In this document: piece after piece, positions 1 to 63,201 of the stretch
Layout of the letters: each line of letters opens with the position of its first letter
How positions within the stretch are numbered: the first letter of the stretch is position 1
Source: a virus
Lineage: Duplodnaviria; Caudoviricetes
DNA: 63,201 nt
IMG/VR virus record: IMGVR_UViG_3300022562_002172
Location: 1-63,201 of that record
Reading direction: 5' to 3' (one strand)
Position numbers and translations under genes: made by a program
Notes under the pieces: model-generated
Told to the model about the DNA's origin: nothing
Database searches by the model: none
What the model saw: only the letters and a program-made list of their open reading frames with translations

Positions 1-247
1 CACGTACACGTACTTGAACGACACCCTCAGGAACTCCGGGAAGTTCTACATGGGGAATCTGAAGAACCGCGATAACCCGCTGTTCGAGCGCATGATCGGG
101 AAGATCCTGTGGCAGTCCAAGCGCATGCGCGCCATCGAATCCGGCCTCATCGACCTCAACAACGACCAGATTCTGGACGCGTCGCGGCGGATCTCCCAGG
201 GGATCGGCCTCGGAGCGGATCTCGAGAGCATGCTCATGGCAAGCTGA
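1..247 (+). CDS. 3' part of hypothetical protein, truncated by window start
   Basis: Open frame from the window edge to TGA at 245-247, which overlaps the next ATG (TGATG). Confidence 0.6.
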   Translation, partial: TYTYLNDTLRNSGKFYMGNLKNRDNPLFERMIGKILWQSKRMRAIESGLIDLNNDQILDASRRISQGIGLGADLESMLMAS

Positions 248-552
248 TGGCGGGACTGGATTTTGAGGAATACGTGAGGCGGGGTCTCTCGTCCTTCGCC
301 CACGGGGACCACGCGATCAAGATCCATGCTTCCTTCATGGTGGATGAGAGCGGGCGCCAACAAATGTGCCTGTATTGCAATAGCTGCGGCTCCTACGTCA
401 AGGCCCTCTACGACGGCTTCATCGTCGACCGGAACAAGCTATCGATCGGAAACAAGACCGTGAAGAAGCTAGTGTCCGAGTTCCGGATGTTTCCGGAGGA
501 CTGCCGGGAGGCGGCCAAGTTCAATCTGGTATCTGAGATCATGGAGAGCTAG
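247..552 (+). CDS. Hypothetical Cys-containing protein with VSEIMES C-terminal tail
   Basis: ATG coupled to upstream TGA; CLYCNSC motif; ends FNLVSEIMES. Confidence 0.7.
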   Translation: MAGLDFEEYVRRGLSSFAHGDHAIKIHASFMVDESGRQQMCLYCNSCGSYVKALYDGFIVDRNKLSIGNKTVKKLVSEFRMFPEDCREAAKFNLVSEIMES

Positions 553-567
553 CTCTCCATGATCTCA
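534..567. repeat. Perfect 34-bp palindrome formed by two convergent EIMES tails
   Basis: TGAGATCATGGAGAGCTAGCTCTCCATGATCTCA checked base by base; central CTAG provides both stops. Confidence 0.95.
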
Positions 568-920
568 CGCATGGCTTCCTCATCCAAGATTTTCCGCAAG
601 TCGGACATTCTGGCGAACAAATATGTCATATACCCGTACTCAGCGTTCGTCCCGTATCCTTCCCTTCCAGTAATCCGGAACGTGGCGAAGTAGACGACGG
701 TCTTCCAGACCGGCCTATGTCCGTGCTTCCTCTCGTACATGTTGACCACATACGGTAGTCCCCGGTGCCCCTCTCTCTTGGTCAAGGTCTGGAATATGCT
801 GCGGACGTACGCTTCTGTTTCGATGGCATCGAAACAGGCTCTGGCAGCCGCGAGGCGAGCGGTTTGACTGAACTGCGTGGACGTGCTGAGGTAAACCCTC
901 CGGAATCGGAACGGGCTCAT
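549..920 (-). CDS. Hypothetical protein with MREIMES C-terminal tail
   Basis: MSPFRFRRVYLS...LDEEAMREIMES; start chosen to avoid the + strand neighbour. Confidence 0.65.
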   Translation of the reverse strand: MSPFRFRRVYLSTSTQFSQTARLAAARACFDAIETEAYVRSIFQTLTKREGHRGLPYVVNMYERKHGHRPVWKTVVYFATFRITGREGYGTNAEYGYMTYLFARMSDLRKILDEEAMREIMES

Positions 921-971
921 GCAATGCTTTACGCCACGGCTCTCTTCACCTCCGATGATGTACTCTGCCGG

Positions 972-1217
972 ATGGCGTCCATTGCCGTCATCGTGTGCGA
1001 CATTGGGGACGACCCCTTCAACCTGGTCGGTACCCAGAGGCCCATCCTCGCGTACGTCGCCTCGAACCCGCAGCTCCGCGCCGCCGGAAGGGACGAGAAG
1101 GAGGCCTTGGAGATGCTTCGGGCCAACATCCTCGGGCATGCTCACTCTTCCAAGAAGCGCAAGGCCGTCGAGATGGACTTCGACGATCTTCTTGTCGAGG
1201 AGATCATGGAATGGTGA
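972..1217 (+). CDS. Small HicB-like fold protein with VEEIMEW tail
   Basis: YVASNPQLRAAGRDEKEALEML resembles the HicB N-terminal motif; start preceded by GTACTCT-N5-ATG. Confidence 0.5.
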   Translation: MASIAVIVCDIGDDPFNLVGTQRPILAYVASNPQLRAAGRDEKEALEMLRANILGHAHSSKKRKAVEMDFDDLLVEEIMEW

Positions 1218-1408
1218 AAGCGGAGTACGAGGAATGGGGTGAGGCCAAGAGGATGGCCGACTTCATCCATGAGCAGTGGCCTCACATACCGCGCGAGGAC
1301 GCCTTCGAGTTCTACAAGGGACTCGCCCATATCCCGGCCGCGGAGGGATCCGTGAAGACATCCCTCTGGGTCCTCAAGCGCGTCCTCGACCACGAGCTGC
1401 GCAAGTGA
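1211..1408 (+). CDS. Hypothetical protein
   Basis: 65-aa ORF MVKAEYEEWGEAK overlapping both neighbours. Confidence 0.6.
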   Translation: MVKAEYEEWGEAKRMADFIHEQWPHIPREDAFEFYKGLAHIPAAEGSVKTSLWVLKRVLDHELRK

Positions 1409-2052
1409 CCGACCAGAGGACTGACCAGCAAGACTGGATCCGGCGCCGTGCCGACGCCGTCCGCCAGGTCTACTCGGCATTCGACGCTATGACGGAGTTC
1501 GGGTACGGGGAGCCCCTCGTTGATCAGGACACCGCCATTCAGGTCTCGTGCCCCTTCCACGGCGTTGACGCGCGCCCGTCCGCCAGGTACTACCCCGCCC
1601 TCGGCCACAGGTCGGACTACGTCCGTTGCTACTTCTGCCGGGAAAACTGGGACGCCCTAAACCTGTTCATGAAGTTCCGCGGCCTCCAGTTCATGGACGC
1701 GCTGAAGGAGCTAGAAAAGAGGTTCGGCATCAAGGTCCCGAAGCGGCCGGACGGGACGCAGTTCGAAGAGCCGAAGGATAGGAGCTCGTCGCAGTACACG
1801 TCCGACGCCTGGGGCGACGTCCCCAGGGTCCTCGATATCCTGGAGAAGAAGCTCGCCAGGCTCAGGGACAGGGCGTCCCTCTCCGACTACGTTAGGTTCT
1901 GCCGCGTTCTCGACCGCGTCTCCCTGGACTATGACCTGGCGAAGGGAAAACAGACGGACGCGATGGTGCAGATCCTCATGAAGCTCCGGGAGGCCATGGA
2001 TCAGGTCCCGGACGTGAGCCTGTCCGATGCCGTCGACGATCTACCCCATTGA
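1405..2052 (+). CDS. CHC2 zinc-finger (DNA primase N-terminal domain) protein
   Basis: SCPFHG...CYFC...DALNLFMK..GLQFMDAL pattern; no TOPRIM domain; GTGA overlap. Confidence 0.8.
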   Translation: MTDQRTDQQDWIRRRADAVRQVYSAFDAMTEFGYGEPLVDQDTAIQVSCPFHGVDARPSARYYPALGHRSDYVRCYFCRENWDALNLFMKFRGLQFMDALKELEKRFGIKVPKRPDGTQFEEPKDRSSSQYTSDAWGDVPRVLDILEKKLARLRDRASLSDYVRFCRVLDRVSLDYDLAKGKQTDAMVQILMKLREAMDQVPDVSLSDAVDDLPH

Positions 2053-2500
2053 GTACGTGATCGAGCTGAGCACCGGCGAGACCGTGCTCGTGTCGGAGCT
2101 CGATCCCGGGAGGGTCCCGTCCCTCTCCGACCCGGCCGTCGTGGAGGCCGCTTCCCCTGTCCTCGATCGGTGCGCCAAAATGCCCCGAGCCGCCCTCGAG
2201 GCCGCCAAGATGGGGCACTCGAAGCACTTCGAGGAGCTGATGTCGACGCCGCCCATCGGTGCCCTCATGAAGCTCGAGCGGCACCTGTGCGCGGAGCGCA
2301 GGGAGTGCGCGATGGCCGGACACGGCTGTACAACTAGGAACGTGGTCCGCCGCGGCCCTCCGGGCCGCTTCCCAGTGTGCTGGGAGTACGAGCCCCCGGA
2401 CGAGACTGACCCGTCCGTCGCCTTCGCTGCGCGCGACCTCGCCGGGTGCGTGGTCCTGGCGTGGAGGGCCGGAAGGATTGCTGTGATCGTCGATGGGTGA
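2027..2500 (+). CDS. Hypothetical protein
   Basis: 157-aa ORF in operon, several Cys. Confidence 0.65.
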   Translation: MPSTIYPIEYVIELSTGETVLVSELDPGRVPSLSDPAVVEAASPVLDRCAKMPRAALEAAKMGHSKHFEELMSTPPIGALMKLERHLCAERRECAMAGHGCTTRNVVRRGPPGRFPVCWEYEPPDETDPSVAFAARDLAGCVVLAWRAGRIAVIVDG

Positions 2501-2864
2501 CCCGGGAGCTCATCCGTACCGTCGCCCATGGACCACTCGGGTTCTTGACGACCTTATCTTCGCTTCCGGCCGAAACGACACCGCCGGCATGCAGTTTCGG
2601 ATGAGCCTTCGGGACTACGCCGACCTCCGCAAATTCAGTAGGGACGTCCTTGATTTTGAGGTGGACCGCGTCCATATTCAAGAAGGGTGTATGGCCCACA
2701 TTTATGGGATCCCAATCTTCGTGAGGAAGAGCGTACCGAACGGCCTCATCACCCTCTTCGACTCGGAGGACCGAGATCTCGCCCACATTATCGAGGACGG
2801 CGAGCTTCATTCCGGAGAGTGCAGGGATCCGATGTGTCTGATCAAGTCCGTGATGCTGACCTAG
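2493..2864 (+). CDS. Capsid-fragment-like protein with IKSVMLT tail
   Basis: MSLRDYADLRKFSRDVLD...G.MAHIYGIPIFVRKSVPNG recalls the central part of large-phage HK97-fold capsid proteins; H...C....C before tail. Confidence 0.6.
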   Translation: MGDPGAHPYRRPWTTRVLDDLIFASGRNDTAGMQFRMSLRDYADLRKFSRDVLDFEVDRVHIQEGCMAHIYGIPIFVRKSVPNGLITLFDSEDRDLAHIIEDGELHSGECRDPMCLIKSVMLT

Positions 2865-2884
2865 TCCGTTTCAGTACGGACTGT

Positions 2885-4009
2885 TTATCCAGAGTTCTTC
2901 TTGAGCTCGTCCAGAAGCTCGTCCAGAAGCTTCTGACCCCGCGCCGTCCTGATGCGGGGGAGGTCGACGCTCACCGCGACGTGCAGGTCCCCGCGCCTCT
3001 TAGTCATGGCCCCGACCAGGCCCGCGCCGGGGACCGTCACGACCGTCTTTCCCGCCTGGACTCCCCCCTCGATGTCGATGTTCACCCTGGACCCATCCAG
3101 GGTCGGGACTGACACCGTCCCGCCCCTCAGGGCCACGGACAGAGGGATCACGTGCTCCGTGTAGAGGTCCGCCCCCTCACGGGCGAACCTGTCATGCTGC
3201 GCGACCCGCACCGTCACGTAGAGGTCGCCCGGCGCCCGCCCGTCCCCGGAGGATCCCATCCCGGCGAGCCTGAGTCTTTGCCCGTCTTCAATTCCGACGG
3301 GGATCCTAACCTTCACCTGCCTCTCGGAGGCCACACGCCCGGCCCCGCGGCACGCCGGACATGCGACGAGCGGGGCAGACCCGCTCCCGAAACACGCGGG
3401 GCACTTCCTGACCCTCTCCCCGATCCCGATCCTGAAGTCGAGCACCTTGCCGCTGCCGGAGCATGAGCCGCACGGGATGGTCCTGGAGCCCTTCGCGCAC
3501 CGCGTCCCGCGGCATTCCTGGCACAGGACCTTCACCTTCGACGCCGAAGATATCTCCTTCACGCACCCGGAAGCGACTTCTTCGAGGGTCACGGACACCT
3601 CGGTCTCAACGTCCTCCCCGGGGGTCCCGGCCGGGCCGTCGTCGTCAACCCACGTGTGCTCGGTCTTCGGACGCTCCCTCTGGCGTCGGCGTCCAGGACC
3701 TGGGAATCCGACGTGCCTGAGAAAGTCGTCCAGGTCTTCGGGGGAGTACGCCTGCTTCGGGTCGTACGTCCTCTTGCCCCAGCTGGTCCTCGGTCTCAGG
3801 GACTCGAGGTCGTACATCTCCCTCCGCTGCGGGTCGATCAGGACCTCGTAGGCCTTCGTGGCCTCGATGAACCTCGCCTCAGCCCCCTTGTCGCCCTGGT
3901 TCTTGTCCGGGTGGCTCTCCAGGACGACTTTCCTGTACGCCTTCTTAATGGCGTCCGCGTCCGCGTCCGACGGGACGCCCAGGACCTCGTACAGGCTTCT
4001 GTCTGACAC
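2885..4009 (-). CDS. dnaJ: Molecular chaperone DnaJ
   Basis: J domain (YEVLGV, HPD), four CxxCxGxG-type repeats, C-terminal domain (GDLYV); GTG start after GTAACGT-N5. Confidence 0.93.
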   Translation of the reverse strand: MSDRSLYEVLGVPSDADADAIKKAYRKVVLESHPDKNQGDKGAEARFIEATKAYEVLIDPQRREMYDLESLRPRTSWGKRTYDPKQAYSPEDLDDFLRHVGFPGPGRRRQRERPKTEHTWVDDDGPAGTPGEDVETEVSVTLEEVASGCVKEISSASKVKVLCQECRGTRCAKGSRTIPCGSCSGSGKVLDFRIGIGERVRKCPACFGSGSAPLVACPACRGAGRVASERQVKVRIPVGIEDGQRLRLAGMGSSGDGRAPGDLYVTVRVAQHDRFAREGADLYTEHVIPLSVALRGGTVSVPTLDGSRVNIDIEGGVQAGKTVVTVPGAGLVGAMTKRRGDLHVAVSVDLPRIRTARGQKLLDELLDELKKNSG

Positions 4010-4017
4010 CGGGGACG

Positions 4018-4305
4018 TTACGCCTCCGCCGGCGCGACCTCCGCGGTGTTGTCGCCCCGCATTGCCTCGATGCTCTTCGTCCCGGACGCCCACATGATCC
4101 CCTGGACGAACCCGAGCCACCGCATTGCCTTCTCCGTCCTGCCGGCGGCGACGTGGTCCCGGATCTGCCGGCACATCCATCGCGCGTGGCTGAGCATGGA
4201 CTCCCTTCCGCTCGGAGGGAACCCGTCCCCCTGGTGCTCAGCCGGATAGCTGACCAGCTCCGACTCGTACTTCGCTGCGACCGCCAGAATTTGTTCGTTC
4301 GTCAT
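4018..4305 (-). CDS. Hypothetical phage protein (paralog of 37168-37449)
   Basis: H..WMCRQI...KAMRWLGFVQG..W..G motif shared with 37168-37449. Confidence 0.75.
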   Translation of the reverse strand: MTNEQILAVAAKYESELVSYPAEHQGDGFPPSGRESMLSHARWMCRQIRDHVAAGRTEKAMRWLGFVQGIMWASGTKSIEAMRGDNTAEVAPAEA

Positions 4306-4350
4306 TCCCGTCCTTACACCGGGAGGACCCTGGTTGTAAGGTCACCCGGC

Positions 4351-7233
4351 ATGCTTCAGCTCCGCCAGATGGACGACCGTGTCAGCGTTCAGCGCGATTG
4401 GTTCAAGGACTATAGCTTTCACCTCGTGGAGAGGGTCAACCAGGTCTCGAAGCTCGTCGATATCTGCGTCCAGCGCGGGATCTGCTCTCTGGACACGGAG
4501 ACGACCGGAGTGGACAACCGCGTCTATCCGGACGAGTACTTCGAGGACGGGCGCGAGACGCGTCACGGGATCAGGACTGTCGATAGGATAGTTGGCCTCT
4601 GCATCTCGTTCGACGGTCAGAACGGATATTACCTCCCCCTGTCGCACGACCCGGAGGACGCTGGGAACCTGCCGTGGGATCCGGTCTGGGATGAGATCAC
4701 GAGACTCGTCAACAACTGCCGGATCATCTTCCACAACATGAAGTTCGACGCCGAGTTCCTCTATCCGGTCACCGGGAAGGAAAACTGGGGCTTGGACGAG
4801 TTCGAGGACACGATGCTCCTGTCCAAGGTCATCAGTCCCCTGAAGAGCAACCCGGCGGGCCTGAAGCAGCGCGCCAAGATCGACTTTGGCGTCGACATGG
4901 TCGAGCTCGACGAGCTCTTCACCGCCGAGAAGAAGGACCAGCTCAAGCGGGAGAAGGTCCGATACAACTTCGCCCTCTTGCATCCGAAGGAGGGCAAGGA
5001 GTATGGGGCCTCCGACGGGATCTTCACGTACAAGGAGTGGTTCCACCACTCCCCGAAGCTCGCCGAGGGGGACCAGCGAATCTACAACCTCGAGAAGGCG
5101 TTCTGCAACGTCATCCGGAAGATGGAGCGGAACCGAGTCCACGTCGACGTGGATCGCGTAAACCAGCTCGCCGTCGAGTGCAGGTCCGAGATGACCAAGA
5201 CCGGCGACATCATCCGGGAGTTCATCGAGAAGCGCACGGGCCAAACGGGTAAGTGGCTGACCCTCAACGTCGGATCTCCGGCCCAGCTCTCAGCCGCCCT
5301 GTTCACTGACCCTGAAGGCATGAAGCTCAAGCCCACGCCCGAGATGGTGAACGAGGGCGACGGCGGATGGGGGACGAACTACGACGGCGGCGGCGGGAGC
5401 GACGATGACGACGATGACGACGACCCCGGGAAGCCGAAGACGTACTCCTTGAAGGACGAGGTCCTCAAGTCGCTTCACCGATACTACGGCAAGGACCTGT
5501 CCGTCCAGAGGGACGGCGTGGTCGACAAGGACGGGAAGCCGAAGCGCGAGAGCATCTTTGAGCTCGTGCTCGAGTATCGGCATTACGACAAGATGAAGGG
5601 CTCGTACGTCGAGAAGCTCCAGAAGTCGCACGACAAATACGGGGACGTCAGGCCGTCGTTCAACCAGATGGGCACCGACACCGCGCGCCTCTCGTGCAAG
5701 GCGGGCAAGATCGAGGAGGGGTACTCCGGGGTTAACTTCCAGGGAATCCCGCGCGACTCCGACGATGACAAGCCCGAGCTCTTCAAGCAGGTCAGGACCG
5801 TGATCATTCCACGGCCCGGCTGGTTCCTCGTGAAGCTCGACTACTCGGGCGAGGAGCTCCGCGTCGTCACGAACATGTCCGGTGATCCGATCTGGACCGA
5901 GTCCTTCCTGCACGGGGACGGGGACGTGCACTCGATCACGACGCGGACCCTGTACGGGCGGCAGAACATCACGAAGGGCGAGCGCAACATCGGGAAGCGC
6001 TGCAACTTCGCGTTCATCTACGGCGGGGGCGCCGGTGCCATCTCAAGGAACATCGGGTGCACCATCGAGGATGGCCAACGCCATATGGACAACCTCAGGC
6101 GGGACGTCCCCGTCCTGATGGGCTATGTCGACCACCAGAAGAAGTTCGCCAACAAATACAAGTGCATCTACACGGCCTTCGGCCGAAAGATGCCGATTCC
6201 GACCATCGACTCTCCGATCCGGGCAATCAAGAAGAAGGCCGAACGCTGCGCTATCAACTACACGATCCAGGCCACCTCGGCGGACGTCCTGAAGTTCGCC
6301 ATGTGTCTGATCGACAAGAAGATCCGGGAGCTCGGGTGGGAGGACAGGGTCAGGTACGTGCTGACCGTCCACGACGAGATCGTGTTCGAGATCCGTCCCG
6401 AGTACCTGATGGACGTAATCCCGCTCCTCAACGAGTGGATGGTCCTGCCGTGGAGGCTCCCGAAGGCGCACGGACGGCCATGGGTCGTCCCTCTCGAGAC
6501 TGAGCCCGGCATCGACGTCCACTGGAGGGCTAGGTTCGACTTCTTTCAGATGACGCGCGGGACCAGGGCGAAGCCAGAGGACATTGGCCCGGACGGGACG
6601 TATAAGGGCAAGCTCAAGGACGGGCAGCTCTTCGAAAACGGCCGCATCTATCAGGAGATCCCGGACTTTCTCGACACCCATGTGTGGCGGTTGCCCCTGG
6701 ACAAGAACGGGGAGCCGATCGTTGAAGGGGGGCCCACGGCCCCCCTCCCCGCCCCGGAGCCGGAGCCGGAGCCGGAGCCGGAGGTCATCGTGGCAAAGGC
6801 GGAGGAACCTGCGCTTTCGGAAGGGACGAAAAAGGTGCCGGAGCCGGTGCCGGAGCCGGTCGCGAAATCCGAGGAAACGAACATGGACCCTGGAGACATC
6901 GACATCGACATCGACATCGTCGGGACTGAGGGGTTCCCCGACGTCCAGGTTGACGCAGGCCCAGTCGAGGAGAGTCCGCCGCCGAAGATTATGGTCAAGG
7001 CTAAAGAGGCCCGTCCTGTTGGCCCGGACGAGAAGGTGCTGCGGTGGGTGTTCAAGGACGTCCCGTCGGACCAGTCGATGCGAAAGCTCCTGGCTGTGTG
7101 CATCCTGGCAGAGGGTCAGGTCCCGCTCCGGATAGTCAACAAGAAGGACCAAGTCCTCATCCCGGAGGGCGAGGGGGTCCGCGTCCATCCGGACCGCTTC
7201 CAGTATCTGGCGTCCCTGTTTGGCCTGGGCTGA
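4351..7233 (+). CDS. polA: Family A DNA polymerase with 3'-5' exonuclease and Pro/Glu-rich C-terminal extension
   Basis: ExoI DTETTG, ExoII HNMKFD, TARLS, motif A DYSGEELR, motif B KRCNFAFIYG, motif C VHDEI. Confidence 0.95.
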   Translation: MLQLRQMDDRVSVQRDWFKDYSFHLVERVNQVSKLVDICVQRGICSLDTETTGVDNRVYPDEYFEDGRETRHGIRTVDRIVGLCISFDGQNGYYLPLSHDPEDAGNLPWDPVWDEITRLVNNCRIIFHNMKFDAEFLYPVTGKENWGLDEFEDTMLLSKVISPLKSNPAGLKQRAKIDFGVDMVELDELFTAEKKDQLKREKVRYNFALLHPKEGKEYGASDGIFTYKEWFHHSPKLAEGDQRIYNLEKAFCNVIRKMERNRVHVDVDRVNQLAVECRSEMTKTGDIIREFIEKRTGQTGKWLTLNVGSPAQLSAALFTDPEGMKLKPTPEMVNEGDGGWGTNYDGGGGSDDDDDDDDPGKPKTYSLKDEVLKSLHRYYGKDLSVQRDGVVDKDGKPKRESIFELVLEYRHYDKMKGSYVEKLQKSHDKYGDVRPSFNQMGTDTARLSCKAGKIEEGYSGVNFQGIPRDSDDDKPELFKQVRTVIIPRPGWFLVKLDYSGEELRVVTNMSGDPIWTESFLHGDGDVHSITTRTLYGRQNITKGERNIGKRCNFAFIYGGGAGAISRNIGCTIEDGQRHMDNLRRDVPVLMGYVDHQKKFANKYKCIYTAFGRKMPIPTIDSPIRAIKKKAERCAINYTIQATSADVLKFAMCLIDKKIRELGWEDRVRYVLTVHDEIVFEIRPEYLMDVIPLLNEWMVLPWRLPKAHGRPWVVPLETEPGIDVHWRARFDFFQMTRGTRAKPEDIGPDGTYKGKLKDGQLFENGRIYQEIPDFLDTHVWRLPLDKNGEPIVEGGPTAPLPAPEPEPEPEPEVIVAKAEEPALSEGTKKVPEPVPEPVAKSEETNMDPGDIDIDIDIVGTEGFPDVQVDAGPVEESPPPKIMVKAKEARPVGPDEKVLRWVFKDVPSDQSMRKLLAVCILAEGQVPLRIVNKKDQVLIPEGEGVRVHPDRFQYLASLFGLG
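6754..6783 (+). repeat. (CCGGAG)5 tandem repeat encoding a PE linker
   Basis: Direct reading; encodes PEPEPEPEPE in the polymerase tail. Confidence 0.8.
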
Positions 7234-7468
7234 GATCTTCTTCCACCAGGGCCGCCGCGGCAACGAGCGCGGCTATGTTCATGAGCGTCAGCTCTCGCAT
7301 GACGGGATCGTCCGAAAAGCGCGCGTCTCGCAGGAGCCCGATCTCTCGCTTCGCCAGGTCCGCCAGGGCCTCCTCGAGCAAGAGCGCGGTGAAGCTCGAG
7401 GCGATCTTCTCAATCCGGGCTATCTCGTCCGGCTCCAGGAGCCCCTGCAGCTCTTCGTCCTCGACCAC
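7157..7468 (-). CDS. Hypothetical helical protein
   Basis: GTG start after GTACCGT-N5; fills gap between pol and dcd but overlaps the pol 3' end. Confidence 0.5.
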   Translation of the reverse strand: MVEDEELQGLLEPDEIARIEKIASSFTALLLEEALADLAKREIGLLRDARFSDDPVMRELTLMNIAALVAAAALVEEDLSPGQTGTPDTGSGPDGRGPPRPPG

Positions 7469-7499
7469 GCTGGACGGTACCCGGGTGTAACATTGTCGG

Positions 7500-8180
7500 A
7501 TGGACAAGGCTAACGGCGGAATCCTGTCTGGGCTCTTGATCAAGCAGGCCGTCCTCGACGGTCAGATCGTGATCGATCCATGGGACCCGACGCACGTCAA
7601 CTTCGAGGATAAACTCAACCCGGCCTCCTACGACCTGACCCTCGGGAAGTGGGTCGCGGTCTACGAAAGCGTGGTGCATGCGGACTTCGAGTGCGAGGGG
7701 TCCGGGATCCCGGGGGAGCGCCTGCACCCGAGGGCTCTCTTCATTGGGAAGAGGGGCGGCTGTCTCGACGCGGCAAAGCCGAACCCCGTCATCAGGTACG
7801 AAATGGACGACCGCGGCTTCCTGCTGAAGCCCGGGATCGGATACCTCATGCACACGGTGGAGCGAATCAGGACGGACTGCTACGTCCCGATCGTCGACGG
7901 CAAGTCGTCCGTGGGCCGCCTCTTTGTGTCGGCCCATGTGACGGCCGGGTACGGGGACCCTGGATATGACGGCCAGTACACGCTCGAGGTCGTGGCCGTC
8001 CATCCGACCATCGTCTATCCGGGGATGCGGTTCTGCCAGATGCGCTTTCACACCCTCATTGGGGAGGTGGAGAGCTATGCCGGGAAGGGTAGCTACCGCG
8101 GAGAGCTCGCGGAGGGCCCCGTCCCCTCCCGGTCGTGGAGGATGTTCGATGCCGAAAAGTCTGGGAAGGGAGCTGCTTGA
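7500..8180 (+). CDS. dcd: dCTP deaminase / dUTPase family
   Basis: LNPASYDLTLG, GKSSVGRL, AGYGDPGYDGQYTLE, YPGMRFCQMRF. Confidence 0.92.
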   Translation: MDKANGGILSGLLIKQAVLDGQIVIDPWDPTHVNFEDKLNPASYDLTLGKWVAVYESVVHADFECEGSGIPGERLHPRALFIGKRGGCLDAAKPNPVIRYEMDDRGFLLKPGIGYLMHTVERIRTDCYVPIVDGKSSVGRLFVSAHVTAGYGDPGYDGQYTLEVVAVHPTIVYPGMRFCQMRFHTLIGEVESYAGKGSYRGELAEGPVPSRSWRMFDAEKSGKGAA

Positions 8181-8748
8181 GCTCGAAGAGTCGGACCCGA
8201 ACGTTGCCCGGGCGGCCCGCGGGTACGAGAGAGTGAAGGAAGGCATCCTTTCCCGCCCCGTGCACAAGATCTTCGAGCGCGGAGCTGTCGTGGTCGTCAG
8301 TTGCGACAAGATGAGCCGCCAGGCTGCTTTCCGCGTGACGCTCCCCGCGAGCCTAGCCCAAGCCGTGACCCCCGCGCTTCTGGGCGCCGGCGTCATAGAT
8401 CAATACACTCTCGCGAACCCCGTGGCTGCTTGGATTCCGACGCTGGGTCCGGACAGGTTCAAGGACGTCGGGCCTGGGGTCCCGGAGGCGGTGAACGAGG
8501 CGGTCAGGATGAAGGTGATGGAGGTTTTGACGATGTTCAACGGGCTCGGCCAGGTCGTCGTGGATCCGTCGGACCTAATACCCATGCTTCCGCTCGGGAC
8601 CTACGTCAGCTTCCGTCTGCGGTTCGTCGTGGACAAACTCGTCCCGGTCCTGGACTTCCTCGAGGCCATGCCGGTCGCCGGGGCCGGGGAGCTCCGGTAC
8701 GCTCTGGCCGGCGCTCTGTCCGAGGTCCTCGAGGGCTTCGGTCCCTAG
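8149..8748 (+). CDS. Hypothetical protein
   Basis: 199-aa ORF with GGAGG upstream. Confidence 0.65.
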   Translation: MPKSLGRELLELEESDPNVARAARGYERVKEGILSRPVHKIFERGAVVVVSCDKMSRQAAFRVTLPASLAQAVTPALLGAGVIDQYTLANPVAAWIPTLGPDRFKDVGPGVPEAVNEAVRMKVMEVLTMFNGLGQVVVDPSDLIPMLPLGTYVSFRLRFVVDKLVPVLDFLEAMPVAGAGELRYALAGALSEVLEGFGP

Positions 8749-9599
8749 GATAACCTGGCGGGGCTCCTGACCGTAACCCCTAGGACGTACCAGCGCTGCT
8801 TCCCGTTATTGCGTTCCTTGATGGTCCCAAGGCGAACCTCAGATCCGGGGCTGCAGAGGTCGGCGACCCGCCTCGCTATTGAGTCGGCGAACACGTGCGC
8901 CCGGTGGAACCCGGGGTTCGGGGACTGGAACATCACCGCCACGCTCTCGCGGCCAAACTCTATTGTCTCCTCGGGTTCGCCGTCCCCGAGGTCAGAGGGG
9001 ATGAAGCCCTCGCGCCGAAGCTTCTCGCTCGCAAGGACGACCATCTTCTCCGGCTCCGTCAAGTGTTCGAACGCTTTCTTGAGCATCGGGTTTGCCTCGG
9101 CCAGCGCACTGACCTTCCCGAGGCGCCAGTTCTCGGCCCTCTTCATGGCCAAGGACGACGACAGGCCGGGATGGACTATCGGTTTCGCCTTACGTAGCTC
9201 CCCGTCCTCCCCGACGTAGTCTGGCGGCTGGTAGATGGCCTCCTCCGGGAGCGCCATTACGGACTTTCCGGTCGTCTCGTCCACCAAATAGAGGCTCTTC
9301 GGGCCCTTTCGTTGGACCTCGAGTTCGGCCAGGACCTGACCCACGGCCTTAGCGAGGAGCTCCTCCGTCCCCTCCCTGAGGACTGGGAACGACCGTCCCG
9401 ACCTCGAGACGGACAGAATGCGGAGGAGCTCCTCGGAGGCGGACGACGCCGGGTCGGCCGCAGCAACCGTCTCTCGGGCCTCCGGGTTCTCCTCGAGCTC
9501 CCTTCGGACCATCCTCAGATACGAAAGTAGCTCTTCCCTGTCGTCCCGGACCTCGATGGCGTTCTGGGACGCCTTGGTCAGGCCCTTTTCATTCGTCAT
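8745..9599 (-). CDS. Hypothetical protein
   Basis: Long ORF with protein-like composition. Confidence 0.7.
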   Translation of the reverse strand: MTNEKGLTKASQNAIEVRDDREELLSYLRMVRRELEENPEARETVAAADPASSASEELLRILSVSRSGRSFPVLREGTEELLAKAVGQVLAELEVQRKGPKSLYLVDETTGKSVMALPEEAIYQPPDYVGEDGELRKAKPIVHPGLSSSLAMKRAENWRLGKVSALAEANPMLKKAFEHLTEPEKMVVLASEKLRREGFIPSDLGDGEPEETIEFGRESVAVMFQSPNPGFHRAHVFADSIARRVADLCSPGSEVRLGTIKERNNGKQRWYVLGVTVRSPARLS

Positions 9600-10215
9600 C
9601 GAACACAAACGTCGACCCGGGCTTTTCGACCGGGTCGGCCCCCTTCAAGACCGTTCCTTGTACGAACGGAGTGTTTTGCATGTCGCCAACCTGTCTGGGG
9701 GCGGGGGCTGGTACGGGGGGCGGAACCGGTCTTTCCGCGGTCGTAGTTGGCGCCGTAGCGGGCGCCGGGGCCGGTTCCGGATGTGGTGCGGGAGGATCGG
9801 CTTCCTGGGCAGGAGGCGCCGGCACTCGCGGCTTCGGCATTTTGCTCGCCTCTATGACTGGAAGATTCGCCGTGGAGACCACGACCTGGGGCCTCGGTTG
9901 ACCAACCGGGAGGAATCTTTTGGCCCGGATTTTCGCATAGCGAGGGTCGTCCTCGGAAGCCCTGGGTACTTGGTCGAATAGGGCTTCCTTCCACCCCGTC
10001 ACCCTCTTCTTGAAGAGCGAGTGGTTACCTCCGCTCCTGACGCACTCCGGGTTCTGACAGCGGACGCAAAACACCCTGTTGAACTCGTCGAGCGGGGCCT
10101 GTCCGACGTCGGACATGCACTCTTTGAGAAAGTCTGGACGGACGACTGTCATGGTCCCGGTTACATTACCCCCGTGCGCGCTTGCGTTGACGCTCGCGAT
10201 GTGATAGACTTCCAT
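9589..10215 (-). CDS. Hypothetical protein, Cys cluster plus Pro-rich linker
   Basis: CVRCQNPEC; Pro/Ala-rich segment; start uncertain. Confidence 0.65.
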   Translation of the reverse strand: MEVYHIASVNASAHGGNVTGTMTVVRPDFLKECMSDVGQAPLDEFNRVFCVRCQNPECVRSGGNHSLFKKRVTGWKEALFDQVPRASEDDPRYAKIRAKRFLPVGQPRPQVVVSTANLPVIEASKMPKPRVPAPPAQEADPPAPHPEPAPAPATAPTTTAERPVPPPVPAPAPRQVGDMQNTPFVQGTVLKGADPVEKPGSTFVFDDE

Positions 10216-10287
10216 TGTCGTCGCGCACCCTCATCTCAGAGGGATGTCCATATAGTCCGGGGGGACCCCCGTCGAAGGTAGGTGAGG

Positions 10288-10935
10288 ATGGCTGCTGGTA
10301 GCTCCGTAAACCGCGTTCGGAAGGTCAAGGTGTCGGGTAAGCCAATCAAGGAGCCAGGGAGGCTCCCATGGCCCCGAAAAGCCGAAGACGGGACGGAGTT
10401 GGGGGTCAACGTCCGGGAGAAGCGGCAGGACATCATCAAGATCGTCCACAAATACTTCCGGGTCCCGGACGTTCCAATGGAGGAGCTGATGCAGGAAGTC
10501 TTCCTGCAGATCATCCACAAGAACTACGGACGCAGCGCGCACGATCCGAGGAAATCGAGCTTCGGCCACTATGTCTACCTCGTGGCCAACAATGTGTGCA
10601 TAAACCTCGTCCACCGGAAGAAGCGCTTCGAGAAGGAACGGGACTCCCTGGACGCCCCGAACGGGCACGACGACAGCAGGACGCTCCTCGACACCGTCGA
10701 GGCGTGCGAGGACCCGGAGGATCCGTTCCAGGAGCGCATGGAGGAAGTGGAGGCCGTGATGAGGCAGCGCGGGATGTGGGACCTCGCCAGGTACGTCCGG
10801 GCCGCCCGGTCCGGGGCCTCGCCGGACGTCGTGCGAGAGGCCCTGTCGTGGGGCGGGCGCGAGGTCACAAACCGCGACATCAGGGACATGAGGCACCGCC
10901 TTCAGGAAGCGGTTAGCGCCCTCGTTCCGGCCTAG
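10288..10935 (+). CDS. Divergent sigma-70-like factor (region 2)
   Basis: EELMQEVFLQI...HDPRKSSFGHYVYLVANNVCINLVHRKKR...SLDAP. Confidence 0.7.
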   Translation: MAAGSSVNRVRKVKVSGKPIKEPGRLPWPRKAEDGTELGVNVREKRQDIIKIVHKYFRVPDVPMEELMQEVFLQIIHKNYGRSAHDPRKSSFGHYVYLVANNVCINLVHRKKRFEKERDSLDAPNGHDDSRTLLDTVEACEDPEDPFQERMEEVEAVMRQRGMWDLARYVRAARSGASPDVVREALSWGGREVTNRDIRDMRHRLQEAVSALVPA

Positions 10936-11186
10936 TTCCTGGGTTTCCAGCCCGAGATGCCTTCCATGAAGCGGTTTATCCTCCGCTTCATCGGGGCGCC
11001 CCCCTCCCTGTGCTCCAGCGTGAGCCTCCCCCTGATCAGGGGGAGGGCTGTCTCCGGCCTCTTCAGGAGCTTATTGCACCCGCCGCAGACGAAGACGTCC
11101 TCCAGGATGCCGTCGTCTCCCTTCTTGGCGACGAGCTTTCCGTCCCTGCTGCAGAACCAGCAGGGGCCTGTTATCTCAGAACTCAT
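10932..11186 (-). CDS. Small zinc-finger protein
   Basis: CWFC...CGGC. Confidence 0.65.
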   Translation of the reverse strand: MSSEITGPCWFCSRDGKLVAKKGDDGILEDVFVCGGCNKLLKRPETALPLIRGRLTLEHREGGAPMKRRINRFMEGISGWKPRN

Positions 11187-11781
11187 TCAGAAACAGAGAC
11201 ACTACCCGGTCGAGCGTCAGCCCAGCCTGGAGGTTCACCCGTTCTGACAGCAGGAGGGCGGCTGGGAGGGGGAGCTCGAGCTGGAAGATCCCGGATCCGG
11301 CGACGTTCGCGAGCATCTTCTTCAGGAAGGCCTCGACCAAATCGTTGAATTGGACTGGCTCGTACTTGCCCTGGACGACCGCGTGCGGGTCGCAAAGGCC
11401 CGGGTTTGACCTGACGAAGTGAGTCGAGCACAAGGCGGGACGGACGGGATACGCCAGACAGGTCCCGGACTCGGGCCGCAGGACGGGGCACCTCCTGCCC
11501 ATCATGAACCACGCGGCGGGACTGGCCTCCATTGCTTCCGGCATCTGCGCCTCCGCCCGGGCTCGGACCCCGACCCACTCCCCCGACTCGAGGAGATGGT
11601 CGTACATGATGAGTGCCTCGGCCATCGTCACCTTAACCAACCTACTACAGCACCCGGAGCACCCGGCTTTGCAGGGGGCCGAGCTCCCGAGGACGCGGAG
11701 CCTCCGCCTCTCCGCCTTCGAGGCTGCGTCGACGAGCGCGAGCTTCACGGGCCCGAGGGCCTGTGTAAGTCGGATGTCCAT
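11176..11781 (-). CDS. YkgJ-family CxxCxxCC cysteine cluster protein
   Basis: CKAGCSGCC, CPVL, CLAYPVRPALC. Confidence 0.85.
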   Translation of the reverse strand: MDIRLTQALGPVKLALVDAASKAERRRLRVLGSSAPCKAGCSGCCSRLVKVTMAEALIMYDHLLESGEWVGVRARAEAQMPEAMEASPAAWFMMGRRCPVLRPESGTCLAYPVRPALCSTHFVRSNPGLCDPHAVVQGKYEPVQFNDLVEAFLKKMLANVAGSGIFQLELPLPAALLLSERVNLQAGLTLDRVVSLFLNEF

Positions 11782-12170
11782 TAGGCCTCCGCCCTGAACA
11801 GGCTCCCTATGGCGTCCCCGACCTTGTCCGGCATCTCGCCGGGTGGGCCTCCCTCCATCAAAGCGGCCTTCGCCCAGACGAGCCTCCTGATCCAGAACTC
11901 GAGGGCGGCCCTCTCCCTCGTAAGGCCGGCGACGCCGGAGGACTTCAGGAGGTGCTCCCTACACACGGAGGAGGCCATACGGACAAGCTCTTCCTCCATG
12001 GACAGGACGGAGTGCCCCTCCGGGAGGATTTCCGACAGGCGCCAGAGCCTGGCTAGTCTCGACGCGAAAATGGAGACCGGATCCCTTCTCACTCCGTTCA
12101 CGGGCCACGATACGCCTGCGCCCCGGACATTTACATCCGGGGCGCAGGCGCCAAGGTCGGCGGACCTCAC
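11781..12170 (-). CDS. Hypothetical protein
   Basis: ORF coupled to neighbours (TAATG, GTGA). Confidence 0.55.
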   Translation of the reverse strand: MRSADLGACAPDVNVRGAGVSWPVNGVRRDPVSIFASRLARLWRLSEILPEGHSVLSMEEELVRMASSVCREHLLKSSGVAGLTRERAALEFWIRRLVWAKAALMEGGPPGEMPDKVGDAIGSLFRAEA

Positions 12171-12814
12171 GTGGCGCTGGAGACGGATGCGTCTCCAGCG
12201 ACCTTCTCGACGAACTTCGCGGCCTCGGCGTCGGTGGTCTTCGCCGGGGAGGCCTGGACGTTGTGGACCTTCCCATCGATCTCCTTGAACGCCTTCTTGT
12301 CCTTGATGGCGTTGTAGAACGACTGGCGGGACCAGTATCCGTACTTGTCCGTCACTTTGTGGTACAGAGAGGCGCGGGAGTCCGGGCCTCCCTTGGTGAT
12401 CGTTTCGCTGATCGCCTCCTTGACCGTGGGGCGATTCGGGACCGGGGCCTTCTGCCCGGCGGGCTTCGCCTGGCTCGCACCCGCCTTGGTCGCCTTCGCC
12501 TTGGCCTTCGCCTTGGCAGGCGTCTTCTTCTCTGCCTTCTTGGCGGGTGCTTTCTCCGCCTTCTTCACGGGCGCAGTCGCCTTCTTCACGGGCGCCGCTT
12601 TCACCGGGGTGGACGCGGCGTTGGACAGTCCGGAAAGAAGGCCTGCGAGCTCGCCGGCGTTCTGGACGATGCTCGTCCTGTGCTTCTGGATTGCGGCCAC
12701 CGAGTTGTCGATACCCTTCAGCAGGCTGTTGGCCTTGATCGCCATCTGCTTCGGGGTCATTGCCTTCGTCTTGGCCTTGGCCTTTGCCTCCGCCTTGGGC
12801 TTCGCCTTCGTCAT
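12167..12814 (-). CDS. Lys/Ala-rich histone H1-like DNA-binding protein
   Basis: PVKKA/PAKKA repeats and small C-terminal domain; SD AAGGAG. Confidence 0.7.
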   Translation of the reverse strand: MTKAKPKAEAKAKAKTKAMTPKQMAIKANSLLKGIDNSVAAIQKHRTSIVQNAGELAGLLSGLSNAASTPVKAAPVKKATAPVKKAEKAPAKKAEKKTPAKAKAKAKATKAGASQAKPAGQKAPVPNRPTVKEAISETITKGGPDSRASLYHKVTDKYGYWSRQSFYNAIKDKKAFKEIDGKVHNVQASPAKTTDAEAAKFVEKVAGDASVSSAT

Positions 12815-12888
12815 CTTCTATGTCTCCTTCTTTCCTCTGCTTAAAGACCTTCGTTTAATTACTCCCGGGTCCCAGCGCAAGGGAAATC

Positions 12889-13182
12889 TTATTTGTATTC
12901 TGTCTTAGGTTTTGCCGAAGAACGGTATCCGGCCTTCAGTCCGTCCGAGATGCGGTTGATGTCCATTTCGGAGATCACGCCGAGCTTCCGGCAGATGGCT
13001 TCCTTCCGGTCCTGGTGATTGTCCAGGACTGCCACCATCCTTTGCTTCCCAGCCAGGGAGTATACCGACCGGAGCCTCGTCCAAAGCTGCCGGAAGTCCG
13101 ACCTAGCCCGGGCCATCTTCATCACATTGCACCATACAACGGGGATGTCAACTTGTACGGTGTTCCTAGGATGACCTTTCAT
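12889..13182 (-). CDS. Hypothetical protein
   Basis: ORF; start uncertain. Confidence 0.45.
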   Translation of the reverse strand: MKGHPRNTVQVDIPVVWCNVMKMARARSDFRQLWTRLRSVYSLAGKQRMVAVLDNHQDRKEAICRKLGVISEMDINRISDGLKAGYRSSAKPKTEYK

Positions 13183-13351
13183 GCGGTTTGACGAGTTCCT
13201 CGAAAAGCTGAGGGAGACCCTGGCCGAATACGAGAGGGACGTGGGTCGGAAGGCAAAAACCGTCCGGGAGCTCGAGGACTACGTCAGGCGCCGGAAGCTT
13301 CGACTCTCCGGGAGGCGGCAGCTGACCTCCCTAAAGGGTTTCAACCTATGA
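13181..13351 (+). CDS. Small hypothetical protein (not in ORF track)
   Basis: MRFDEFLEKLRETLAEYERDVG...; ATGA overlap with next gene. Confidence 0.55.
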   Translation: MRFDEFLEKLRETLAEYERDVGRKAKTVRELEDYVRRRKLRLSGRRQLTSLKGFNL

Positions 13352-13671
13352 GCAAGTTCATGGAAGTCGCGGACGCGTGGATGGTCCTCGGCGAGGACCC
13401 GTCCGCCCTCTTCCATGAACTTGTGTCCCATCCGGACGTTCCGTCCAGGGTGAAGGCCGCGGAGGCCGCGCTGGTCCGGGCGGAGAGAATAGGGAAGGCC
13501 CTGCTGTCCGTCCATCACCCGGACAAGAACCCCGGGGACTGCGCCGCCGCCGGGAGGTTCAGGAGGGTTATGGACGCCCTCGAGTCCATCCGTCACCACA
13601 CGGAGGAATTTAAGAGGACTGCGGCGAACGCCCCGAACGGAAAGAAGGGGCCGACGATAGTCATCGGATGA
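13348..13671 (+). CDS. Small J-domain protein
   Basis: AWMVLG...HHPDKNPGD...RFRRVMDALE. Confidence 0.7.
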   Translation: MSKFMEVADAWMVLGEDPSALFHELVSHPDVPSRVKAAEAALVRAERIGKALLSVHHPDKNPGDCAAAGRFRRVMDALESIRHHTEEFKRTAANAPNGKKGPTIVIG

Positions 13672-13693
13672 GTCTCTTGTCGGAGATGTTCAC

Positions 13694-14176
13694 ATGTCCT
13701 GCTCCAGTTGCGGATACGACCCGTGCACGTGCCTGACTGAGGACTGCAGAAAATGCGGCCTCAATCCGTGCTCCTGCCCGTGCGGGACGTGCGGCGGATA
13801 TCCGTGCTCATGCGGCGTTCCGATCGACATGGACGAGAGGGTCAACCTGGACCCGAACAACTGCTCCGTCTGCGACGGGGACACATCGAACAATATCTGG
13901 TTCCAACCCGGGCCGCCCGGGTACCCTGGCAAGTGCAAGCTCGACCTGATGACGTACGGGCAGGTACATAGGGTCCTACAGAGGGTCCCATGCGCCAAAC
14001 GGGACCTTCTGCGGATCACGACCGACCAGTGCCTGGTCCGCCTGGCCAATACGACCCCGCTCATCGTCCCTCCTCAGGAGGACAACCGGGCCGTTCAGCA
14101 GCGGCTGATGAGGAACACCCTTCCCTACTACACGGTCCTCCGCGGGAACACCGGCGGGGACCCGGGGCACGGCTGA
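13694..14176 (+). CDS. Cys-rich protein with three CxxCGxxPCxC repeats
   Basis: CSSCGYDPCTC, CRKCGLNPCSC, CGTCGGYPCSC. Confidence 0.7.
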   Translation: MSCSSCGYDPCTCLTEDCRKCGLNPCSCPCGTCGGYPCSCGVPIDMDERVNLDPNNCSVCDGDTSNNIWFQPGPPGYPGKCKLDLMTYGQVHRVLQRVPCAKRDLLRITTDQCLVRLANTTPLIVPPQEDNRAVQQRLMRNTLPYYTVLRGNTGGDPGHG

Positions 14177-14177
14177 G

Positions 14178-15359
14178 TCAATCCTCGTCCGGGCCCCCGA
14201 CCGAGGGGATCACGACGTAGAAGACGTTGTGCCGCTCGCGCAAGACCTGGAGGTGGATTCCCTCCGGGATCTCCAGGCCGAGGACGCTCTTCACCGCCTC
14301 CCGCGGGCGCTTCTGGAGCTCGTAGTAGAACGCGGGGTCCGCCGCGGCCCTCTCCCTGAGGTCCCTCTCCCAGTCTTCCCTGGGCTTCTCAGAAAGGAGG
14401 GCCCTGATGTCCCTCGCTCCCTCCGGGAGGGCCTTGACCTCGAGCTCGGGCGCCGGCGGAGGGCTCGGGAGGTACAGGGTCTTGTGGCTGAGCTTCCAGT
14501 TGTTGAAGACGTCCTCGCGCGTGGTCAGGGCGTCGGGGCGGACGACGGTCCCTCCCCCGTCGTCCTTGAACAGGTAGTCGCACAGGCTCTTCGGGGCGGC
14601 CTGGTCCGAGAACATGTTCGCATTCGCGCCGAGCCAGTACTCCCAGATGTTCCATCCCTGCTGGCGGACGCAGCAGCTCCCGCCCGAGTCGTACCACTTG
14701 CCGACCACCCGGTACGCCGGATGGTCGTTGACGAAGCCCCGTGACCATCCGGACAGGTCCCAGGAGTGCTTCTCCGGAAACAGGGTCGGGTCCTGGCTCG
14801 TGATCCAGATGTTCCACTTGGCGCCCAGGGTCTCCTTCCAGAGGCCGAGGTCGAAGGCCTTCAGGACGTCGTTCGCCATATCGACGAATTGCTGGTTGTC
14901 TTTGCTCGGGACCTGGGCCGAGGCTAGATCGGACACCGGATAGTTCTTCCCGTCCAGGCCCTTGTAGGTCTTGTTCCAATTCCCGGCGACGTCGTCGTGG
15001 ATACCGGTCAGGTCCATGTTGGCCTGGATGAACGTGGCGTCGAACCTCTGCCAGACGCCGGCGAACGTCCCTTGGAGGCTCGGGGGCGTGTTTGTCGTGT
15101 AGTAGTTGAAGATTCCGGACACGATGCCGGCTACTGCGCCGGCCCCGGGGATCGGGATATCCCCGATGATCCAGATGGCCCCTCCGACGATGATGTCGAT
15201 CCAGGCCTGGCCCGGGTCGTGGTCCGGGTCCTGCGACTGGAGCAGGTAGGCGTTGTTGATCTTGTCTTGGGCGTAGTCGTGGACGAAGTTCGTCAGGTCG
15301 ATCAGGTTGTTGACGTTCGCCTGGACGGCCGCGATCTGTTCCGGGGTGGGTCCGCTCAT
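14178..15359 (-). CDS. Hypothetical protein with C-terminal NHLP-leader/nitrile hydratase-like domain
   Basis: C-terminal RAAADPAF...L...PREAV...LGLEIPEG..LQVLRE....YVVIP. Confidence 0.7.
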   Translation of the reverse strand: MSGPTPEQIAAVQANVNNLIDLTNFVHDYAQDKINNAYLLQSQDPDHDPGQAWIDIIVGGAIWIIGDIPIPGAGAVAGIVSGIFNYYTTNTPPSLQGTFAGVWQRFDATFIQANMDLTGIHDDVAGNWNKTYKGLDGKNYPVSDLASAQVPSKDNQQFVDMANDVLKAFDLGLWKETLGAKWNIWITSQDPTLFPEKHSWDLSGWSRGFVNDHPAYRVVGKWYDSGGSCCVRQQGWNIWEYWLGANANMFSDQAAPKSLCDYLFKDDGGGTVVRPDALTTREDVFNNWKLSHKTLYLPSPPPAPELEVKALPEGARDIRALLSEKPREDWERDLRERAAADPAFYYELQKRPREAVKSVLGLEIPEGIHLQVLRERHNVFYVVIPSVGGPDED

Positions 15360-15376
15360 GGGGCCCACCCTACCGC

Positions 15377-15637
15377 TCAGAAGTCGGTCCTGTCGAGGAC
15401 AAGGCCGGGCGTCATGACGGGAGCGCCGTCACGGCATTTTTTGCAGCACCTGGATTGCGCTGTATAGCACCCGTCTTCGTCCACCGTAACAGTCTGTCTA
15501 TGACCGCACGACAAGACCTCGTAGAGCTCGCTGAGCTCGTCCCCAAAGGGACGTATGAGCTCTTCTGCCACTATTCGGCGCTTTGGGCCGTTCCCCCGCC
15601 TTGGCTTTCCCGTTCGAGTCCTTGAGGGATCCGCCAT
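15377..15637 (-). CDS. Small Cys-containing hypothetical protein
   Basis: LSCGH...RCCKKC; overlaps upstream ORF end. Confidence 0.5.
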   Translation of the reverse strand: MADPSRTRTGKPRRGNGPKRRIVAEELIRPFGDELSELYEVLSCGHRQTVTVDEDGCYTAQSRCCKKCRDGAPVMTPGLVLDRTDF

Positions 15638-16133
15638 AGTACCCATCTAGAGCGCGCTTAACGACGATCCCGACCTTCTCGTTCACGAGCCTGGTCAGGT
15701 CGATGTCCAAAACGTACGCCAGGACGGCCGAGTAGATGATCACGTCCGGAAGCTCGGAGACGACCGCCTTCTTCGCGGCGTCTGGATCGTTCCCGTTCCG
15801 CAGGGCCTTGACGATCTTGTTCGCCATCTCTCCGGCCTCGCCGCACACCCCGAGCGTGTAGTACATGGCCGGGTCCTGGCCGTAGGCGGCGTCCTCCTCC
15901 ATCTCCTTGATGGCACACAGGGCCTTATGTGACTGCAGGACGGACCTGAACAGGTCCTCCTCCGCCCTCTCCTCCGCCACCCTGAGCTCGGCTTCCCTCG
16001 AGGCGAAGGCCTCGTCGGCCTGGACCAGGGCCGGCCCGTCCAGCAGCGGGCCCAGCGCTTCTCTCGTCCTTCGGAGCTCGTCCAGCCTTGCCCTAAGCTC
16101 GCTCTTCGTTTCGTTCAAACCGGCCGAGTCCAA
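15498..16133 (-). CDS. MazG-like nucleotide pyrophosphohydrolase
   Basis: LGVCGEAGEMANKIVK...SELPDVIIY; TTG start with GAGGAGG. Confidence 0.8.
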   Translation of the reverse strand: MDSAGLNETKSELRARLDELRRTREALGPLLDGPALVQADEAFASREAELRVAEERAEEDLFRSVLQSHKALCAIKEMEEDAAYGQDPAMYYTLGVCGEAGEMANKIVKALRNGNDPDAAKKAVVSELPDVIIYSAVLAYVLDIDLTRLVNEKVGIVVKRALDGYYGGSLKDSNGKAKAGERPKAPNSGRRAHTSLWGRAQRALRGLVVRS

Positions 16134-16819
16134 CGTCCGTCCTCCTCGAGTCCATGAAAGCAATCGGACCGTACGGCGACCGCCTCCGCGTGAAGCTCCT
16201 CGTAGAAGGATTCTGGGAAGCCCGTGTCTATCACTTCCTCGCCGGCGTCCGAGACGCCCGTGGTCTCCGCCATCTCGGAGAGGTCCGACACCATCCGGTT
16301 GTAAAACGGGATGATCTCCATGTTCCCGCGAGCGGCCTCTCGGCGCATATACTGGAAGAGGCTCAGGAAGTCCGCCGCCTTCACGACTGCCTTCGTGTAT
16401 CTGTCCCACTTCGTCTCTACGCTGCCGGTCAGCCCGGTGAAGGACCGGATGGTCTTGGACACCGCCTTCACTTCCGGATCGAGCCTCTCGGACAGGAGAG
16501 CCTCGGCGCGGTCAACCTCTGCCTTGAGCTCCGGGGTCGAGTACTTGAAGACGCGGACGACGTCTCCGGTTACGCACTCCTCGAGGTCGTGTATGAGAGA
16601 CGCGAGGACGACCTTTCCGAGCATGTCCCTGTCCGGAAGGATCTCCAGGTGGATCATCGCGGCGTAGATGGCGACCCAGTACGAATGCTCGGCTACGTTC
16701 TCCTGGACCGCGACCGGGATGCTGCTGAATCTCCAGACGGAGCTGAGGCGCCGGACGTCACCGGTCGACGCCCGTATCACCCCTCCCCAAGAGCTTTTCG
16801 ACATCCAGGGAGGATACAT
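16115..16819 (-). CDS. HD-domain 5'-deoxynucleotidase (YfbR-like)
   Basis: RF...ENVAEHS...HDLEECVTGD...VKAAD. Confidence 0.85.
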   Translation of the reverse strand: MYPPWMSKSSWGGVIRASTGDVRRLSSVWRFSSIPVAVQENVAEHSYWVAIYAAMIHLEILPDRDMLGKVVLASLIHDLEECVTGDVVRVFKYSTPELKAEVDRAEALLSERLDPEVKAVSKTIRSFTGLTGSVETKWDRYTKAVVKAADFLSLFQYMRREAARGNMEIIPFYNRMVSDLSEMAETTGVSDAGEEVIDTGFPESFYEELHAEAVAVRSDCFHGLEEDGRWTRPV

Positions 16820-16982
16820 CCGCCCCCTGTTGCCCCGACAGCCTGTTCACGGACGCTCGGATTCCCCTGGACCGGAAGCCCTCGATGAGCTTTGAGGCCT
16901 CCTCGTTCGTCATCATCCCGTGCCGTATGACCAGGTCCCCGTCCTCGTCCACGTATTCAATGGAATAGAAGTCCTTGCCCAC
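16758..16982 (-). CDS. Small hypothetical protein
   Basis: GTG with AAGGAG SD; VGKDFYSIEYVDEDG. Confidence 0.5.
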   Translation of the reverse strand: MGKDFYSIEYVDEDGDLVIRHGMMTNEEASKLIEGFRSRGIRASVNRLSGQQGADVSSLDVEKLLGRGDTGVDR

Positions 16983-17030
16983 GTCGGCTCCTTGTGTAAG
17001 TTCCGATCCGGGACCCGTACCGAGCCGAAG

Positions 17031-17276
17031 ATGGAGAAAGTACCGAAGATCGGGACAGGCAAGTGCTCGGGGTGCGGGCAGAGTGAAAGGCTTCTCGACG
17101 GGGCGTGCGGAGAGTGCAGGAAGAGATACGGCAGGAACTGCGGATACTTCATGGTCCGGGTCAGGAGCGATCCGCGCTTCGCCATGATGTGCTACCGCGC
17201 GCTCCCCGGGGATCACGAGCGCAAGAAGTTCGTGGAGATGTTCGGCGACCCTAGGACGTCGATAGCCGAGCGCTGA
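17031..17276 (+). CDS. Small zinc-binding protein
   Basis: CSGC...CGEC. Confidence 0.6.
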   Translation: MEKVPKIGTGKCSGCGQSERLLDGACGECRKRYGRNCGYFMVRVRSDPRFAMMCYRALPGDHERKKFVEMFGDPRTSIAER

Positions 17277-17282
17277 CGTCGG

Positions 17283-17546
17283 ATGGCGTCCCTCCTAATG
17301 GTTCTCTGGATGTCCTTGGCGTCTATCGGCGTGTGGACAGGGGGACCGCGCGTGCCGCCCCTGGATGCGCTCCAGGCCGCGATTCAGGTCACGTGCCTTG
17401 CTGCGGCGAGCGTCCAGGCCGGCTACATGGAGACCGGGAGGGACTCGAGGCTTCGCAGGCCACTGCAGGTCCTGGCGCTCGCTTTGTTCCTTGCTGCCGT
17501 CGTCCTGAACAATCCGGCCGTCGCGGTGAGGGTGTTCTCTCCCTGA
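17283..17546 (+). CDS. Small membrane protein
   Basis: Two to three hydrophobic segments. Confidence 0.55.
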   Translation: MASLLMVLWMSLASIGVWTGGPRVPPLDALQAAIQVTCLAAASVQAGYMETGRDSRLRRPLQVLALALFLAAVVLNNPAVAVRVFSP

Positions 17547-17547
17547 G

Positions 17548-18015
17548 CTACTTTGACCTGCGGTAGATGTCCACGAGGCTTTCGTCGCGCCTCTCCCGCA
17601 TGGACTCCAGACGGATTATAAGCTTGGCCAGCGGTATCCTCGCTAGTCCGCCAGCGGCCCTCAGCATCGACAGGGCCTTCTCCGGATCCCCTCTGGTCGA
17701 CGTCGCCTGGCCGACAAGCTCCTGAGCCCTCTTGGCCCTTCTCTGTTCCTCCTCGCCCATCGGGAAGAGGACGGCCTCGTCTTCCTCCACGATGGCCCAG
17801 CTCCCGTCCTCCCACGGGACCTCTGCGCTTAGTGCCCGCACGAGCCCGGCTTGGACAACGCGCTGATACCATTCGGGCCCGACGTTCGCCTCCCCCGTGC
17901 GGTTCAGTCTCCAGAACCCATCGCCCTTACGGACGATGAGAAAGTCCGGGATGAGCGGAAGGTCTTCCAGGAGCTCCTCCTCCATGCCGTAGGCGACGAG
18001 GAACTTTCCGTCCAT
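17548..18015 (-). CDS. Hypothetical protein
   Basis: ORF preceded by GTAGGAT-N6-ATG. Confidence 0.7.
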   Translation of the reverse strand: MDGKFLVAYGMEEELLEDLPLIPDFLIVRKGDGFWRLNRTGEANVGPEWYQRVVQAGLVRALSAEVPWEDGSWAIVEEDEAVLFPMGEEEQRRAKRAQELVGQATSTRGDPEKALSMLRAAGGLARIPLAKLIIRLESMRERRDESLVDIYRRSK

Positions 18016-18024
18016 GCCGGGATC

Positions 18025-18330
18025 CTACGCTATGGATAGGAGAAGCGCGAAGAAGACGATCATGGACACGATGGATCCGAGCACGAGGAGCCCCGCAGTC
18101 GCGAAGAAACTGCGCACCTTCTTGGCCGGCGGCAGGGCCGGCCTCCGGGGTTCGTCCGGAGCCACCAAGACGGTCGGGGCCATGTTATAGTTGATGACCC
18201 CATAGTTCACGTTCAGGACCGGTCCAAGGAGGGCGCGCTGGGCGCTGTAGTCCGGCCGTCCCTGTCCGCAGTCCGGACATGAACCCCCGCCCCCGTTCGG
18301 CTTCCCACACGTCGCGCAGATCCAATTCAT
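18025..18330 (-). CDS. Zinc-ribbon membrane-anchored protein
   Basis: WICATCG..N.....CPDCG (RanBP-like) plus C-terminal TM helix. Confidence 0.7.
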   Translation of the reverse strand: MNWICATCGKPNGGGGSCPDCGQGRPDYSAQRALLGPVLNVNYGVINYNMAPTVLVAPDEPRRPALPPAKKVRSFFATAGLLVLGSIVSMIVFFALLLSIA

Positions 18331-18438
18331 GTCACCGGATACGCCGAAGCTCTCTGTACCTACGGCAGGCGTTGAGACCCTCGAAGCCGTGCCGGTGCTG
18401 TTCCGGGTATTCCTTGGTGTTGAACTTCTCTTTCCGGG

Positions 18439-18711
18439 TCATCTCATCTGCTCCAGGTATGCCAGGGCGTACCTGGCATGGTGCGCCATCGTCTCGAGGT
18501 CGCGCCTCAGCCTGGCCTCAGCCTCGGGACTGAGTTTCCGCCGCGGTTTGAGCGGAATCCTCTTGCCCTGGCTCCGAAGGAGCCTAACGTGCTCCCAAAG
18601 GAACACGTCTTCGACGCCCTTCCCGCTGCTGACGTCCGGAAGGCCCCCTGGGTCCGGCTTCTCGAACCTCCCGTACTTGCCAAGGTAAACTGATTCGGAT
18701 TCTTTCCTCAT
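18439..18711 (-). CDS. Hypothetical protein
   Basis: ORF preceded by GTAGCGT-N6-ATG. Confidence 0.6.
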   Translation of the reverse strand: MRKESESVYLGKYGRFEKPDPGGLPDVSSGKGVEDVFLWEHVRLLRSQGKRIPLKPRRKLSPEAEARLRRDLETMAHHARYALAYLEQMR

Positions 18712-18720
18712 TTCGGAACG

Positions 18721-19380
18721 CTACACCGTGCGGCAGCCCTGGAGGGCGGCCTTGATCGCGTCCTCGAGGTCCATCTCGTCCACCCGTCGTCCGAGGGCGT
18801 CCACGGCCTTCTTCGCCTGGGGCTTCTTGTAGCCGAGGTCCATTAGGGCGGCCAGGGCGTCCTGGTAGTTGCGGGACTCGGCCGGGTCGAACTTCGGTTG
18901 GCGGATCGGGATGACCTTCGCCATTCCGGGGACAACTCGGGTCACGGCGGCCGGGGCCGGGGCACTCATCTTCCGGAGGGCCCGCTCTCGCTCCTCGGGA
19001 GACAGGGAGTCCTGGAAGGCCTTCGCGGTGAGAGGATCGGACGTGATCCGGGCGGGGTCGACCACGTCGACCATGAAATCCACGTACTCCACCTCCGACA
19101 CGGATCCAGACCGGATGCCGATACTAGGGCACTGGCGGTGGACCGTCATGAGCTCGCACCCGGCGCTCGCCTTTCCGTCGACGCCGACGATCCGCTCGAC
19201 CGTCTGCACGGCCTGCGGGTTCCGTGCCTCCACGAGGAGGAGCCGGGTGATACGACCCCCGACGGTCATTGCGAAGAGGAACCACGCCTGGTTGAGGCCG
19301 TACGACGGATGATCCGCGCGAAGAAGCTCGGTCTGTCCCATGTCCTCCCGTATCCGGCGGGCGGCCGGATCTACGGTCAT
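18721..19380 (-). CDS. Protein with RuvA C-terminal (domain III-like) module
   Basis: DALAALMDLGYKKPQAKKAV...LEDAIKAALQ; N-terminus unlike RuvA OB/HhH. Confidence 0.7.
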   Translation of the reverse strand: MTVDPAARRIREDMGQTELLRADHPSYGLNQAWFLFAMTVGGRITRLLLVEARNPQAVQTVERIVGVDGKASAGCELMTVHRQCPSIGIRSGSVSEVEYVDFMVDVVDPARITSDPLTAKAFQDSLSPEERERALRKMSAPAPAAVTRVVPGMAKVIPIRQPKFDPAESRNYQDALAALMDLGYKKPQAKKAVDALGRRVDEMDLEDAIKAALQGCRTV

Positions 19381-19667
19381 ACGGGGCGGAGGACGAGGTC
19401 CGAGGCCGAGACGCGGACGTCCTGCACCTCGGACCCCTCATCCTCCGCCACATACCAGATGCCGTCCCGGAGCTCCGGCGTCCCGGAGCCGAACCTCACG
19501 CCCCTGTCCTGGCTGAGGCCGACCCACCTCCCGAGCCCTGGGTGAAAGAGGCCGAAGTCGTCCCTGAAGTCGGCCATGAAGGCCGGGGTTCCGTCCTCTA
19601 CCCTCTCCATGGTGAGCAGGACCAAGTACGAATCCGGCGGGACGATGCCCCACTCTATCGGTCTCAC
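19377..19667 (-). CDS. Hypothetical protein
   Basis: GTAGCGT-N5-GTG start; ATGA overlap. Confidence 0.6.
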   Translation of the reverse strand: MRPIEWGIVPPDSYLVLLTMERVEDGTPAFMADFRDDFGLFHPGLGRWVGLSQDRGVRFGSGTPELRDGIWYVAEDEGSEVQDVRVSASDLVLRPV

Positions 19668-19709
19668 GCGTCACGCTACTTCGATCGTTTATCTGATCTG
19701 CACGGTGCG

Positions 19710-20291
19710 ATGACCCCGTCCAAAGTGTCAGCCGAGCTCCTCCGCGTCGCAGCATCCCTGGACGGAGGTGACGTGAGCCGAAGTGGGACTGAGGCCGCCC
19801 TCGCGGCGGTCCTGGACGGCATCGGGAGGACGGCGCAGGGGTCTCAGGAGGGCGAGCTTGCCGCCCCCGTTGGTCAAGTCATAGCGCACCTGAACCAGTG
19901 GCTCACCGCGAAGTACCGCATCGACGCCTCCTACCGGAGCTATGCGGACCGCGTGAAGGGACCCTGGCGCGACGCGCTCGTCGACCACTGGTATACGCAC
20001 GCCGAGGAGGAGCGCAAGCAGGCCTACGACCTGGCGATGAAGGTCGTGGCTCTCGGAGGAGACCCGATCCAGACCGTCATCGATGTGCCCGCCTCTCCGG
20101 CCTCTCTCGGAGCGTTCTGCGCGCAGCTCGCGCAGCTCGAGCTCGCAGCCATCGAGAACGGCAGGGTCGCAATTCAGCTCGCCGGCGAGAACGCTCCGCT
20201 CCGCGTCTTGGCGGAACAGATCATCTACACGGACGCCCAGCACCTGGACGACATCCGGAGGATGTGCGCCAACTTCGACGTGGCGATGTGA
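19710..20291 (+). CDS. Ferritin/bacterioferritin-like protein with N-terminal extension
   Basis: HAEEERKQAYDLAMKVVALGGDP, ELAAI, DAQHLD four-helix pattern. Confidence 0.75.
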   Translation: MTPSKVSAELLRVAASLDGGDVSRSGTEAALAAVLDGIGRTAQGSQEGELAAPVGQVIAHLNQWLTAKYRIDASYRSYADRVKGPWRDALVDHWYTHAEEERKQAYDLAMKVVALGGDPIQTVIDVPASPASLGAFCAQLAQLELAAIENGRVAIQLAGENAPLRVLAEQIIYTDAQHLDDIRRMCANFDVAM

Positions 20292-20818
20292 TGCTCGACT
20301 ACAACTCCCTCATCCAGGAGATCTCCGGGGAGTTCCCCGGGTTCGAGATCCGCAAGAAATCGGAGAGCCGGCTCATGAAGGTCATCGACGTCTGCTTGAA
20401 GGTGATCACCTTCGGCGCGATGCGAACCTTCATGACGAGGTTCATCACCACGATAGGGACGTCCGTCTATGTCCCGGACGGATGGGACGACCAGGCCCCG
20501 GTCTCGAGGATCCTCGTGCTGAGGCACGAGCGGGTCCACATGCGGCAGAGCCGCAAGTACGGGGCTATCCTCTTCAAGCTCCTCTATCTTCTGGCCCTGC
20601 CGACGGTTTGGACATACCGGGCCAAATTCGAGATGGAGGCCTACGGGGAGTCGATCAAGGCTTTGGTCGAGTACCGAGGAGAGGACGCCCTTACGGCGGA
20701 GCACAAGGCCGGCCTGATCAAGCATTTCACCTCGGCCGAGTACTTCTGGATGAATCCGTTCAAGAAGTCCGTCGAGAGATGGTACGACACGGCCGTGGCG
20801 GCCGCGAAAAAGGGGTAG
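20291..20818 (+). CDS. HExxH zincin-like metallopeptidase
   Basis: TTIG, LRHERVHMRQ, FEMEAY. Confidence 0.7.
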   Translation: MLDYNSLIQEISGEFPGFEIRKKSESRLMKVIDVCLKVITFGAMRTFMTRFITTIGTSVYVPDGWDDQAPVSRILVLRHERVHMRQSRKYGAILFKLLYLLALPTVWTYRAKFEMEAYGESIKALVEYRGEDALTAEHKAGLIKHFTSAEYFWMNPFKKSVERWYDTAVAAAKKG

Positions 20819-20819
20819 C

Positions 20820-21335
20820 ATGGAGCAGCTCATTGACATAGGCCTGCCGACGGCCATCGCGTCCCTCGGCGTGTTCTTCGTGGTCCTCTTCGTGGACTAC
20901 ATCCTCAACAAGATCTGGACCTACACGTCCAAGGACTGGGTGAGGGCGTCCATCAAGTGGTCCTGGACGATATGGGCCCCGCTCTGGCCGATCGCCATCG
21001 GTGCCTCCGGAGGGTTCATCAAGGGTCTCCCGATGCCGGAGATGGTGGCCAAGCTCGGCCACGTCCCGGGCCTCGTCTCGGTCATCTACGGCGCGTTCTG
21101 CGGCATGATCAGCATGGCCGTGGTCAAGCAGATCAAGTTCGCGCTGGAGAAGAAAGGGATCGACGTCACGGTCCCGGATCTATCACTGGCGAAGATTCAG
21201 GCCAAGCGCGAGCTCGTCGACAAGTCAGCGGCGAAGCTCGGCCAGAAGAAGTCTGAGTCCAAGCCTCCCCCCGCGAGCGATCCGCCACCGGCGGAGGAGT
21301 CCGCGACGGAGAAGGAAGAGCCTCAGGACGGGTGA
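20820..21335 (+). CDS. Membrane protein, possible holin
   Basis: Three hydrophobic helices, charged C-tail. Confidence 0.55.
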   Translation: MEQLIDIGLPTAIASLGVFFVVLFVDYILNKIWTYTSKDWVRASIKWSWTIWAPLWPIAIGASGGFIKGLPMPEMVAKLGHVPGLVSVIYGAFCGMISMAVVKQIKFALEKKGIDVTVPDLSLAKIQAKRELVDKSAAKLGQKKSESKPPPASDPPPAEESATEKEEPQDG

Positions 21336-22504
21336 GCCGCCGGCATGGGCCTGCGGCACGTCGGGCACACCTTGATGGCGTCGAGCTCCGTCTGAACGGC
21401 GAGGACCTCTTCGTTTATCGAAGAAAGCTTCTCCTGTAGTGAGGCCTCCTCCTGCCGGAGGTCGGTAATCTCCGCCAAGAGCTCCGAGGCCCTCAAGAGG
21501 CCGTCCGGGATTCCCGGGTCCTCCGGCAGGAAGACCTCGGCGGAGAGCCTCTCCACGGCCGCCCTCTCAGACTCGATGGCGGCCAGGATGCGGGCGGCGT
21601 CAACGAGCCGGTCCACGTCCTCAGCGATGACATCCTCCGGGACCGACACGTCCTGGACCGGCTTCAGGACGGCTATCTGCATGGCTTCGGCCTGCATCGA
21701 CGCCCAGGTCCTCTCCATTTCAACGAGGGAGTCCATGTGACCGGCGAGGCGGTCCTGTGGGACCTTGACCTCACGGATCGGGTCCCGAAGCAACATGATG
21801 GCTTTGGCCTCGGACCCTATGGAGGAATGAAGCCGCTCCATCAGCTCCACCCTATCCACGTACTCCTGCAGGGACTGGACCTGGGCGTCCAGGTCGTCCC
21901 GGACCCCGAGCAGATGGTCCAGGTCCGAATACCTGGCCTCCTCCTCGCGCAGGAGGTCCGCCTCCTCCTCGCGCACCTTGGCCTGGTCCAGGCACCTCTT
22001 CTTCTGCCTGACGTTGATGGTTATCCCGTCCTGAAGGACGTTCAACCTGGAAACCTCTGACAGGAAGTCGGTGACGGCTGGGCCGGATTTGTTCATCAGG
22101 AAGACTGGCTCGAACTGCGTAGCCAGCCACGGCTGCAGGACGTCGTCCCCGACCTGAACGGACCCGAAGCCCATCGAGGCCACCTGTTCGATCTGTCCCT
22201 TCCCGACTTTGTCGAGGGCCTTGTCGGAATCGACTGGGATCCAGTACCGGTTCACCCCGCGCTCCCCCTTCTCCCACCTGAGCTCCCATCCGTCGGACCT
22301 CAGCTCGACCGTGCAGAACTTTTTCCCCTTGCGCACGTCCCCGGTCACAGGGGACCCTAGGAGAGCCCCGGAGATAGCGCGTATGATCGCGCTCTTCCCG
22401 ATGTTCGTCGGACCGGTGACGCAGGTGAAGCCCGAGATGTCGAACTCGACGTCCCCGATGCTCTGGAAGTTTGTGATCTTGACGTGGACCGGGTTCAGCT
22501 TCAC
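21323..22504 (-). CDS. SbcC/Rad50-like ATPase, N-terminal half only
   Basis: NFQS, Walker A GPTNIGKS, Q-loop, coiled coil, ends at CPTC hook; no signature or Walker B. Confidence 0.85.
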   Translation of the reverse strand: MKLNPVHVKITNFQSIGDVEFDISGFTCVTGPTNIGKSAIIRAISGALLGSPVTGDVRKGKKFCTVELRSDGWELRWEKGERGVNRYWIPVDSDKALDKVGKGQIEQVASMGFGSVQVGDDVLQPWLATQFEPVFLMNKSGPAVTDFLSEVSRLNVLQDGITINVRQKKRCLDQAKVREEEADLLREEEARYSDLDHLLGVRDDLDAQVQSLQEYVDRVELMERLHSSIGSEAKAIMLLRDPIREVKVPQDRLAGHMDSLVEMERTWASMQAEAMQIAVLKPVQDVSVPEDVIAEDVDRLVDAARILAAIESERAAVERLSAEVFLPEDPGIPDGLLRASELLAEITDLRQEEASLQEKLSSINEEVLAVQTELDAIKVCPTCRRPMPAAHPS

Positions 22505-22668
22505 GAGCCCTCCTCCTTGCTAGCTCGCTCCTTCACCTTCCTGGTCGCCTCGAGGGCGCGCTCGAGGAAGGCCTCCATGAAATCCAAATCCCTCTGTGTG
22601 AACTTTCCGTCCTTGAGCAGCTCGTTGAGGTCCTTGAAGACCCTCTCTATCCGGTCGAACGTGGTCAT
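22501..22668 (-). CDS. Small hypothetical protein (not in ORF track)
   Basis: MTTFDRIERVFKDLNELLKDG...; ATGA and GTGA overlaps on both sides. Confidence 0.6.
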   Translation of the reverse strand: MTTFDRIERVFKDLNELLKDGKFTQRDLDFMEAFLERALEATRKVKERASKEEGS

Positions 22669-23993
22669 ACCTGGATGTCCGGTGCCGTAACCGGTGCCGT
22701 ATCCTCGAGGCCCTCATCGCCGACGAGCTCCCCGTCCTCGTAGTCGGGAGGTCCGCCCCCGTCCGGGTACTCGTCGTCGTCCATCCCGTCGTGGGTGGTG
22801 ACGGCGTCCTCGGCGAGCTGGGCGAGCGTCTCGTCGTCGATGGCGCGATACCCCTGAATGATGCTCTCCTGGCAGAGCATGATGAGCTCCCGCATCATGG
22901 CCCCTCCGTTCTCCTTCTGCAGCCCGAGGCGGAAGCGCTCGATACCGTTGGCCTCCACGGACCCGGTCTCGCCCTTGAACTTGTAGACCTCCTGCTTGCT
23001 GTTCCCCTTCTTGACGACGGTCTTCTTGACGATGTCGTAGGCCTCCGCCACGTTGAGCATCGTTCGGAGCTCGTCGACCCCGACCCCGTAGCGGATCGTG
23101 ACCAGGCCGGAGTGCCCCTGCTTGGCGTCAATCTTGTTCTTGATCATCTTGCACTCGACGTCTGTCGCGATTTGGACGTCCTCCCTCTCCTTGAGGATCG
23201 GGTTCCACACCTTCGCCTTCGTCGAGCGCTTGGGCTTGAGCATCATCCGGACGGCCGCGAAGAACTTCAGGGCGTTCCCGCCAGTCGTGCTCTTGGTCGC
23301 CTCCTCACTGAACCCCATGGCCCCGATCTTGTCGCGGGTCTGGTTCAGGAAGATGACGAGGGTCCCCGTGTCTGCGATGACACGCTGGAGCTTCGGCATC
23401 CAGGTCGCCATGAGGCGCGGAATCTCCGCGACGCCCTGCTTTTCTTTCTTGTCCGTGACGTTCCGCTGGTTCTCCCTCTCGGACACGAGCGCGGCCACGG
23501 AGTCGATGACGACAACGTCCACGGAGTTCAAGGCCGCGGTCATGACGAGGGCCTCCGTCTCCTCGAACGAGTGGGGCTGCGCCCTCACCGCCTGTCCGGT
23601 CCCTCCGAGCTCCGGAGGCCTGAAGTCCACACCGAGCTTCATGGCGTAGGTGTCCACGATCGCCGTCTCGAGGTCGACGTAGAGGCCGCATCCGTCGCTC
23701 TTCCCGCCGTTCACGATTCCCTGGGCCATCGCGTGAAGGGCGATGGTCGTCTTCCCGGAGCTCTCCCTCCCGAACACCTCGACGATCTTTCCCCTCGGCC
23801 ATCCGGGGCAGATGAAGCTCCCGTCCTTCAGGCGGGACCCGCCGATCAGCATGTTCAGGACGGTGCTGCCCGTGTTGATGTGGTCCATCCTGAAGGACGG
23901 CTCCACGAACACGTCCGTAATCTTCGATCGCTTCTCCACCGACGTCTTGAGCTTCGCGAGCTTCGGATGGAGCTTGACAATGGCCTTACTCAT
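22665..23993 (-). CDS. recA: RecA/UvsX recombinase
   Basis: PRGKIVEVFGRESSGKTT, VVIDSVAAL, IFLNQTRDKIG, TTGGNALKF, KNK. Confidence 0.95.
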   Translation of the reverse strand: MSKAIVKLHPKLAKLKTSVEKRSKITDVFVEPSFRMDHINTGSTVLNMLIGGSRLKDGSFICPGWPRGKIVEVFGRESSGKTTIALHAMAQGIVNGGKSDGCGLYVDLETAIVDTYAMKLGVDFRPPELGGTGQAVRAQPHSFEETEALVMTAALNSVDVVVIDSVAALVSERENQRNVTDKKEKQGVAEIPRLMATWMPKLQRVIADTGTLVIFLNQTRDKIGAMGFSEEATKSTTGGNALKFFAAVRMMLKPKRSTKAKVWNPILKEREDVQIATDVECKMIKNKIDAKQGHSGLVTIRYGVGVDELRTMLNVAEAYDIVKKTVVKKGNSKQEVYKFKGETGSVEANGIERFRLGLQKENGGAMMRELIMLCQESIIQGYRAIDDETLAQLAEDAVTTHDGMDDDEYPDGGGPPDYEDGELVGDEGLEDTAPVTAPDIQV

Positions 23994-24024
23994 GCGTCAC
24001 CTTTGGCGGACATTACACTGGCCT

Positions 24025-24732
24025 TCAGGAGGACTCTAGCCACTCGAGGAGGCTCGGGTTGATCATGGATTTGTCCGGAAGCTTTACGTCCCCGGACGGG
24101 ACGGAGCTGAACGTGAAGAACCTGCTGTTCTCCCTGAATATGTGCGCCGTCCTCTTGATCGTCACGGCCTTTCCGAGCGCGGTCTTCTTCTTGCGCCGGC
24201 GCTCCAGGAAGACCTTCTTCTCCCTCGGGGAGAGGTCGTCAGGTGAGATCGCCCCGGACCTCAGGAGCATGAACCTGGCTGCCTGCCTGGCCACGCAATA
24301 CGCATCGGCCTCGTCGCTCTGGATCGGGTCCGGGTTCATTGTGTCGAGCTGGACCGCTCTCTGCATGTCCGCCTTGCTGGCGTCGCCCTTTCCAGCGGCC
24401 ATAGACTTCAGCGTCTTTGGGTCGAACAGGACGCAGTCCTTCCTGATATCGAAGACGGCCTCGAGCGAATACATCATCAGGCCGAAGTGCGTCTCGGAGA
24501 ACGGGCCGCCCCCGTACGCCGGGCTCTCTATCCCGACGACGTCCACCGCGTATTTCCTGAGGAGGTCCTCCACCATGGACCGGAAGTGCATGAACCTGGC
24601 GACGGGGACGACGTCGGACAGGGTCCCCTCGTGGCCGGAGTCGACTAGCCGGTCCCTGGGGCGGCCGGCCGAACTGTCGTAGACGCACCAGCCGTAGGAC
24701 CGGAGCGACGGATCGAGTCCCAGGGATCTCAT
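24025..24732 (-). CDS. ruvC: RuvC-like Holliday junction resolvase
   Basis: LGLDPSL...GW, VGIE, GKGDASK, DEADA. Confidence 0.85.
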   Translation of the reverse strand: MRSLGLDPSLRSYGWCVYDSSAGRPRDRLVDSGHEGTLSDVVPVARFMHFRSMVEDLLRKYAVDVVGIESPAYGGGPFSETHFGLMMYSLEAVFDIRKDCVLFDPKTLKSMAAGKGDASKADMQRAVQLDTMNPDPIQSDEADAYCVARQAARFMLLRSGAISPDDLSPREKKVFLERRRKKKTALGKAVTIKRTAHIFRENSRFFTFSSVPSGDVKLPDKSMINPSLLEWLESS

Positions 24733-24741
24733 GGCAATGTT

Positions 24742-24830
24742 GGGAGGCGGCCGAAGAGAGTCCCGGCCTAACTACAACGTCGGGCCGGGACTACTGACGA
24801 GTTTCGCCGCCCTTTTTCGGGCCGCCTCCC
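24742..24830. other. Nested inverted-repeat structure between SSB-like gene and ruvC
   Basis: GGGAGGCGGC/GCCGCCTCCC outer stem and AGTCCCGGCC/GGCCGGGACT inner stem. Confidence 0.75.
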
Positions 24831-24836
24831 GTCACC

Positions 24837-25724
24837 CTACTTGAGCAGGTCGTCGTACGACGGCTGGAGCTTGGGCGTGGACGCCCCGGCTTCCGGCGAG
24901 GAGAGGGCGTGCGACGCCCCGCCGCCGAGCTTCTCGGCGAGCTTCTCGGCGTTCATCTGGAAGCCGAGCTCCTTCTTGACGTGCTTGTATGCGCGCAGGC
25001 CCTGGTCGAGAACCCAGGCGCGGATCTCCGGGTCCGTGTCGTCACGGGCCCAGAACGCGGAGAGGCCGTTCTCGATGCGCTGCTTCTGGAACTTCGGGTC
25101 GCCGTCGAGGGTGACCTTCATGTCGATCACGGGCATCGAGTTCGCCCGCGCGTCGATGTAGACACCCTCGACCTGTTTGAACTTCTTGGCCGACATGCGG
25201 TACGTCTCGATGTGGGTGTACCGGCGCTTCTTGAGCAGCTCGGGATCGACCTGCCCCTGCTCGTCGATCGGGTAGCGCAGGATGATCGTGGCCACGGTCT
25301 GGTCCGCGTCGCCCATCTGCTTGCAGCAGAGCGCGGGCTTGATGAGCGTGGTCCCCTGCCACTGGCTGAGGCAGCGGACCGAGCCGACGCCGTCTTTGTA
25401 GTGGGTGAACGCGAACGAAAAGCGGGGCTGCTTGATGTCGAGCCTGTCGATCTCGGTCAGCTCTTCGACCGGCTTCTTGAGATTCTCCGCCAGCTTGGCG
25501 TCGATCTTCGTGACGTACTCCGCCTTCTCCTCGTCGGTCAGCGGCTCGCCCTTCTCGCGGGCCTTGGCCGCGAGGACGACTTCGGCGAAAGTCTTGAAGG
25601 CGATGATGGAGACGCGGTCCATATGCCCGCTCTTCTCCTGCTTGAAGCGCTCGATGCCCTGCGGCTTGATGACCTTTGCGTCGTCCAGACCGAAATCCAG
25701 AACGTTCATGTCTTCGTTGCTCAT
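24837..25724 (-). CDS. Putative single-stranded DNA-binding protein (gp32-like)
   Basis: Position in recombination cluster, H/C/CC ligands, flexible tail ending YDDLLK; inference. Confidence 0.5.
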   Translation of the reverse strand: MSNEDMNVLDFGLDDAKVIKPQGIERFKQEKSGHMDRVSIIAFKTFAEVVLAAKAREKGEPLTDEEKAEYVTKIDAKLAENLKKPVEELTEIDRLDIKQPRFSFAFTHYKDGVGSVRCLSQWQGTTLIKPALCCKQMGDADQTVATIILRYPIDEQGQVDPELLKKRRYTHIETYRMSAKKFKQVEGVYIDARANSMPVIDMKVTLDGDPKFQKQRIENGLSAFWARDDTDPEIRAWVLDQGLRAYKHVKKELGFQMNAEKLAEKLGGGASHALSSPEAGASTPKLQPSYDDLLK

Positions 25725-25835
25725 TTTCTCTCTCCGTGGCCTATGACCTTGCGGTCAGCCTCTGCTTTTTGAACCCGCCAGGTTTCCCCGGCATTATGGG
25801 AGTCACCTTACAGTGGAAGGCTATCCTTGAAATAG

Positions 25836-26645
25836 CTACTTCAGGAGGTCGTCGTAGGACATGCCGGTCGTGACCGGCGCCACGTCTTCCTGGGGCTTGG
25901 TGGGGGTCGGCCCGGTCGTCGTCCCGGGCGCCGGCCTGTTTGCGTAGAAGTTCACGATCTGCCTGGCATGGCTCGGGTTCCTCGGCTCCGGAAGGTCTTC
26001 GGGCCGCTTCTCCGGGTCCAGCAAGTCCTCGGGATTGATCTCCTCGGCACGGACTGGCGGCGGCAGTCCTCCCGGGATCGTCCTGTCCTCGCGGGACTGC
26101 GGCTTCACGTACCCTCCATCGCCGCTCTCCCACCCGGTCCGGTCGTCCTTCACGAGCTGACGCTGGAGCTTGATGTCCTGGTTCGTGTGCCTCAGGTCGT
26201 CGTATTTGGCCTTGATGATCCTGATGGTCCCGTCCAGATCCTGGAGCTCGACCTTGAACCTGGCCAGGTTCTCATGCTCGACCTTGAGCATGGACGTGGC
26301 GAGGGCCCTCCTGTCCTGGGCCGCTGACTGTTGACGGACGAGCGGATCGTCCGCGAGGAGCCCGGACATCTTGAGCTCGAGGTCCAGCTCGAAGGCCTTC
26401 TCCGCCTTCTTCAGGTTCTTCTCATACCGCCTCGTGATCTGCAGGTAGTACTGGGTCCTGTTCAGGAACTGCCTACACTGCGCGATCCGGGATTGAAGGT
26501 AACGGGCCCCGAGCTCCGGAAGGGTCGGGTCCTCCTCCAGCTTCACCTCGAACTCCGATATCTCCGTCAGGATCGAGTCGAGCTTCTCCGGATCGAGATA
26601 TCCGATGACCTCGCTCGGGCTCCCGATCAGCTCCTTGTCGCTCAC
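25836..26645 (-). CDS. Coiled-coil protein, possible recombination mediator
   Basis: Long helical region; ends MSYDDLLK. Confidence 0.6.
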   Translation of the reverse strand: MSDKELIGSPSEVIGYLDPEKLDSILTEISEFEVKLEEDPTLPELGARYLQSRIAQCRQFLNRTQYYLQITRRYEKNLKKAEKAFELDLELKMSGLLADDPLVRQQSAAQDRRALATSMLKVEHENLARFKVELQDLDGTIRIIKAKYDDLRHTNQDIKLQRQLVKDDRTGWESGDGGYVKPQSREDRTIPGGLPPPVRAEEINPEDLLDPEKRPEDLPEPRNPSHARQIVNFYANRPAPGTTTGPTPTKPQEDVAPVTTGMSYDDLLK

Positions 26646-27013
26646 GCCCGCTTCTCCCACGGAGCCGGGTCCGGTACTCCGACGAGCGTGACGAAGGTAT
26701 GGATCTGGTCGGGGATGAAGACGGACTGTGGCACGTCCCACACCCCCGGAGCCAGCTTCATCAGCCCCCACCTGTCTTGCCGGATGCCGTCCGGATCCAC
26801 GTCGATGAAGTGTCGCTGCCGTTTCTTTCCGCGCTGCACGGAGAAGGCGAGCTGCCACTTCCCCTCCTCGTCCCTCCAGACGTGTCCGAGGGCGGGACCC
26901 GTTGGCGATCCGGCGACCTCCGGGACGGACCTCGCCCAGCGGGCGTGCACCCTCAGGACGACGGAGGCGTCGCCTGGGTCTTCCTTCGCGAGGTCCCCGG
27001 CACGCCCGGTCAT
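26642..27013 (-). CDS. Hypothetical protein
   Basis: ORF coupled to neighbours. Confidence 0.6.
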   Translation of the reverse strand: MTGRAGDLAKEDPGDASVVLRVHARWARSVPEVAGSPTGPALGHVWRDEEGKWQLAFSVQRGKKRQRHFIDVDPDGIRQDRWGLMKLAPGVWDVPQSVFIPDQIHTFVTLVGVPDPAPWEKRA

Positions 27014-27330
27014 TCCTTCACCTCAGAGATCGCCGTCAGGAGTTTCTTGGCGAAGATGTGCTCGTGGCTTTCCCTCGAGCCGGCGATCAGCTCGTTCGCC
27101 TCCTCCACCGTGATGGCGCCCCTCGCGAGGGCCTGATAATAGGTGGCCCTGGTTACGACCATGCTGGACCGGAAGGCGAGCGCCTCCGCCTCCTCCGGAG
27201 TAACCGGGCGCTCCACGGAGAAGCGCATCGACACGAAGTGCGAGGACTTGGCCCCGTTCTTGTAGGTGTCGAAGGTGTGGGAGACCGTGTAGTCGGTCAC
27301 CTTGACGGGAGGGAGCTTTCCGGTGTCCAT
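27010..27330 (-). CDS. Hypothetical protein
   Basis: MDTGKLPPVKV...; ATGA overlap. Confidence 0.65.
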   Translation of the reverse strand: MDTGKLPPVKVTDYTVSHTFDTYKNGAKSSHFVSMRFSVERPVTPEEAEALAFRSSMVVTRATYYQALARGAITVEEANELIAGSRESHEHIFAKKLLTAISEVKE

Positions 27331-27338
27331 GCGGTTAT

Positions 27339-27512
27339 TTACACTCCGCCGTCCCCGTCCTGCCCCTCCCTGGGCTTCACTCGGTCCTTGACCCATTCGG
27401 CGCCCCACTCGACGAGTTTCGCCACTGCGGCGGAAAGCCCGGCGATGATCACCGCCTTCGCTATCTCGCGCCTCTCCTCTTCATCGAACCTCGGGCCCTC
27501 GGGAAGGAACAT
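27339..27512 (-). CDS. Small hypothetical protein (not in ORF track)
   Basis: MFLPEGPRFDEEERREIAK...; GTACATT-N6-ATG. Confidence 0.55.
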   Translation of the reverse strand: MFLPEGPRFDEEERREIAKAVIIAGLSAAVAKLVEWGAEWVKDRVKPREGQDGDGGV

Positions 27513-27533
27513 GCCCGGAATGTACAGGGACGG

Positions 27534-28493
27534 TCAATTCCCGGCGCCAAGGTGCGCCAGGCCGGCGGGCGTCGCCGTCCGGCCGCGCGGAGTCACTTCG
27601 ACGAAGCCGAGGCGCATGAGGCCCGGCTCCACGACCTCCTCCACAACGTCCTGGGACTCTCCGAGGAGGGCCGTCAGGGTCTTCAGGGCGGTCGGGACGC
27701 CACGCTCCGCCAGGATCTGGAGATAGCGGCGGGACGCCTTGTCCAGGCCCGCCCGGTCGATGCCGAGCTGGTCGCAGGTGTAGGCGACGATGTCCCTGTT
27801 CGCGGTCCGGTGGCCGGCCGCGTGCGCGAAGTCCCGGACCCGGCGCAGGATCCGGTTCGCGACGCGCGGAGTGCCGCGGCTGCGCCGGGCTACCTCCGCG
27901 GCGCCGTCCGCGTCGCATGGGACGCCGAGCTTGCGACTCGACTCCATGGCGATTCTGGACAGCTCCTCCACCGTGTAGGGCTGCATCTCGACGGTCACGC
28001 CGAAACGGTCCCGAAGGGGGCGCTGCAGCATTCCGGCGCGAGTTGTGGCGCCGATCAGCGTGAAGGGCTCGAGCCGGATGGTCAGGGCACGGTTACCCGC
28101 GACCACCTCGAGCCGAAGGTCCTCCATCGCGGGGTAGAGGACCTCTTCGATCTTCGCGTTGAGGCTGTGGATCTCGTCGAGGAAGAGGATGTCGCCCCTC
28201 CGAAGCGAGGTCAGGAGCGAGGCGAGCTCGCCCTTGGTCTTGACGCTTGGGGCGTTCACGACGACCAGGCGGGCGCCCATCTCGGCCGCCAGGATCCCAG
28301 CGAGCGTGGTCTTGCCGAGGCCGGGCGGCCCCGCGAGCAGGACGTGGTCGAGCGGCTCCCCGCGGCTCAGGGCTCCCCGGACGTAGACCTGAAGGCTTCG
28401 CTTCGACGTCTCCTGACCGAGGAACTCGGCAAAGGTCTTGGGGCGAAGCGCCCGTTCCTGGTCGGTCTGGACTGCCTGGGTCACGTTCTCCAT
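27534..28493 (-). CDS. ruvB: Holliday junction branch migration ATPase RuvB
   Basis: LRP..F..F.GQ, DHVLLAGPPGLGKTTLA, FLDEIH, FTLIGATTRAG, LRDRFG, RGTPR. Confidence 0.96.
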   Translation of the reverse strand: MENVTQAVQTDQERALRPKTFAEFLGQETSKRSLQVYVRGALSRGEPLDHVLLAGPPGLGKTTLAGILAAEMGARLVVVNAPSVKTKGELASLLTSLRRGDILFLDEIHSLNAKIEEVLYPAMEDLRLEVVAGNRALTIRLEPFTLIGATTRAGMLQRPLRDRFGVTVEMQPYTVEELSRIAMESSRKLGVPCDADGAAEVARRSRGTPRVANRILRRVRDFAHAAGHRTANRDIVAYTCDQLGIDRAGLDKASRRYLQILAERGVPTALKTLTALLGESQDVVEEVVEPGLMRLGFVEVTPRGRTATPAGLAHLGAGN

Positions 28494-28528
28494 ACCCCCG
28501 GGTATGGAGGCGCCGGCGCGACTTTCGG

Positions 28529-28741
28529 TCACCTGTCCACGTTGTGTATGGAGTTCCAGGCGCCCTTCTTCCGGTACTCCTCGTACTGCTTCCGGCGCGA
28601 CTCGTCTCTCGTGTATGTCATGGCGAGACCCAGGACGAGGATTCTGTAGGTCCAAGCGCCACCCTCGAAGAGTTTGACTCCCTCCTCCCACAGGACTCGG
28701 TGCCTGACCTCGTCCGTGACCTCGACGGCCTCCCTAACCAT
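28529..28741 (-). CDS. Small hypothetical protein
   Basis: ORF overlapping the upstream stop. Confidence 0.5.
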   Translation of the reverse strand: MVREAVEVTDEVRHRVLWEEGVKLFEGGAWTYRILVLGLAMTYTRDESRRKQYEEYRKKGAWNSIHNVDR

Positions 28742-29432
28742 CGGACTCGTCCGGGAGGGCCAGAGCCCCCTCTGAACCATCCCCGAGCTCCTTGGTGTCC
28801 CCGCGCTTCACTAGGGCGTCGAGCCCCGCGGCGATCACGGTCTGCGTGGTGAAGGCGTCGACCTCTGCCTTGGCATGGGAAACGACCTTCTGGGCCGACT
28901 CCTCGAAGCACTCAAGGACGAAGGGCATGTTCTGCTCCACCTCCGTGATGAAGCGGGAAAAGGCGGCCGAAATGCTTCTGCGGTCTGCGACCCCGATGCT
29001 GCCCTTCTTGGCGAGGATCTCCTCGACCTCGTCCCTCGTCTTTCGGAGCTTGTCGCCGATCCCCGCGACCCGGTTCCGGAAGGAGGTTCGGACCTTCTCG
29101 GCTTCGAGTTCCTCGTCGGGCGGGCGATCCATCTCTCGGCCATCCAGAAACCGGATGGTGCAGGGGGTCCCGTCCCCGGAATTCATGGTCGTGATCAGGT
29201 CCGCGAACTGCGCAGCAGACAGGTCCAGCTCGACGAGGATAGGGTTCTTGGCGAAGTACCAGTCGTGCGACAGGTTGTGGACGCGCTGCGCCCTCTTCAG
29301 GACGAGCCTGACGAAGGTGTGATGGTCCTTCAGGTGCGATCCGAACAGCCGTCCCGGGTGTCCGGTGATCCGGCTGAACGTGACCATCCCGTAGGACTCG
29401 TGCTCCATGACTTCTTCTTCGTCTCGGCTCAT
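28734..29432 (-). CDS. Conserved-type phage hypothetical protein
   Basis: HESYG...FSR..G...LFGS...LS..QFA.LIT..N.G.G.PCT pattern familiar from phage proteins. Confidence 0.75.
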   Translation of the reverse strand: MSRDEEEVMEHESYGMVTFSRITGHPGRLFGSHLKDHHTFVRLVLKRAQRVHNLSHDWYFAKNPILVELDLSAAQFADLITTMNSGDGTPCTIRFLDGREMDRPPDEELEAEKVRTSFRNRVAGIGDKLRKTRDEVEEILAKKGSIGVADRRSISAAFSRFITEVEQNMPFVLECFEESAQKVVSHAKAEVDAFTTQTVIAAGLDALVKRGDTKELGDGSEGALALPDESDG

Positions 29433-29461
29433 GTCATCCCATACGGCTCAGCTCCCCGGAC

Positions 29462-29968
29462 CTACGCCTCCATCACGTCGTGCACGGTCCTCTCTGCCGC
29501 GATCCTCCGCTTCATTTCCCCTTCGAGGAGGAATCTGGCCGCAAACCAGGAAATCATGCGGACGTCCACTTTCATGTAGTGATTAGGGAGCCCGTCCCTA
29601 ACGTCCAGTTCCACGCCGCGAGTTAGGAATACATGGAACTTCCCGGAGAAGTCTCTATAAATGGCCAGCTCCGGAGTGAAGATGTGTGTCCACTTGTCCT
29701 GCACGGTGGTCAGGAGGTCCAGGTACACAACTCCATTCGAGTTCGCTCTCACCATGAAACCCCATCCGTATGAATAGGACCCGGGGCGCATATCCTTCAC
29801 GAGAGAAGGAGGCCGCTTCAGAACGACCGGCAGCTCGTCCGACCTGAGTCGAATGAGTCTCGAGAGGACCTTCGACATGACGTCGATGGCCTTCCCGAAC
29901 CAGAAATACGTGGACATAAGGGCCAACCCGATCGCGATTCCGACAATCGCGTTTGTTATGGTTGTCAT
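29462..29968 (-). CDS. Membrane-anchored protein with VHDVMEA tail
   Basis: N-terminal TM helix; C-terminal tail motif. Confidence 0.7.
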   Translation of the reverse strand: MTTITNAIVGIAIGLALMSTYFWFGKAIDVMSKVLSRLIRLRSDELPVVLKRPPSLVKDMRPGSYSYGWGFMVRANSNGVVYLDLLTTVQDKWTHIFTPELAIYRDFSGKFHVFLTRGVELDVRDGLPNHYMKVDVRMISWFAARFLLEGEMKRRIAAERTVHDVMEA

Positions 29969-30005
29969 GGGCCTCGTTACGGAACCCGCGTTCGGACTTG
30001 CGCCC

Positions 30006-30623
30006 TCAGCCGACGACCTTGAGCTTCGGACGCTCCTTCTTCGCGATCTCGGACCACTGGTCCACCATCGCAGCCAGGAGTTCTCCTCGCGTCATGTCGT
30101 CGCCTTCGTCGAATTTCTTACGGGCGAGATCGATCGCCTTGTTGATGTCGCGCTGCTCTTGTTTTGTCACACCGAAGGCCATGTGAATGCCGCGTTGATC
30201 TCCGAGCAGCTCGTCCCTCATGTGGCAGCAGGTCTTACTCTTGGCCCACTTGATCTTTGACTGCACGTTCCCTCTGGTCAGTCCAGACCACGCAGCCAGG
30301 ATCGCCATCTTCGTGACCGGAAGCGGATTCCCTGAGTCCCAGGCCCCGGCCATGTCCTCACCGAAGATTCTCCCGATCTTCCGGTAGATATTCGCCGTCT
30401 GCTCATGAACCCCAACCTCCACCTCCACGAAGTCGTACCAGGTCTCGTACCCCCACGTCTGGTATACGAACACCGGGTCGTCCCCGATGTAGACGACGCT
30501 CCGGTCGCACTCATACAGGAGCCAGCACAGGTCGAAGTCTGCCTTCGCGCCCGCCTCGACGGCGCTCCTCACCTTGTCCAAAAGCGCCGAAGCCTTCTTC
30601 TCCGTCAGTCTTGTCTGTTCCAC
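30006..30623 (-). CDS. Hypothetical protein
   Basis: GTG with AAGGAG SD; WGYETWYDFVEVE. Confidence 0.7.
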   Translation of the reverse strand: MEQTRLTEKKASALLDKVRSAVEAGAKADFDLCWLLYECDRSVVYIGDDPVFVYQTWGYETWYDFVEVEVGVHEQTANIYRKIGRIFGEDMAGAWDSGNPLPVTKMAILAAWSGLTRGNVQSKIKWAKSKTCCHMRDELLGDQRGIHMAFGVTKQEQRDINKAIDLARKKFDEGDDMTRGELLAAMVDQWSEIAKKERPKLKVVG

Positions 30624-30661
30624 TGCGTTTGTCTCCTTCGTATCCCGGCGTGGCCGGCGTG

Positions 30662-31234
30662 TCAGTAGTCCAGGTCGCTCCTCCTTCGAGGAGGGTCCAT
30701 CCCGTTTCGCTTGAGGATCTCGAGATTGACGGGGGAGAAGGCGAATTGGGAGAACAGGCGCCAGGCCAGCTCCCTCTGCTCCTCTCGCGTTCCGGCCGGC
30801 CACGCCGTGAGGCCTCCCGGATGAGGGATGTGTCGGTCCGTCAGACACAGGCGAAACTCCGGCGTCTCCTCGACGCCGACGGCGACCCTCTCCGGCTCCT
30901 CGTACACAGCCAGGCTGTATCCGAAGCCGAACGATCCGGACCCCATCGTTGTGACGAGGTGGTGGTCTTGAATGAGGCGGAACACCCTGTCCAGCTCTTC
31001 CTGCGTTAGGAAGATGCGGTCCCCCTCCACCCTGTGCCGGTGCCCGAACCTGTCCGGGTCCGTCTCACGCCAGATCTGATGGTCGAGGGTTTCCAGCCAG
31101 GCCCTGTCTTCGGACCCGAGCTGAGTCGGGGCACCGGCATACGTGGCCGGGTCGGCCGGCCTTTCGTACTCCGCAGCGGCCCTCGTCCGCTTCTCTTTTT
31201 CCTCTGCGCTCACGGGCGGGTCCCATAGTCCCAT
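30662..31234 (-). CDS. Hypothetical protein
   Basis: GTACTCT-N7-ATG start. Confidence 0.65.
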   Translation of the reverse strand: MGLWDPPVSAEEKEKRTRAAAEYERPADPATYAGAPTQLGSEDRAWLETLDHQIWRETDPDRFGHRHRVEGDRIFLTQEELDRVFRLIQDHHLVTTMGSGSFGFGYSLAVYEEPERVAVGVEETPEFRLCLTDRHIPHPGGLTAWPAGTREEQRELAWRLFSQFAFSPVNLEILKRNGMDPPRRRSDLDY

Positions 31235-31357
31235 GGACCAGAGAGTACAGCACGGCCCTAAGCCGAGCCACAATCGCCGAAGCGAACAGGTCGGGCTGAG
31301 TCAGGACGGCGAGGACGGCCATCGGGATGTCGTGTAGCCAGTTCCCGCAGAAGTGCA

Positions 31358-31681
31358 TCACGCCTCCCCCGGCTTCGCCTTCTTGCCGAAGATCGTGTCC
31401 CATCCGTCCCTGTAGGCCCTGTTGTTCACCATTGCTGGGCCGGAGGAAGGGTCCGCCTCCTCGAGAGGTAGGACGTCGTACCCGAGCCCGTTCTCCCGCG
31501 GACGCATCTGGACGATCTCTCCGTAGATCGGCTTCCCGTCTTCGAGCGGCTTGAGCACCCCGGTCTCCAGGCTGTGATCGGATTTGTGCCTCAGGACGTG
31601 CACCCCGCCTCCCGGGGCCGGCGGCCCGAGAAACGCGACGTCAGATCCGTCGCATCGGTCGTCCTTCTTGTCGTCCTTCAT
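31358..31681 (-). CDS. Hypothetical protein
   Basis: ORF ending GPAMVNNRAYRDGWDTIFGK. Confidence 0.65.
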   Translation of the reverse strand: MKDDKKDDRCDGSDVAFLGPPAPGGGVHVLRHKSDHSLETGVLKPLEDGKPIYGEIVQMRPRENGLGYDVLPLEEADPSSGPAMVNNRAYRDGWDTIFGKKAKPGEA

Positions 31682-31689
31682 GTTTCCGC

Positions 31690-33024
31690 CTACTCCGGGA
31701 AATCCGACATCTGCGCCGGCGGCCGCAGAGACGAAGTCTTCAGCTCCTGTCCGACCCCCAACACCTCGGCCTTGATCCCGTCAGTCCTGCCAAGGAGGTC
31801 AAAATTCCTCTCTATGAACGAGACAACCTTTCCAGGGTCCGCGTCCTTGGAGAAAGCAACGGTAGGTCCGTGACCCCTCAGCATGACGGCGGTCGACTCG
31901 CCGAATCGCTTCATCCCGGAGCTTACGTTCGCGCCGCTTTCGTGGGATCCGCACTCAAACGGCCACTGCTCCCGGACTGGTATCGAGTCCGGACGGTCCG
32001 GACGGAGCGGACAGTGGAAGTGGATCACGCAGTCCACACCCTCGTGGTCCCTGAACACGGAGATCTGGTCCTGGATCTCGAAGGACGGTTTCCTTCCGTA
32101 CGCTGTCACGGCCCTATCCTCCCCGAACTCGCATCTCGTCAGCCCCTCCTCGTCGATCTTCCTCACGTCAGCCCATCGTGCCGTCGTCAAGATCGACCTA
32201 TCACCTTCCCTGACGGACACGTACCCTGGGGTAGTGTCGAGAACGGCTTTGTAGGCCCCACGGCTCACGCAGTGCTCCAGGACGGCCCTGAGTGCCTCCG
32301 GGACCACCTCGGACGCCCACGGGACGTCCGGGCCCACGGGCGTTGTCGTTCTCGTAAAAGTGAGGCGGGACCTGGAGGACACCATCGTCGTGAGCCTCTC
32401 TAGGACCTCATCCTTGTCCAGGGATGTGTGGTACCTGACTTGCTCCGGGGCCACAATCATGTTTATGCGCGTGTGCATGTCGTTCGTCATGACGAGGTTG
32501 CAGGACGCCGACCTCAAGAATCTGTATCCAGCGACGAACTGTTCGTCCTCCGACGCCCCGGCCGTGGTCCGGAATCCGATCAGGTACAGGTCCTTTCGGT
32601 AGTGGCGGACGCCCGGGATGATCTTTTCGGACGGGTCCAGGGACGCTATGTGGCGCCCGTCCCCGGACCTTAGCATGGGCTCCAGCTTCCCGCTGTCGGT
32701 CGGGACCGACCCTTTTGCGAGGACTTTCGCCGTGAAGTCGACAAGGGAAACGGGGAGGAAGAGGACCTTCACGTCCGGATCGGCCACGATCCGGACGAGA
32801 AGCCGTCGGACGTCCTCGTTCGTCTCCAGGTCCCCGGTCCCGGAGTTGGCCATCCTCGTCAGATGCAGGTGAACGTTGTCCTCGCCCCAAACGGGGGCGC
32901 ACAGGTCCTTCAGGCGGCGGGCCGTCCGTCCGTACGCGACCGAGGACAGGGATAGGTGCGGCCTCACATGGAAAACGGTCCCTCCTCCTACTATGTGGAC
33001 CTGGGGTCCCAGTCCGTTTTCCAT
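31690..33024 (-). CDS. CoaB/DFP-like domain fused to class II aldolase/adducin-like domain
   Basis: N: IVGGGT, SLVDF, LIGF.TT, CNLVMTND; C: ILTT.R, KPS, VIHFHCP, LRGHG. Confidence 0.65.
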   Translation of the reverse strand: MENGLGPQVHIVGGGTVFHVRPHLSLSSVAYGRTARRLKDLCAPVWGEDNVHLHLTRMANSGTGDLETNEDVRRLLVRIVADPDVKVLFLPVSLVDFTAKVLAKGSVPTDSGKLEPMLRSGDGRHIASLDPSEKIIPGVRHYRKDLYLIGFRTTAGASEDEQFVAGYRFLRSASCNLVMTNDMHTRINMIVAPEQVRYHTSLDKDEVLERLTTMVSSRSRLTFTRTTTPVGPDVPWASEVVPEALRAVLEHCVSRGAYKAVLDTTPGYVSVREGDRSILTTARWADVRKIDEEGLTRCEFGEDRAVTAYGRKPSFEIQDQISVFRDHEGVDCVIHFHCPLRPDRPDSIPVREQWPFECGSHESGANVSSGMKRFGESTAVMLRGHGPTVAFSKDADPGKVVSFIERNFDLLGRTDGIKAEVLGVGQELKTSSLRPPAQMSDFPE

Positions 33025-33042
33025 ACTCGGCCTCTGAGGAAG

Positions 33043-33372
33043 TTACACCCCCGTGGTCTGGCCTAGGTCCGGATCCGCTGGCCCGTCGTCCAAGTCGACG
33101 TTGTCCATGGCGACGCTCAGCCACCTTCGATATATCGCGGCGCGTCGGACCAAGGATTGGGCCCTCGTCATGAGGGATGCCTGATTGCCTTCCTCGAGGG
33201 CGTGGACGATCTCCTTCGGCTCCACCCGCTTTGACGCTTCCTCCGCGAGAACTCTGCCTAGGGCACAGTCCTGGTTCTCCAGCATGCTCAGGACGTCCTC
33301 CCTGCCTTCGAACTCTTTCCGAACGTCCGTCGCGAAGTCCTTCGGATAGGAAATCCTCATGTCCCCGATCAT
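33043..33372 (-). CDS. Hypothetical protein
   Basis: ATGA overlap; MRISYPKDF. Confidence 0.6.
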   Translation of the reverse strand: MIGDMRISYPKDFATDVRKEFEGREDVLSMLENQDCALGRVLAEEASKRVEPKEIVHALEEGNQASLMTRAQSLVRRAAIYRRWLSVAMDNVDLDDGPADPDLGQTTGV

Positions 33373-33722
33373 CCAGCGGGGCGTCCCCTCTTGCCCCTTT
33401 CGATCCTGCGCGCGGCCGCTGCGGACAGGATGCGGTCCATCTCCCTGACGGCGGCGGCCAGACCGGACCTGGAGCCGGAGGTGGCGGCTACCACCTCGGC
33501 GCTGACCACGTCGTAAGTGCCGGGCTCGACAAGTCCGTCCGCCTCGGCGCCTGATAGCCCCGCCAGCCCGTCTTTCGCCAGACCGATGAGGGTATTTAGC
33601 CCGCCGAGGGCGTCCCAGGCATCGGCGGAGCCGGTTGTTCCGGCAGAGTCGATGGGACAGGCGGTCCTGATGATCCTGTGGGCAGCTGCCGCCAGGTTTA
33701 CGTCTCCCATCAAGGGGGACAT
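33369..33722 (-). CDS. Hypothetical protein
   Basis: 117-aa Ala-rich ORF. Confidence 0.55.
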   Translation of the reverse strand: MSPLMGDVNLAAAAHRIIRTACPIDSAGTTGSADAWDALGGLNTLIGLAKDGLAGLSGAEADGLVEPGTYDVVSAEVVAATSGSRSGLAAAVREMDRILSAAAARRIERGKRGRPAG

Positions 33723-33734
33723 TCGACAAAGGCC

Positions 33735-34892
33735 CTATTCCGAACCGGAGTGTTCGAGGACGAGGCGGGACCTGTCCTTCAGCTTCTTCAGGGCCCTGGC
33801 CTCTAGCTGCCGAATCCTCTCCCTGGACAGGTCGTACTTATCGGCTATCTGCTGGAGCGTGAGGGGCTCTGACCCGCCGAGGGCGAACCTCCACCGGATG
33901 ATCCTCGACTCGATGGGTGTCAGGACGGTCAGGAGGACATCCAGGTCGTTGGATAGCTCCTTCTTCCAGAGCTCCTCCGACGGGCTTTCCGCGGACGGGT
34001 CCGGGAGGAAAGAAACGAAGGGCTGGGCCTCATCCAGCTCGGTGACGGGGGCGTCCAGAGAAAAGGAGTGCTTCATCCTGGCTTGCCTGATCAATCTGAC
34101 CTTGTCCTCGGTGATCCCGAGGGCCTCCGCCGCCTCTTTGTCGTCCAGCTTCTCCCCGGTTTTGGCGAAGTGGACCCTCTCCAGCCGGACCAGCTTCGAG
34201 GAGGCCTCGGACATGTGAACCGGTATGCGGACGATCCTGTCCAAGTCCGCGAGGCCCCTCTTCATGGCCTGACGGATCCACCAGACGGCGTACGTTGAGA
34301 AACGGACGTCTCGCCCGCGGTCGAACTTCTCGACCGCCCGCATGAGGCCCATGTTCCCCTCCTGTATCAAGTCCGAGGACGTCATGCTGGTCCCGTGCGT
34401 CGAATAACGGTGGGCGAACATGACAACGAGCCGTAGGTTCGCCACCACTATCCGGTTCTTCTTGGAGCTCACCGAGCTCGCTGCCAACCTGACCCGTGCG
34501 GACCACCTCCTTCCCGCCGGGTCCTCCTGGGCCTCGGAGAGGGAAGACACCTCGTCGGCCGTCACGTCCATGACTTTGGCCACGGCCCTCGCCCCGACGA
34601 CAGACGCGACGAGGGACTCGAGGCTCCTTCTGTCTCCGGGCTTGAAGGCCGCGAACGCGGCCTTCATTTGCTCGAAGGCCGGGCTCTCATCGTTCCCGGA
34701 CGCGACGGCCGACGCGGACATCACGGCCGACGGCCTTGAGAACAGCTCAAGGAGGAGCTTCGTCTCCGCCCTCTCGAGGGCCATGAACGCGGACTCTTCT
34801 TCCTCCCTGGAGAGAAGGGAGAACGCAGCCATCTCCTTGAAGTAACCGGAGAGCCTCACTCCGGCATGGTTATTTCTTGCTCTGTGACTCAT
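33735..34892 (-). CDS. Group 1/2 sigma-70 factor (RpoD/RpoS-like)
   Basis: LLSREEE, ANLRLVV, DLIQEGNMGLMRAVEKFD, FSTYAVWWIRQ, RIPVH, SRERIRQLE. Confidence 0.95.
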   Translation of the reverse strand: MSHRARNNHAGVRLSGYFKEMAAFSLLSREEEESAFMALERAETKLLLELFSRPSAVMSASAVASGNDESPAFEQMKAAFAAFKPGDRRSLESLVASVVGARAVAKVMDVTADEVSSLSEAQEDPAGRRWSARVRLAASSVSSKKNRIVVANLRLVVMFAHRYSTHGTSMTSSDLIQEGNMGLMRAVEKFDRGRDVRFSTYAVWWIRQAMKRGLADLDRIVRIPVHMSEASSKLVRLERVHFAKTGEKLDDKEAAEALGITEDKVRLIRQARMKHSFSLDAPVTELDEAQPFVSFLPDPSAESPSEELWKKELSNDLDVLLTVLTPIESRIIRWRFALGGSEPLTLQQIADKYDLSRERIRQLEARALKKLKDRSRLVLEHSGSE

Positions 34893-35056
34893 CTGGACGT
34901 TATCGCTACGATGACGACGAGAGCCAATAGGACGATCAAGATGATAGCGTAATCCGATGGGCGGGCAGAGCCCTCGGCCCTCCCGAACACGCGGTTCGCT
35001 TCGGCCAGGGCGTCCCGGTGCCGCCTTCGTTCTGCCGCACCGGGGTTGCGCCTCAA
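34889..35056 (-). CDS. Small membrane peptide (not in ORF track)
   Basis: TTGA and ATGA overlaps; DYAIILIVLLALVVIVAI TM helix. Confidence 0.5.
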   Translation of the reverse strand: MRRNPGAAERRRHRDALAEANRVFGRAEGSARPSDYAIILIVLLALVVIVAITSR

Positions 35057-35442
35057 GGGCCGGCCGCCCCCCGCAACATCCGGAGGCGCTCCCCGAGCCT
35101 CGAGCCCGGGTGGATCTCCGCCACGGCCTCGAGGTTAGTCCCGTGTTCCTTCATCTGCTCGATCTCGATGCTGCATGGCTCTTGCCCCTGCCCGAGAATC
35201 AAGTACGCCCGCTCCGGGTCGTCCGGATCCGGCAGAACTTCCTGGACGTCCGGAAGCCCGGACTTCCTGATCCTCCTCTGCAGCTCTTCCGTCATCTTCG
35301 CTCTATCCCCGTTACGGAACTCGAACTTCTCCTTACGCCCGAGCTCCGAAGGCACGACCTCCGCCATGTAAACGCCAAACCCGAAGGACCTGATCAGGAG
35401 ATGCTTCCTGGAAGAAATACCCGCCACATCGACACGATACAC
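35053..35442 (-). CDS. Hypothetical protein
   Basis: 3' part of ORF 35053-35691; GTG start inferred. Confidence 0.5.
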   Translation of the reverse strand: MYRVDVAGISSRKHLLIRSFGFGVYMAEVVPSELGRKEKFEFRNGDRAKMTEELQRRIRKSGLPDVQEVLPDPDDPERAYLILGQGQEPCSIEIEQMKEHGTNLEAVAEIHPGSRLGERLRMLRGAAGP

Positions 35443-35464
35443 GCCCGGCTGTACCGTGTCGACG

Positions 35465-35908
35465 ATGCAACAGAAGGGGACGCCGGGGGCCGGGTCGCTA
35501 GGGGCACTACACGAGATCGTGAAGAACATGCTCCGGGAGTCCGTCAAGAAGCTCTCCGGGGACGGCCCTCCGGTCCCCGAGTCCGAGGTTGACTCCCTCA
35601 CCCAGCTCTGCATGATGGGAGTGTCCGTAACGGGGACGGAAAATCCGAGGGAGTTCCTCCGCGGCGTGTCGGACAGGCTCCTCGAGTACATCGTTCAGAA
35701 CCGCGAGGAGATCAAGAAGAACCCGGTGATAGGGAAGATACACCAGTTCTTCCTCATCGAGTGGTGCTACCGAAACGGGCACCTGGACGGGGACTGGGCC
35801 TGGAAGTGGAAAAACCCGAGGGAGGGAGACCTGTTCTATAAGCCGAAGGTCCCGCTGGACCGAGTCAGGTTCCCCGACGCGGCTGTCCCAAATCCGTCAG
35901 AAGCTTGA
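35465..35908 (+). CDS. Hypothetical protein
   Basis: GTACCGT-N7-ATG. Confidence 0.65.
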   Translation: MQQKGTPGAGSLGALHEIVKNMLRESVKKLSGDGPPVPESEVDSLTQLCMMGVSVTGTENPREFLRGVSDRLLEYIVQNREEIKKNPVIGKIHQFFLIEWCYRNGHLDGDWAWKWKNPREGDLFYKPKVPLDRVRFPDAAVPNPSEA

Positions 35909-36365
35909 GGAACCACGGGTTCGACAGGGCGCCCTCCCCTCGGGCGGACCGGATCGTCCGGATCGCCTCCGCCGGGTTCATGGCGGTTGGTCCCCGGCAG
36001 AGGGCCAGGCCGGACACGAGGCCGGACCGGTTTCTGCCGGCAAAGCAGGTTACCAGGACACGAAGGTCCTGCTCGAGCCACTTGATCACCTGCGTCGCCG
36101 CACGGACGGCCTCGTAGGCCTCCTCCCGCCGCATCGGCGTCCCGTCGTCGTTCAGGTGAGCCTGGATGACCTGGACGCCGGGAAAGCACTCCGGGACCTG
36201 ATACTCCATCGCGCAGAGAGCGAGGCAATCGAAGTGGCTGGCGAGGCGCCAGCCGGGCGGGGGCCAGCCTCCCATCCAGAGGTTTCCGTGGACCTGGCTG
36301 GCCGTGGCCGGAATGACCGGATAGGTCAGATTTGTCTCGAGCTCCATGTACACGTCCGCCTTCAT
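35865..36365 (-). CDS. Dual-specificity / tyrosine phosphatase family
   Basis: NLWMG, DD loop, VLVTCFAGRNRS (CX5R), AIRTIRSAR. Confidence 0.88.
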   Translation of the reverse strand: MKADVYMELETNLTYPVIPATASQVHGNLWMGGWPPPGWRLASHFDCLALCAMEYQVPECFPGVQVIQAHLNDDGTPMRREEAYEAVRAATQVIKWLEQDLRVLVTCFAGRNRSGLVSGLALCRGPTAMNPAEAIRTIRSARGEGALSNPWFLKLLTDLGQPRRGT

Positions 36366-36402
36366 GGGAGGGCCAACGGCTCCTCCCGAATGACAGCGAC
36401 TC

Positions 36403-36948
36403 TCACAGCAGGTGTTCCGCCCGGAGGCTTTCACGAACAGCCATGACAATTCTTCCGAGCTTGTTCTGCCCGGCCCGGGTCGCGCCCCACCCCCAGTATC
36501 CGTCCCCCATCGACGCTTCCGCTATCGGCACGTCCCCGCTCCCGAGAAGGGCTTCGCGCAGGTCCCGGTGGCGCCTGAACTTCGCCAGGCAGACTTCGTA
36601 CATGACGACGTCTTTCGTCTTTGCGAACAGGGGCTCCGCGTCCTGGGACCTGCGTATTCCGTCGTCTGGTTGCCGGACGTGCTTCACTCTGACGGCCATG
36701 TCTTCTGGAGGCAGAAGGTCCCAATCGCCACGGATGGGCTTCGTGTTGTCCCTACCGGCTTCTGCAGCCTTCCTGGGCGTGATCTGGCCGTGGACCCAGT
36801 CCACCAGGTCCGGACGGTGAGGGTGGAACTTCATGGCCTGGAACGCGTGCTCGCTCGTCATCCAGTCCCGTCCGTATACGCGGACCGTGTGCCGGCTGAA
36901 GTTCGAGAGGAAGCCCCATGGGTCCCTCGGGTCGTAGAAGGTGATCAT
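36403..36948 (-). CDS. NADAR family protein (YbiA-like)
   Basis: FLSNF, TSEHAFQAMKF, AKF..H..L...LL, EAS..D.YWG, GQNKLG..MAVR. Confidence 0.9.
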   Translation of the reverse strand: MITFYDPRDPWGFLSNFSRHTVRVYGRDWMTSEHAFQAMKFHPHRPDLVDWVHGQITPRKAAEAGRDNTKPIRGDWDLLPPEDMAVRVKHVRQPDDGIRRSQDAEPLFAKTKDVVMYEVCLAKFRRHRDLREALLGSGDVPIAEASMGDGYWGWGATRAGQNKLGRIVMAVRESLRAEHLL

Positions 36949-36949
36949 G

Positions 36950-37168
36950 TCAGTTCATCGCGGCGAGCCGCGTCACGGAGCAGGTACGTCCGTGACAGGA
37001 CGTCCCTCCACACTCCGGGCACGGGGCTGCCTGGGCCGAAGGCCGGGCTTTCACCTCAGGGGCGCTGAACCCGCATGCACCGCACACCCCGCAGTCGTCG
37101 CAGAAGCGGTTGAGGCGACAGAGGGGGCACTCCCTGCCCGAGCGGTGCTTTAGTATTCTGGTTTCCAT
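36950..37168 (-). CDS. Small Cys-rich protein
   Basis: CPLC, CDDC, CGAC, CPEC. Confidence 0.6.
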   Translation of the reverse strand: METRILKHRSGRECPLCRLNRFCDDCGVCGACGFSAPEVKARPSAQAAPCPECGGTSCHGRTCSVTRLAAMN

Positions 37169-37449
37169 CACACACCGAGTATCGAGACGCCGCTCGTCAT
37201 GTCCGAGAACGACATTGCGCCCATGCTCCAGAGGGTGCCCTCGACGAACCGGAGCCACTCCCTGGCCTGGGCTCCTTTCTCCTCGACCATGAGCCTCGGT
37301 ATTTGCCTGCACATCCAGAGGCAGTGCGCCGCAATCTGGAGCTCGTTCGGCCCGCGCGCGGACGGCGCGAATGCCGCCGGCTCTACGCCAGCGGAGGCGA
37401 ACAGGGACGCGTACTTGTTTGCCTTTACCCGAAGGTTCTCGTCCGTCAT
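37168..37449 (-). CDS. Hypothetical phage protein (paralog of 4018-4305)
   Basis: HCLWMCRQI...AREWLRFVEG.LW..G. Confidence 0.75.
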   Translation of the reverse strand: MTDENLRVKANKYASLFASAGVEPAAFAPSARGPNELQIAAHCLWMCRQIPRLMVEEKGAQAREWLRFVEGTLWSMGAMSFSDMTSGVSILGV

Positions 37450-37949
37450 TGGAGCGACCTTACCGTACGCCGGCCACCCGGAACCTCCGGGAGGTGCATG
37501 TACCCGGTCCCCTCTTTCAGAAGGGCCAGTATCCCAATGAGGGCGGCGAGGACGGTCGCCTCGTCCGGGTTGTCCAGGAGGGCCAGCGCCTCGAGCTCGA
37601 GGGAAGCGGCCTGGAGGTACGCGTCCCTTGCGTCCGCCACTTTCCTGTCCGTGAGGCAGTTCTGCCCCCTGAGCTTCATGAAGACGGCCTTCCTGCGGAG
37701 CTCCTCATAGAGCGCCGCACGGTCCTTTTTCGATATGCGCTTCCCGAAGCTCCTTGCCAAGGAGGTTCGTATTCGCTCCGACCTGCTCCAGTTCCCGTCG
37801 GGCCACTCCTTGCGGAGACGCTCCGCCTCGGCATCCAGGGCCCTGACCACGGACGGGTGGACGTCGACCGTCACCTTGACCGAGTTCTTCGCCCTCGGCC
37901 TTGGCTTCCTAGTCTTCGGCTTCGGCATACTCTCCGCCTGTCCGGACAA
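37446..37949 (-). CDS. Possible ribbon-helix-helix DNA-binding protein
   Basis: KVTVDV...V.ALD.EA......SRSE.IR pattern. Confidence 0.55.
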   Translation of the reverse strand: MSGQAESMPKPKTRKPRPRAKNSVKVTVDVHPSVVRALDAEAERLRKEWPDGNWSRSERIRTSLARSFGKRISKKDRAALYEELRRKAVFMKLRGQNCLTDRKVADARDAYLQAASLELEALALLDNPDEATVLAALIGILALLKEGTGYMHLPEVPGGRRTVRSLQ

Positions 37950-37977
37950 ACCCGGACATAGGAGGCATATCGGCCGC

Positions 37978-38370
37978 CTAGCCGAGAAAGCGGATGGCGG
38001 CGGCGTTACACAGGACGTGCATCACATTGTCCGTGATGATCATGAGCCAGACGCTCATCCAGACCGGACGGTCCTTGTGGTACCCAGTCCCGGAGCACTC
38101 CGACCACGGCCAGTTCTTGAGGCTGGGTTGGGCGAAGTTCTTGACCCAGCATACGTACCGTGCGAGCCTCCAGCGATCGATGATGAAATGCGTCACAAGG
38201 ATCACAGCAAGGGCCGCGGGGCTCCTGGTCAGGATGGCGAACGGGAGCGTGTACGTAGCGGCGTGGACGAGGGCCGCCACGGACGCCTTGGTCTTCTCGT
38301 TCGCCATCCAATCGGACTGGAGGACATAGTCCCCGAACGCATGCAGGACGAGCTGGTCCGCGGTGACCAT
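37978..38370 (-). CDS. DUF3307-like membrane protein
   Basis: H..GDYVLQSDWMA..K, H...Y, THFIID, DN..H. Confidence 0.8.
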   Translation of the reverse strand: MVTADQLVLHAFGDYVLQSDWMANEKTKASVAALVHAATYTLPFAILTRSPAALAVILVTHFIIDRWRLARYVCWVKNFAQPSLKNWPWSECSGTGYHKDRPVWMSVWLMIITDNVMHVLCNAAAIRFLG

Positions 38371-38756
38371 CAGTAGTCGTCGTCTCGTCGCCTGCGGCTG
38401 CCCTTCTTCTTCCCGCGGCCTCCACCAAAGCCGCCTCCTCCGCTGCCGCCCCCACCGAATCCGCCGCCTCCTCCGAACCCGTTCCCTCCGCCGCCTCCTC
38501 CGAACCCGCCTCGACTTGGGCGAGCCTCAGCCTCGTTGACGCGGAGGGAACGCCCGTCGAGCTCCTGTCCGTCCCAGTTGGACATGGCCTCTGCGGCCTC
38601 CGCGTCCGTCGCGTATTCGACGAAGGCGAATCCGCGGCTCCTGCCGGTCTCCCTGTCCAGAATCAGCTTGACAGATTTCGCGCCCGTGAACGCTCCGCGC
38701 AGGGAGTCCTCAGTCGTCCCGTAGGACAGGTTTCCGACATACAGCCTATTTCCCAT
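38370..38756 (-). CDS. RRM RNA-binding protein with Gly-rich tail
   Basis: RNP2 LYVGNL, RNP1 RGFAFVEY, LRVNEA. Confidence 0.93.
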   Translation of the reverse strand: MGNRLYVGNLSYGTTEDSLRGAFTGAKSVKLILDRETGRSRGFAFVEYATDAEAAEAMSNWDGQELDGRSLRVNEAEARPSRGGFGGGGGGNGFGGGGGFGGGGSGGGGFGGGRGKKKGSRRRRDDDY

Positions 38757-38757
38757 C

Positions 38758-39027
38758 TCATACTCCTATTACGTGGGGCCTATTCTTGACCCTCCGAACT
38801 TCGCTCCCCTCGGTCATCACGGACGCCTCCACCACTTTGGCCTTGCGGTTCGAGATCGACCTGCCGTACTGGACGTCGTCCAAAACGAGGACCCTCCCCT
38901 CTCCCCAGACCTCCACGAACTTCTTGTCTCGGAGAAGGCGGGCCGCCGCGAGGCCACAGGCGCACCACCGCCATCCGTCCTTGAGCTTGACGATGTCATG
39001 GCACGACGTGCAGTTTAGGAGCTTCAA
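38758..39027 (-). CDS. Small Zn-binding hypothetical protein
   Basis: MKLLNCTSCHD...CACG. Confidence 0.65.
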   Translation of the reverse strand: MKLLNCTSCHDIVKLKDGWRWCACGLAAARLLRDKKFVEVWGEGRVLVLDDVQYGRSISNRKAKVVEASVMTEGSEVRRVKNRPHVIGV

Positions 39028-39051
39028 CTGGCCGGGACAAGTTACACCGGA

Positions 39052-39960
39052 TCAGCCCTTCCTAGCCAGGAAGCTCGCGAGCTCGTCCTCGGACATCTCG
39101 GACGGAGGAGACCCTTGATAGACGACAGTCTCCGGGAGGACCAGGGTCCCATCCGCCCTCGCAGCCGCCTCGGGCTCTGCGACGCTCGGCTGCCTCAGGA
39201 CTCTCAGGGCCGTCCTGCCCGGCGCCCCGTGGTTGATAGAGGAGCTCAGGGAGGGATCCGCGGCCACGTCGTATAGGTCCACCTTCTCCTGGCTCCCATC
39301 GTCTCTAACGAGCCTGGCTATCCTGTACATGAGTCGAATAACCTGGGATGGGTCGATGTGTTGATCGTTGTGTTTGGTCCCGATGCCCTGCCACACCTTG
39401 ATGCCCGGGGTAACGCCGGCGTAGGCCCCTCCGGACGAGTGCCATCCGTAGTTGCAGGCCGTGTTGCGTCCGTACGGGCGCTTGTCCGGGTTCGGGGCCT
39501 CGAGGCTGTTGCAGATGGACCAGTACTTGCCAACGCTGGCCACGATCCCGTGATCGGGATAGCCGCCGCTCGCCGCTATCTTTTTCTCGACCGCGGCGTG
39601 TACGTCGTGCACGTTCTGGTTGGCGACGATCTTCCCGGGACCGAGGTTCACGACCGGGTCGAATCTGAGGCCGGCCTGAGACCAGACGAGGTCGAGAACG
39701 CGCGGAGTCGGAAGCATGCAGAAGAGCATATCCGCGATCTCCTGCATCTCCGCCGCCGTGGCCGGCAGGCGGACGCCGTCGAACGTCCTCTCGTCCCCCC
39801 GGATGGGTTCCCTGTGCCAGTTCATTGCGGGGACGCCGTCGAAGCGCATCGCGTCCCGCATGACGCTCACGAAAAGGCGGCCTCCGTCCACGTCAGAGAA
39901 GACCTCCTCCCACTCGAACCGGGCCTGGCCGTTTCGGACGGCCGACACGATGTCCCACAT
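39052..39960 (-). CDS. Hypothetical protein
   Basis: Long ORF; LPTP, NYGWH, H...H.D.SQ conserved-looking motifs. Confidence 0.7.
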   Translation of the reverse strand: MWDIVSAVRNGQARFEWEEVFSDVDGGRLFVSVMRDAMRFDGVPAMNWHREPIRGDERTFDGVRLPATAAEMQEIADMLFCMLPTPRVLDLVWSQAGLRFDPVVNLGPGKIVANQNVHDVHAAVEKKIAASGGYPDHGIVASVGKYWSICNSLEAPNPDKRPYGRNTACNYGWHSSGGAYAGVTPGIKVWQGIGTKHNDQHIDPSQVIRLMYRIARLVRDDGSQEKVDLYDVAADPSLSSSINHGAPGRTALRVLRQPSVAEPEAAARADGTLVLPETVVYQGSPPSEMSEDELASFLARKG

Positions 39961-40034
39961 TCCGTGGAGGCGCGGCATAGGAGCTCGACGCAGGCGGCCC
40001 CGACGGAGGACGTCCTCCGTCGGGGCTCCACAGC

Positions 40035-40622
40035 CTAGTTCAGGACGTAGTCCATCCACTCCTCGGGGACCGTGCCGGGGTCCAGCATCGGGGACGAGGC
40101 CGGGAGGGACTTCGGCTTCCTGACGTGGTCGGGTCCGTTAATGAGCCGCATCCCCGCCTGGTCCGGGGTCCTGTCGTCCTTCCTCGAGTTGCAGCCCGAA
40201 CACGCCATGACGATGTTCTCCCAGATCGTCTTCCCTCCCTGGGCGCGGGGGACGACGTGGTCGAACGTCAGCTGGGACATCGGCAGCCTCTTGCCGCAGT
40301 ACTGGCACGTGAACTTATCACGCGCGCAGACGTTGACCTTGGAGAACTTGGCCGACTGCCGGCGGACGTACACCCCGTCCCGAAGCTGGACGACCGCGGG
40401 GACGCGGATCGTAACCGTCTCCGCGTCCGTGCTGAGCACGTGGCGGAGCGACTCCCTGAGGGCCGGGAATTGCTTCATGGCTTCACGGCCGATCACGGCC
40501 AGAATCTCCGGATAGTCCTTGACCACCAGGTATTTGCCAAGGCACATGTTCGTGACGGCCGTCTTCCATCCGACGACCTCGTGCGGCATCCCGTAGTTCA
40601 GGACAAGCGTCTGCGCGTACAT
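40035..40622 (-). CDS. HNH endonuclease (McrA-like)
   Basis: RD.FTCQYCG, TFDHVVPR..GG...WENIVMAC..CN..K. Confidence 0.92.
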   Translation of the reverse strand: MYAQTLVLNYGMPHEVVGWKTAVTNMCLGKYLVVKDYPEILAVIGREAMKQFPALRESLRHVLSTDAETVTIRVPAVVQLRDGVYVRRQSAKFSKVNVCARDKFTCQYCGKRLPMSQLTFDHVVPRAQGGKTIWENIVMACSGCNSRKDDRTPDQAGMRLINGPDHVRKPKSLPASSPMLDPGTVPEEWMDYVLN

Positions 40623-40768
40623 GATCTCACCTACCTTCCTTACCTTTCTCTATGTTTCATTTACTGGACACAGGCCCGCAATCCCGGCTCGGCCGGGCGG
40701 GCAAGTCTAGATACACGTCCGCCCGGCCTTGGGGGGGGGCCAGGCGGGATCCCCGTCCGCTTTGGCGT

Positions 40769-41125
40769 CTACGGGAGGCCGGGGTCCGGGTCTCCGAGCT
40801 CGATCAAACGCTTCCGGAAAGCACGCGCCTTATTGATGAGCTCCGTGCTCCGCGCCTGGGTGGCAGAGACCGAGGCATTGAGCGCCCTGTTCTCCGAAAG
40901 GAGGAGATACAGGACTTCCCGCATCCCGAGCTTCTCGACGTCGAACCGTCCGTCACCAGGGGACTTGGCCATCCTGGACCGAATCTCCGAGGACGCGCCA
41001 CTGACCTTCTCCTTGTCTTCACCCGTGATCACGACGAGGACGTTGGTCCCGTCGAAGTGGTGGAAGAGCAGCCTCTCCTCGGGGCCGCCGGAGAATCTTG
41101 AGAGGTCCCTGTCTTTCGGATCCAT
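40769..41125 (-). CDS. Hypothetical protein
   Basis: GTAGAGT-N6-ATG. Confidence 0.6.
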   Translation of the reverse strand: MDPKDRDLSRFSGGPEERLLFHHFDGTNVLVVITGEDKEKVSGASSEIRSRMAKSPGDGRFDVEKLGMREVLYLLLSENRALNASVSATQARSTELINKARAFRKRLIELGDPDPGLP

Positions 41126-41140
41126 GGCGCGACTCTACAG

Positions 41141-42112
41141 TCACCGGCGGCGCTTCAGCCATACGAACGAGATGATCAGGATCAGGGAGAAGAGGAGCCA
41201 GAACCAGGCGTACCCGTGCTCCCACTTCGTCTCCGGCATGCTCCGGAAGTTCATGCCGTAAATCGCGGCCAGGAGCGTGAGAGGTACGAACAGGACATTC
41301 ACTGCCGTCATCGCCTTAATGCTGGCGTTCATATGGTAGCTGACGATGGAGACATGGAAGTTGACGGAGTCTGAGATGACCTGCCTGTCCGTGACGAGGT
41401 CGTCTTCCAGGCGCTCGAGGACCATGATCATGTTGTCCAGGAATGGCTTCGTGTTCACGCTCACGAACAGGCCGGCCCGGCTTGCGAGGTGGGTCAACGT
41501 GTTCCTCGCCGTGTGGTCTATCTCCCTCATGACGAGGAAGTCCGTGTGAAGCTTCGAGGCTTCGACGATAATGCTCTCGTCCGCGGTGATCACCGCCCGG
41601 TCCAGGACCTTCAACTTCTCCTGCATGACCCTGTGCACGCTCAGATAGCCGTCGGTCACGTGGTGAAACATCTCGTACACGAGGAAGACCGCCGCCTTCG
41701 ACGTCGACCTGAAGTCCGTCACGTACCGGTCGACCAGCTTCTCGACTAGCTTGGACCTGCTCTCGTGGCAGGAGACGAGGAACCTCGCGCCCAGCAGGCA
41801 TCGGACCTTCTTCGGGGAGAAGTCCCCGGTCTCCAACCACTCGTCGAACGGGATGTGTCCTACGTCGAACCTGTAGAGGTTCCCCGGAAAGCTGATCACG
41901 TCCGAGACCGCGTCGCTTTGGAGGGACTGGATCGCTTCTGAGTCCAGGCCGAGCTTCTCGAGGCCGAGCGGGCCGAGTGAGTCGGAGCCGAGTACGTCTA
42001 TCCAGTATATCTTGTTCCCGACGTCTTGTATCACCACGTCCTCGAGCCCGACCTCTCGTCGGACTCCGGTGTCATAGTCGTGTTCAAACACAAGGACTGG
42101 GCTCGTCCCCAT
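41141..42112 (-). CDS. corA: CorA-family Mg2+/Co2+ transporter
   Basis: WIDV, PLT...IYGMNF..MPE..W..GY, two C-terminal TM helices. Confidence 0.9.
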   Translation of the reverse strand: MGTSPVLVFEHDYDTGVRREVGLEDVVIQDVGNKIYWIDVLGSDSLGPLGLEKLGLDSEAIQSLQSDAVSDVISFPGNLYRFDVGHIPFDEWLETGDFSPKKVRCLLGARFLVSCHESRSKLVEKLVDRYVTDFRSTSKAAVFLVYEMFHHVTDGYLSVHRVMQEKLKVLDRAVITADESIIVEASKLHTDFLVMREIDHTARNTLTHLASRAGLFVSVNTKPFLDNMIMVLERLEDDLVTDRQVISDSVNFHVSIVSYHMNASIKAMTAVNVLFVPLTLLAAIYGMNFRSMPETKWEHGYAWFWLLFSLILIISFVWLKRRR

Positions 42113-42119
42113 CGAGGCC

Positions 42120-42767
42120 TCAGGCGATGTCGGTCGCGTTCTGGATGGTGCAGACCGCGCGGAACTCTGTGCTCTGATTCTCGCCGCGGACGTACACGAC
42201 ACTGGAGGTCGTGTCGAAAAGCTCCAGGATCGTCGACGGTTTCAGCTTGTACTCCGGCCCCGACTCGCTGATCGAGAGGAACATGTTCACGCCGCCGAGG
42301 TTCTCGAAGATGAACTGGTGGCAGTTCTTCGGGAGTTGTATCTCGAGCGATTCTCCCATGGACGCGCCCGCGGGCGCGTCCCCCGCGAGATGGACCGGAG
42401 GGTGTCCTGATGAGGCGTAAGGCAGGACGATGTGGACAGGCCCGGGGTTCGAGAAGGACGCGGCCCCGAGGTCCTTCGTCTTGACCCTGAGGTAGATGGG
42501 CTTCGAGTCATCGACCCCCGGGTAGTCGGCGGGGTTCCACACGAACCTGACCTTCCCCCGAAAGCTGTCGTTGAACGAGAAGTCGCGGACGGTCTTTGAC
42601 CTCGTCCCGCCGGCGGACATGGTGGCTAGCGTGGTAAATGGCCCGTTGAAACTGTCCGACACCTCGTACTGCCAGAAGGCCACGGGTGGGCTCTTCAGAG
42701 GGTCAATGTCGATCAGAAGATCGACCACGTTCTGGCGCCGCCTCGTCAGGCTGAACTGTCTCGACAT
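42120..42767 (-). CDS. Hypothetical beta-rich protein, possibly virion-associated
   Basis: 215-aa ORF. Confidence 0.65.
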   Translation of the reverse strand: MSRQFSLTRRRQNVVDLLIDIDPLKSPPVAFWQYEVSDSFNGPFTTLATMSAGGTRSKTVRDFSFNDSFRGKVRFVWNPADYPGVDDSKPIYLRVKTKDLGAASFSNPGPVHIVLPYASSGHPPVHLAGDAPAGASMGESLEIQLPKNCHQFIFENLGGVNMFLSISESGPEYKLKPSTILELFDTTSSVVYVRGENQSTEFRAVCTIQNATDIA

Positions 42768-42785
42768 GTCCGTACGCTACCTTCG

Positions 42786-42868
42786 TGGGCCGGGCGGGAG
42801 TCGAACCCGCAGTGGCGTTCGCCGCCGGATTTTAAATCCGGCCCCTTTGCCTGTTTGGATACCGGCCC
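42786..42868 (-). tRNA. tRNA-Leu(UAA), long variable arm, no encoded CCA
   Basis: GGGCCGG acceptor, CCGGA-TTTAAAA-TCCGG anticodon arm, GGTTCGACTCC T arm. Confidence 0.9.
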
Positions 42869-42869
42869 G

Positions 42870-43193
42870 TCAGGACTCCATGACCTGACGGATCTTCTCC
42901 TGTCTACAGGCCTCCGGGTCCTTCGTGTGTTGGTCTTCTTCCCACAGCCCGCCCCCGCATTCTTCGCACTTGAACGGCGGCGTGAGCATGGACTTCCTGG
43001 GCATGGACTGGTAGTCGATGTTGTGGCGTAACGGCTCCACCCCCTGCTGGAAGTGGCGTCGTACGACGGGGAAAACGAAGTTCATGAGGTCCCTTCCCTG
43101 TGCCGCGTCAGGGGGGTCTCTGTCTTCTACGAGAGCTTTCCCCTGCTCGATGAGCCTGGCGATCCTCTCCTTAAGGTCGTCAGGCTTGCTCAT
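42870..43193 (-). CDS. Small protein with Zn module and IRQVMES tail
   Basis: CEECG...H......C then IRQVMES. Confidence 0.7.
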   Translation of the reverse strand: MSKPDDLKERIARLIEQGKALVEDRDPPDAAQGRDLMNFVFPVVRRHFQQGVEPLRHNIDYQSMPRKSMLTPPFKCEECGGGLWEEDQHTKDPEACRQEKIRQVMES

Positions 43194-43317
43194 CCGGCTT
43201 ATCCTGGAGCTTGCGTCGCTCCCTCGGAGGGGGTTTCCCCATGCCGTTTGATTTCCACGGCTTGCACATGAGACACCCGGCCCTACTCCTCTTTGGCCTT
43301 TTTCGCTTGTGGTTCAT
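43180..43317 (-). CDS. Small basic CxxC peptide (not in ORF track)
   Basis: MNHKRKRPKRSRAGCLMCKPWKSNG... Confidence 0.55.
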   Translation of the reverse strand: MNHKRKRPKRSRAGCLMCKPWKSNGMGKPPPRERRKLQDKPDEQA

Positions 43318-43455
43318 GGTCCGGGTGATGAGTTAAAGGGTCGATACTACGCCCGCGAGGTTCACGACTAGCACGCTCTCTCGTTGTCCAGGGATCAGTG
43401 AAGCTGACCTCCACGGCCTAAGACACATTTTCGTGCCGGACGACCCCGTCGAACT

Positions 43456-43968
43456 TTACGGCTGCGGATAATAGTGCCGGAACGCCGTCAAAATCTCGGA
43501 CGTCGCTCTCTCCGTCAGCGGCTCGAGATTTCGTCCCGGATCCGGTCCGAGACGGTCCCAGGGCCGGCCAGTGACCATGAGCGACATCGCCGGCCCCCCG
43601 AGAGGCATCACGTAGTGCCAAGCGTCGGGATCGGGCATCTCGTAAACCGTTCCCGGGCCGATCAAGACGGTCATGGCCTCCGGCGGGGGCTCCTGGCCGG
43701 GCCCGAAGCCGACGGCCATCTCGTACGAGCCGGTGACAATCCGCATCGCGCTCGGCCATGGATGTGGATGGAACAGCGGGCGCTCGCAGGGATGGATGCG
43801 GTGCAGGCTCACTCTCAGGTCGTTCACTTGAGCCCAGACCCTCTCCACTCGCGGGGGCTCGTAATCTATGTCCAGGGAATGCCAGAGGCCGGCCCGACGC
43901 AGGAGGCCCGGGAGCATCTCTTCCACTCGGAAGAGTTTCTGGATCATCTCCCCCTTCTGCACGCCCAT
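43456..43968 (-). CDS. Cupin-fold protein
   Basis: LHRI...HPHPW......GSYE...WH.V. Confidence 0.7.
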   Translation of the reverse strand: MGVQKGEMIQKLFRVEEMLPGLLRRAGLWHSLDIDYEPPRVERVWAQVNDLRVSLHRIHPCERPLFHPHPWPSAMRIVTGSYEMAVGFGPGQEPPPEAMTVLIGPGTVYEMPDPDAWHYVMPLGGPAMSLMVTGRPWDRLGPDPGRNLEPLTERATSEILTAFRHYYPQP

Positions 43969-44055
43969 GTGGAAGGTTACGCCGGAGGCCCTCCCTGCGC
44001 GGCATCGAAACCCTTCCGGTTCCTCGTCGGTCTCGGCCTGAGCTCCCTGGGTTGA

Positions 44056-44331
44056 CTACTGATCACCCTGCCATCCCTCGAGCCTGATGAACCTGTGGAA
44101 AGTACAGGAGCCGACGGTGCAGACGTAGCTCGGATGAACCGTCCCGTCGGGATCGACGCGATGGACGGTTGACACCATGCGCGTCACATGTCCGTTCGGG
44201 CATGTGATGAGGGCGAGGTTCTTGAAGCCGCGGTGCGGGTCCAGGTAGTCCCAGCTCAGGGGAGGGGGCTGGTGGTCGAGCTTCCCGCGCGGGACGAGCT
44301 CGTGCCTGTAGAGGACGACTTTCCTGGTCAA
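44056..44331 (-). CDS. Small Cys/His hypothetical protein
   Basis: CPNGH...TVHPS..C....C.FH. Confidence 0.6.
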   Translation of the reverse strand: MTRKVVLYRHELVPRGKLDHQPPPLSWDYLDPHRGFKNLALITCPNGHVTRMVSTVHRVDPDGTVHPSYVCTVGSCTFHRFIRLEGWQGDQ

Positions 44332-44513
44332 AGGTCTCGCGCGTTCCGGATCAGCACGGGGATCCCCTCCCATTCCGCCGGGACGGCGCGCGGAGGCCGC
44401 GCGGCACGGACGTATACGTAGAGACAGGACGGGCCGGCCTCAACCGAGACGGTCGAAGAGAAACCGCGCAGGTGCTCGAGGAGCCGAGCGGCCGCTTCTT
44501 CCAGGTTTTCCAT
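44328..44513 (-). CDS. Small hypothetical protein
   Basis: 61-aa ORF immediately after tmRNA. Confidence 0.5.
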   Translation of the reverse strand: MENLEEAAARLLEHLRGFSSTVSVEAGPSCLYVYVRAARPPRAVPAEWEGIPVLIRNARDL

Positions 44514-44516
44514 CAG

Positions 44517-44876
44517 TGGAGGCGCGGGGAATCGAACCCCGGTCCGCGCAGTTCCGTCAAAGTCCTCTTCACGTGCGTAGCCGGCGTAGCTGCCCCGGCT
44601 CAGATGACGGCGGGCGTCATAACGTCCCCGCCTGGAGGCTCTTGCTTCTCTCGCCCTAGGGCCGCTGACCTCGCTAAATTCCCCAGAGCCAGCCCGTGTG
44701 GGTTTATGCCGTCCGGGTTACTCGGGCTCCTGTCCCAGCCGACAGCTCACGCGGCGATGCCGACGTCAGCGATTGCGTTGTCGTTCGCAGTTGGTACGGC
44801 TCGCTTTGTCAAGGCAGATCGAGCGCTGCCTGCACGCAGACTTCTCCTTTCCCGCACGTCGAAACCGATCGCCCCC
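44517..44876 (-). ncRNA. ssrA: tmRNA, tag ANDNAIADVGIAA
   Basis: 5' GGGGGCGATCGGTTTCGAC; 3' GGTTCGATTCCCCGCGCCTCCA with G3-U70; tag ORF at 44788-44747. Confidence 0.95.
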
Positions 44877-44910
44877 GTACAATCCTTGCAGGGACTTCCG
44901 GACCCTACAA

Positions 44911-45108
44911 TCAGGACTCCATCACCTCGACGACGCGGTGGGCGTCGTCCCCAACCTCCTCAGCGTGCTTGGAGAGGTCCGTCATTTCGACGCCACAGAC
45001 CGGGCACACGCGCGGGATGACGGAGAGCTTCGACGCGCCGCGCGGGTTTATTATCCCGATCCCGATGCGTTCGTGAGCGGCAAATCCGATCTTCCCATTG
45101 ACGCTCAC
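44911..45108 (-). CDS. Capsid C-terminal fragment-like peptide plus C2H2 module and VVEVMES tail
   Basis: KIGFAAHERIGIGIINPRG then CPVCG...L..H........H.VVEVMES. Confidence 0.7.
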   Translation of the reverse strand: MSVNGKIGFAAHERIGIGIINPRGASKLSVIPRVCPVCGVEMTDLSKHAEEVGDDAHRVVEVMES

Positions 45109-45356
45109 GACTCCATCACCTCGACGACCGTGTGCTCCACGTCGTTAAACGCGGACGCGTGCGTGGCCAACTGACTCGACCAAACGGTCTCACCGCAGGC
45201 TGGACATATGACCCATCCGCCGTTGTAGTCCTTGGTCGTGCGCAGGGGCTGGGCCATGGACTGAGCGAGCTTCTGCCTCCCCTGCGCCGAGTTTATGAAG
45301 TTGGAGATCAGCTTTTCTTTGACCTCCGGGGAGAGCCCATTAGTTTGCCTCATCAT
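45105..45356 (-). CDS. Capsid N-terminal fragment-like peptide plus C2H2 module and VVEVMES tail
   Basis: KEKLISNFINSAQGRQKLAQSMAQPLRTTKDY then CPACG...L..H........H.VVEVMES. Confidence 0.7.
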   Translation of the reverse strand: MMRQTNGLSPEVKEKLISNFINSAQGRQKLAQSMAQPLRTTKDYNGGWVICPACGETVWSSQLATHASAFNDVEHTVVEVMES

Positions 45357-46239
45357 CGGGCGGCCGCTCCCAATCCGGCGGCAGGTCTGTACGGATGGGG
45401 GGACCGCCACGGTGCCTTCCGCCGAATCCGTCCGCGAGGGTCCCGTTCCTGAGCTTCTCCCCGAACTCTCGAGCCTTCTGGCGGTAGTACTTCCTAGCGT
45501 CGGCCCGGACGTCGTCGGAGACGACGGTGCCGGCGACGATCAGCTTGAACTTCTTGCGGACGACCCCGTCCACCTCGGCGATCCGCTTTTCGACTTGGTC
45601 CCTGAAGGACTCGGTCTCAGACAGGCCGTCGATCCCCTCAACGACCGCGAGCATAGCGTCCGCGATGTCCGGATGGAGCATGCCGACGTCGACGTCCTTG
45701 AGGAAGGCGTCGATGGCCCAAACCTTGTCGATGTCCTGCAGGAAGACAAATTCGTCCAGAATGAGGTCCACGCCCTCCGTTGCCCTGTTGGACCCGTTGT
45801 CCAAGGCCTTCTGCGAGATCTTGTAAAGGTGGTCCGCGCTCACGGCGGGCCTCTGCATCCACCCGGCCCCATTGAAGACATCCCGGGCAAACAACCCCCA
45901 CCTCCCGAGGAGGGCGTCCTTGAGCTCAACGAACGCGAGTTCGGCCCCGTCTATGAGGTCGTGGCTCGGCTCCCCGTGCATGTCGGTACCGAAGGCGACG
46001 CACTGGTGGAACTTGTCACCGAGCCCCTGATGAAGCTGCCGGAAGGCGCGGGACTCGAGCCCCGTCTGCTCCGCGAGGACGCGCTTTGCGGCCTCTCTCG
46101 GGGTCTCCCCGTCCAGCATGGGCCCTCCCGGAAGGTTGAACCCGTCCTCCTCGGTTCTGAGGGCGAGGACTTTCCCATCCCCGTCCCGGACGGCCAGCCT
46201 CACCCCGACATGCTGAACGACCTTCCTGACTGAAGTCAT
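45340..46239 (-). CDS. Degenerate Nudix domain fused to unknown helical domain
   Basis: LPGGPMLDGETPREAAKRVLAEQTGL (two box glutamates altered). Confidence 0.75.
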   Translation of the reverse strand: MTSVRKVVQHVGVRLAVRDGDGKVLALRTEEDGFNLPGGPMLDGETPREAAKRVLAEQTGLESRAFRQLHQGLGDKFHQCVAFGTDMHGEPSHDLIDGAELAFVELKDALLGRWGLFARDVFNGAGWMQRPAVSADHLYKISQKALDNGSNRATEGVDLILDEFVFLQDIDKVWAIDAFLKDVDVGMLHPDIADAMLAVVEGIDGLSETESFRDQVEKRIAEVDGVVRKKFKLIVAGTVVSDDVRADARKYYRQKAREFGEKLRNGTLADGFGGRHRGGPPIRTDLPPDWERPPDDEAN

Positions 46240-46252
46240 TTCGGACGGTACT

Positions 46253-47278
46253 TTACGGTCCCGGACCCTCTGCCGGAGGAGTTCCGGCCTGGTCCAGCCA
46301 TTCGGAGCCGGGCTTTGAGTTCCAGGGCCACACCGTCCTGGGCCTCGAGGCCATTACGGAGTCCCAGGCCCTGCGTATGCCCGGGCGCGCGAGGACGAAC
46401 GCGACCGGGATAGCTATCATGGCGGCGTCGGCGAGCACCGACCAGGCAACCGGGATTCGTACGAAGTGGTCCGCTATCATCTTCGCCCCGATGAGGATTG
46501 CTATCGCGGCGAGGCTCGACTCGAGGAACCTGTGCCTCTTCAGCAATCCGACCATGACGAAGTACAGGGACCTCATCATGAGGGCGGCAAGCACGTCGGA
46601 CGTGTACACGACGATCGGGTGGTGGGACACCGTGTAGATGGCGGTTATCGAATCGACCGCGGACATGGCATCCACGATCTCGACCGTGGCGACGACGATC
46701 AGGGGCGTGACGAGGAGCTCTCCCCCGCGCAGAGACGTAAGGCCGGCCCTTCCGGCCCAGTCGGACCTCAAGACGAGCTTCAGGAGCCTGCTGTCCGGCC
46801 TCTTTCCGCGGTCGAGGAAGACCTTCAGGCCCACGACGATGAGCGCCGCCCCGAAGACGTAGCTTATCCATCCGAACCTCGGGAGGATGAAGCTTCCGGT
46901 TGCGACCCAAAAGGCCCGGGCAGGGACCATGCACAGGACGCCCCAGGACAGGAGAAAGCTCTGGTACGCCTCGGGGACCCCGTAGAGGGAGAAGATGATG
47001 GAGAACATCAGCAGGTTGTCCATCGACAGGACGCTCTCGGTGAAAAAGCCGTACCCGAACTCCGCTACATAGCTTGGCCCAAGAGACAGGGCGAACCCGG
47101 CGCAGAAGGCCCCGGCCAGGATCACCCAGGTCAGGCTCTCCAGCACGGCGAGCCCGATGCTCCTCTCGTGGGGCTCCCCGTGCACAACCCCGAGGTACAG
47201 GGAGATCACGAGGAGAAGGAGGAAAGCGAGAATGACGTAGTGCTCCGTCCCCACGTGGGTGCCAAGCATGGTGCGCAT
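46253..47278 (-). CDS. TerC/Alx family membrane protein
   Basis: ESVLSMDNL, E..D...AVDSI.AI, RSLYF, many TM helices. Confidence 0.88.
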   Translation of the reverse strand: MRTMLGTHVGTEHYVILAFLLLLVISLYLGVVHGEPHERSIGLAVLESLTWVILAGAFCAGFALSLGPSYVAEFGYGFFTESVLSMDNLLMFSIIFSLYGVPEAYQSFLLSWGVLCMVPARAFWVATGSFILPRFGWISYVFGAALIVVGLKVFLDRGKRPDSRLLKLVLRSDWAGRAGLTSLRGGELLVTPLIVVATVEIVDAMSAVDSITAIYTVSHHPIVVYTSDVLAALMMRSLYFVMVGLLKRHRFLESSLAAIAILIGAKMIADHFVRIPVAWSVLADAAMIAIPVAFVLARPGIRRAWDSVMASRPRTVWPWNSKPGSEWLDQAGTPPAEGPGP

Positions 47279-47279
47279 G

Positions 47280-48281
47280 TCACCTCTGGGCCTTCGAGAC
47301 GTCCAGGAACGGCGTCGCTCCGGACGTGACAGAAGGGAGCTTACCGTCCCACTTGCTTATAGCTTCACGCTGCAGGTCAAGAGATGTCTTCTGGAGGTGG
47401 AGCGGCGTCAGATCCTTCAGGGTCACGTACGCCCTCTGATCTGCGGCCGTCCGGACGTCGAGGGCATCGGCGTACCCCCTGGCCCTCTCCCTTTCCTGTT
47501 CCGCCTCAGCCTTGACCTGCCGGACGCGATTCTCCTCCCTGAGGGCGTCTTCCTTCACGGCTATGGACTTGTTGATGGCGGCCGCGACATCCGGCGGAAG
47601 CCGGAGCGCCCCGTTTATTGTTATTTGGTCGATCATGAAGCCGTCCGGCTTCAGCTTCTCCGCCACCCGCTCGGTCACCTTCTTGACCAGCTCCGCCTTG
47701 CCCTTCCCGTAGATGTCGTCGATGGACATCGTGGAGGCCGTCGCGTTGAAGGCTTCCCGCACGGAGTTCCTGACGTACCCGTTCGCGACCACGTGCAGGT
47801 CCGCCTGGTGGAACCTGAGGAAGAGGTGCGGAGCCAGTGCCGGGTCGACGTGGAAGCCGAGGCCGATGTCCGCGTTCACGCTCACGCCCTCCGTCGAGGA
47901 GAACGTGACGGACTCGTCCACCGGCTTCCCCTCGTGCAGGGAGGACGTCCACACGACGTTCTGGACGCTGATCGGGAACTCTATGACCTGCTCGGTGACT
48001 GGGTTGAAGATCGTCCACCCGGTCACTATCGGGACGTCTTGCACGCCGCGGATTTTGTCCGAACCCGTGAGCTCCACCTTGATTCCGACGTGCGACGCAT
48101 CGATGCGGGTGATGGAGGCGAAGGCGAGGACGATGAGGAGGGACAGGGCCGCGACCGAGGCCAGGACGAGCTTCACCCTTTTGAACGTCCTGGCGTCCAG
48201 CCGCGGAGGAGGGAGGCTGTCCGCCGGCGGGCCCTTGCCGCCGGGCAAATCTGCCGGGGTCCCTTCGTCTTTGTCCGTCAC
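47280..48281 (-). CDS. SPFH/band 7 (prohibitin-like) protein
   Basis: N-terminal TM, HVGIKV, VRNSVREA, coiled coil, KWDGKLP. Confidence 0.88.
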   Translation of the reverse strand: MTDKDEGTPADLPGGKGPPADSLPPPRLDARTFKRVKLVLASVAALSLLIVLAFASITRIDASHVGIKVELTGSDKIRGVQDVPIVTGWTIFNPVTEQVIEFPISVQNVVWTSSLHEGKPVDESVTFSSTEGVSVNADIGLGFHVDPALAPHLFLRFHQADLHVVANGYVRNSVREAFNATASTMSIDDIYGKGKAELVKKVTERVAEKLKPDGFMIDQITINGALRLPPDVAAAINKSIAVKEDALREENRVRQVKAEAEQERERARGYADALDVRTAADQRAYVTLKDLTPLHLQKTSLDLQREAISKWDGKLPSVTSGATPFLDVSKAQR

Positions 48282-49096
48282 ATCGCCTCCAGGACCTGCT
48301 TGACCTCGTCCTCCGACATGAGCTTCGCGATCTCGAAATGCATGCCGTCCTTTCGGCCGAAATGCCCTCCCCAGTAGAGGCCGAGCCGGTTCGCGATCGG
48401 GACGAGCTTGCGCACGCTCCCATGCTTCCCGACGAGGGCCGGCACGGACCCGAGATAGTTCCACGGGACGTTGATGTCGAACGCGGACCCGAAGCTGTGG
48501 TTCGACAGGATGGTCCTGGACCCGCGGATGAAGCGGGCGGAGTAGGAGCCTCCCCACGAGAGGACGAGCTTCCCGAGGCCGGCCTTCTCAGCCGCCTGGA
48601 AGAAGCCGGCGAACTGCGCAGCCCCAAACCTGTGGAACGGGAAGCTCTTGTGACCCGCGGTCCCGGTGACGCCGACGAGCTGCGGGACCTCGACCTGAAC
48701 AATGTTATCCCGGTACCAGGACCCGAGGACCGTGATAGCCTCCGGGTTCCCAGGGATTCCGGCCGGCTTGTATTGGAATTGACCGAAGAGAGCGGCCTTC
48801 GCCCCATCACCGCCAAGAGGCGAGAAGTCCGGACGGGGCGGCCAATTCGGCCCTGATTCCGCTTCGGAATCATCCTCGAGCGGATCGAACCCGTCCGTCA
48901 TGGCAACTCCATACGTGAGACGCCCAACCTCCCCGTCCGGGTTCAGGTTGCGCGACCCTTGATAATCCCGGGTCGCGTCCTTCGTCATCTCGTCAAATTT
49001 GCCGTCGACCTCCAACCAATAGAAGTCGCGCCCGCGTAGGAAATACTCCCACTGCAGGACGTCGTCGCCCGACATACCGAGTCTTAGCGTCCTCAT
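48278..49096 (-). CDS. Endolysin: peptidoglycan-binding domain plus M15 peptidase
   Basis: TLRLGMSGDDV...DG.F...T..A...YQ...L..DG.VG; SNHSFG.AFD; DGMHFE. Confidence 0.9.
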   Translation of the reverse strand: MRTLRLGMSGDDVLQWEYFLRGRDFYWLEVDGKFDEMTKDATRDYQGSRNLNPDGEVGRLTYGVAMTDGFDPLEDDSEAESGPNWPPRPDFSPLGGDGAKAALFGQFQYKPAGIPGNPEAITVLGSWYRDNIVQVEVPQLVGVTGTAGHKSFPFHRFGAAQFAGFFQAAEKAGLGKLVLSWGGSYSARFIRGSRTILSNHSFGSAFDINVPWNYLGSVPALVGKHGSVRKLVPIANRLGLYWGGHFGRKDGMHFEIAKLMSEDEVKQVLEAM

Positions 49097-49099
49097 GAG

Positions 49100-49981
49100 G
49101 TGATCTTACCTGAACCCACAGGGGCTTTGAGAGTGACTCGATTCTACAGGATGAGGGGAAAGGATGATGGTCTACCGGCCCCGGGATACGTAACCTGGGA
49201 CTCCAGGGATCAGCCCGACTACGCCGGCGCATACGTCACCGGCTTGGTTGGGTCCCTCGTTTCCGGAAGCGTCGTGGTCCAGAGCGAGTTCGACGCCCCG
49301 AGTCTCGTCACCCTCTACGAAGTCGATTTCACGTCTCTCGCAAATCAGACGCTCGGAGATGCCGGATCTACGCCGACAATCGACGGTCGGACATGGTATC
49401 AGGTGAGTCAGGCGGCCGGAGTTCCGACGCACTCACAGATCGTGAACGGGACCGGGCTCGTCGTTACCAACAGCGGATCTACTGGGACGTACAGGCTCGG
49501 AATTCGGTTTGCCGACGTGGACCCTGGATTCACGGCGGATCCGAGGCAGCAAAGGTACGAGGTATGGATGCTCGGGGCCCGTTCTGGGACTCCGGCCGGA
49601 GCCTCCGTATACGGGGCGTTCATCGGGGACTCGACGAATGCGACCCTCTACGTGTACGGAGTCGGATTTGAAGGCGGGACTCCGAGCCTCGAGTATTTTT
49701 CCTTCGCAACAGGCTTCGCTATCATCAACACCGCCGCGTCCAACGCACACGACGTGTTCCATCTGTCGATGATGAATAGATATGCTTTCGAAGGACGGTA
49801 CGGGGACTCGTCTGGGGGGCAGTTCCCGGGCTACGACGGGCTGACACTGATGGCAAAACACGCCAACCGGATGGACCCGGTCTCGACAAGCGTTCTCGCA
49901 GCCGGAGTCATGGCCAACAACGTCGCCGGGCCGGTCATGACGTACACCCGAATGAAAATCGTGAAAATATCGGGTGTGTGA
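49100..49981 (+). CDS. Hypothetical beta-rich protein, possibly virion/tail
   Basis: Gly/Ser/Thr-rich 293-aa ORF on the strand opposite its neighbours. Confidence 0.6.
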   Translation: MILPEPTGALRVTRFYRMRGKDDGLPAPGYVTWDSRDQPDYAGAYVTGLVGSLVSGSVVVQSEFDAPSLVTLYEVDFTSLANQTLGDAGSTPTIDGRTWYQVSQAAGVPTHSQIVNGTGLVVTNSGSTGTYRLGIRFADVDPGFTADPRQQRYEVWMLGARSGTPAGASVYGAFIGDSTNATLYVYGVGFEGGTPSLEYFSFATGFAIINTAASNAHDVFHLSMMNRYAFEGRYGDSSGGQFPGYDGLTLMAKHANRMDPVSTSVLAAGVMANNVAGPVMTYTRMKIVKISGV

Positions 49982-49998
49982 TCGATCGAAGGGCACGG

Positions 49999-50070
49999 CG
50001 GGCACGGCGGGGGTCGAACCCGCGACCGGCGGATTTAAAATCCGCAGCTCTGCCTCTGAGCTACGCGCCC
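49999..50070 (-). tRNA. tRNA with anticodon UUA (putative ochre suppressor)
   Basis: GGGCGCG/CGTGCCC acceptor, GCTC D stem, GCGGA-TTTTAAA-TCCGC anticodon arm, GGTTCGACCCC T arm. Confidence 0.85.
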
Positions 50071-50690
50071 GGTTCAAGCTCCTCGATTGCCCTCCTTAAG
50101 TTCTCCCTAGCCCTGTCCTCGAGTTCCTCCCTGAACAAGTCAGTGTGGAACACGCTGTCCATACCGATAAACCTGCGGAGGACGGATAGCCTCCCCGTCC
50201 GGAAAAGGTCATCCGGGACGTGCGCGTACTCGGACCTGATCTGGCGCCCGTACTCGGAGAAGCGGTCCCACTCGGCCCCGAGGATGGACAGGTCGGCGTC
50301 GACTACGCACTTCGCGTCCGGGGTCTTGAGCTCCCCGCCCCGGTGCTGCGTCAGGAGGATGAGGCCCCGGACCCGGAAGCACTCGACCTCCCTGATCCCG
50401 GCGGCGGCCAGGGACTTGGTCGCGAAGTCCGCGCTCCTCCTCTCGCTGTCCGAGGCCCTGACGTCGTATACGGCGTCGTGAAACCAGACGGCGAGCTCGG
50501 CGCTCGCCGAGACGTCCCCGATCTTGTCCAGGGCGGCCATGCACTCCGACAGGTGGCGGGTGTTGTGGTACGCGCGGCGCGAGTCCGAATAACGAAGGAC
50601 GAGGTTGTCGAACAGGTCCTCCGGGGCGTCAAGCCCAGCCTTAGACCACGTCTTGATCCACCTGTCGAACAGATCGGCGGTCAGGGCCAT
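50061..50690 (-). CDS. HD-superfamily metal-dependent phosphohydrolase
   Basis: R.YHN..H, WFHDAVYD, E.RSA, DADLSILG, IRSEY. Confidence 0.88.
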   Translation of the reverse strand: MALTADLFDRWIKTWSKAGLDAPEDLFDNLVLRYSDSRRAYHNTRHLSECMAALDKIGDVSASAELAVWFHDAVYDVRASDSERRSADFATKSLAAAGIREVECFRVRGLILLTQHRGGELKTPDAKCVVDADLSILGAEWDRFSEYGRQIRSEYAHVPDDLFRTGRLSVLRRFIGMDSVFHTDLFREELEDRARENLRRAIEELEPGA

Positions 50691-50691
50691 G

Positions 50692-51096
50692 TCAGAAGGT
50701 TATCCCTACCTTCTCGAAGAGGGCCTGATTGTACTCGCCGAACGCCCCGTATGCGAGCTCGGCCGGCCGGCACCACCTGACTACTCCGGCCTCATCGGTG
50801 TGAATCTCGCCCTCCACCTCGCCCTCGAAGGTCGTGCAGTAGGAGTCTTCACACAGGGCCTCATACACGGGCTCCATGTTCTTGATATTGAGCCCGGTCT
50901 CTTCCTTGAGCTCGCGCTTCGCGGCCTGTTCGTCCGTCTCTCCCTCCTCTACGTGACCGCCGGGGAGGGAGAACTTCGACGGATCGTCCTTCCTGGATAC
51001 ACCGAGCACCATCCCGTCCTCGCGGAAGACGAGGATCGCGACTGTCCTGCCCAGTTCCTGCTCCAAGTCGTTGGAAAGGATCTCGTCGTCCGTCAT
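50692..51096 (-). CDS. Nudix hydrolase
   Basis: Complete box GGHVEEGETDEQAAKRELKEETGL. Confidence 0.92.
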   Translation of the reverse strand: MTDDEILSNDLEQELGRTVAILVFREDGMVLGVSRKDDPSKFSLPGGHVEEGETDEQAAKRELKEETGLNIKNMEPVYEALCEDSYCTTFEGEVEGEIHTDEAGVVRWCRPAELAYGAFGEYNQALFEKVGITF

Positions 51097-51127
51097 GGCG
51101 GACGGTACCGGGGAAGGGAGCGGACTT

Positions 51128-51610
51128 TCACGCAGCCTCGAGCTGCTCCGCCAGGAGCTTGCGTCCGCGGTGGAGCCTGCTCATGACGGTCCCGATGGGG
51201 ACCCCCATGGACGCGGCTGCCTCCCTGTACCGGAAGCCCTCGAGGTCGACGAGCTCGACGGCGGACCTGTATTGGGCCGGAAGGGCGCGAACAGCGGACC
51301 GGACCTGCTTCTTCGTCAGGTCGGACTCGGGGGACTCGGCGGCGGGCCTGAGCAATCCGTCATCCCGTGCCTTCGCCAGGATCCTCCTGTGGTTCGCGTC
51401 CCTGACCTTCCCGCCGATGAACAGGTTCGTGGCGATCCTGCAGAGCCAGGCGCCGATGTTTGTCCCGGACTCGTACCTGTCCTTGGCCTCCATCGCCCGG
51501 ATGACCGTGCTCTGGACGAGGTCCTTGGAATCTTCCTGGTTGCGAGTGAGCCTGATCGCTGCACGGCGCAGGGCAGGGAGACCCGACTCGAGCTCTTGCT
51601 CGAACGTCAT
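51128..51610 (-). CDS. ECF sigma factor
   Basis: A.RLTRN..D..DLVQ, AWL.RIA.N, Y.E.A..MGVPIGTVMSRLHRGR. Confidence 0.93.
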   Translation of the reverse strand: MTFEQELESGLPALRRAAIRLTRNQEDSKDLVQSTVIRAMEAKDRYESGTNIGAWLCRIATNLFIGGKVRDANHRRILAKARDDGLLRPAAESPESDLTKKQVRSAVRALPAQYRSAVELVDLEGFRYREAAASMGVPIGTVMSRLHRGRKLLAEQLEAA

Positions 51611-51996
51611 ACCTCACCCCCTCCAGCCATATCCTGAACCAGCTCCGCACGTCCGACATTCCGAACCTCCGTGTCCCCATCCATCCAAAGGAGGGCTGCG
51701 CCCTCGTCCGTCCCGGCCGCGCCGGCCACCACGCCGACGAGGCGTGCCCTAGCATCGGGGACAAAGTCCTCGAGGCACGTCTCCTCCAGGGCCCTATATG
51801 GGACTCCGCGCAGCATGGCGTAGGCCAGCAGGGCCTCCCGTGCGTCGCTTCCGACGTGCGCCTTCTCCAGCCGGAGGGCGTGGCGCTCCGGCCCCCTCGC
51901 GGCGGAGATCCTGGCGTTGTACGACCGCCCGCGGGCGGCCAGGCGCAAGATACTCTCGCGCAGGTCCTTGATCCTCTTCCAGTCCTTCTTTTCCAT
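51607..51996 (-). CDS. Hypothetical phage protein
   Basis: AR..LLAYAMLRGVPY..LE; SD AGGAGG. Confidence 0.65.
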   Translation of the reverse strand: MEKKDWKRIKDLRESILRLAARGRSYNARISAARGPERHALRLEKAHVGSDAREALLAYAMLRGVPYRALEETCLEDFVPDARARLVGVVAGAAGTDEGAALLWMDGDTEVRNVGRAELVQDMAGGGEV

Positions 51997-52105
51997 GGCG
52001 TCCTCCTGTGTTTCCGGTGCTCGACCTGTGTGAGGGAGCTCCGTAGGGAGGGCCACGTGGCGGAAGTGCTTACAAGAACGGGATCATCTTGGGCCCAAGG
52101 ATAAC

Positions 52106-52351
52106 TCACTCGAGTTCTTCTGTCAATCCGTCTTGGATGAACTCGCTGAGAATGAAGTCACGAACTTTTCCAGGACGGACAGCCGGTGGATCCCCCTCCC
52201 ATCCTTCATGGAAAAACCTCTGACGCATCTCGCCCGTCTCCTGGTCCTCGACCGTCAAGCGGACGGAATCCAGTCCGGCCTTCCGAACCATCCAACGGTA
52301 TAGACGCCCGTCGACTTCGATTCCACGGCTCGATTTCTTCGGGAGGGTCAT
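52106..52351 (-). CDS. Hypothetical protein
   Basis: MTLPKKSSRGIEVDGRLYRW; GTACGCT-N6-ATG. Confidence 0.7.
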   Translation of the reverse strand: MTLPKKSSRGIEVDGRLYRWMVRKAGLDSVRLTVEDQETGEMRQRFFHEGWEGDPPAVRPGKVRDFILSEFIQDGLTEELE

Positions 52352-52388
52352 GGGAGTAGCGTACGCCTCCTATTCGCGGATCTCCCTG

Positions 52389-52694
52389 ATGGACGAGAGC
52401 GCCCTAATGGCTGCCGCTTCGCGGGTCGCCGCCGAGAAGGACCCGAAGAAGAAAAGCCCGACCGGGCCGGAACCGGACGGGGAACCGGACTGGCAGAAAA
52501 TACGCGGCCAGTTCGAGACAGCTGTCAAGAGCACCTTCGCCGACCTGAGGCAGGCGATCAAGGACGAGGACTCGAAGCTGACGGTCTACCAGATGAAGCG
52601 CATGCTCGATTCCCTCATCTTCCTGGCGAAGTTCATGAAGATGAGGGACGTGTTCATGAAGCTCCAGCAGGTGGACAAGAAGCTGTTCGGGTGA
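52389..52694 (+). CDS. Hypothetical protein with N-terminal SRVAA motif
   Basis: MDESALMAAASRVAAEK... Confidence 0.65.
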   Translation: MDESALMAAASRVAAEKDPKKKSPTGPEPDGEPDWQKIRGQFETAVKSTFADLRQAIKDEDSKLTVYQMKRMLDSLIFLAKFMKMRDVFMKLQQVDKKLFG

Positions 52695-53238
52695 CCTCGA
52701 GCTCCGCCTTCAGCTTAGCCACGTGGTCCTCGAGCTCCTGGACCCGCTTCCAGAACCGGTCGCATGCGGCAGCCTTCTCCTCGACGGACATGAGGTCCGC
52801 GCTCTGCATCCCGGATGGCGTCTGCGCGAGGACGACCGGAAACTTGTATCTAGCCCACGTCTTCGGATAGAGGGCCTTCGCTATCCGGACGGCGTCGTCC
52901 CATGTGTGCGTCCCGCGGATCAGGAAGGTGCTGCTGCTCCCGTGCCGGCTGTCGACGGACCTGTCCCAGAAGGAGATGGCAGTCCATCCCCTCTTGTGAT
53001 GTAGGGCCGCATGCCCCTGCGGCGCCTCCTTTGAGACCTCTGGGTACCCGCCCTCCCTGCGGGACTCGCGCCTCTCGGCCGGCGGGAGTGTTCCGTCTAG
53101 CTCCGGCCACGGGAAGAGCTCGCGCGCCTCCCGCCGGGCCGTCGATCCCTCCGCTTGCCACAGGTAGTGGCCCGTGTCCCCGTAACACCCGAAGTAATAG
53201 ACGTCAGGGACGACCATATGGTCACGGTACTCGGACAC
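52654..53238 (-). CDS. Hypothetical phage protein
   Basis: YYFGC...GH, GWTAISFWDRSVDSR. Confidence 0.7.
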   Translation of the reverse strand: MSEYRDHMVVPDVYYFGCYGDTGHYLWQAEGSTARREARELFPWPELDGTLPPAERRESRREGGYPEVSKEAPQGHAALHHKRGWTAISFWDRSVDSRHGSSSTFLIRGTHTWDDAVRIAKALYPKTWARYKFPVVLAQTPSGMQSADLMSVEEKAAACDRFWKRVQELEDHVAKLKAELEVTRTASCPPAGAS

Positions 53239-54100
53239 GGGCCCACATCGTGAGGGAGTCCATCACTCCGGGCCAGCTCGGCGCCCTTATCCGCGCCGTT
53301 AGCCGAAACTCGCTCCTAAGCCTGGTATGGAAGGCATCGTCGGCCGTCACTTCCGGATCTCCGACATACGCCAGGACGTCCCCACGCCAGTTATCGAGGC
53401 AGGAGAAGGCCATTGGCCCTCGAGGGGGCCAACACAGCAGGAGGGTCCTGTCAGAGTGCTCAGCAAGGACTGTCTCGTCTCCGGGGAGGACCTCGCTCCA
53501 GGTGATCCCCTCAATGTTGCTCATGTTCAGGCTGTTGCCTCGCCTCGCGAGTCGGTCGTAGGCAACCACGTCGGCCCCGAGTGTCCTAAGGAGCCATGCC
53601 CAGTATCCGGACCCGGCCCCCATTTCGACGACAGGTCCGGGAGCTTGGATCTGCCGCAGGATCGCCTCCGTCGGAGTCCCCCACGCGTACCGCTGGACGA
53701 GGTAGTCCCTGATTCCGAGCGTGTTACTGGAGCATACGGAGATCAGCGCGGCCATCGCGTCCGCGTCCTCGAGCCCCTCCGGTGCCGGCGGACAAACGGA
53801 AGCGTGCATGCGCAGCATTTCGTTCCGCCGCCTTAGGACGTCGACGCTGCTCTTCCACGGCAGCATGCTCTCCTTCTCGGCCTTGGTGAGGGACTTGACC
53901 CTGGCCTCCTCGCGCATCGCCCCGGACTTATCCGGAAACGCCTTGGACCAGACGAGCCAGACGGGGCGGGCCGTGCGCGTGTACCTGGCCCCCTTCCCTG
54001 AGTTGTGGGCCCGAACCCGCTCCGCAAGGTCGTTCGTGGCGCCGGCATAGAGAGACCCGTCGGAGCAGCGGACCATGTACGCGAACCACCGGTCACGCAT
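53222..54100 (-). CDS. GIY-YIG nuclease fused to class I SAM-dependent methyltransferase
   Basis: YMVRCSDGSLYAG.T..L..R...HN.GKGARYT; VVEMGAGSGYW, VVAYD, LLLCWP. Confidence 0.82.
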   Translation of the reverse strand: MRDRWFAYMVRCSDGSLYAGATNDLAERVRAHNSGKGARYTRTARPVWLVWSKAFPDKSGAMREEARVKSLTKAEKESMLPWKSSVDVLRRRNEMLRMHASVCPPAPEGLEDADAMAALISVCSSNTLGIRDYLVQRYAWGTPTEAILRQIQAPGPVVEMGAGSGYWAWLLRTLGADVVAYDRLARRGNSLNMSNIEGITWSEVLPGDETVLAEHSDRTLLLCWPPRGPMAFSCLDNWRGDVLAYVGDPEVTADDAFHTRLRSEFRLTARIRAPSWPGVMDSLTMWARVRVP

Positions 54101-54356
54101 TGTGCACCTCCCATGCCGGGAAGTCCGGGTGTTCATACACCGCGAGTAACACGTCCGCGAGGACCTCGTCCGCGTCCGCCTTTATAGGCACCGGGCTTCC
54201 CCTGAAGGTGTTGAAGACCCACCTCCTCAGTTCGGCGACGACGCTCTGGCCAGGCCTGGGCCGGATCCACACCTCATACCCGAGAAACTGGACCATAATC
54301 GTGTCGCAGTCGAACTTGACGGTGACGTCCGTCTTCAGTCTCACATGGTCGGTCAT
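54093..54356 (-). CDS. Hypothetical protein
   Basis: ATGA overlap. Confidence 0.55.
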   Translation of the reverse strand: MTDHVRLKTDVTVKFDCDTIMVQFLGYEVWIRPRPGQSVVAELRRWVFNTFRGSPVPIKADADEVLADVLLAVYEHPDFPAWEVHNA

Positions 54357-54730
54357 GTGTCGAACGGGAAAAGGTCGGGGAACTCGGACCTGACGGCGGC
54401 GCACAGCCTGTCGCAGCTGTCGACGTCGAGACTACCGATGTGGGCCTCGTGGGCCTCGACTCCGAGGATCGCCGCCATCCAGGCGTAGGCCTGGGTCCTG
54501 CTCATCAAGCCGTGGCGCCACAGCCTGTCGAACGCGTCGTGCGCCATCGTTCGCGCCCGGCGCGTGGGTGCGTCCGCCGGGGATCCCATCGGGCTCCCGT
54601 CCGGGTGCGCCCCGTGCGACGTTTTGCATCCTGGGCCGGTGCAGTGCCAGTTCACGCCCCACCTGCTCCCCATCAGGCGCATGGAGCTCCCGCAGTCCGG
54701 GCAAGTAAGGTCAGCTCTTCCTTGCGGCAT
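54353..54730 (-). CDS. DUF3268-like zinc-finger protein
   Basis: CPDCG...C....C...GAH...G..A...R.AR..AH..FD.LW...R..AY.W.A..LG....HIG. Confidence 0.8.
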   Translation of the reverse strand: MPQGRADLTCPDCGSSMRLMGSRWGVNWHCTGPGCKTSHGAHPDGSPMGSPADAPTRRARTMAHDAFDRLWRHGLMSRTQAYAWMAAILGVEAHEAHIGSLDVDSCDRLCAAVRSEFPDLFPFDT

Positions 54731-55082
54731 AGAGGGCCCTTCGGAGGGCGGTCGGGTCCACGGGCTTCCGGAGGAAGCCGACCTTCCCAAGCAAGGCCTT
54801 CGCCCGGCCCCGGGGCTCGCCGCCCGTCATGAGGACGATGGTCTTCGCTCTGTCTGGATCCTTGGCGAGTACGGCCTCATAGAGCTCGTCCCCGCGCATC
54901 CCCGGCATGTCCACGTCGCTCAGCACGGAGTCGAAGGATCCGCTGAGGACCATTGGTAGGGCCTCCGCCCCATCGGACGCGAAGGAGACGTCGAACTCCC
55001 TGCTTAGGAGGCGTCCCACGGCCCTGCGCATGAGCTCATCGTCTTCCACAACAAGGACCCTGTGCCTAGTCGGTTGCATCAT
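54711..55082 (-). CDS. Single-domain response regulator (CheY-like)
   Basis: VLVVEDD, SDVDMPG, MTG, KP. Confidence 0.9.
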   Translation of the reverse strand: MMQPTRHRVLVVEDDELMRRAVGRLLSREFDVSFASDGAEALPMVLSGSFDSVLSDVDMPGMRGDELYEAVLAKDPDRAKTIVLMTGGEPRGRAKALLGKVGFLRKPVDPTALRRALYAARKS

Positions 55083-55926
55083 CCCAGGACGGCTCCTTCG
55101 GACCGGCGAACACGATCATCTCCTTGACCGACTTTCTGTAATCCGCCGGACCTCCGACGGATCGGGTGCCGGTAAGCCAGTCGAAGTCGAATTTCCCGTA
55201 CAGACCGACGGCCTCTTTGGCCGACGAGTTCGAGAGCACCGCACGCACGCCCTTCTTCGAGAGCGAACCGAAGAGTTTAGCTAGCCTCTCATGATCTTCG
55301 AGGCTGAAGCCGGAAGCCGTGTACCTGTCGAAGCTCGAGGTGCTGGACAGCGGGATGTACGGCGGGTCGAAGTAGACAGCGTCGCCCGGAAGCGCGCCGT
55401 CCAGCATCCCCTCGAAGTCCCCCTCGTGAAGCTCAACGGACTTCAAGAGCTCAGATACCGCCCTCAGGTTCTCGGCGTCGCAGATGACCGGGTCCTTGTA
55501 CTGGCCGAACGGCGCGTTGAACCTTCCCTCCGCGTTGACCCGGTACAGCCCGTTGAAGCATGTCCTGTTCAGGTAGATGAAGCGCGCGGCCCTCTTGACG
55601 GGATCCATCTCCCCCGGGTCCTCCCCGCGGATCCGGAGGTATACGCTCTTTTCGTATGCGTATCGCTTCTTCCTGAGCTCGGTCACGAGCTCGGTGACGG
55701 AAGACTGGACAACGCGCCAGGCGTTCATGAGCTCCGGGTTGTTGTCTCCGATCACGGCGCGTCCGAACCTGCCTGCTTTCGCCATCTCGATGAAGACGGC
55801 ACCCCCACCCACCATTGGCTCGTAGTAGGTATCGCACCGGTCCGGAAGCCTTCCGAGGACGTGCACTGCCATGCGGCCCTTTCCTCCGAGCCACTTGACG
55901 AACGGGTACGGGGGCTTCTTCGACAT
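55066..55926 (-). CDS. dam: DNA adenine methyltransferase (Dam family)
   Basis: KWLGGK, YYEP..GGGAV, YLNRTCFNGLYRVN, YFDPPY. Confidence 0.93.
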   Translation of the reverse strand: MSKKPPYPFVKWLGGKGRMAVHVLGRLPDRCDTYYEPMVGGGAVFIEMAKAGRFGRAVIGDNNPELMNAWRVVQSSVTELVTELRKKRYAYEKSVYLRIRGEDPGEMDPVKRAARFIYLNRTCFNGLYRVNAEGRFNAPFGQYKDPVICDAENLRAVSELLKSVELHEGDFEGMLDGALPGDAVYFDPPYIPLSSTSSFDRYTASGFSLEDHERLAKLFGSLSKKGVRAVLSNSSAKEAVGLYGKFDFDWLTGTRSVGGPADYRKSVKEMIVFAGPKEPSWDDATD

Positions 55927-55945
55927 GTGCGACAATACAGCCGCC

Positions 55946-56173
55946 TCAGCTGCACATGACGTCGTAGACGGCGAACTCCTCTTCCGTCATGAAACAAGCT
56001 CCGCTATCAGAGTACACCCTCCTCTTACCCTCGATCTCAACGTACCCGTGCCTCACCATCCCGCGTCGGCCGTGAGCCGACACGCCATCAACGATGTCGA
56101 GCCCCTTCCACACGGTGACTTCGTCCCCCTCCCTGAATCTGTCAAGCGGAAACTTGGACGGATCCGGCCTCAC
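55946..56173 (-). CDS. Small protein with VYDVMCS tail
   Basis: GTGA overlap; ends EEEFAVYDVMCS. Confidence 0.6.
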   Translation of the reverse strand: MRPDPSKFPLDRFREGDEVTVWKGLDIVDGVSAHGRRGMVRHGYVEIEGKRRVYSDSGACFMTEEEFAVYDVMCS

Positions 56174-56910
56174 TCTTCCATGATACGCTTCACGAGCATC
56201 ACATTGCATTTCCTCAAGCCGTGGTCACGCCGGCGTTTCCCGTGCCGATTCCTATACTCGACGACGGAAAAACACCGCGGGCAGACTTCCTTAGGAGGAG
56301 ACGTTTCCTTCTTAGGGATGGGCTCGTCGAAGTAACCCATTCTCCTCCCATACTCGACGTACACGGCTCCGTCTTCGAGCAGCTCGAATCCGCGCCCGTC
56401 AAAGATCACGGTCCTCCGCGATCTTTCGAGTTGTCGGATTCGGCGTTGGATCTCCTTCTTCGGGACGCGCACGAACTTTCCTCTGGCGTCACGCTTCCAA
56501 CTACTGACCTCATACTCGTTGATCGATGTAACCCACTTCTTTCCGTCCCACTCAACCTGTCCTTGGTCTGTTTGGTACCGGATCGGGCTCCCATCCTCCG
56601 CGAGCTTTGGGAGGTCCATGGGGCCTCTAACAAAACCATCCTTTGCCAGGGTTAGAAGGGCCACTGCCGCGCCCCACGCCTCGATTCCGAGCCTCATAGC
56701 CACACGGCTCGGGATTAGATAATCTGGCTTCCCAGGAACCCCGAGGATCCCGAGACTCTTCCTGCGGCCAGGACGGAACGGAATGTGATACAGAGCTTGG
56801 AGCACGACAGCTCTGTGGGCGGCCGCTGGGTCCGGGGCCCTGCGAGCCTTCGCGCTCGCACGCTTCCGTCCGCGCGGATCCGCGGGCTCGTGCTCTTCCC
56901 AGTCCTCCAT
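56170..56910 (-). CDS. Hypothetical protein with Zn module and VKRIMEE tail
   Basis: CPRC...H....C then VKRIMEE. Confidence 0.7.
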   Translation of the reverse strand: MEDWEEHEPADPRGRKRASAKARRAPDPAAAHRAVVLQALYHIPFRPGRRKSLGILGVPGKPDYLIPSRVAMRLGIEAWGAAVALLTLAKDGFVRGPMDLPKLAEDGSPIRYQTDQGQVEWDGKKWVTSINEYEVSSWKRDARGKFVRVPKKEIQRRIRQLERSRRTVIFDGRGFELLEDGAVYVEYGRRMGYFDEPIPKKETSPPKEVCPRCFSVVEYRNRHGKRRRDHGLRKCNVMLVKRIMEE

Positions 56911-56937
56911 TTGGCGTCCCTGGCAGGATTACATCGG

Positions 56938-57012
56938 CACCCCAGGCAGGATTCGAACCTGCGACAGACCCGGTTTAGGAAACCGGCGCGCTATCCTCTG
57001 CGCCACTGGGGT
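56938..57012 (-). tRNA. tRNA-Arg(CCU)
   Basis: ACCCCAG/CTGGGGT acceptor, CCGGT-TTCCTAA-ACCGG, GGTTCGAATCC. Confidence 0.88.
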
Positions 57013-57370
57013 TCAAACCTAGACGCACCGCCGTCCTAAGACGATGGCATGTCGCGCATACCAAATCACATTTCGCTATCTCTTCCTGAACTTTTTTGAG
57101 AGGGGAGTTTCTCACCATGATCGACAAGTCTTTCAGTTTCTCACCGCGTACGTGATCATAGTCCATGGCGAACCAGTGGAATGACCTTCCACAATCCGTG
57201 CATGGTTCGGATTTCGCTTTACGGATGAAATCCTGATTCTCCGCTTGGTATCTGGCGTTATTCGCCTTCACCCTCCGGTGTTGCGAGGCTCTGTTTTTCT
57301 TGTACCACTCCCTGTTGTACCGCCTTTGACACTCTTTGCATCCCCGAATCTTCCCACATTCGCAGGCCAT
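56975..57370 (-). CDS. HNH homing-type endonuclease
   Basis: CKEC, PCTDCG, DYDH..G.K, EIAKCDLVCATCHRLRT; visibly lower GC than flanks. Confidence 0.88.
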   Translation of the reverse strand: MACECGKIRGCKECQRRYNREWYKKNRASQHRRVKANNARYQAENQDFIRKAKSEPCTDCGRSFHWFAMDYDHVRGEKLKDLSIMVRNSPLKKVQEEIAKCDLVCATCHRLRTAVRLGLNPSGAEDSAPVS

Positions 57371-57396
57371 TCCTAACTCTACTTGAGAGTTAGGAA
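57370..57396 (-). promoter_or_regulatory. 11-bp hairpin covering the HNH translation start
   Basis: TTCCTAACTCT-CAAGT-AGAGTTAGGAA; last A is the A of ATG. Confidence 0.7.
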
Positions 57397-57427
57397 ACCG
57401 ATGCGCTATCCGCTGCGCCACAGGGAC
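57390..57427 (-). pseudogene. 5' half of a second tRNA-Arg(CCU)
   Basis: GTCCCTG TG GCGC AGCGGATA GCGC A TCGGT TTCCTAA, then sequence diverges. Confidence 0.8.
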
Positions 57428-57490
57428 ATTCGTCTTATCAGCCCTCCCGATATTACGCCCGGCACATGCAGACCTGCGTAGCGTGTCCGA

Positions 57491-58114
57491 ATGCCGAAAG
57501 GAACTAGGGAAGTGTTCAAGGTCCGGCTTTTGCTCGACCGTCAGCAGAGGGCGATCTGGAGTCAGCTCGAGGTCCAGGCTGCGTCCGTGGACGGAATAGT
57601 CCGCGAGCGAATGGGGCAACAGGCGACCGCCGGCATCGATCTGCACAGGGATTTCTTCATGAAGTCGATCGTGGAACGCTGTGAGAAAGCCGCTCCGGAC
57701 CTGGATAGGCCGGCAGTGGAGAATCTCGTGGATCAATACAGGACGGCGTTCCTGTTCAGACAAAGATCGGGGGCAGATATGAACCGAAAGAGGAAGACCA
57801 TCCCTGAGGTCCTGGTTCGGAAGGAAGATGTTGCCTTCTCCGTCACCGGGCACATCGTTCGAATCCCACATCTCGGGGCCGTCCGCTACCGGCCAAACAA
57901 GTTTATAGTCGTGCCACCGGACGCTGGAGAGGTGTCGGCCGAAAAAGTGTGGCTCAATCAGAATATCCACAGGATGTTCCTTTTTCGCCAGACGGCAGAC
58001 CATCTCCTAATCATCGACTGCTCCGATCAGGAGGAGGTGGAGAGGCGGCGTACCTTCAAGAAGGAAAAGAAGCTCCGCCGGTCCGAGGCGGCGAAGAAGT
58101 GGCTCTCCGACTGA
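57491..58114 (+). CDS. Hypothetical protein resembling the TnpB N-terminal region
   Basis: FKVRLLLDRQQ...; VRIPHLGAVRYR; no RuvC or Zn ribbon; GTAGCGT-N6-ATG. Confidence 0.5.
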   Translation: MPKGTREVFKVRLLLDRQQRAIWSQLEVQAASVDGIVRERMGQQATAGIDLHRDFFMKSIVERCEKAAPDLDRPAVENLVDQYRTAFLFRQRSGADMNRKRKTIPEVLVRKEDVAFSVTGHIVRIPHLGAVRYRPNKFIVVPPDAGEVSAEKVWLNQNIHRMFLFRQTADHLLIIDCSDQEEVERRRTFKKEKKLRRSEAAKKWLSD

Positions 58115-58144
58115 CGAGCTAGGCCCTTTTTACGGCGTCCCCGC

Positions 58145-58582
58145 GTGCTTTTGGCTCTCTCCATGCAGCCGAAGGAGGTCCTGGACGCCGGGTCGAAGGC
58201 GGCAGACACGCTAACCCAGAGCGTCCTCGGGGCCCTCGTCGTGATCCTCGTCATCACGACGGGAGTCGGCCTGTGGTTGGCGTGGAGAGCGAAGCAAGGG
58301 GAGCTGAACACGGTCCGCGACCTGCTCGAGGCGAACGCAGAGGAGAAGGTGGCTGCCAAGGACTTCGCCCTCGAGCAGATGAAAGCCTACCAGGGACTGG
58401 CCGAGGTCGTGGAGGACCACAGCAGAAAGCTCGAGCGTCTCGGGGACGACCTCGGAAGGGCCGTCAGGGACGGGGACGGGGCCTCCTCGGCGGCGCTCAA
58501 GGAGCTCGGGAAGAGGATAGACTCCCTCGCCGGAGCGGTGCCTGGGGTGGACACGAAGAAGTATTACGAGGGTAGGGACTGA
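58145..58582 (+). CDS. Membrane protein with coiled coil (possible lysis gene)
   Basis: One TM helix followed by a helical region. Confidence 0.6.
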   Translation: MLLALSMQPKEVLDAGSKAADTLTQSVLGALVVILVITTGVGLWLAWRAKQGELNTVRDLLEANAEEKVAAKDFALEQMKAYQGLAEVVEDHSRKLERLGDDLGRAVRDGDGASSAALKELGKRIDSLAGAVPGVDTKKYYEGRD

Positions 58583-58584
58583 CC

Positions 58585-58833
58585 GTGGGGATCGGGACCT
58601 TCTTCAGGACCATATTCGGCGCCTCCAAGGAAGAGGCCGATCTGAAGCGCCGGGCGGCTGAAGAGGTCAGGAAGACGAAGGACGGGACCTCCTCCATAGA
58701 GGAGGCCAAGATCCGGCTTCAGGAGGCCCAGCGCCGGATCCACAGGCGAGCGGACGAGATAAAGCAGGCCGACGGCCTGGCTGGAGGGACGGATGGCGGA
58801 AGAGAAGGGACCCCAGTCCCAGGAACCGGATGA
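58585..58833 (+). CDS. Small coiled-coil protein
   Basis: ORF in operon. Confidence 0.55.
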   Translation: MGIGTFFRTIFGASKEEADLKRRAAEEVRKTKDGTSSIEEAKIRLQEAQRRIHRRADEIKQADGLAGGTDGGREGTPVPGTG

Positions 58834-59524
58834 CCAGTCGAAGCTCAGCGAGACCCTATCGTCAGAGAAGGGCCTCGCCGGGATAGCGAAGGGCCGGGAG
58901 ATGCTTACCGAGGCTACGAGCTCGAAGCCTCCACCCCCGCGCGAGGCAATGGGCTCTGTCAGCGAGGTCGGAGAGGCGACGGAAAAGCTGACCGGGGCCG
59001 TGGACCAGATGGTATCCCCGCTCCTGCTCGCGCTCGGATTGCTTGACTCCGCGGTCAAGTGGCTGAAGCTGCTGACCGCCGGTGTGTGCGTCGCCACGGC
59101 GCTGATCGTCTTCATCGCCGTCCGCATCGAGATGGCCTCCTCCGCGGCCCAGGCCGCCTCGAAAGAGGTCTCCGAGGCGAAGCAGGCGGTGAAGGACGCC
59201 CGGGAAGAGCTGACGAAGGCGAACGGAGAGCTCAAGCAGGTCAGGGACGACCTCCTGACTCTGAAGGCCGAGGCCGCGAAGCAGGCGGTCGACCAGGCCT
59301 CCCAGCCGAAGATCGTCCCCGGGGACAGGCCGGGGGAGGTCGCCATCGTAACGCCGGCGATAGCCCCGAGGGACATCGAGAAGGCGAAGAAGGCGGCGGA
59401 GCAGGCGGTGAAGGCCGGGAAGGAGCCGCCTCCGCTTCCGGAGGCCGGGAAGGCCACGAAGATCCCCGCCCAGCTAAAGCCGGCCGAGGTCGAGGAACTA
59501 AACGACGCCTTCAAGAAGAAGTGA
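58793..59524 (+). CDS. Membrane-anchored coiled-coil protein
   Basis: TM segment then Ala/Lys/Glu coiled coil. Confidence 0.6.
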   Translation: MAEEKGPQSQEPDDQSKLSETLSSEKGLAGIAKGREMLTEATSSKPPPPREAMGSVSEVGEATEKLTGAVDQMVSPLLLALGLLDSAVKWLKLLTAGVCVATALIVFIAVRIEMASSAAQAASKEVSEAKQAVKDAREELTKANGELKQVRDDLLTLKAEAAKQAVDQASQPKIVPGDRPGEVAIVTPAIAPRDIEKAKKAAEQAVKAGKEPPPLPEAGKATKIPAQLKPAEVEELNDAFKKK

Positions 59525-59526
59525 CG

Positions 59527-59706
59527 TCAGCCCTCGTCCTGCTCCTCGTCGCCCCCGCATTCGGGGCATAGGACCTTCTCCCCGAGAGTCCAACCGGCGT
59601 CCCGCAGCATCTGTAGCAGGTCCCCGTACGTCTCGTCTTCTGAGTCGAACGTGATCGCCTGGCCCTGAAGGCATTTATCGCAGCGGACTCTGAAGTGCAG
59701 GCCCAT
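59527..59706 (-). CDS. Small zinc-ribbon protein (not in ORF track)
   Basis: MGLHFRVRCDKC...AGW.....LCPEC. Confidence 0.6.
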   Translation of the reverse strand: MGLHFRVRCDKCLQGQAITFDSEDETYGDLLQMLRDAGWTLGEKVLCPECGGDEEQDEG

Positions 59707-59713
59707 TCCGCCC

Positions 59714-61939
59714 TCAAAGGATCAGGCCAGAGCTGTCCAGGGAGTCTAGGAGTTCATGGGCCTCCTTGTAGGTGGCCCGTGCGGTCTGGATCTCCCCGTT
59801 GATCCCGACGTTCTTGAGGTGCATGTCCACGGACTTGTCGAGGTCTACCGGCTCGATGTGGACGTGCGGCCCGAGCATGCGCTTGAACTCTTGACGCCGC
59901 GCGGGCGGGAATTCCGAGATGTCGAATTTCGAGTCGGAGTTCAGCCACTTTAGCATCTCCTCCGCGCGCTCCGGCTGGTGTTTGACGAACCACGTCATCT
60001 TCTGACGCCAGATGTGGTCAACCACTTTTCGGATCACGTCGCCGGTCGCCCCATCCAGCCTCTGCGAGGCGTAGGCCCAGTGCCTGTCCTCAAAGCCCTT
60101 CGTCGGCATGAACTCCACGTAGTGCTTGAGTATGCGTCGCCGGTCCTCCTCGCACAGCTCGCCAACGATCAAGACCTTGGAGAACCTCCGGATCATGGTC
60201 ATCGGCATGCGGCCAGGGCTGTTGGTGGCAGCGACTATCGTCAGGTTGGGGTAGTGGACCACGCCGTCCATCAGGATCTGGAACTCCAGGGTCAGGTCGA
60301 CCTCCCCGCTCGTCTTGAGTTCCTGCTTCTTCATGACCGAGTCGGCCTCGTCGAGCAGGATGTATACGTGCTTGCCGGACTCCTTCTGGAGCTTGACAGC
60401 CCCCTCGAAGAGGCGCTTCGGATTCTTCTCCGCCTCCCCGAGCCAACAGGTCAGGAAGTCGGATCCCTGGGCGAAGACGGAGATAGATCCCCGGTCGGCG
60501 CCGATCGCCCGAAGGACCTGCGACTTTCCGCAGCCCTGGGGGCCGATCATGAGAACGTTGGACTTGTCGGCCGTCCGGCTCGGGCTGGTGGCTACGAACA
60601 GGTCGTGCCACTTCGAGCCAAGCTCGATAGACTCGACGTGCTCCTTGATCTCCTGGAAGCCAGACCCCCAGATCTCCTCGATGGAGACCTTAGGGCGCTC
60701 GCCAGGGACGACCGTGAGCTGTCCGTGAGCCTTCTCGTTGAGCTGGTTCTTCACGCCCATGCGGCAGATGTAGAAGGTGTTCTCTCCGAGGTTGTGGCGC
60801 CCGAGCTCCGCTCGGCGCTGCAGGACGTATTGGACGACCTTCAGCGGAGCCTCCGGGTCGTCGGATCGCAGAATCTCAACGATCCCCGCGAGAGTCTCGT
60901 TCACGAACTTGTTCTGGAAGCGCTCCTCGGGGGTCAGGAGGACGGCCCGATCCTTGTACTTGACCAGGCTCGGGTCCATGTCCGCGATGTTCTGGAGCGC
61001 GACCTCGAGCTCGGCCCTCTGCGGGACCCTCGCGTACGGGGGCTCCCAGCGGTTCGCGGCCGCCGCGATGTGCTTCGCGAACACCTTCTCGAGCTTCTCG
61101 CTCCAGCCCCAGACGTCGTAGAGGGCGCCGCACAGGAACTGGATGAAATACCCCTGCTTCCGAGCGAAGCTCCCGAGAGGCTCGTCCGAGAGGGCGCGGG
61201 CGAGGATCTGGGCCTTACGCCTCGTGTAGGCGGACACACTGTCCGGGTTGTCCCCGGCGTCAATCTCCCCGTGCAGATCGATGTTTTCGAAGATCGACAG
61301 GGCCACGTCGGTCAGGATCGGGTCACCGTGGATTTGGAGGCCGTCGATCGAGTGGCGCTTCACGAGGTCCCGGTAGTAACCGTCGAGGACCTTGATTACC
61401 TCGTACGCGTAGTCGAGCGTGTGAGCTTTGACGGCGCTGATACCGAACAGGGCCCCGGCGTACCGCTCGAGGGCCTGTCCGTTGAGGTGCGCAAACTGCT
61501 GCATCTTCTGCACGTCCGCCTCGATGGAGTCCATGCCGTCCGGCGGGAGATACAGGCCCTGTGGATCGAGGACCTTGACCAGCCCGAGGGACGCCCGAAA
61601 GAGGTCCCGGACGAGGGACAAGGCGCGGAAGGAGACACGGAGGAACTGGTTGTCCGACGCCAGATGTGCCGTCTCCAGCTTTTCGTCCTCCAACCCCTCC
61701 GTCGCGTCGTGCTGATTGATGAGCTTCATGGAGCTCCGGATCTCCTGGCTCATCACATTGTTCGCCCGGGCCAGAGGATCCATGTAGGAATCCAGCGTCC
61801 GGCTCCGCTCCTTCACGGACTCGCAGATTCGGGCGAAGGCTGCCTCGTCCTTCTTGATCTGGACGATGCTGACGGACTCCCGGAACATGGCGGGGCCGAA
61901 GGAGACGGTGGACGCGGAAGAGGAGAGATTCCAGTTCAT
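59714..61939 (-). CDS. AAA+ ATPase with long N-terminal domain
   Basis: Walker A GPQGCGKS, pore-loop WLGE, Walker B LLDEAD, AATN...IRRF. Confidence 0.9.
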   Translation of the reverse strand: MNWNLSSSASTVSFGPAMFRESVSIVQIKKDEAAFARICESVKERSRTLDSYMDPLARANNVMSQEIRSSMKLINQHDATEGLEDEKLETAHLASDNQFLRVSFRALSLVRDLFRASLGLVKVLDPQGLYLPPDGMDSIEADVQKMQQFAHLNGQALERYAGALFGISAVKAHTLDYAYEVIKVLDGYYRDLVKRHSIDGLQIHGDPILTDVALSIFENIDLHGEIDAGDNPDSVSAYTRRKAQILARALSDEPLGSFARKQGYFIQFLCGALYDVWGWSEKLEKVFAKHIAAAANRWEPPYARVPQRAELEVALQNIADMDPSLVKYKDRAVLLTPEERFQNKFVNETLAGIVEILRSDDPEAPLKVVQYVLQRRAELGRHNLGENTFYICRMGVKNQLNEKAHGQLTVVPGERPKVSIEEIWGSGFQEIKEHVESIELGSKWHDLFVATSPSRTADKSNVLMIGPQGCGKSQVLRAIGADRGSISVFAQGSDFLTCWLGEAEKNPKRLFEGAVKLQKESGKHVYILLDEADSVMKKQELKTSGEVDLTLEFQILMDGVVHYPNLTIVAATNSPGRMPMTMIRRFSKVLIVGELCEEDRRRILKHYVEFMPTKGFEDRHWAYASQRLDGATGDVIRKVVDHIWRQKMTWFVKHQPERAEEMLKWLNSDSKFDISEFPPARRQEFKRMLGPHVHIEPVDLDKSVDMHLKNVGINGEIQTARATYKEAHELLDSLDSSGLIL

Positions 61940-61976
61940 GACGGAAGGACACGTTACGTTGAAGGGACACGATCGG

Positions 61977-62048
61977 TAGGCGGGACAGGGGTCGAACCTG
62001 CGACGTCCGGCTTGTAAGGCCAGCGCTCTACCACTGAGCTACCCGCCC
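61977..62048 (-). tRNA. tRNA-Val(UAC)
   Basis: GGGCGGG acceptor, CTGGC-CTTACAA-GCCGG, GGTTCGACCCC. Confidence 0.92.
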
Positions 62049-63031
62049 GAATCTTGTGCCGTAGCCCCGGCATCCCCAGGGTCCCACGGCGGTGGGCCGT
62101 CCGCTGTCCACGCGGCCCCGACCTCCCATATCTCGTCCACGGGAGGATAGGCGCTGACGTGGCGCTCGACCCTTTGGCCCCCGTCCGGGAGCTCGGTGCT
62201 GACGATCAAGAAGGCCCGCCTTCCGCGGACCCCGCTCTGGACCTTGTGACGGTATGTCGCCGACTTCCTCCACGGATGCCGCCTGTAGCGGCGCTGGAAG
62301 TCGTCCGTCCAGGAGAAGGTGGAACTGAAGCTGACCTTTGTTTCCTGGGCGTCGCGGCCCCAGAAGGTGACGCCGACCTCGCATTCCTTCCCTCCGTCCG
62401 AGATGACGCCGACGTCCGTGGACACGCGGATCGGCCATGGGAACGGGTTCTTGACGACGAGGTCGGAGGAGTAGCACATCCCGCCGTCGGACTCACACTC
62501 TGGCGGGAAAGCGACGGTCGCGTCCAGCCCGGCCATGATATAGGAAGACGGCCTCGAGTGCGGCAAACGGCGGACGACCTTCAAACCTGAAGCAAGGGCC
62601 GCGGCGTGCATCGTGGAGCTCACCTGACAGACGCCCCCGCCGACATCCGGGGTCAGCTCGCCCATGAAGATGACCGGGGCCTCCACGAACCCCGCCTCCT
62701 TGGAGCGGACCCCGACCGCGGCGTTGAAGCTGAGGTCCTCCCCGGGGGCGACGACCTTGCCGTCGAGCTTCTTGGCCGCGAGCTCGATGTTCTCCGCCCG
62801 TGGGGCGGCCTTGCCGGCGCAGCCGTACCTGGTCACGTACGACCCGAGAACCTGGTTAAACGGACGGACGTCGAGCTCTTCGGGGGAAAAGGTCGCCCTC
62901 GGCGCCGGGGTTGCCAGGGGGGATGAATCCGACAGATCCGGCGCCGGGGGCTGGTTAGTCTCTCTGCCGCAGGACGACAAAAGGCCTGCGGCTACCGTGA
63001 GCGCGAACGGCATGAGCTGCGTCACGGCCAA
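62039..63031 (-). CDS. VanW-family lipoprotein
   Basis: Lipobox-like LSSC, NIELAA..LDG, SFN..VG.R, GGGVCQVSST, HS, GLDATV. Confidence 0.88.
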   Translation of the reverse strand: MAVTQLMPFALTVAAGLLSSCGRETNQPPAPDLSDSSPLATPAPRATFSPEELDVRPFNQVLGSYVTRYGCAGKAAPRAENIELAAKKLDGKVVAPGEDLSFNAAVGVRSKEAGFVEAPVIFMGELTPDVGGGVCQVSSTMHAAALASGLKVVRRLPHSRPSSYIMAGLDATVAFPPECESDGGMCYSSDLVVKNPFPWPIRVSTDVGVISDGGKECEVGVTFWGRDAQETKVSFSSTFSWTDDFQRRYRRHPWRKSATYRHKVQSGVRGRRAFLIVSTELPDGGQRVERHVSAYPPVDEIWEVGAAWTADGPPPWDPGDAGATAQDSGG

Positions 63032-63044
63032 GACATTACGCTTG

Positions 63045-63119
63045 TCGGGGTGGCGGGACTCGAACCCGCGACCTCCCGGTCCCGAACCGGGCGCGCTGCC
63101 CAGACTGCGCTACACCCCG
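63045..63119 (-). tRNA. tRNA-Pro(CGG)
   Basis: CGGGGTG/CACCCCG acceptor, CCCGG-TTCGGGA-CCGGG, GGTTCGAGTCC. Confidence 0.93.
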
Positions 63120-63201
63120 TTATCTTTTCGTATCTGGTCCATCGCGGCGCGGAGAAGGTCCCCGGCCGAGACTGAGTTGATGTTGGAGTCCGTCTCCAGA
63201 T
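63110..63201 (-). CDS. 3' end of a gene truncated by window end
   Basis: LETDSNINSVSAGDLLRAAMDQIRKDNGV-stop; TAG lies inside tRNA-Pro. Confidence 0.5.
   Translation of the reverse strand, partial: LETDSNINSVSAGDLLRAAMDQIRKDNGV

Follow-up and report, generated by a model that had tools for sequence, protein, structure and literature searches.

Small Cys/His-module proteins homologous to parts of a phage-G-type major capsid protein in a huge-phage record

Judged from their sequences, four intact genes of the virus record IMGVR_UViG_3300022562_002172 encode small modular proteins in which a piece of a major capsid protein (MCP) is followed by a Cys/His module, the pieces being the N-arm (twice), the A-domain, and the C-terminal strand. 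None of these four proteins is able to build a capsid. The record comprises 63 kb, or ~15% of a huge-phage genome, and was analyzed over its whole length (63,201 nucleotides, hereafter the window); the span 2493-45356 that encloses the genes is a mere union of four separate genes.

Colinear pieces of one capsid protein

An HMM of 48 non-redundant phage-G-type HK97 MCPs was compared with all 1281 six-frame ORFs of at least 25 aa in the window. The middle piece (2493..2864, + strand, 123 aa) ranked first (E 3.3e-15, HMM positions 160-237), followed by the N-arm piece (N-piece; 45105..45356, - strand, 83 aa; E 2.1e-10, HMM 4-40) and the C-terminal-strand piece (C-piece; 44911..45108, - strand, 65 aa; E 4.2e-4, HMM 264-288), and the best ORF after these three reached only E 1.4. 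No window ORF significantly matched HMM positions 49-159 or 238-263, and profile searches with PHROG 2522 and 544 detected no full-length MCP in the 63-kb record. When 50,697 phage records were searched by tblastn, the N-piece matched LR745208.1 (E 3e-6, 53% identity) and the major head protein of phage G (E 3e-3), the middle piece matched this LR745208.1 gene at a site 350-590 bp farther along (E 3e-6, 35%), and the C-piece matched the 3' end of that gene (E 0.8). The three pieces are colinear with this single 291-aa gene, the MCP of LR745208.1. Among PDB sequences, 6wkk_A was the top match of the N-piece (E 8.9e-5) and was also matched by the family profile of the middle piece (E 1.3e-12), and the C-piece did not match 6wkk. 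Alignment of profiles with the MCP alignment by hhalign gave 99.5% probability for the middle-piece family (E 3e-22) and 87% for the C-piece (E 3.9e-6, at MCP 267-292 of 293), and PHROG 2522 matched the N-piece with E 1e-4. The C-piece match is significant in targeted searches only, and relatives of this piece were sought in phage records only; for the N-piece, the searches run found no relatives outside this phage.

These results show that the three ORFs match non-overlapping, colinear parts of one HK97 MCP family (phage G gp27, PDB 6wkk). Capsid homology had been proposed in the sequence-only reading, which was right for these three ORFs, the family being the phage-G-type HK97 MCP, and the comparison with capsid profiles that it proposed yielded significant alignments for all three (HMM of 48 MCPs). 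A complete HK97 fold in one chain (~283-293 aa, comprising N-arm, E-loop, P-domain with spine helix, and A-domain) was found in none of them, each ORF corresponding to one segment. Compared with the Bacillus phage G gp27 clade, the pieces are homologous to residues 4-40, 160-237, and 264-288 and share the A-domain fold, whereas they lack the E-loop, spine helix, and most of the P-domain and carry an added zinc-type module. They are nearest to the canonical MCP clade (identities 22/33 for the N-piece, 32/79 for the middle piece, and 14/24 for the C-piece), being 41-67% identical to MCP versus at least 72% among true MCPs.

The N- and C-piece genes lie next to each other on the - strand. In the N-piece gene, whose start overlaps the end of a NUDIX gene, the segment equivalent to MCP residues 4-40 (45222-45332) is followed by a CxxC-x11-H-x8-H finger with the end VVEVMES (45108-45209). 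In the C-piece gene, the segment equivalent to MCP 267-292 of 293, which includes the natural C-terminus (45016-45093), is followed by a CxxC-x9-H-x8-H finger and the same end (44914-45009). The GTG start of the C-piece overlaps the N-piece stop (GTGA), with GGAG at -8 within the upstream MES codons, and the junction of the two genes was recovered also in contigs from a second sample. Together, the two pieces look like an MCP copy in which the core (~43-263) has given way to another copy of the finger module.

The fourth ORF (42870..43193, - strand, 107 aa; tRNA-Leu begins one base past its stop) carries the segment EPLRHNIDYQSMPRKSML (42981-43040), whose best match to the MCP, at residues 31-52, is non-significant, and a CxxC..H..C finger with a VMES end (42873-42968). 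A resemblance of this ORF to T4 gp23 had been proposed, but no Pfam or PHROG family matched it at E<=1 and tblastn of phage records returned no capsid gene, and the proposed gp23-type (Pfam Gp23) resemblance was not confirmed. Its MCP HMM match was likewise non-significant, and hhalign against the MCP alignment gave a probability of 1.2%. The ORF and the N-piece can be aligned over their full lengths (25% identity, E 0.006 in a single comparison), and its sequence marks it as a weak, colinear paralogue of that piece. In two orthologues (66-67% BLASTP identity; 69-70% when aligned), the PLR..DY..RKSLL segment is preserved, as are the CxxCGGG.W..H..C finger and the terminal MES.

For the N- and C-pieces only, it is conceivable that an MCP gene, duplicated or acquired, was recently wrecked when a finger cassette was duplicated within it, leaving pieces that are still open by chance and are heading for loss. 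The two pieces are adjacent and colinear in the order of the parent gene, their divergence from canonical MCPs is moderate (22/33 and 14/24 identities), and the searches run found no relatives of the N-piece elsewhere, all of which would fit such an origin. However, we consider it quite unlikely because each piece is in frame and has kept its tail and a complete finger with all four ligands, their codon usage is native, the GTGA overlap and the GGAG motif point to translation coupling, and the architecture of N-arm, finger, and tail persists in the older paralogue at 42870-43193 and its orthologues. All four ORFs are free of frameshifts, with native codon usage, the best codon score in the annotated frame, and coupled starts whose codons overlap start or stop codons of neighboring genes. 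Thus, the frameshifted, decaying remnants that the sequence-only reading had raised as the contrary case were not seen, and the conserved family of the middle piece, together with the segment, finger, and MES end kept by the orthologues of 42870-43193, also argues against decay.

A stand-alone A-domain family and its genomic setting

The middle gene is the last gene of a + strand operon, with a hairpin after its stop. It encodes an A-domain (~2520-2801, equivalent to MCP 160-237 plus a terminal strand) and a knuckle formed by His98, His106, Cys110, and Cys115 with the 8-residue end LIKSVMLT (2784-2861). For its AlphaFold model (pLDDT 91.2, pTM 0.84), all 50 matches listed by VIA-align, which aligned model residues 5-103, were HK97-fold capsids or encapsulins (Z up to 9.5), and the best Foldseek match was a phage capsid (E 8e-4). 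The middle protein is predicted to have the HK97 A-domain fold.

A database search with the middle piece returned 85 representatives at E<=1e-3, each standing for one cluster at 50% identity; the knuckle and tail are present in 30 of the 85 and the MCP C-terminal motif in only 3. In an alignment of 31 sequences, two Cys residues (C110 and C115) are invariant (31/31), R46, R50, D51, and G65 are at least 90% conserved, and 29 of the 31 have at least four Cys/His residues in the knuckle region. Exactly 8 residues follow the second knuckle Cys in all 31, of which 29 were counted directly and two (P0004 and P0070, with an extra Cys in the tail) were assigned by inspection. Among the knuckle/tail members, 21/30 have VM at positions -4/-3. 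The middle gene is thus a member of a conserved, unnamed family composed of an A-domain, a Cys/His knuckle, and 8 residues ending in ..VMx[S/T]. Of 50 MCP columns with a conservation of at least 95%, 13 retain their residue in 70% or more of this family, and the shared columns cluster in M..DYAD.RKFGR..D.LD..G..G. Pairwise identity among 28 MCPs (less than 93% identical to one another) is at least 72%, with a mean of 85%, and by such sequence comparison diversity is far greater among the small A-domain proteins than in the MCP that they resemble. There are also related short A-domain ORFs that bear coiled-coil extensions or are arranged as tandem pairs.

We found no knuckle/tail member in any of 10 huge-phage records carrying this MCP, and only 3 of the 10 contain an extra short A-domain ORF, located ~79 kb (G006) and ~31 kb (G002) from the MCP gene in two of them; phage G has no second match to the A-domain search. 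Since A-domain genes are missing in most of these 10 records, they are dispensable. In the window, the surroundings of the MCP-piece genes are non-structural, including genes for a DnaG-type zinc ribbon, DnaJ, PolA, RecA, RuvB, sigma-70, NUDIX, TerC, and CorA, as well as tmRNA and tRNAs. The MCP-piece genes belong to this replication/host-takeover region, and none is inside a head-gene (head-morphogenesis) module.

Giant capsids bear many minor proteins. In view of this and of the HK97 A-domain fold of the middle protein, the A-domain and strand proteins might be minor virion proteins that fill special sites in a very large capsid, for instance as plugs in the centres of capsomers or close to the portal. 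This is very unlikely, as the genes are far from any head gene in the window, the short A-domain ORFs of G006 and G002 are similarly distant from the MCP gene, and phage G, whose capsid has been solved, lacks a second match.

Cys/His modules and C-terminal tails

Cys/His modules and tails had been noticed at first reading, and both are present, with VMES on three ORFs and VMLT on the middle piece. The CxxC..H..H fingers of the N- and C-pieces are paralogous, with all four ligands preserved. The terminus of the module is a fixed hydrophobic helix (..Phi-Phi-x-x-[VI]-M-x-[S/T]-COOH). The tail itself was confirmed, but its description as a detachable tag does not hold for the middle-piece family, in which it is the end of a fixed-length zinc-knuckle helix. 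The modules of the N-piece, C-piece, and 42870-43193 have the CxxC ... H ... H/C spacing of C2H2/C2HC (UBZ- or LYAR-like) zinc fingers. Finger models gave matches below cut-offs for them (zf_UBZ E 0.1, Zn_ribbon_ACC E 0.014), and LYAR and optineurin fingers matched weakly (E 0.3-0.7). The modules are presumably zinc-binding.

We also considered a split MCP gene whose products would be reunited through split inteins or trans-splicing, for which intein halves would be expected behind the N-piece and in front of the C-piece. Searches for intein or Hint families gave no match, the module trails every piece, even the one ending at the natural C-terminus of the MCP, and the pieces together do not cover the full MCP; this candidate was rejected.

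The tail is enriched in this phage (12/592 ORFs versus 14/7891 in 1.02 Mb of control loci, Fisher p 5e-8). It is common to ten window ORFs, only four of which have an MCP-like part, and the six further tail-bearing ORFs showed no likeness to any phage protein, so the tail module may serve a non-capsid role. Tail or tail-like ends occur in a small Cys-rich ORF ending in EIMES (247..552, + strand; no MCP likeness detected), whose stop lies in the middle of a perfect 32-nt palindrome (535-566), and in an ORF ending in EEIMEW (765..1217, + strand; MCP profile E 1.4 at HMM 120-176, not significant), which overlaps an antisense ORF of weaker codon score (549-1262). They are also found on the - strand, in an ORF ending in HDVMEA (29462..29968; no MCP likeness and no family match), an ORF downstream of tRNA-Arg with CxxC..H..H..C and the end KRIMEE (56170..56910; no family match), and a small ORF ending in YDVMCS (55946..56209; no family match).

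Such a distribution of the tail would be expected if the proteins were exapted domains with no capsid role, that is, lineage-specific small zinc-finger proteins, for example nucleic-acid-binding proteins or regulators of replication or transcription, in which the MCP part is a scaffold acquired via recombination. CxxC..H..H-type fingers often bind nucleic acids, and the middle gene has the same orientation as a primase-type zinc-ribbon gene and adjoins PolA. Nevertheless, capture of three different parts of one protein is improbable without selection for MCP-likeness, and conservation in the A-domain family peaks in the block shared with MCP, so we regard exaptation of this kind as unlikely.

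Possible roles of the capsid-protein pieces

The reading that we tentatively prefer, at a little below an even chance, is that the proteins are mimics of MCP surfaces: the pieces, made from the replication/host-takeover region, would compete with authentic MCP for an MCP binder. The most likely partners would be host immune sensors recognizing MCP, with the pieces acting as decoy or sponge, and the second most likely would be MCP or scaffold, either from a co-infecting relative or the phage's own, resulting in interference or in timing of assembly. The zinc module would stabilize and present the piece, and the invariant-length C-terminus could provide a common partner with a handle or act as a degron. 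As the record is without an MCP of its own, mimicry may concern the phage's own MCP or that of other phages, both being compatible with the sequences.

Lit senses the Gol peptide of T4 gp23. CapRel SJ46 is described as a capsid-protein immune sensor (PMC9712102), and Avs7/8/10 reportedly bind the MCP A-domain at the face that forms pentons and hexons (10.64898/2026.01.04.697583). On the basis of the latter report, a decoy or interference role of the pieces is plausible. As far as these accounts go, such sensors define the interface that a decoy would target but are host proteins, unlike the phage pieces described here; we found in the literature no phage-encoded MCP piece acting on Avs7/8/10, CapRel SJ46, or Lit. 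DSAD1, which counteracts DSR2, a sensor with a structural-protein trigger (PMC11087589), is also a small phage protein directed against a structural-protein sensor, whereas its abstract shows no derivation from the trigger and the candidate here is a piece of the trigger. The decoy or interference reading gains some plausibility from the replication/host-takeover setting of the genes, outside any head module. Mimicry of an immune trigger might equally activate a sensor as block one.

Such mimicry might be part of a more general "mimic kit" of huge phages, consisting of conserved MCP pieces displayed on zinc modules with a C-terminal handle and made early to jam or soak up MCP receptors (Avs7/8/10-like or CapRel-like), an idea that we consider unlikely. 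If it were true, the kit would have begun with the widespread family of stand-alone A-domains, to which this phage would have added N-arm and C-terminal-strand pieces.

The N-arm and C-terminal strand of HK97-fold capsids contact neighbors or scaffold. As both contact elements are among the pieces, the proteins might instead interfere with or control assembly by co-assembling with MCP capsomers, capping them, or binding scaffold, so that capsids of co-infecting relatives would be poisoned (superinfection exclusion) or assembly of the phage's own capsid would be delayed until the tail-marked proteins are removed. Retention of the most conserved MCP A-domain block by the A-domain family, the oligomer formation suggested by the coiled-coil-extended or tandem short A-domain ORFs, and the early-type region, which suits exclusion genes, are consistent with such a function. 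On the other hand, it is improbable given that members of the MCP clade are at least 72% pairwise identical, so a poison would hit the phage's own MCP if that belongs to the clade, and that A-domain genes are missing in most relatives. T4 vertex protein gp24, one of the structural matches listed, is likewise a duplicated HK97-fold capsid gene product with a separate role, but has a full-length fold that builds pentons, whereas the present proteins, 65-123 aa long, are sub-domain pieces. P4 Sid, PLE TcaP, and SaPI CpmB are small proteins that act on HK97-fold MCPs and hinder phage assembly, but they are external or internal scaffolds unrelated to MCP in sequence, and their genes belong to satellites and not to the phage. 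The capsids that they target are among the structural matches listed for the middle protein (Foldseek and VIA-align).

Capsid homology of the small ORFs

Three small ORFs, referred to here as the N-piece (45105-45356, minus strand), the middle piece (2493-2864, plus strand) and the C-piece (44911-45108, minus strand), had been proposed in the sequence-only reading to be parts of a capsid protein, and this likeness was borne out by agreeing HMM, tblastn, PDB and hhalign results. An HMM was built from 48 non-redundant major capsid proteins (MCPs) of the phage-G-type clade, whose source loci came from an alignment-based scan in which 78 of 80 loci were full-length MCPs and the other two represented one short A-domain ORF. 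Among 1281 six-frame window ORFs of at least 25 aa, this HMM ranked the middle piece (E 3.3e-15, HMM positions 160-237), the N-piece (E 2.1e-10, positions 4-40) and the C-piece (E 4.2e-4, positions 264-288) as the top three, and the best values among the other window ORFs were non-significant (E 1.4 and 6.9). By tblastn against 50,697 phage records, the N-piece matched LR745208.1, an uncultured 485-kb phage (E 3e-6, 53% identity), and also Bacillus phage G gp27, which is annotated as major head protein (E 3e-3). For the middle piece, the match lay in that LR745208.1 gene several hundred bases downstream (E 3e-6), and for the C-piece at the 3' end of the gene, with a database-wide E of only 0.8. 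The 291-aa product of this gene is nearly identical to P0032, which matches 6wkk_A, the solved phage G capsid protein, at E 4e-61. Among PDB sequences, 6wkk_A was also the top match of the N-piece (E 8.9e-5) and was matched by the profile of the middle-piece family (E 1.3e-12), and hhalign against the MCP alignment gave a probability of 99.5% for the middle family and 87% for the C-piece (E 3.9e-6, MCP residues 267-292 of 293). Because an AlphaFold model of the MCP alignment was unusable (pLDDT 39), the pieces were mapped to the MCP by sequence alignment to 6wkk together with the A-domain model described below. Identities to the canonical MCP clade, whose true MCPs are 72-93% identical to each other, are 22/33 for the N-piece, 14/24 for the C-piece and 32/79 for the middle piece, and the pieces are nearer to the canonical clade than to phage G or to the divergent MCP of the huge-phage record G006. 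The middle protein had no match in Pfam-A and a non-significant one to the PHROG 544 'major head protein' (E 0.22), and a search of the ESM Atlas yielded capsid-related leads alone, all under the trust level.

A T4 gp23-type likeness had also been proposed for a fourth ORF, 42870-43193 (minus strand), and was not sustained, as neither a Pfam nor a PHROG family matched and hhalign against the MCP alignment gave 1.2% probability. This ORF aligns with the N-piece end to end (25% identity, E 0.006 in a single comparison), the common pattern being AQGR .. PLR..DY .. CxxCG..W .. VMES, and we read it, judging by the sequence, as a probable older paralogue of the N-piece. Its two orthologues (P0097 and P0098; 66-67% BLASTP identity, 69-70% in the alignment) retain FPVVRR, EPLRHNIDYQ..PRKSLL, the Cys/His finger and the MES end; thus, the design of N-arm, finger and tail has been maintained across substantial divergence.

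A family of stand-alone A-domain proteins

An exhaustive HMMER search with the middle piece through 1.84 billion representatives returned 85 proteins at E<=1e-3, only three of which contain the MCP C-terminal motif. Thirty, including the window protein, are 87-145 aa long and match the whole query with its C-terminal Cys/His knuckle and tail. Most of the remaining 52 are short A-domain proteins that end differently (coiled-coil extensions, the A-domain only or tandem doubles), and a few are fragments. Four proteins of 251-291 aa (P0006, P0008, P0012 and P0085) contain two tandem A-domain-like stretches, and about fifteen more of ~165-190 aa have the A-domain followed by a long helical Lys/Glu-rich tail; these are other architectures on the same isolated domain. 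When 31 sequences were aligned, both knuckle Cys were invariant and R46, R50, D51 and G65 were at least 90% conserved, with family members 25-51% identical to the window middle protein. All members end exactly 8 residues past the second Cys, usually in Phi-Phi-x-x-V-M-x-[S/T/A/G], and at least four Cys/His lie within the 33 residues up to that Cys in 29/31 of them. In the common region, 50 MCP columns are at least 95% conserved. At 13 of them, at least 70% of the family has the MCP residue, and these 13 form the block M..DYAD.RKFGR..D.LD..G..G; the window middle protein retains 25 of the 50. Family members are unnamed in their sources and occur on contigs of up to 399 kb.

AlphaFold on the family alignment produced a confident model (pLDDT 91.2, pTM 0.84). 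Foldseek of the middle-protein model gave a phage capsid as the top PDB match (E 8e-4), and all 50 entries listed by VIA-align were HK97-fold capsids or encapsulins (Z up to 9.5), with model residues 5-103 placed onto the A-domain part (e.g., HK97 gp5 249-383). According to this model and the structural matches over residues 5-103, the middle protein is a predicted stand-alone A-domain, including the terminal strand, with a zinc-type knuckle at the would-be end of the MCP chain. Full-text literature searches yielded no description of phage genes for a stand-alone A-domain or MCP piece, although supplements or huge-phage surveys may mention one. Whatever its function, an HK97 A-domain alone that carries a zinc knuckle and a C-terminus of invariant length constitutes a seemingly undescribed family: the piece of the fold is known, whereas both architecture and family appear new.

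We also searched 10 huge-phage records carrying this MCP using the family profile. Full-length MCP was found in all of them, and three (G002, G006 and G007, the last two having the same ORF) also had one extra short A-domain ORF, located 31-79 kb away from the MCP gene. Neither knuckle nor tail was detected in the extra short ORFs of these records, and the family profile gave no second A-domain match in phage G. The G006 ORF (L062:9677-10267) encodes 196 aa, with an N-terminal helical extension and the A-domain but no knuckle, and lies ~79 kb from the 309-aa MCP frame of that record; in the single testable pair (G006), the small paralogue did not resemble the MCP of its own genome most. The adjoining gene has a product with HD-type His/Asp motifs by eye. 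The best matches of a fold search in BFVD include small uncharacterised jumbo-phage proteins (E 2.6e-4 to 4e-2) from Erwinia phage vB_EamM_Y3 (twice) and Pseudomonas phages Noxifer and PaBG, which are leads only.

Intact genes, the N/C pair and the C-terminal tail

The four ORFs are intact genes for modular small proteins, in which single MCP pieces are joined to a Cys/His module, and none of these proteins can form a capsid. Under a codon model trained on 19 long window genes, the annotated frame scored best for all four, and their third-position GC is 0.71-0.82. The ATG of the N-piece overlaps the end of the NUDIX gene, the GTG of the C-piece overlaps the N-piece stop (GTGA) with GGAG within the preceding MES codons, and the ATG of the middle gene overlaps the stop of the upstream ORF, with a hairpin past its own stop. 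In a second sample from the same study, contigs cross both the tmRNA/C-piece and the N/C/NUDIX junctions with 0-1 differences, and misassembly or a chimera at the N/C locus was ruled out because these independent contigs span the junctions. Region 42700-45500 was present in only two DNA runs, both of one marine-sediment study, and no RNA datasets carrying it were listed. One contig (run X1) joins 42892 to 45105, omitting 2212 bp at the common VMES-tail codons and resting on just 25 letters on the shorter side; this join reflects either recombination between tail cassettes or an effect of the repeat on the assembly graph.

The N- and C-piece genes are adjacent, co-oriented and ordered as in the parent gene. 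Their fingers (CxxC-x11-H-x8-H and CxxC-x9-H-x8-H, respectively) both end in VVEVMES, with 8 residues past the last ligand as in the A-domain family, and finger plus tail are paralogous (50% identity over 34 aa, E 3e-9). The C-piece reaches the natural C-terminus of the MCP ahead of its finger. In the simplest history, an MCP copy would have carried a C-terminal finger and residues ~43-263 would then have been swapped for a second finger cassette; alternatively, tandem duplication may have been followed by complementary deletions. For the N/C pair only, recent wreckage is a further, unlikely explanation. The searches run revealed no N-piece relatives elsewhere; the favourable codon scores mentioned above, which include both genes of the pair, count against wreckage.

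We counted the tail among stop-to-stop ORFs of at least 60 aa ending in [VIL]-M-x-x, using as controls 1,017,319 bp of loci surrounding the MCP genes in other huge phages. It occurs in 12/592 window ORFs versus 14/7891 control ORFs (odds ratio 11.6, Fisher p 5e-8), and none of the control ORFs of 40 aa or more ended in [VI]ME[STA] or had the knuckle-tail pattern. A DNA motif, RTSATGGAGWS, was found six times in the window (0.62 expected), five of them in frame directly before a stop. This placement, together with conservation at the protein level in family members of 25-51% identity from other sources, indicates that the tail is a protein feature, and a DNA/RNA motif or a mere Shine-Dalgarno sequence was rejected as its main cause; at 45108, the tail codons additionally provide the following gene with its ribosome-binding site. 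The earlier idea of a free-standing tag gave way to a helix end of fixed length, and we read the tail as probably the end of a short helix past the last zinc ligand, its free C-terminus being under constraint. A DNA-pattern search of IMG/VR for relatives with the VVEVMES end returned 0 matches. Six more window ORFs carry the tail, with no likeness to known phage proteins in Pfam or PHROG, and the suggestion that they are pieces of other phage proteins was dropped as neither resource supported it. Since many tail-bearing ORFs have no MCP likeness, the MCP-derived proteins may instead have a function unrelated to capsids. A perfect 32-nt palindrome at 535-566 (GAGATCATGGAGAGCTAG plus its complement) has the stop of 247-552 at its centre and may act as a hairpin terminator or as a binding site; because of it, the antisense ORF 549-1262, which has a weaker codon score, also reads ..EIMES.

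Possible roles and genomic setting

Phages cannot readily alter their capsid proteins, which for this reason are prime triggers of bacterial immunity. The small proteins might mimic MCP surfaces and so compete for an MCP-binding partner, a reading to which, as a whole, we give somewhat less than an even chance; its decoy version takes about half of that weight and is, by itself, rather unlikely. A stand-alone A-domain made before the late genes would be a plausible sponge for A-domain sensors, since such sensors have been described (Avs7/8/10, reported to bind the MCP A-domain; 10.64898/2026.01.04.697583). The great diversity of the small proteins versus an almost frozen MCP is consistent with conflict. 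Interference with capsid assembly, either against rivals or as a timing device, fits just as well, as the same anatomy accommodates it equally. If mimicry is true, look-alike pieces of a trigger would represent a new class of counter-defence made from the trigger itself, and the decoy idea is directly testable since A-domain sensors have been described. The window also gives a rare view of one structural gene split into separately encoded, conserved pieces.

The four genes are located among replication and host-takeover genes. Completeness of the 63,201-bp IMG/VR record was estimated at ~15%, and thus the window (GC ~63%) stems from a very large phage genome, of which it is a fragment. Genes for head, tail or packaging functions were not found in it, and PHROG models 2522 and 544 (major head proteins) revealed no full-length capsid gene in the record. 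Replication and transcription genes encode DNA polymerase A, RecA, RuvB, an SbcC-like ATPase and a sigma-70 factor (33735-34892, minus strand, host-like). Further host-like products are a full-length DnaJ (2885-4180, minus), a ferritin-like protein (19542-20291, plus), a CorA Mg2+ channel (41141-42202, minus), TerC (46253-47278, minus) and an SPFH/Band-7 protein (47280-48557, minus); Dam methylase, a GIY-YIG protein, a VanW-type protein, an AAA ATPase (59714-61939), a DnaG-type zinc ribbon and NUDIX are also encoded. Promoter and terminator scans gave no signal above shuffles.

RNA genes comprise a tmRNA, four tRNAs and one tRNA with anticodon UUA. The phage-encoded tmRNA (44514-44876, minus strand; Rfam 88.6 bits; tag peptide ANDNAIADVGIAA) starts 34 nt past the C-piece gene, tRNA-Leu(UAA) starts one base past the stop of 42870-43193, and tRNA-Arg lies immediately upstream of the tail-bearing gene 56170-56928, so that three tail-bearing genes abut RNA genes. 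Between 42870-43193 and the tmRNA sits 43456-43968 (minus strand), with a weak 'cysteine dioxygenase' match (phrog_4786, E 0.0011). The tRNA with anticodon UUA (49997-50070, minus strand) would decode the stop codon TAA, which is the rarest stop in the 84 predicted window genes (5 TAA, 21 TAG and 58 TGA); the MCP-piece genes stop at TGA or TAG. Two adjacent large ORFs (24837-25724 and 25836-26858, both minus strand), for which no Pfam family was found, share the end ..YDDLLK and are likely tandem paralogues with a common C-terminal motif of their own.
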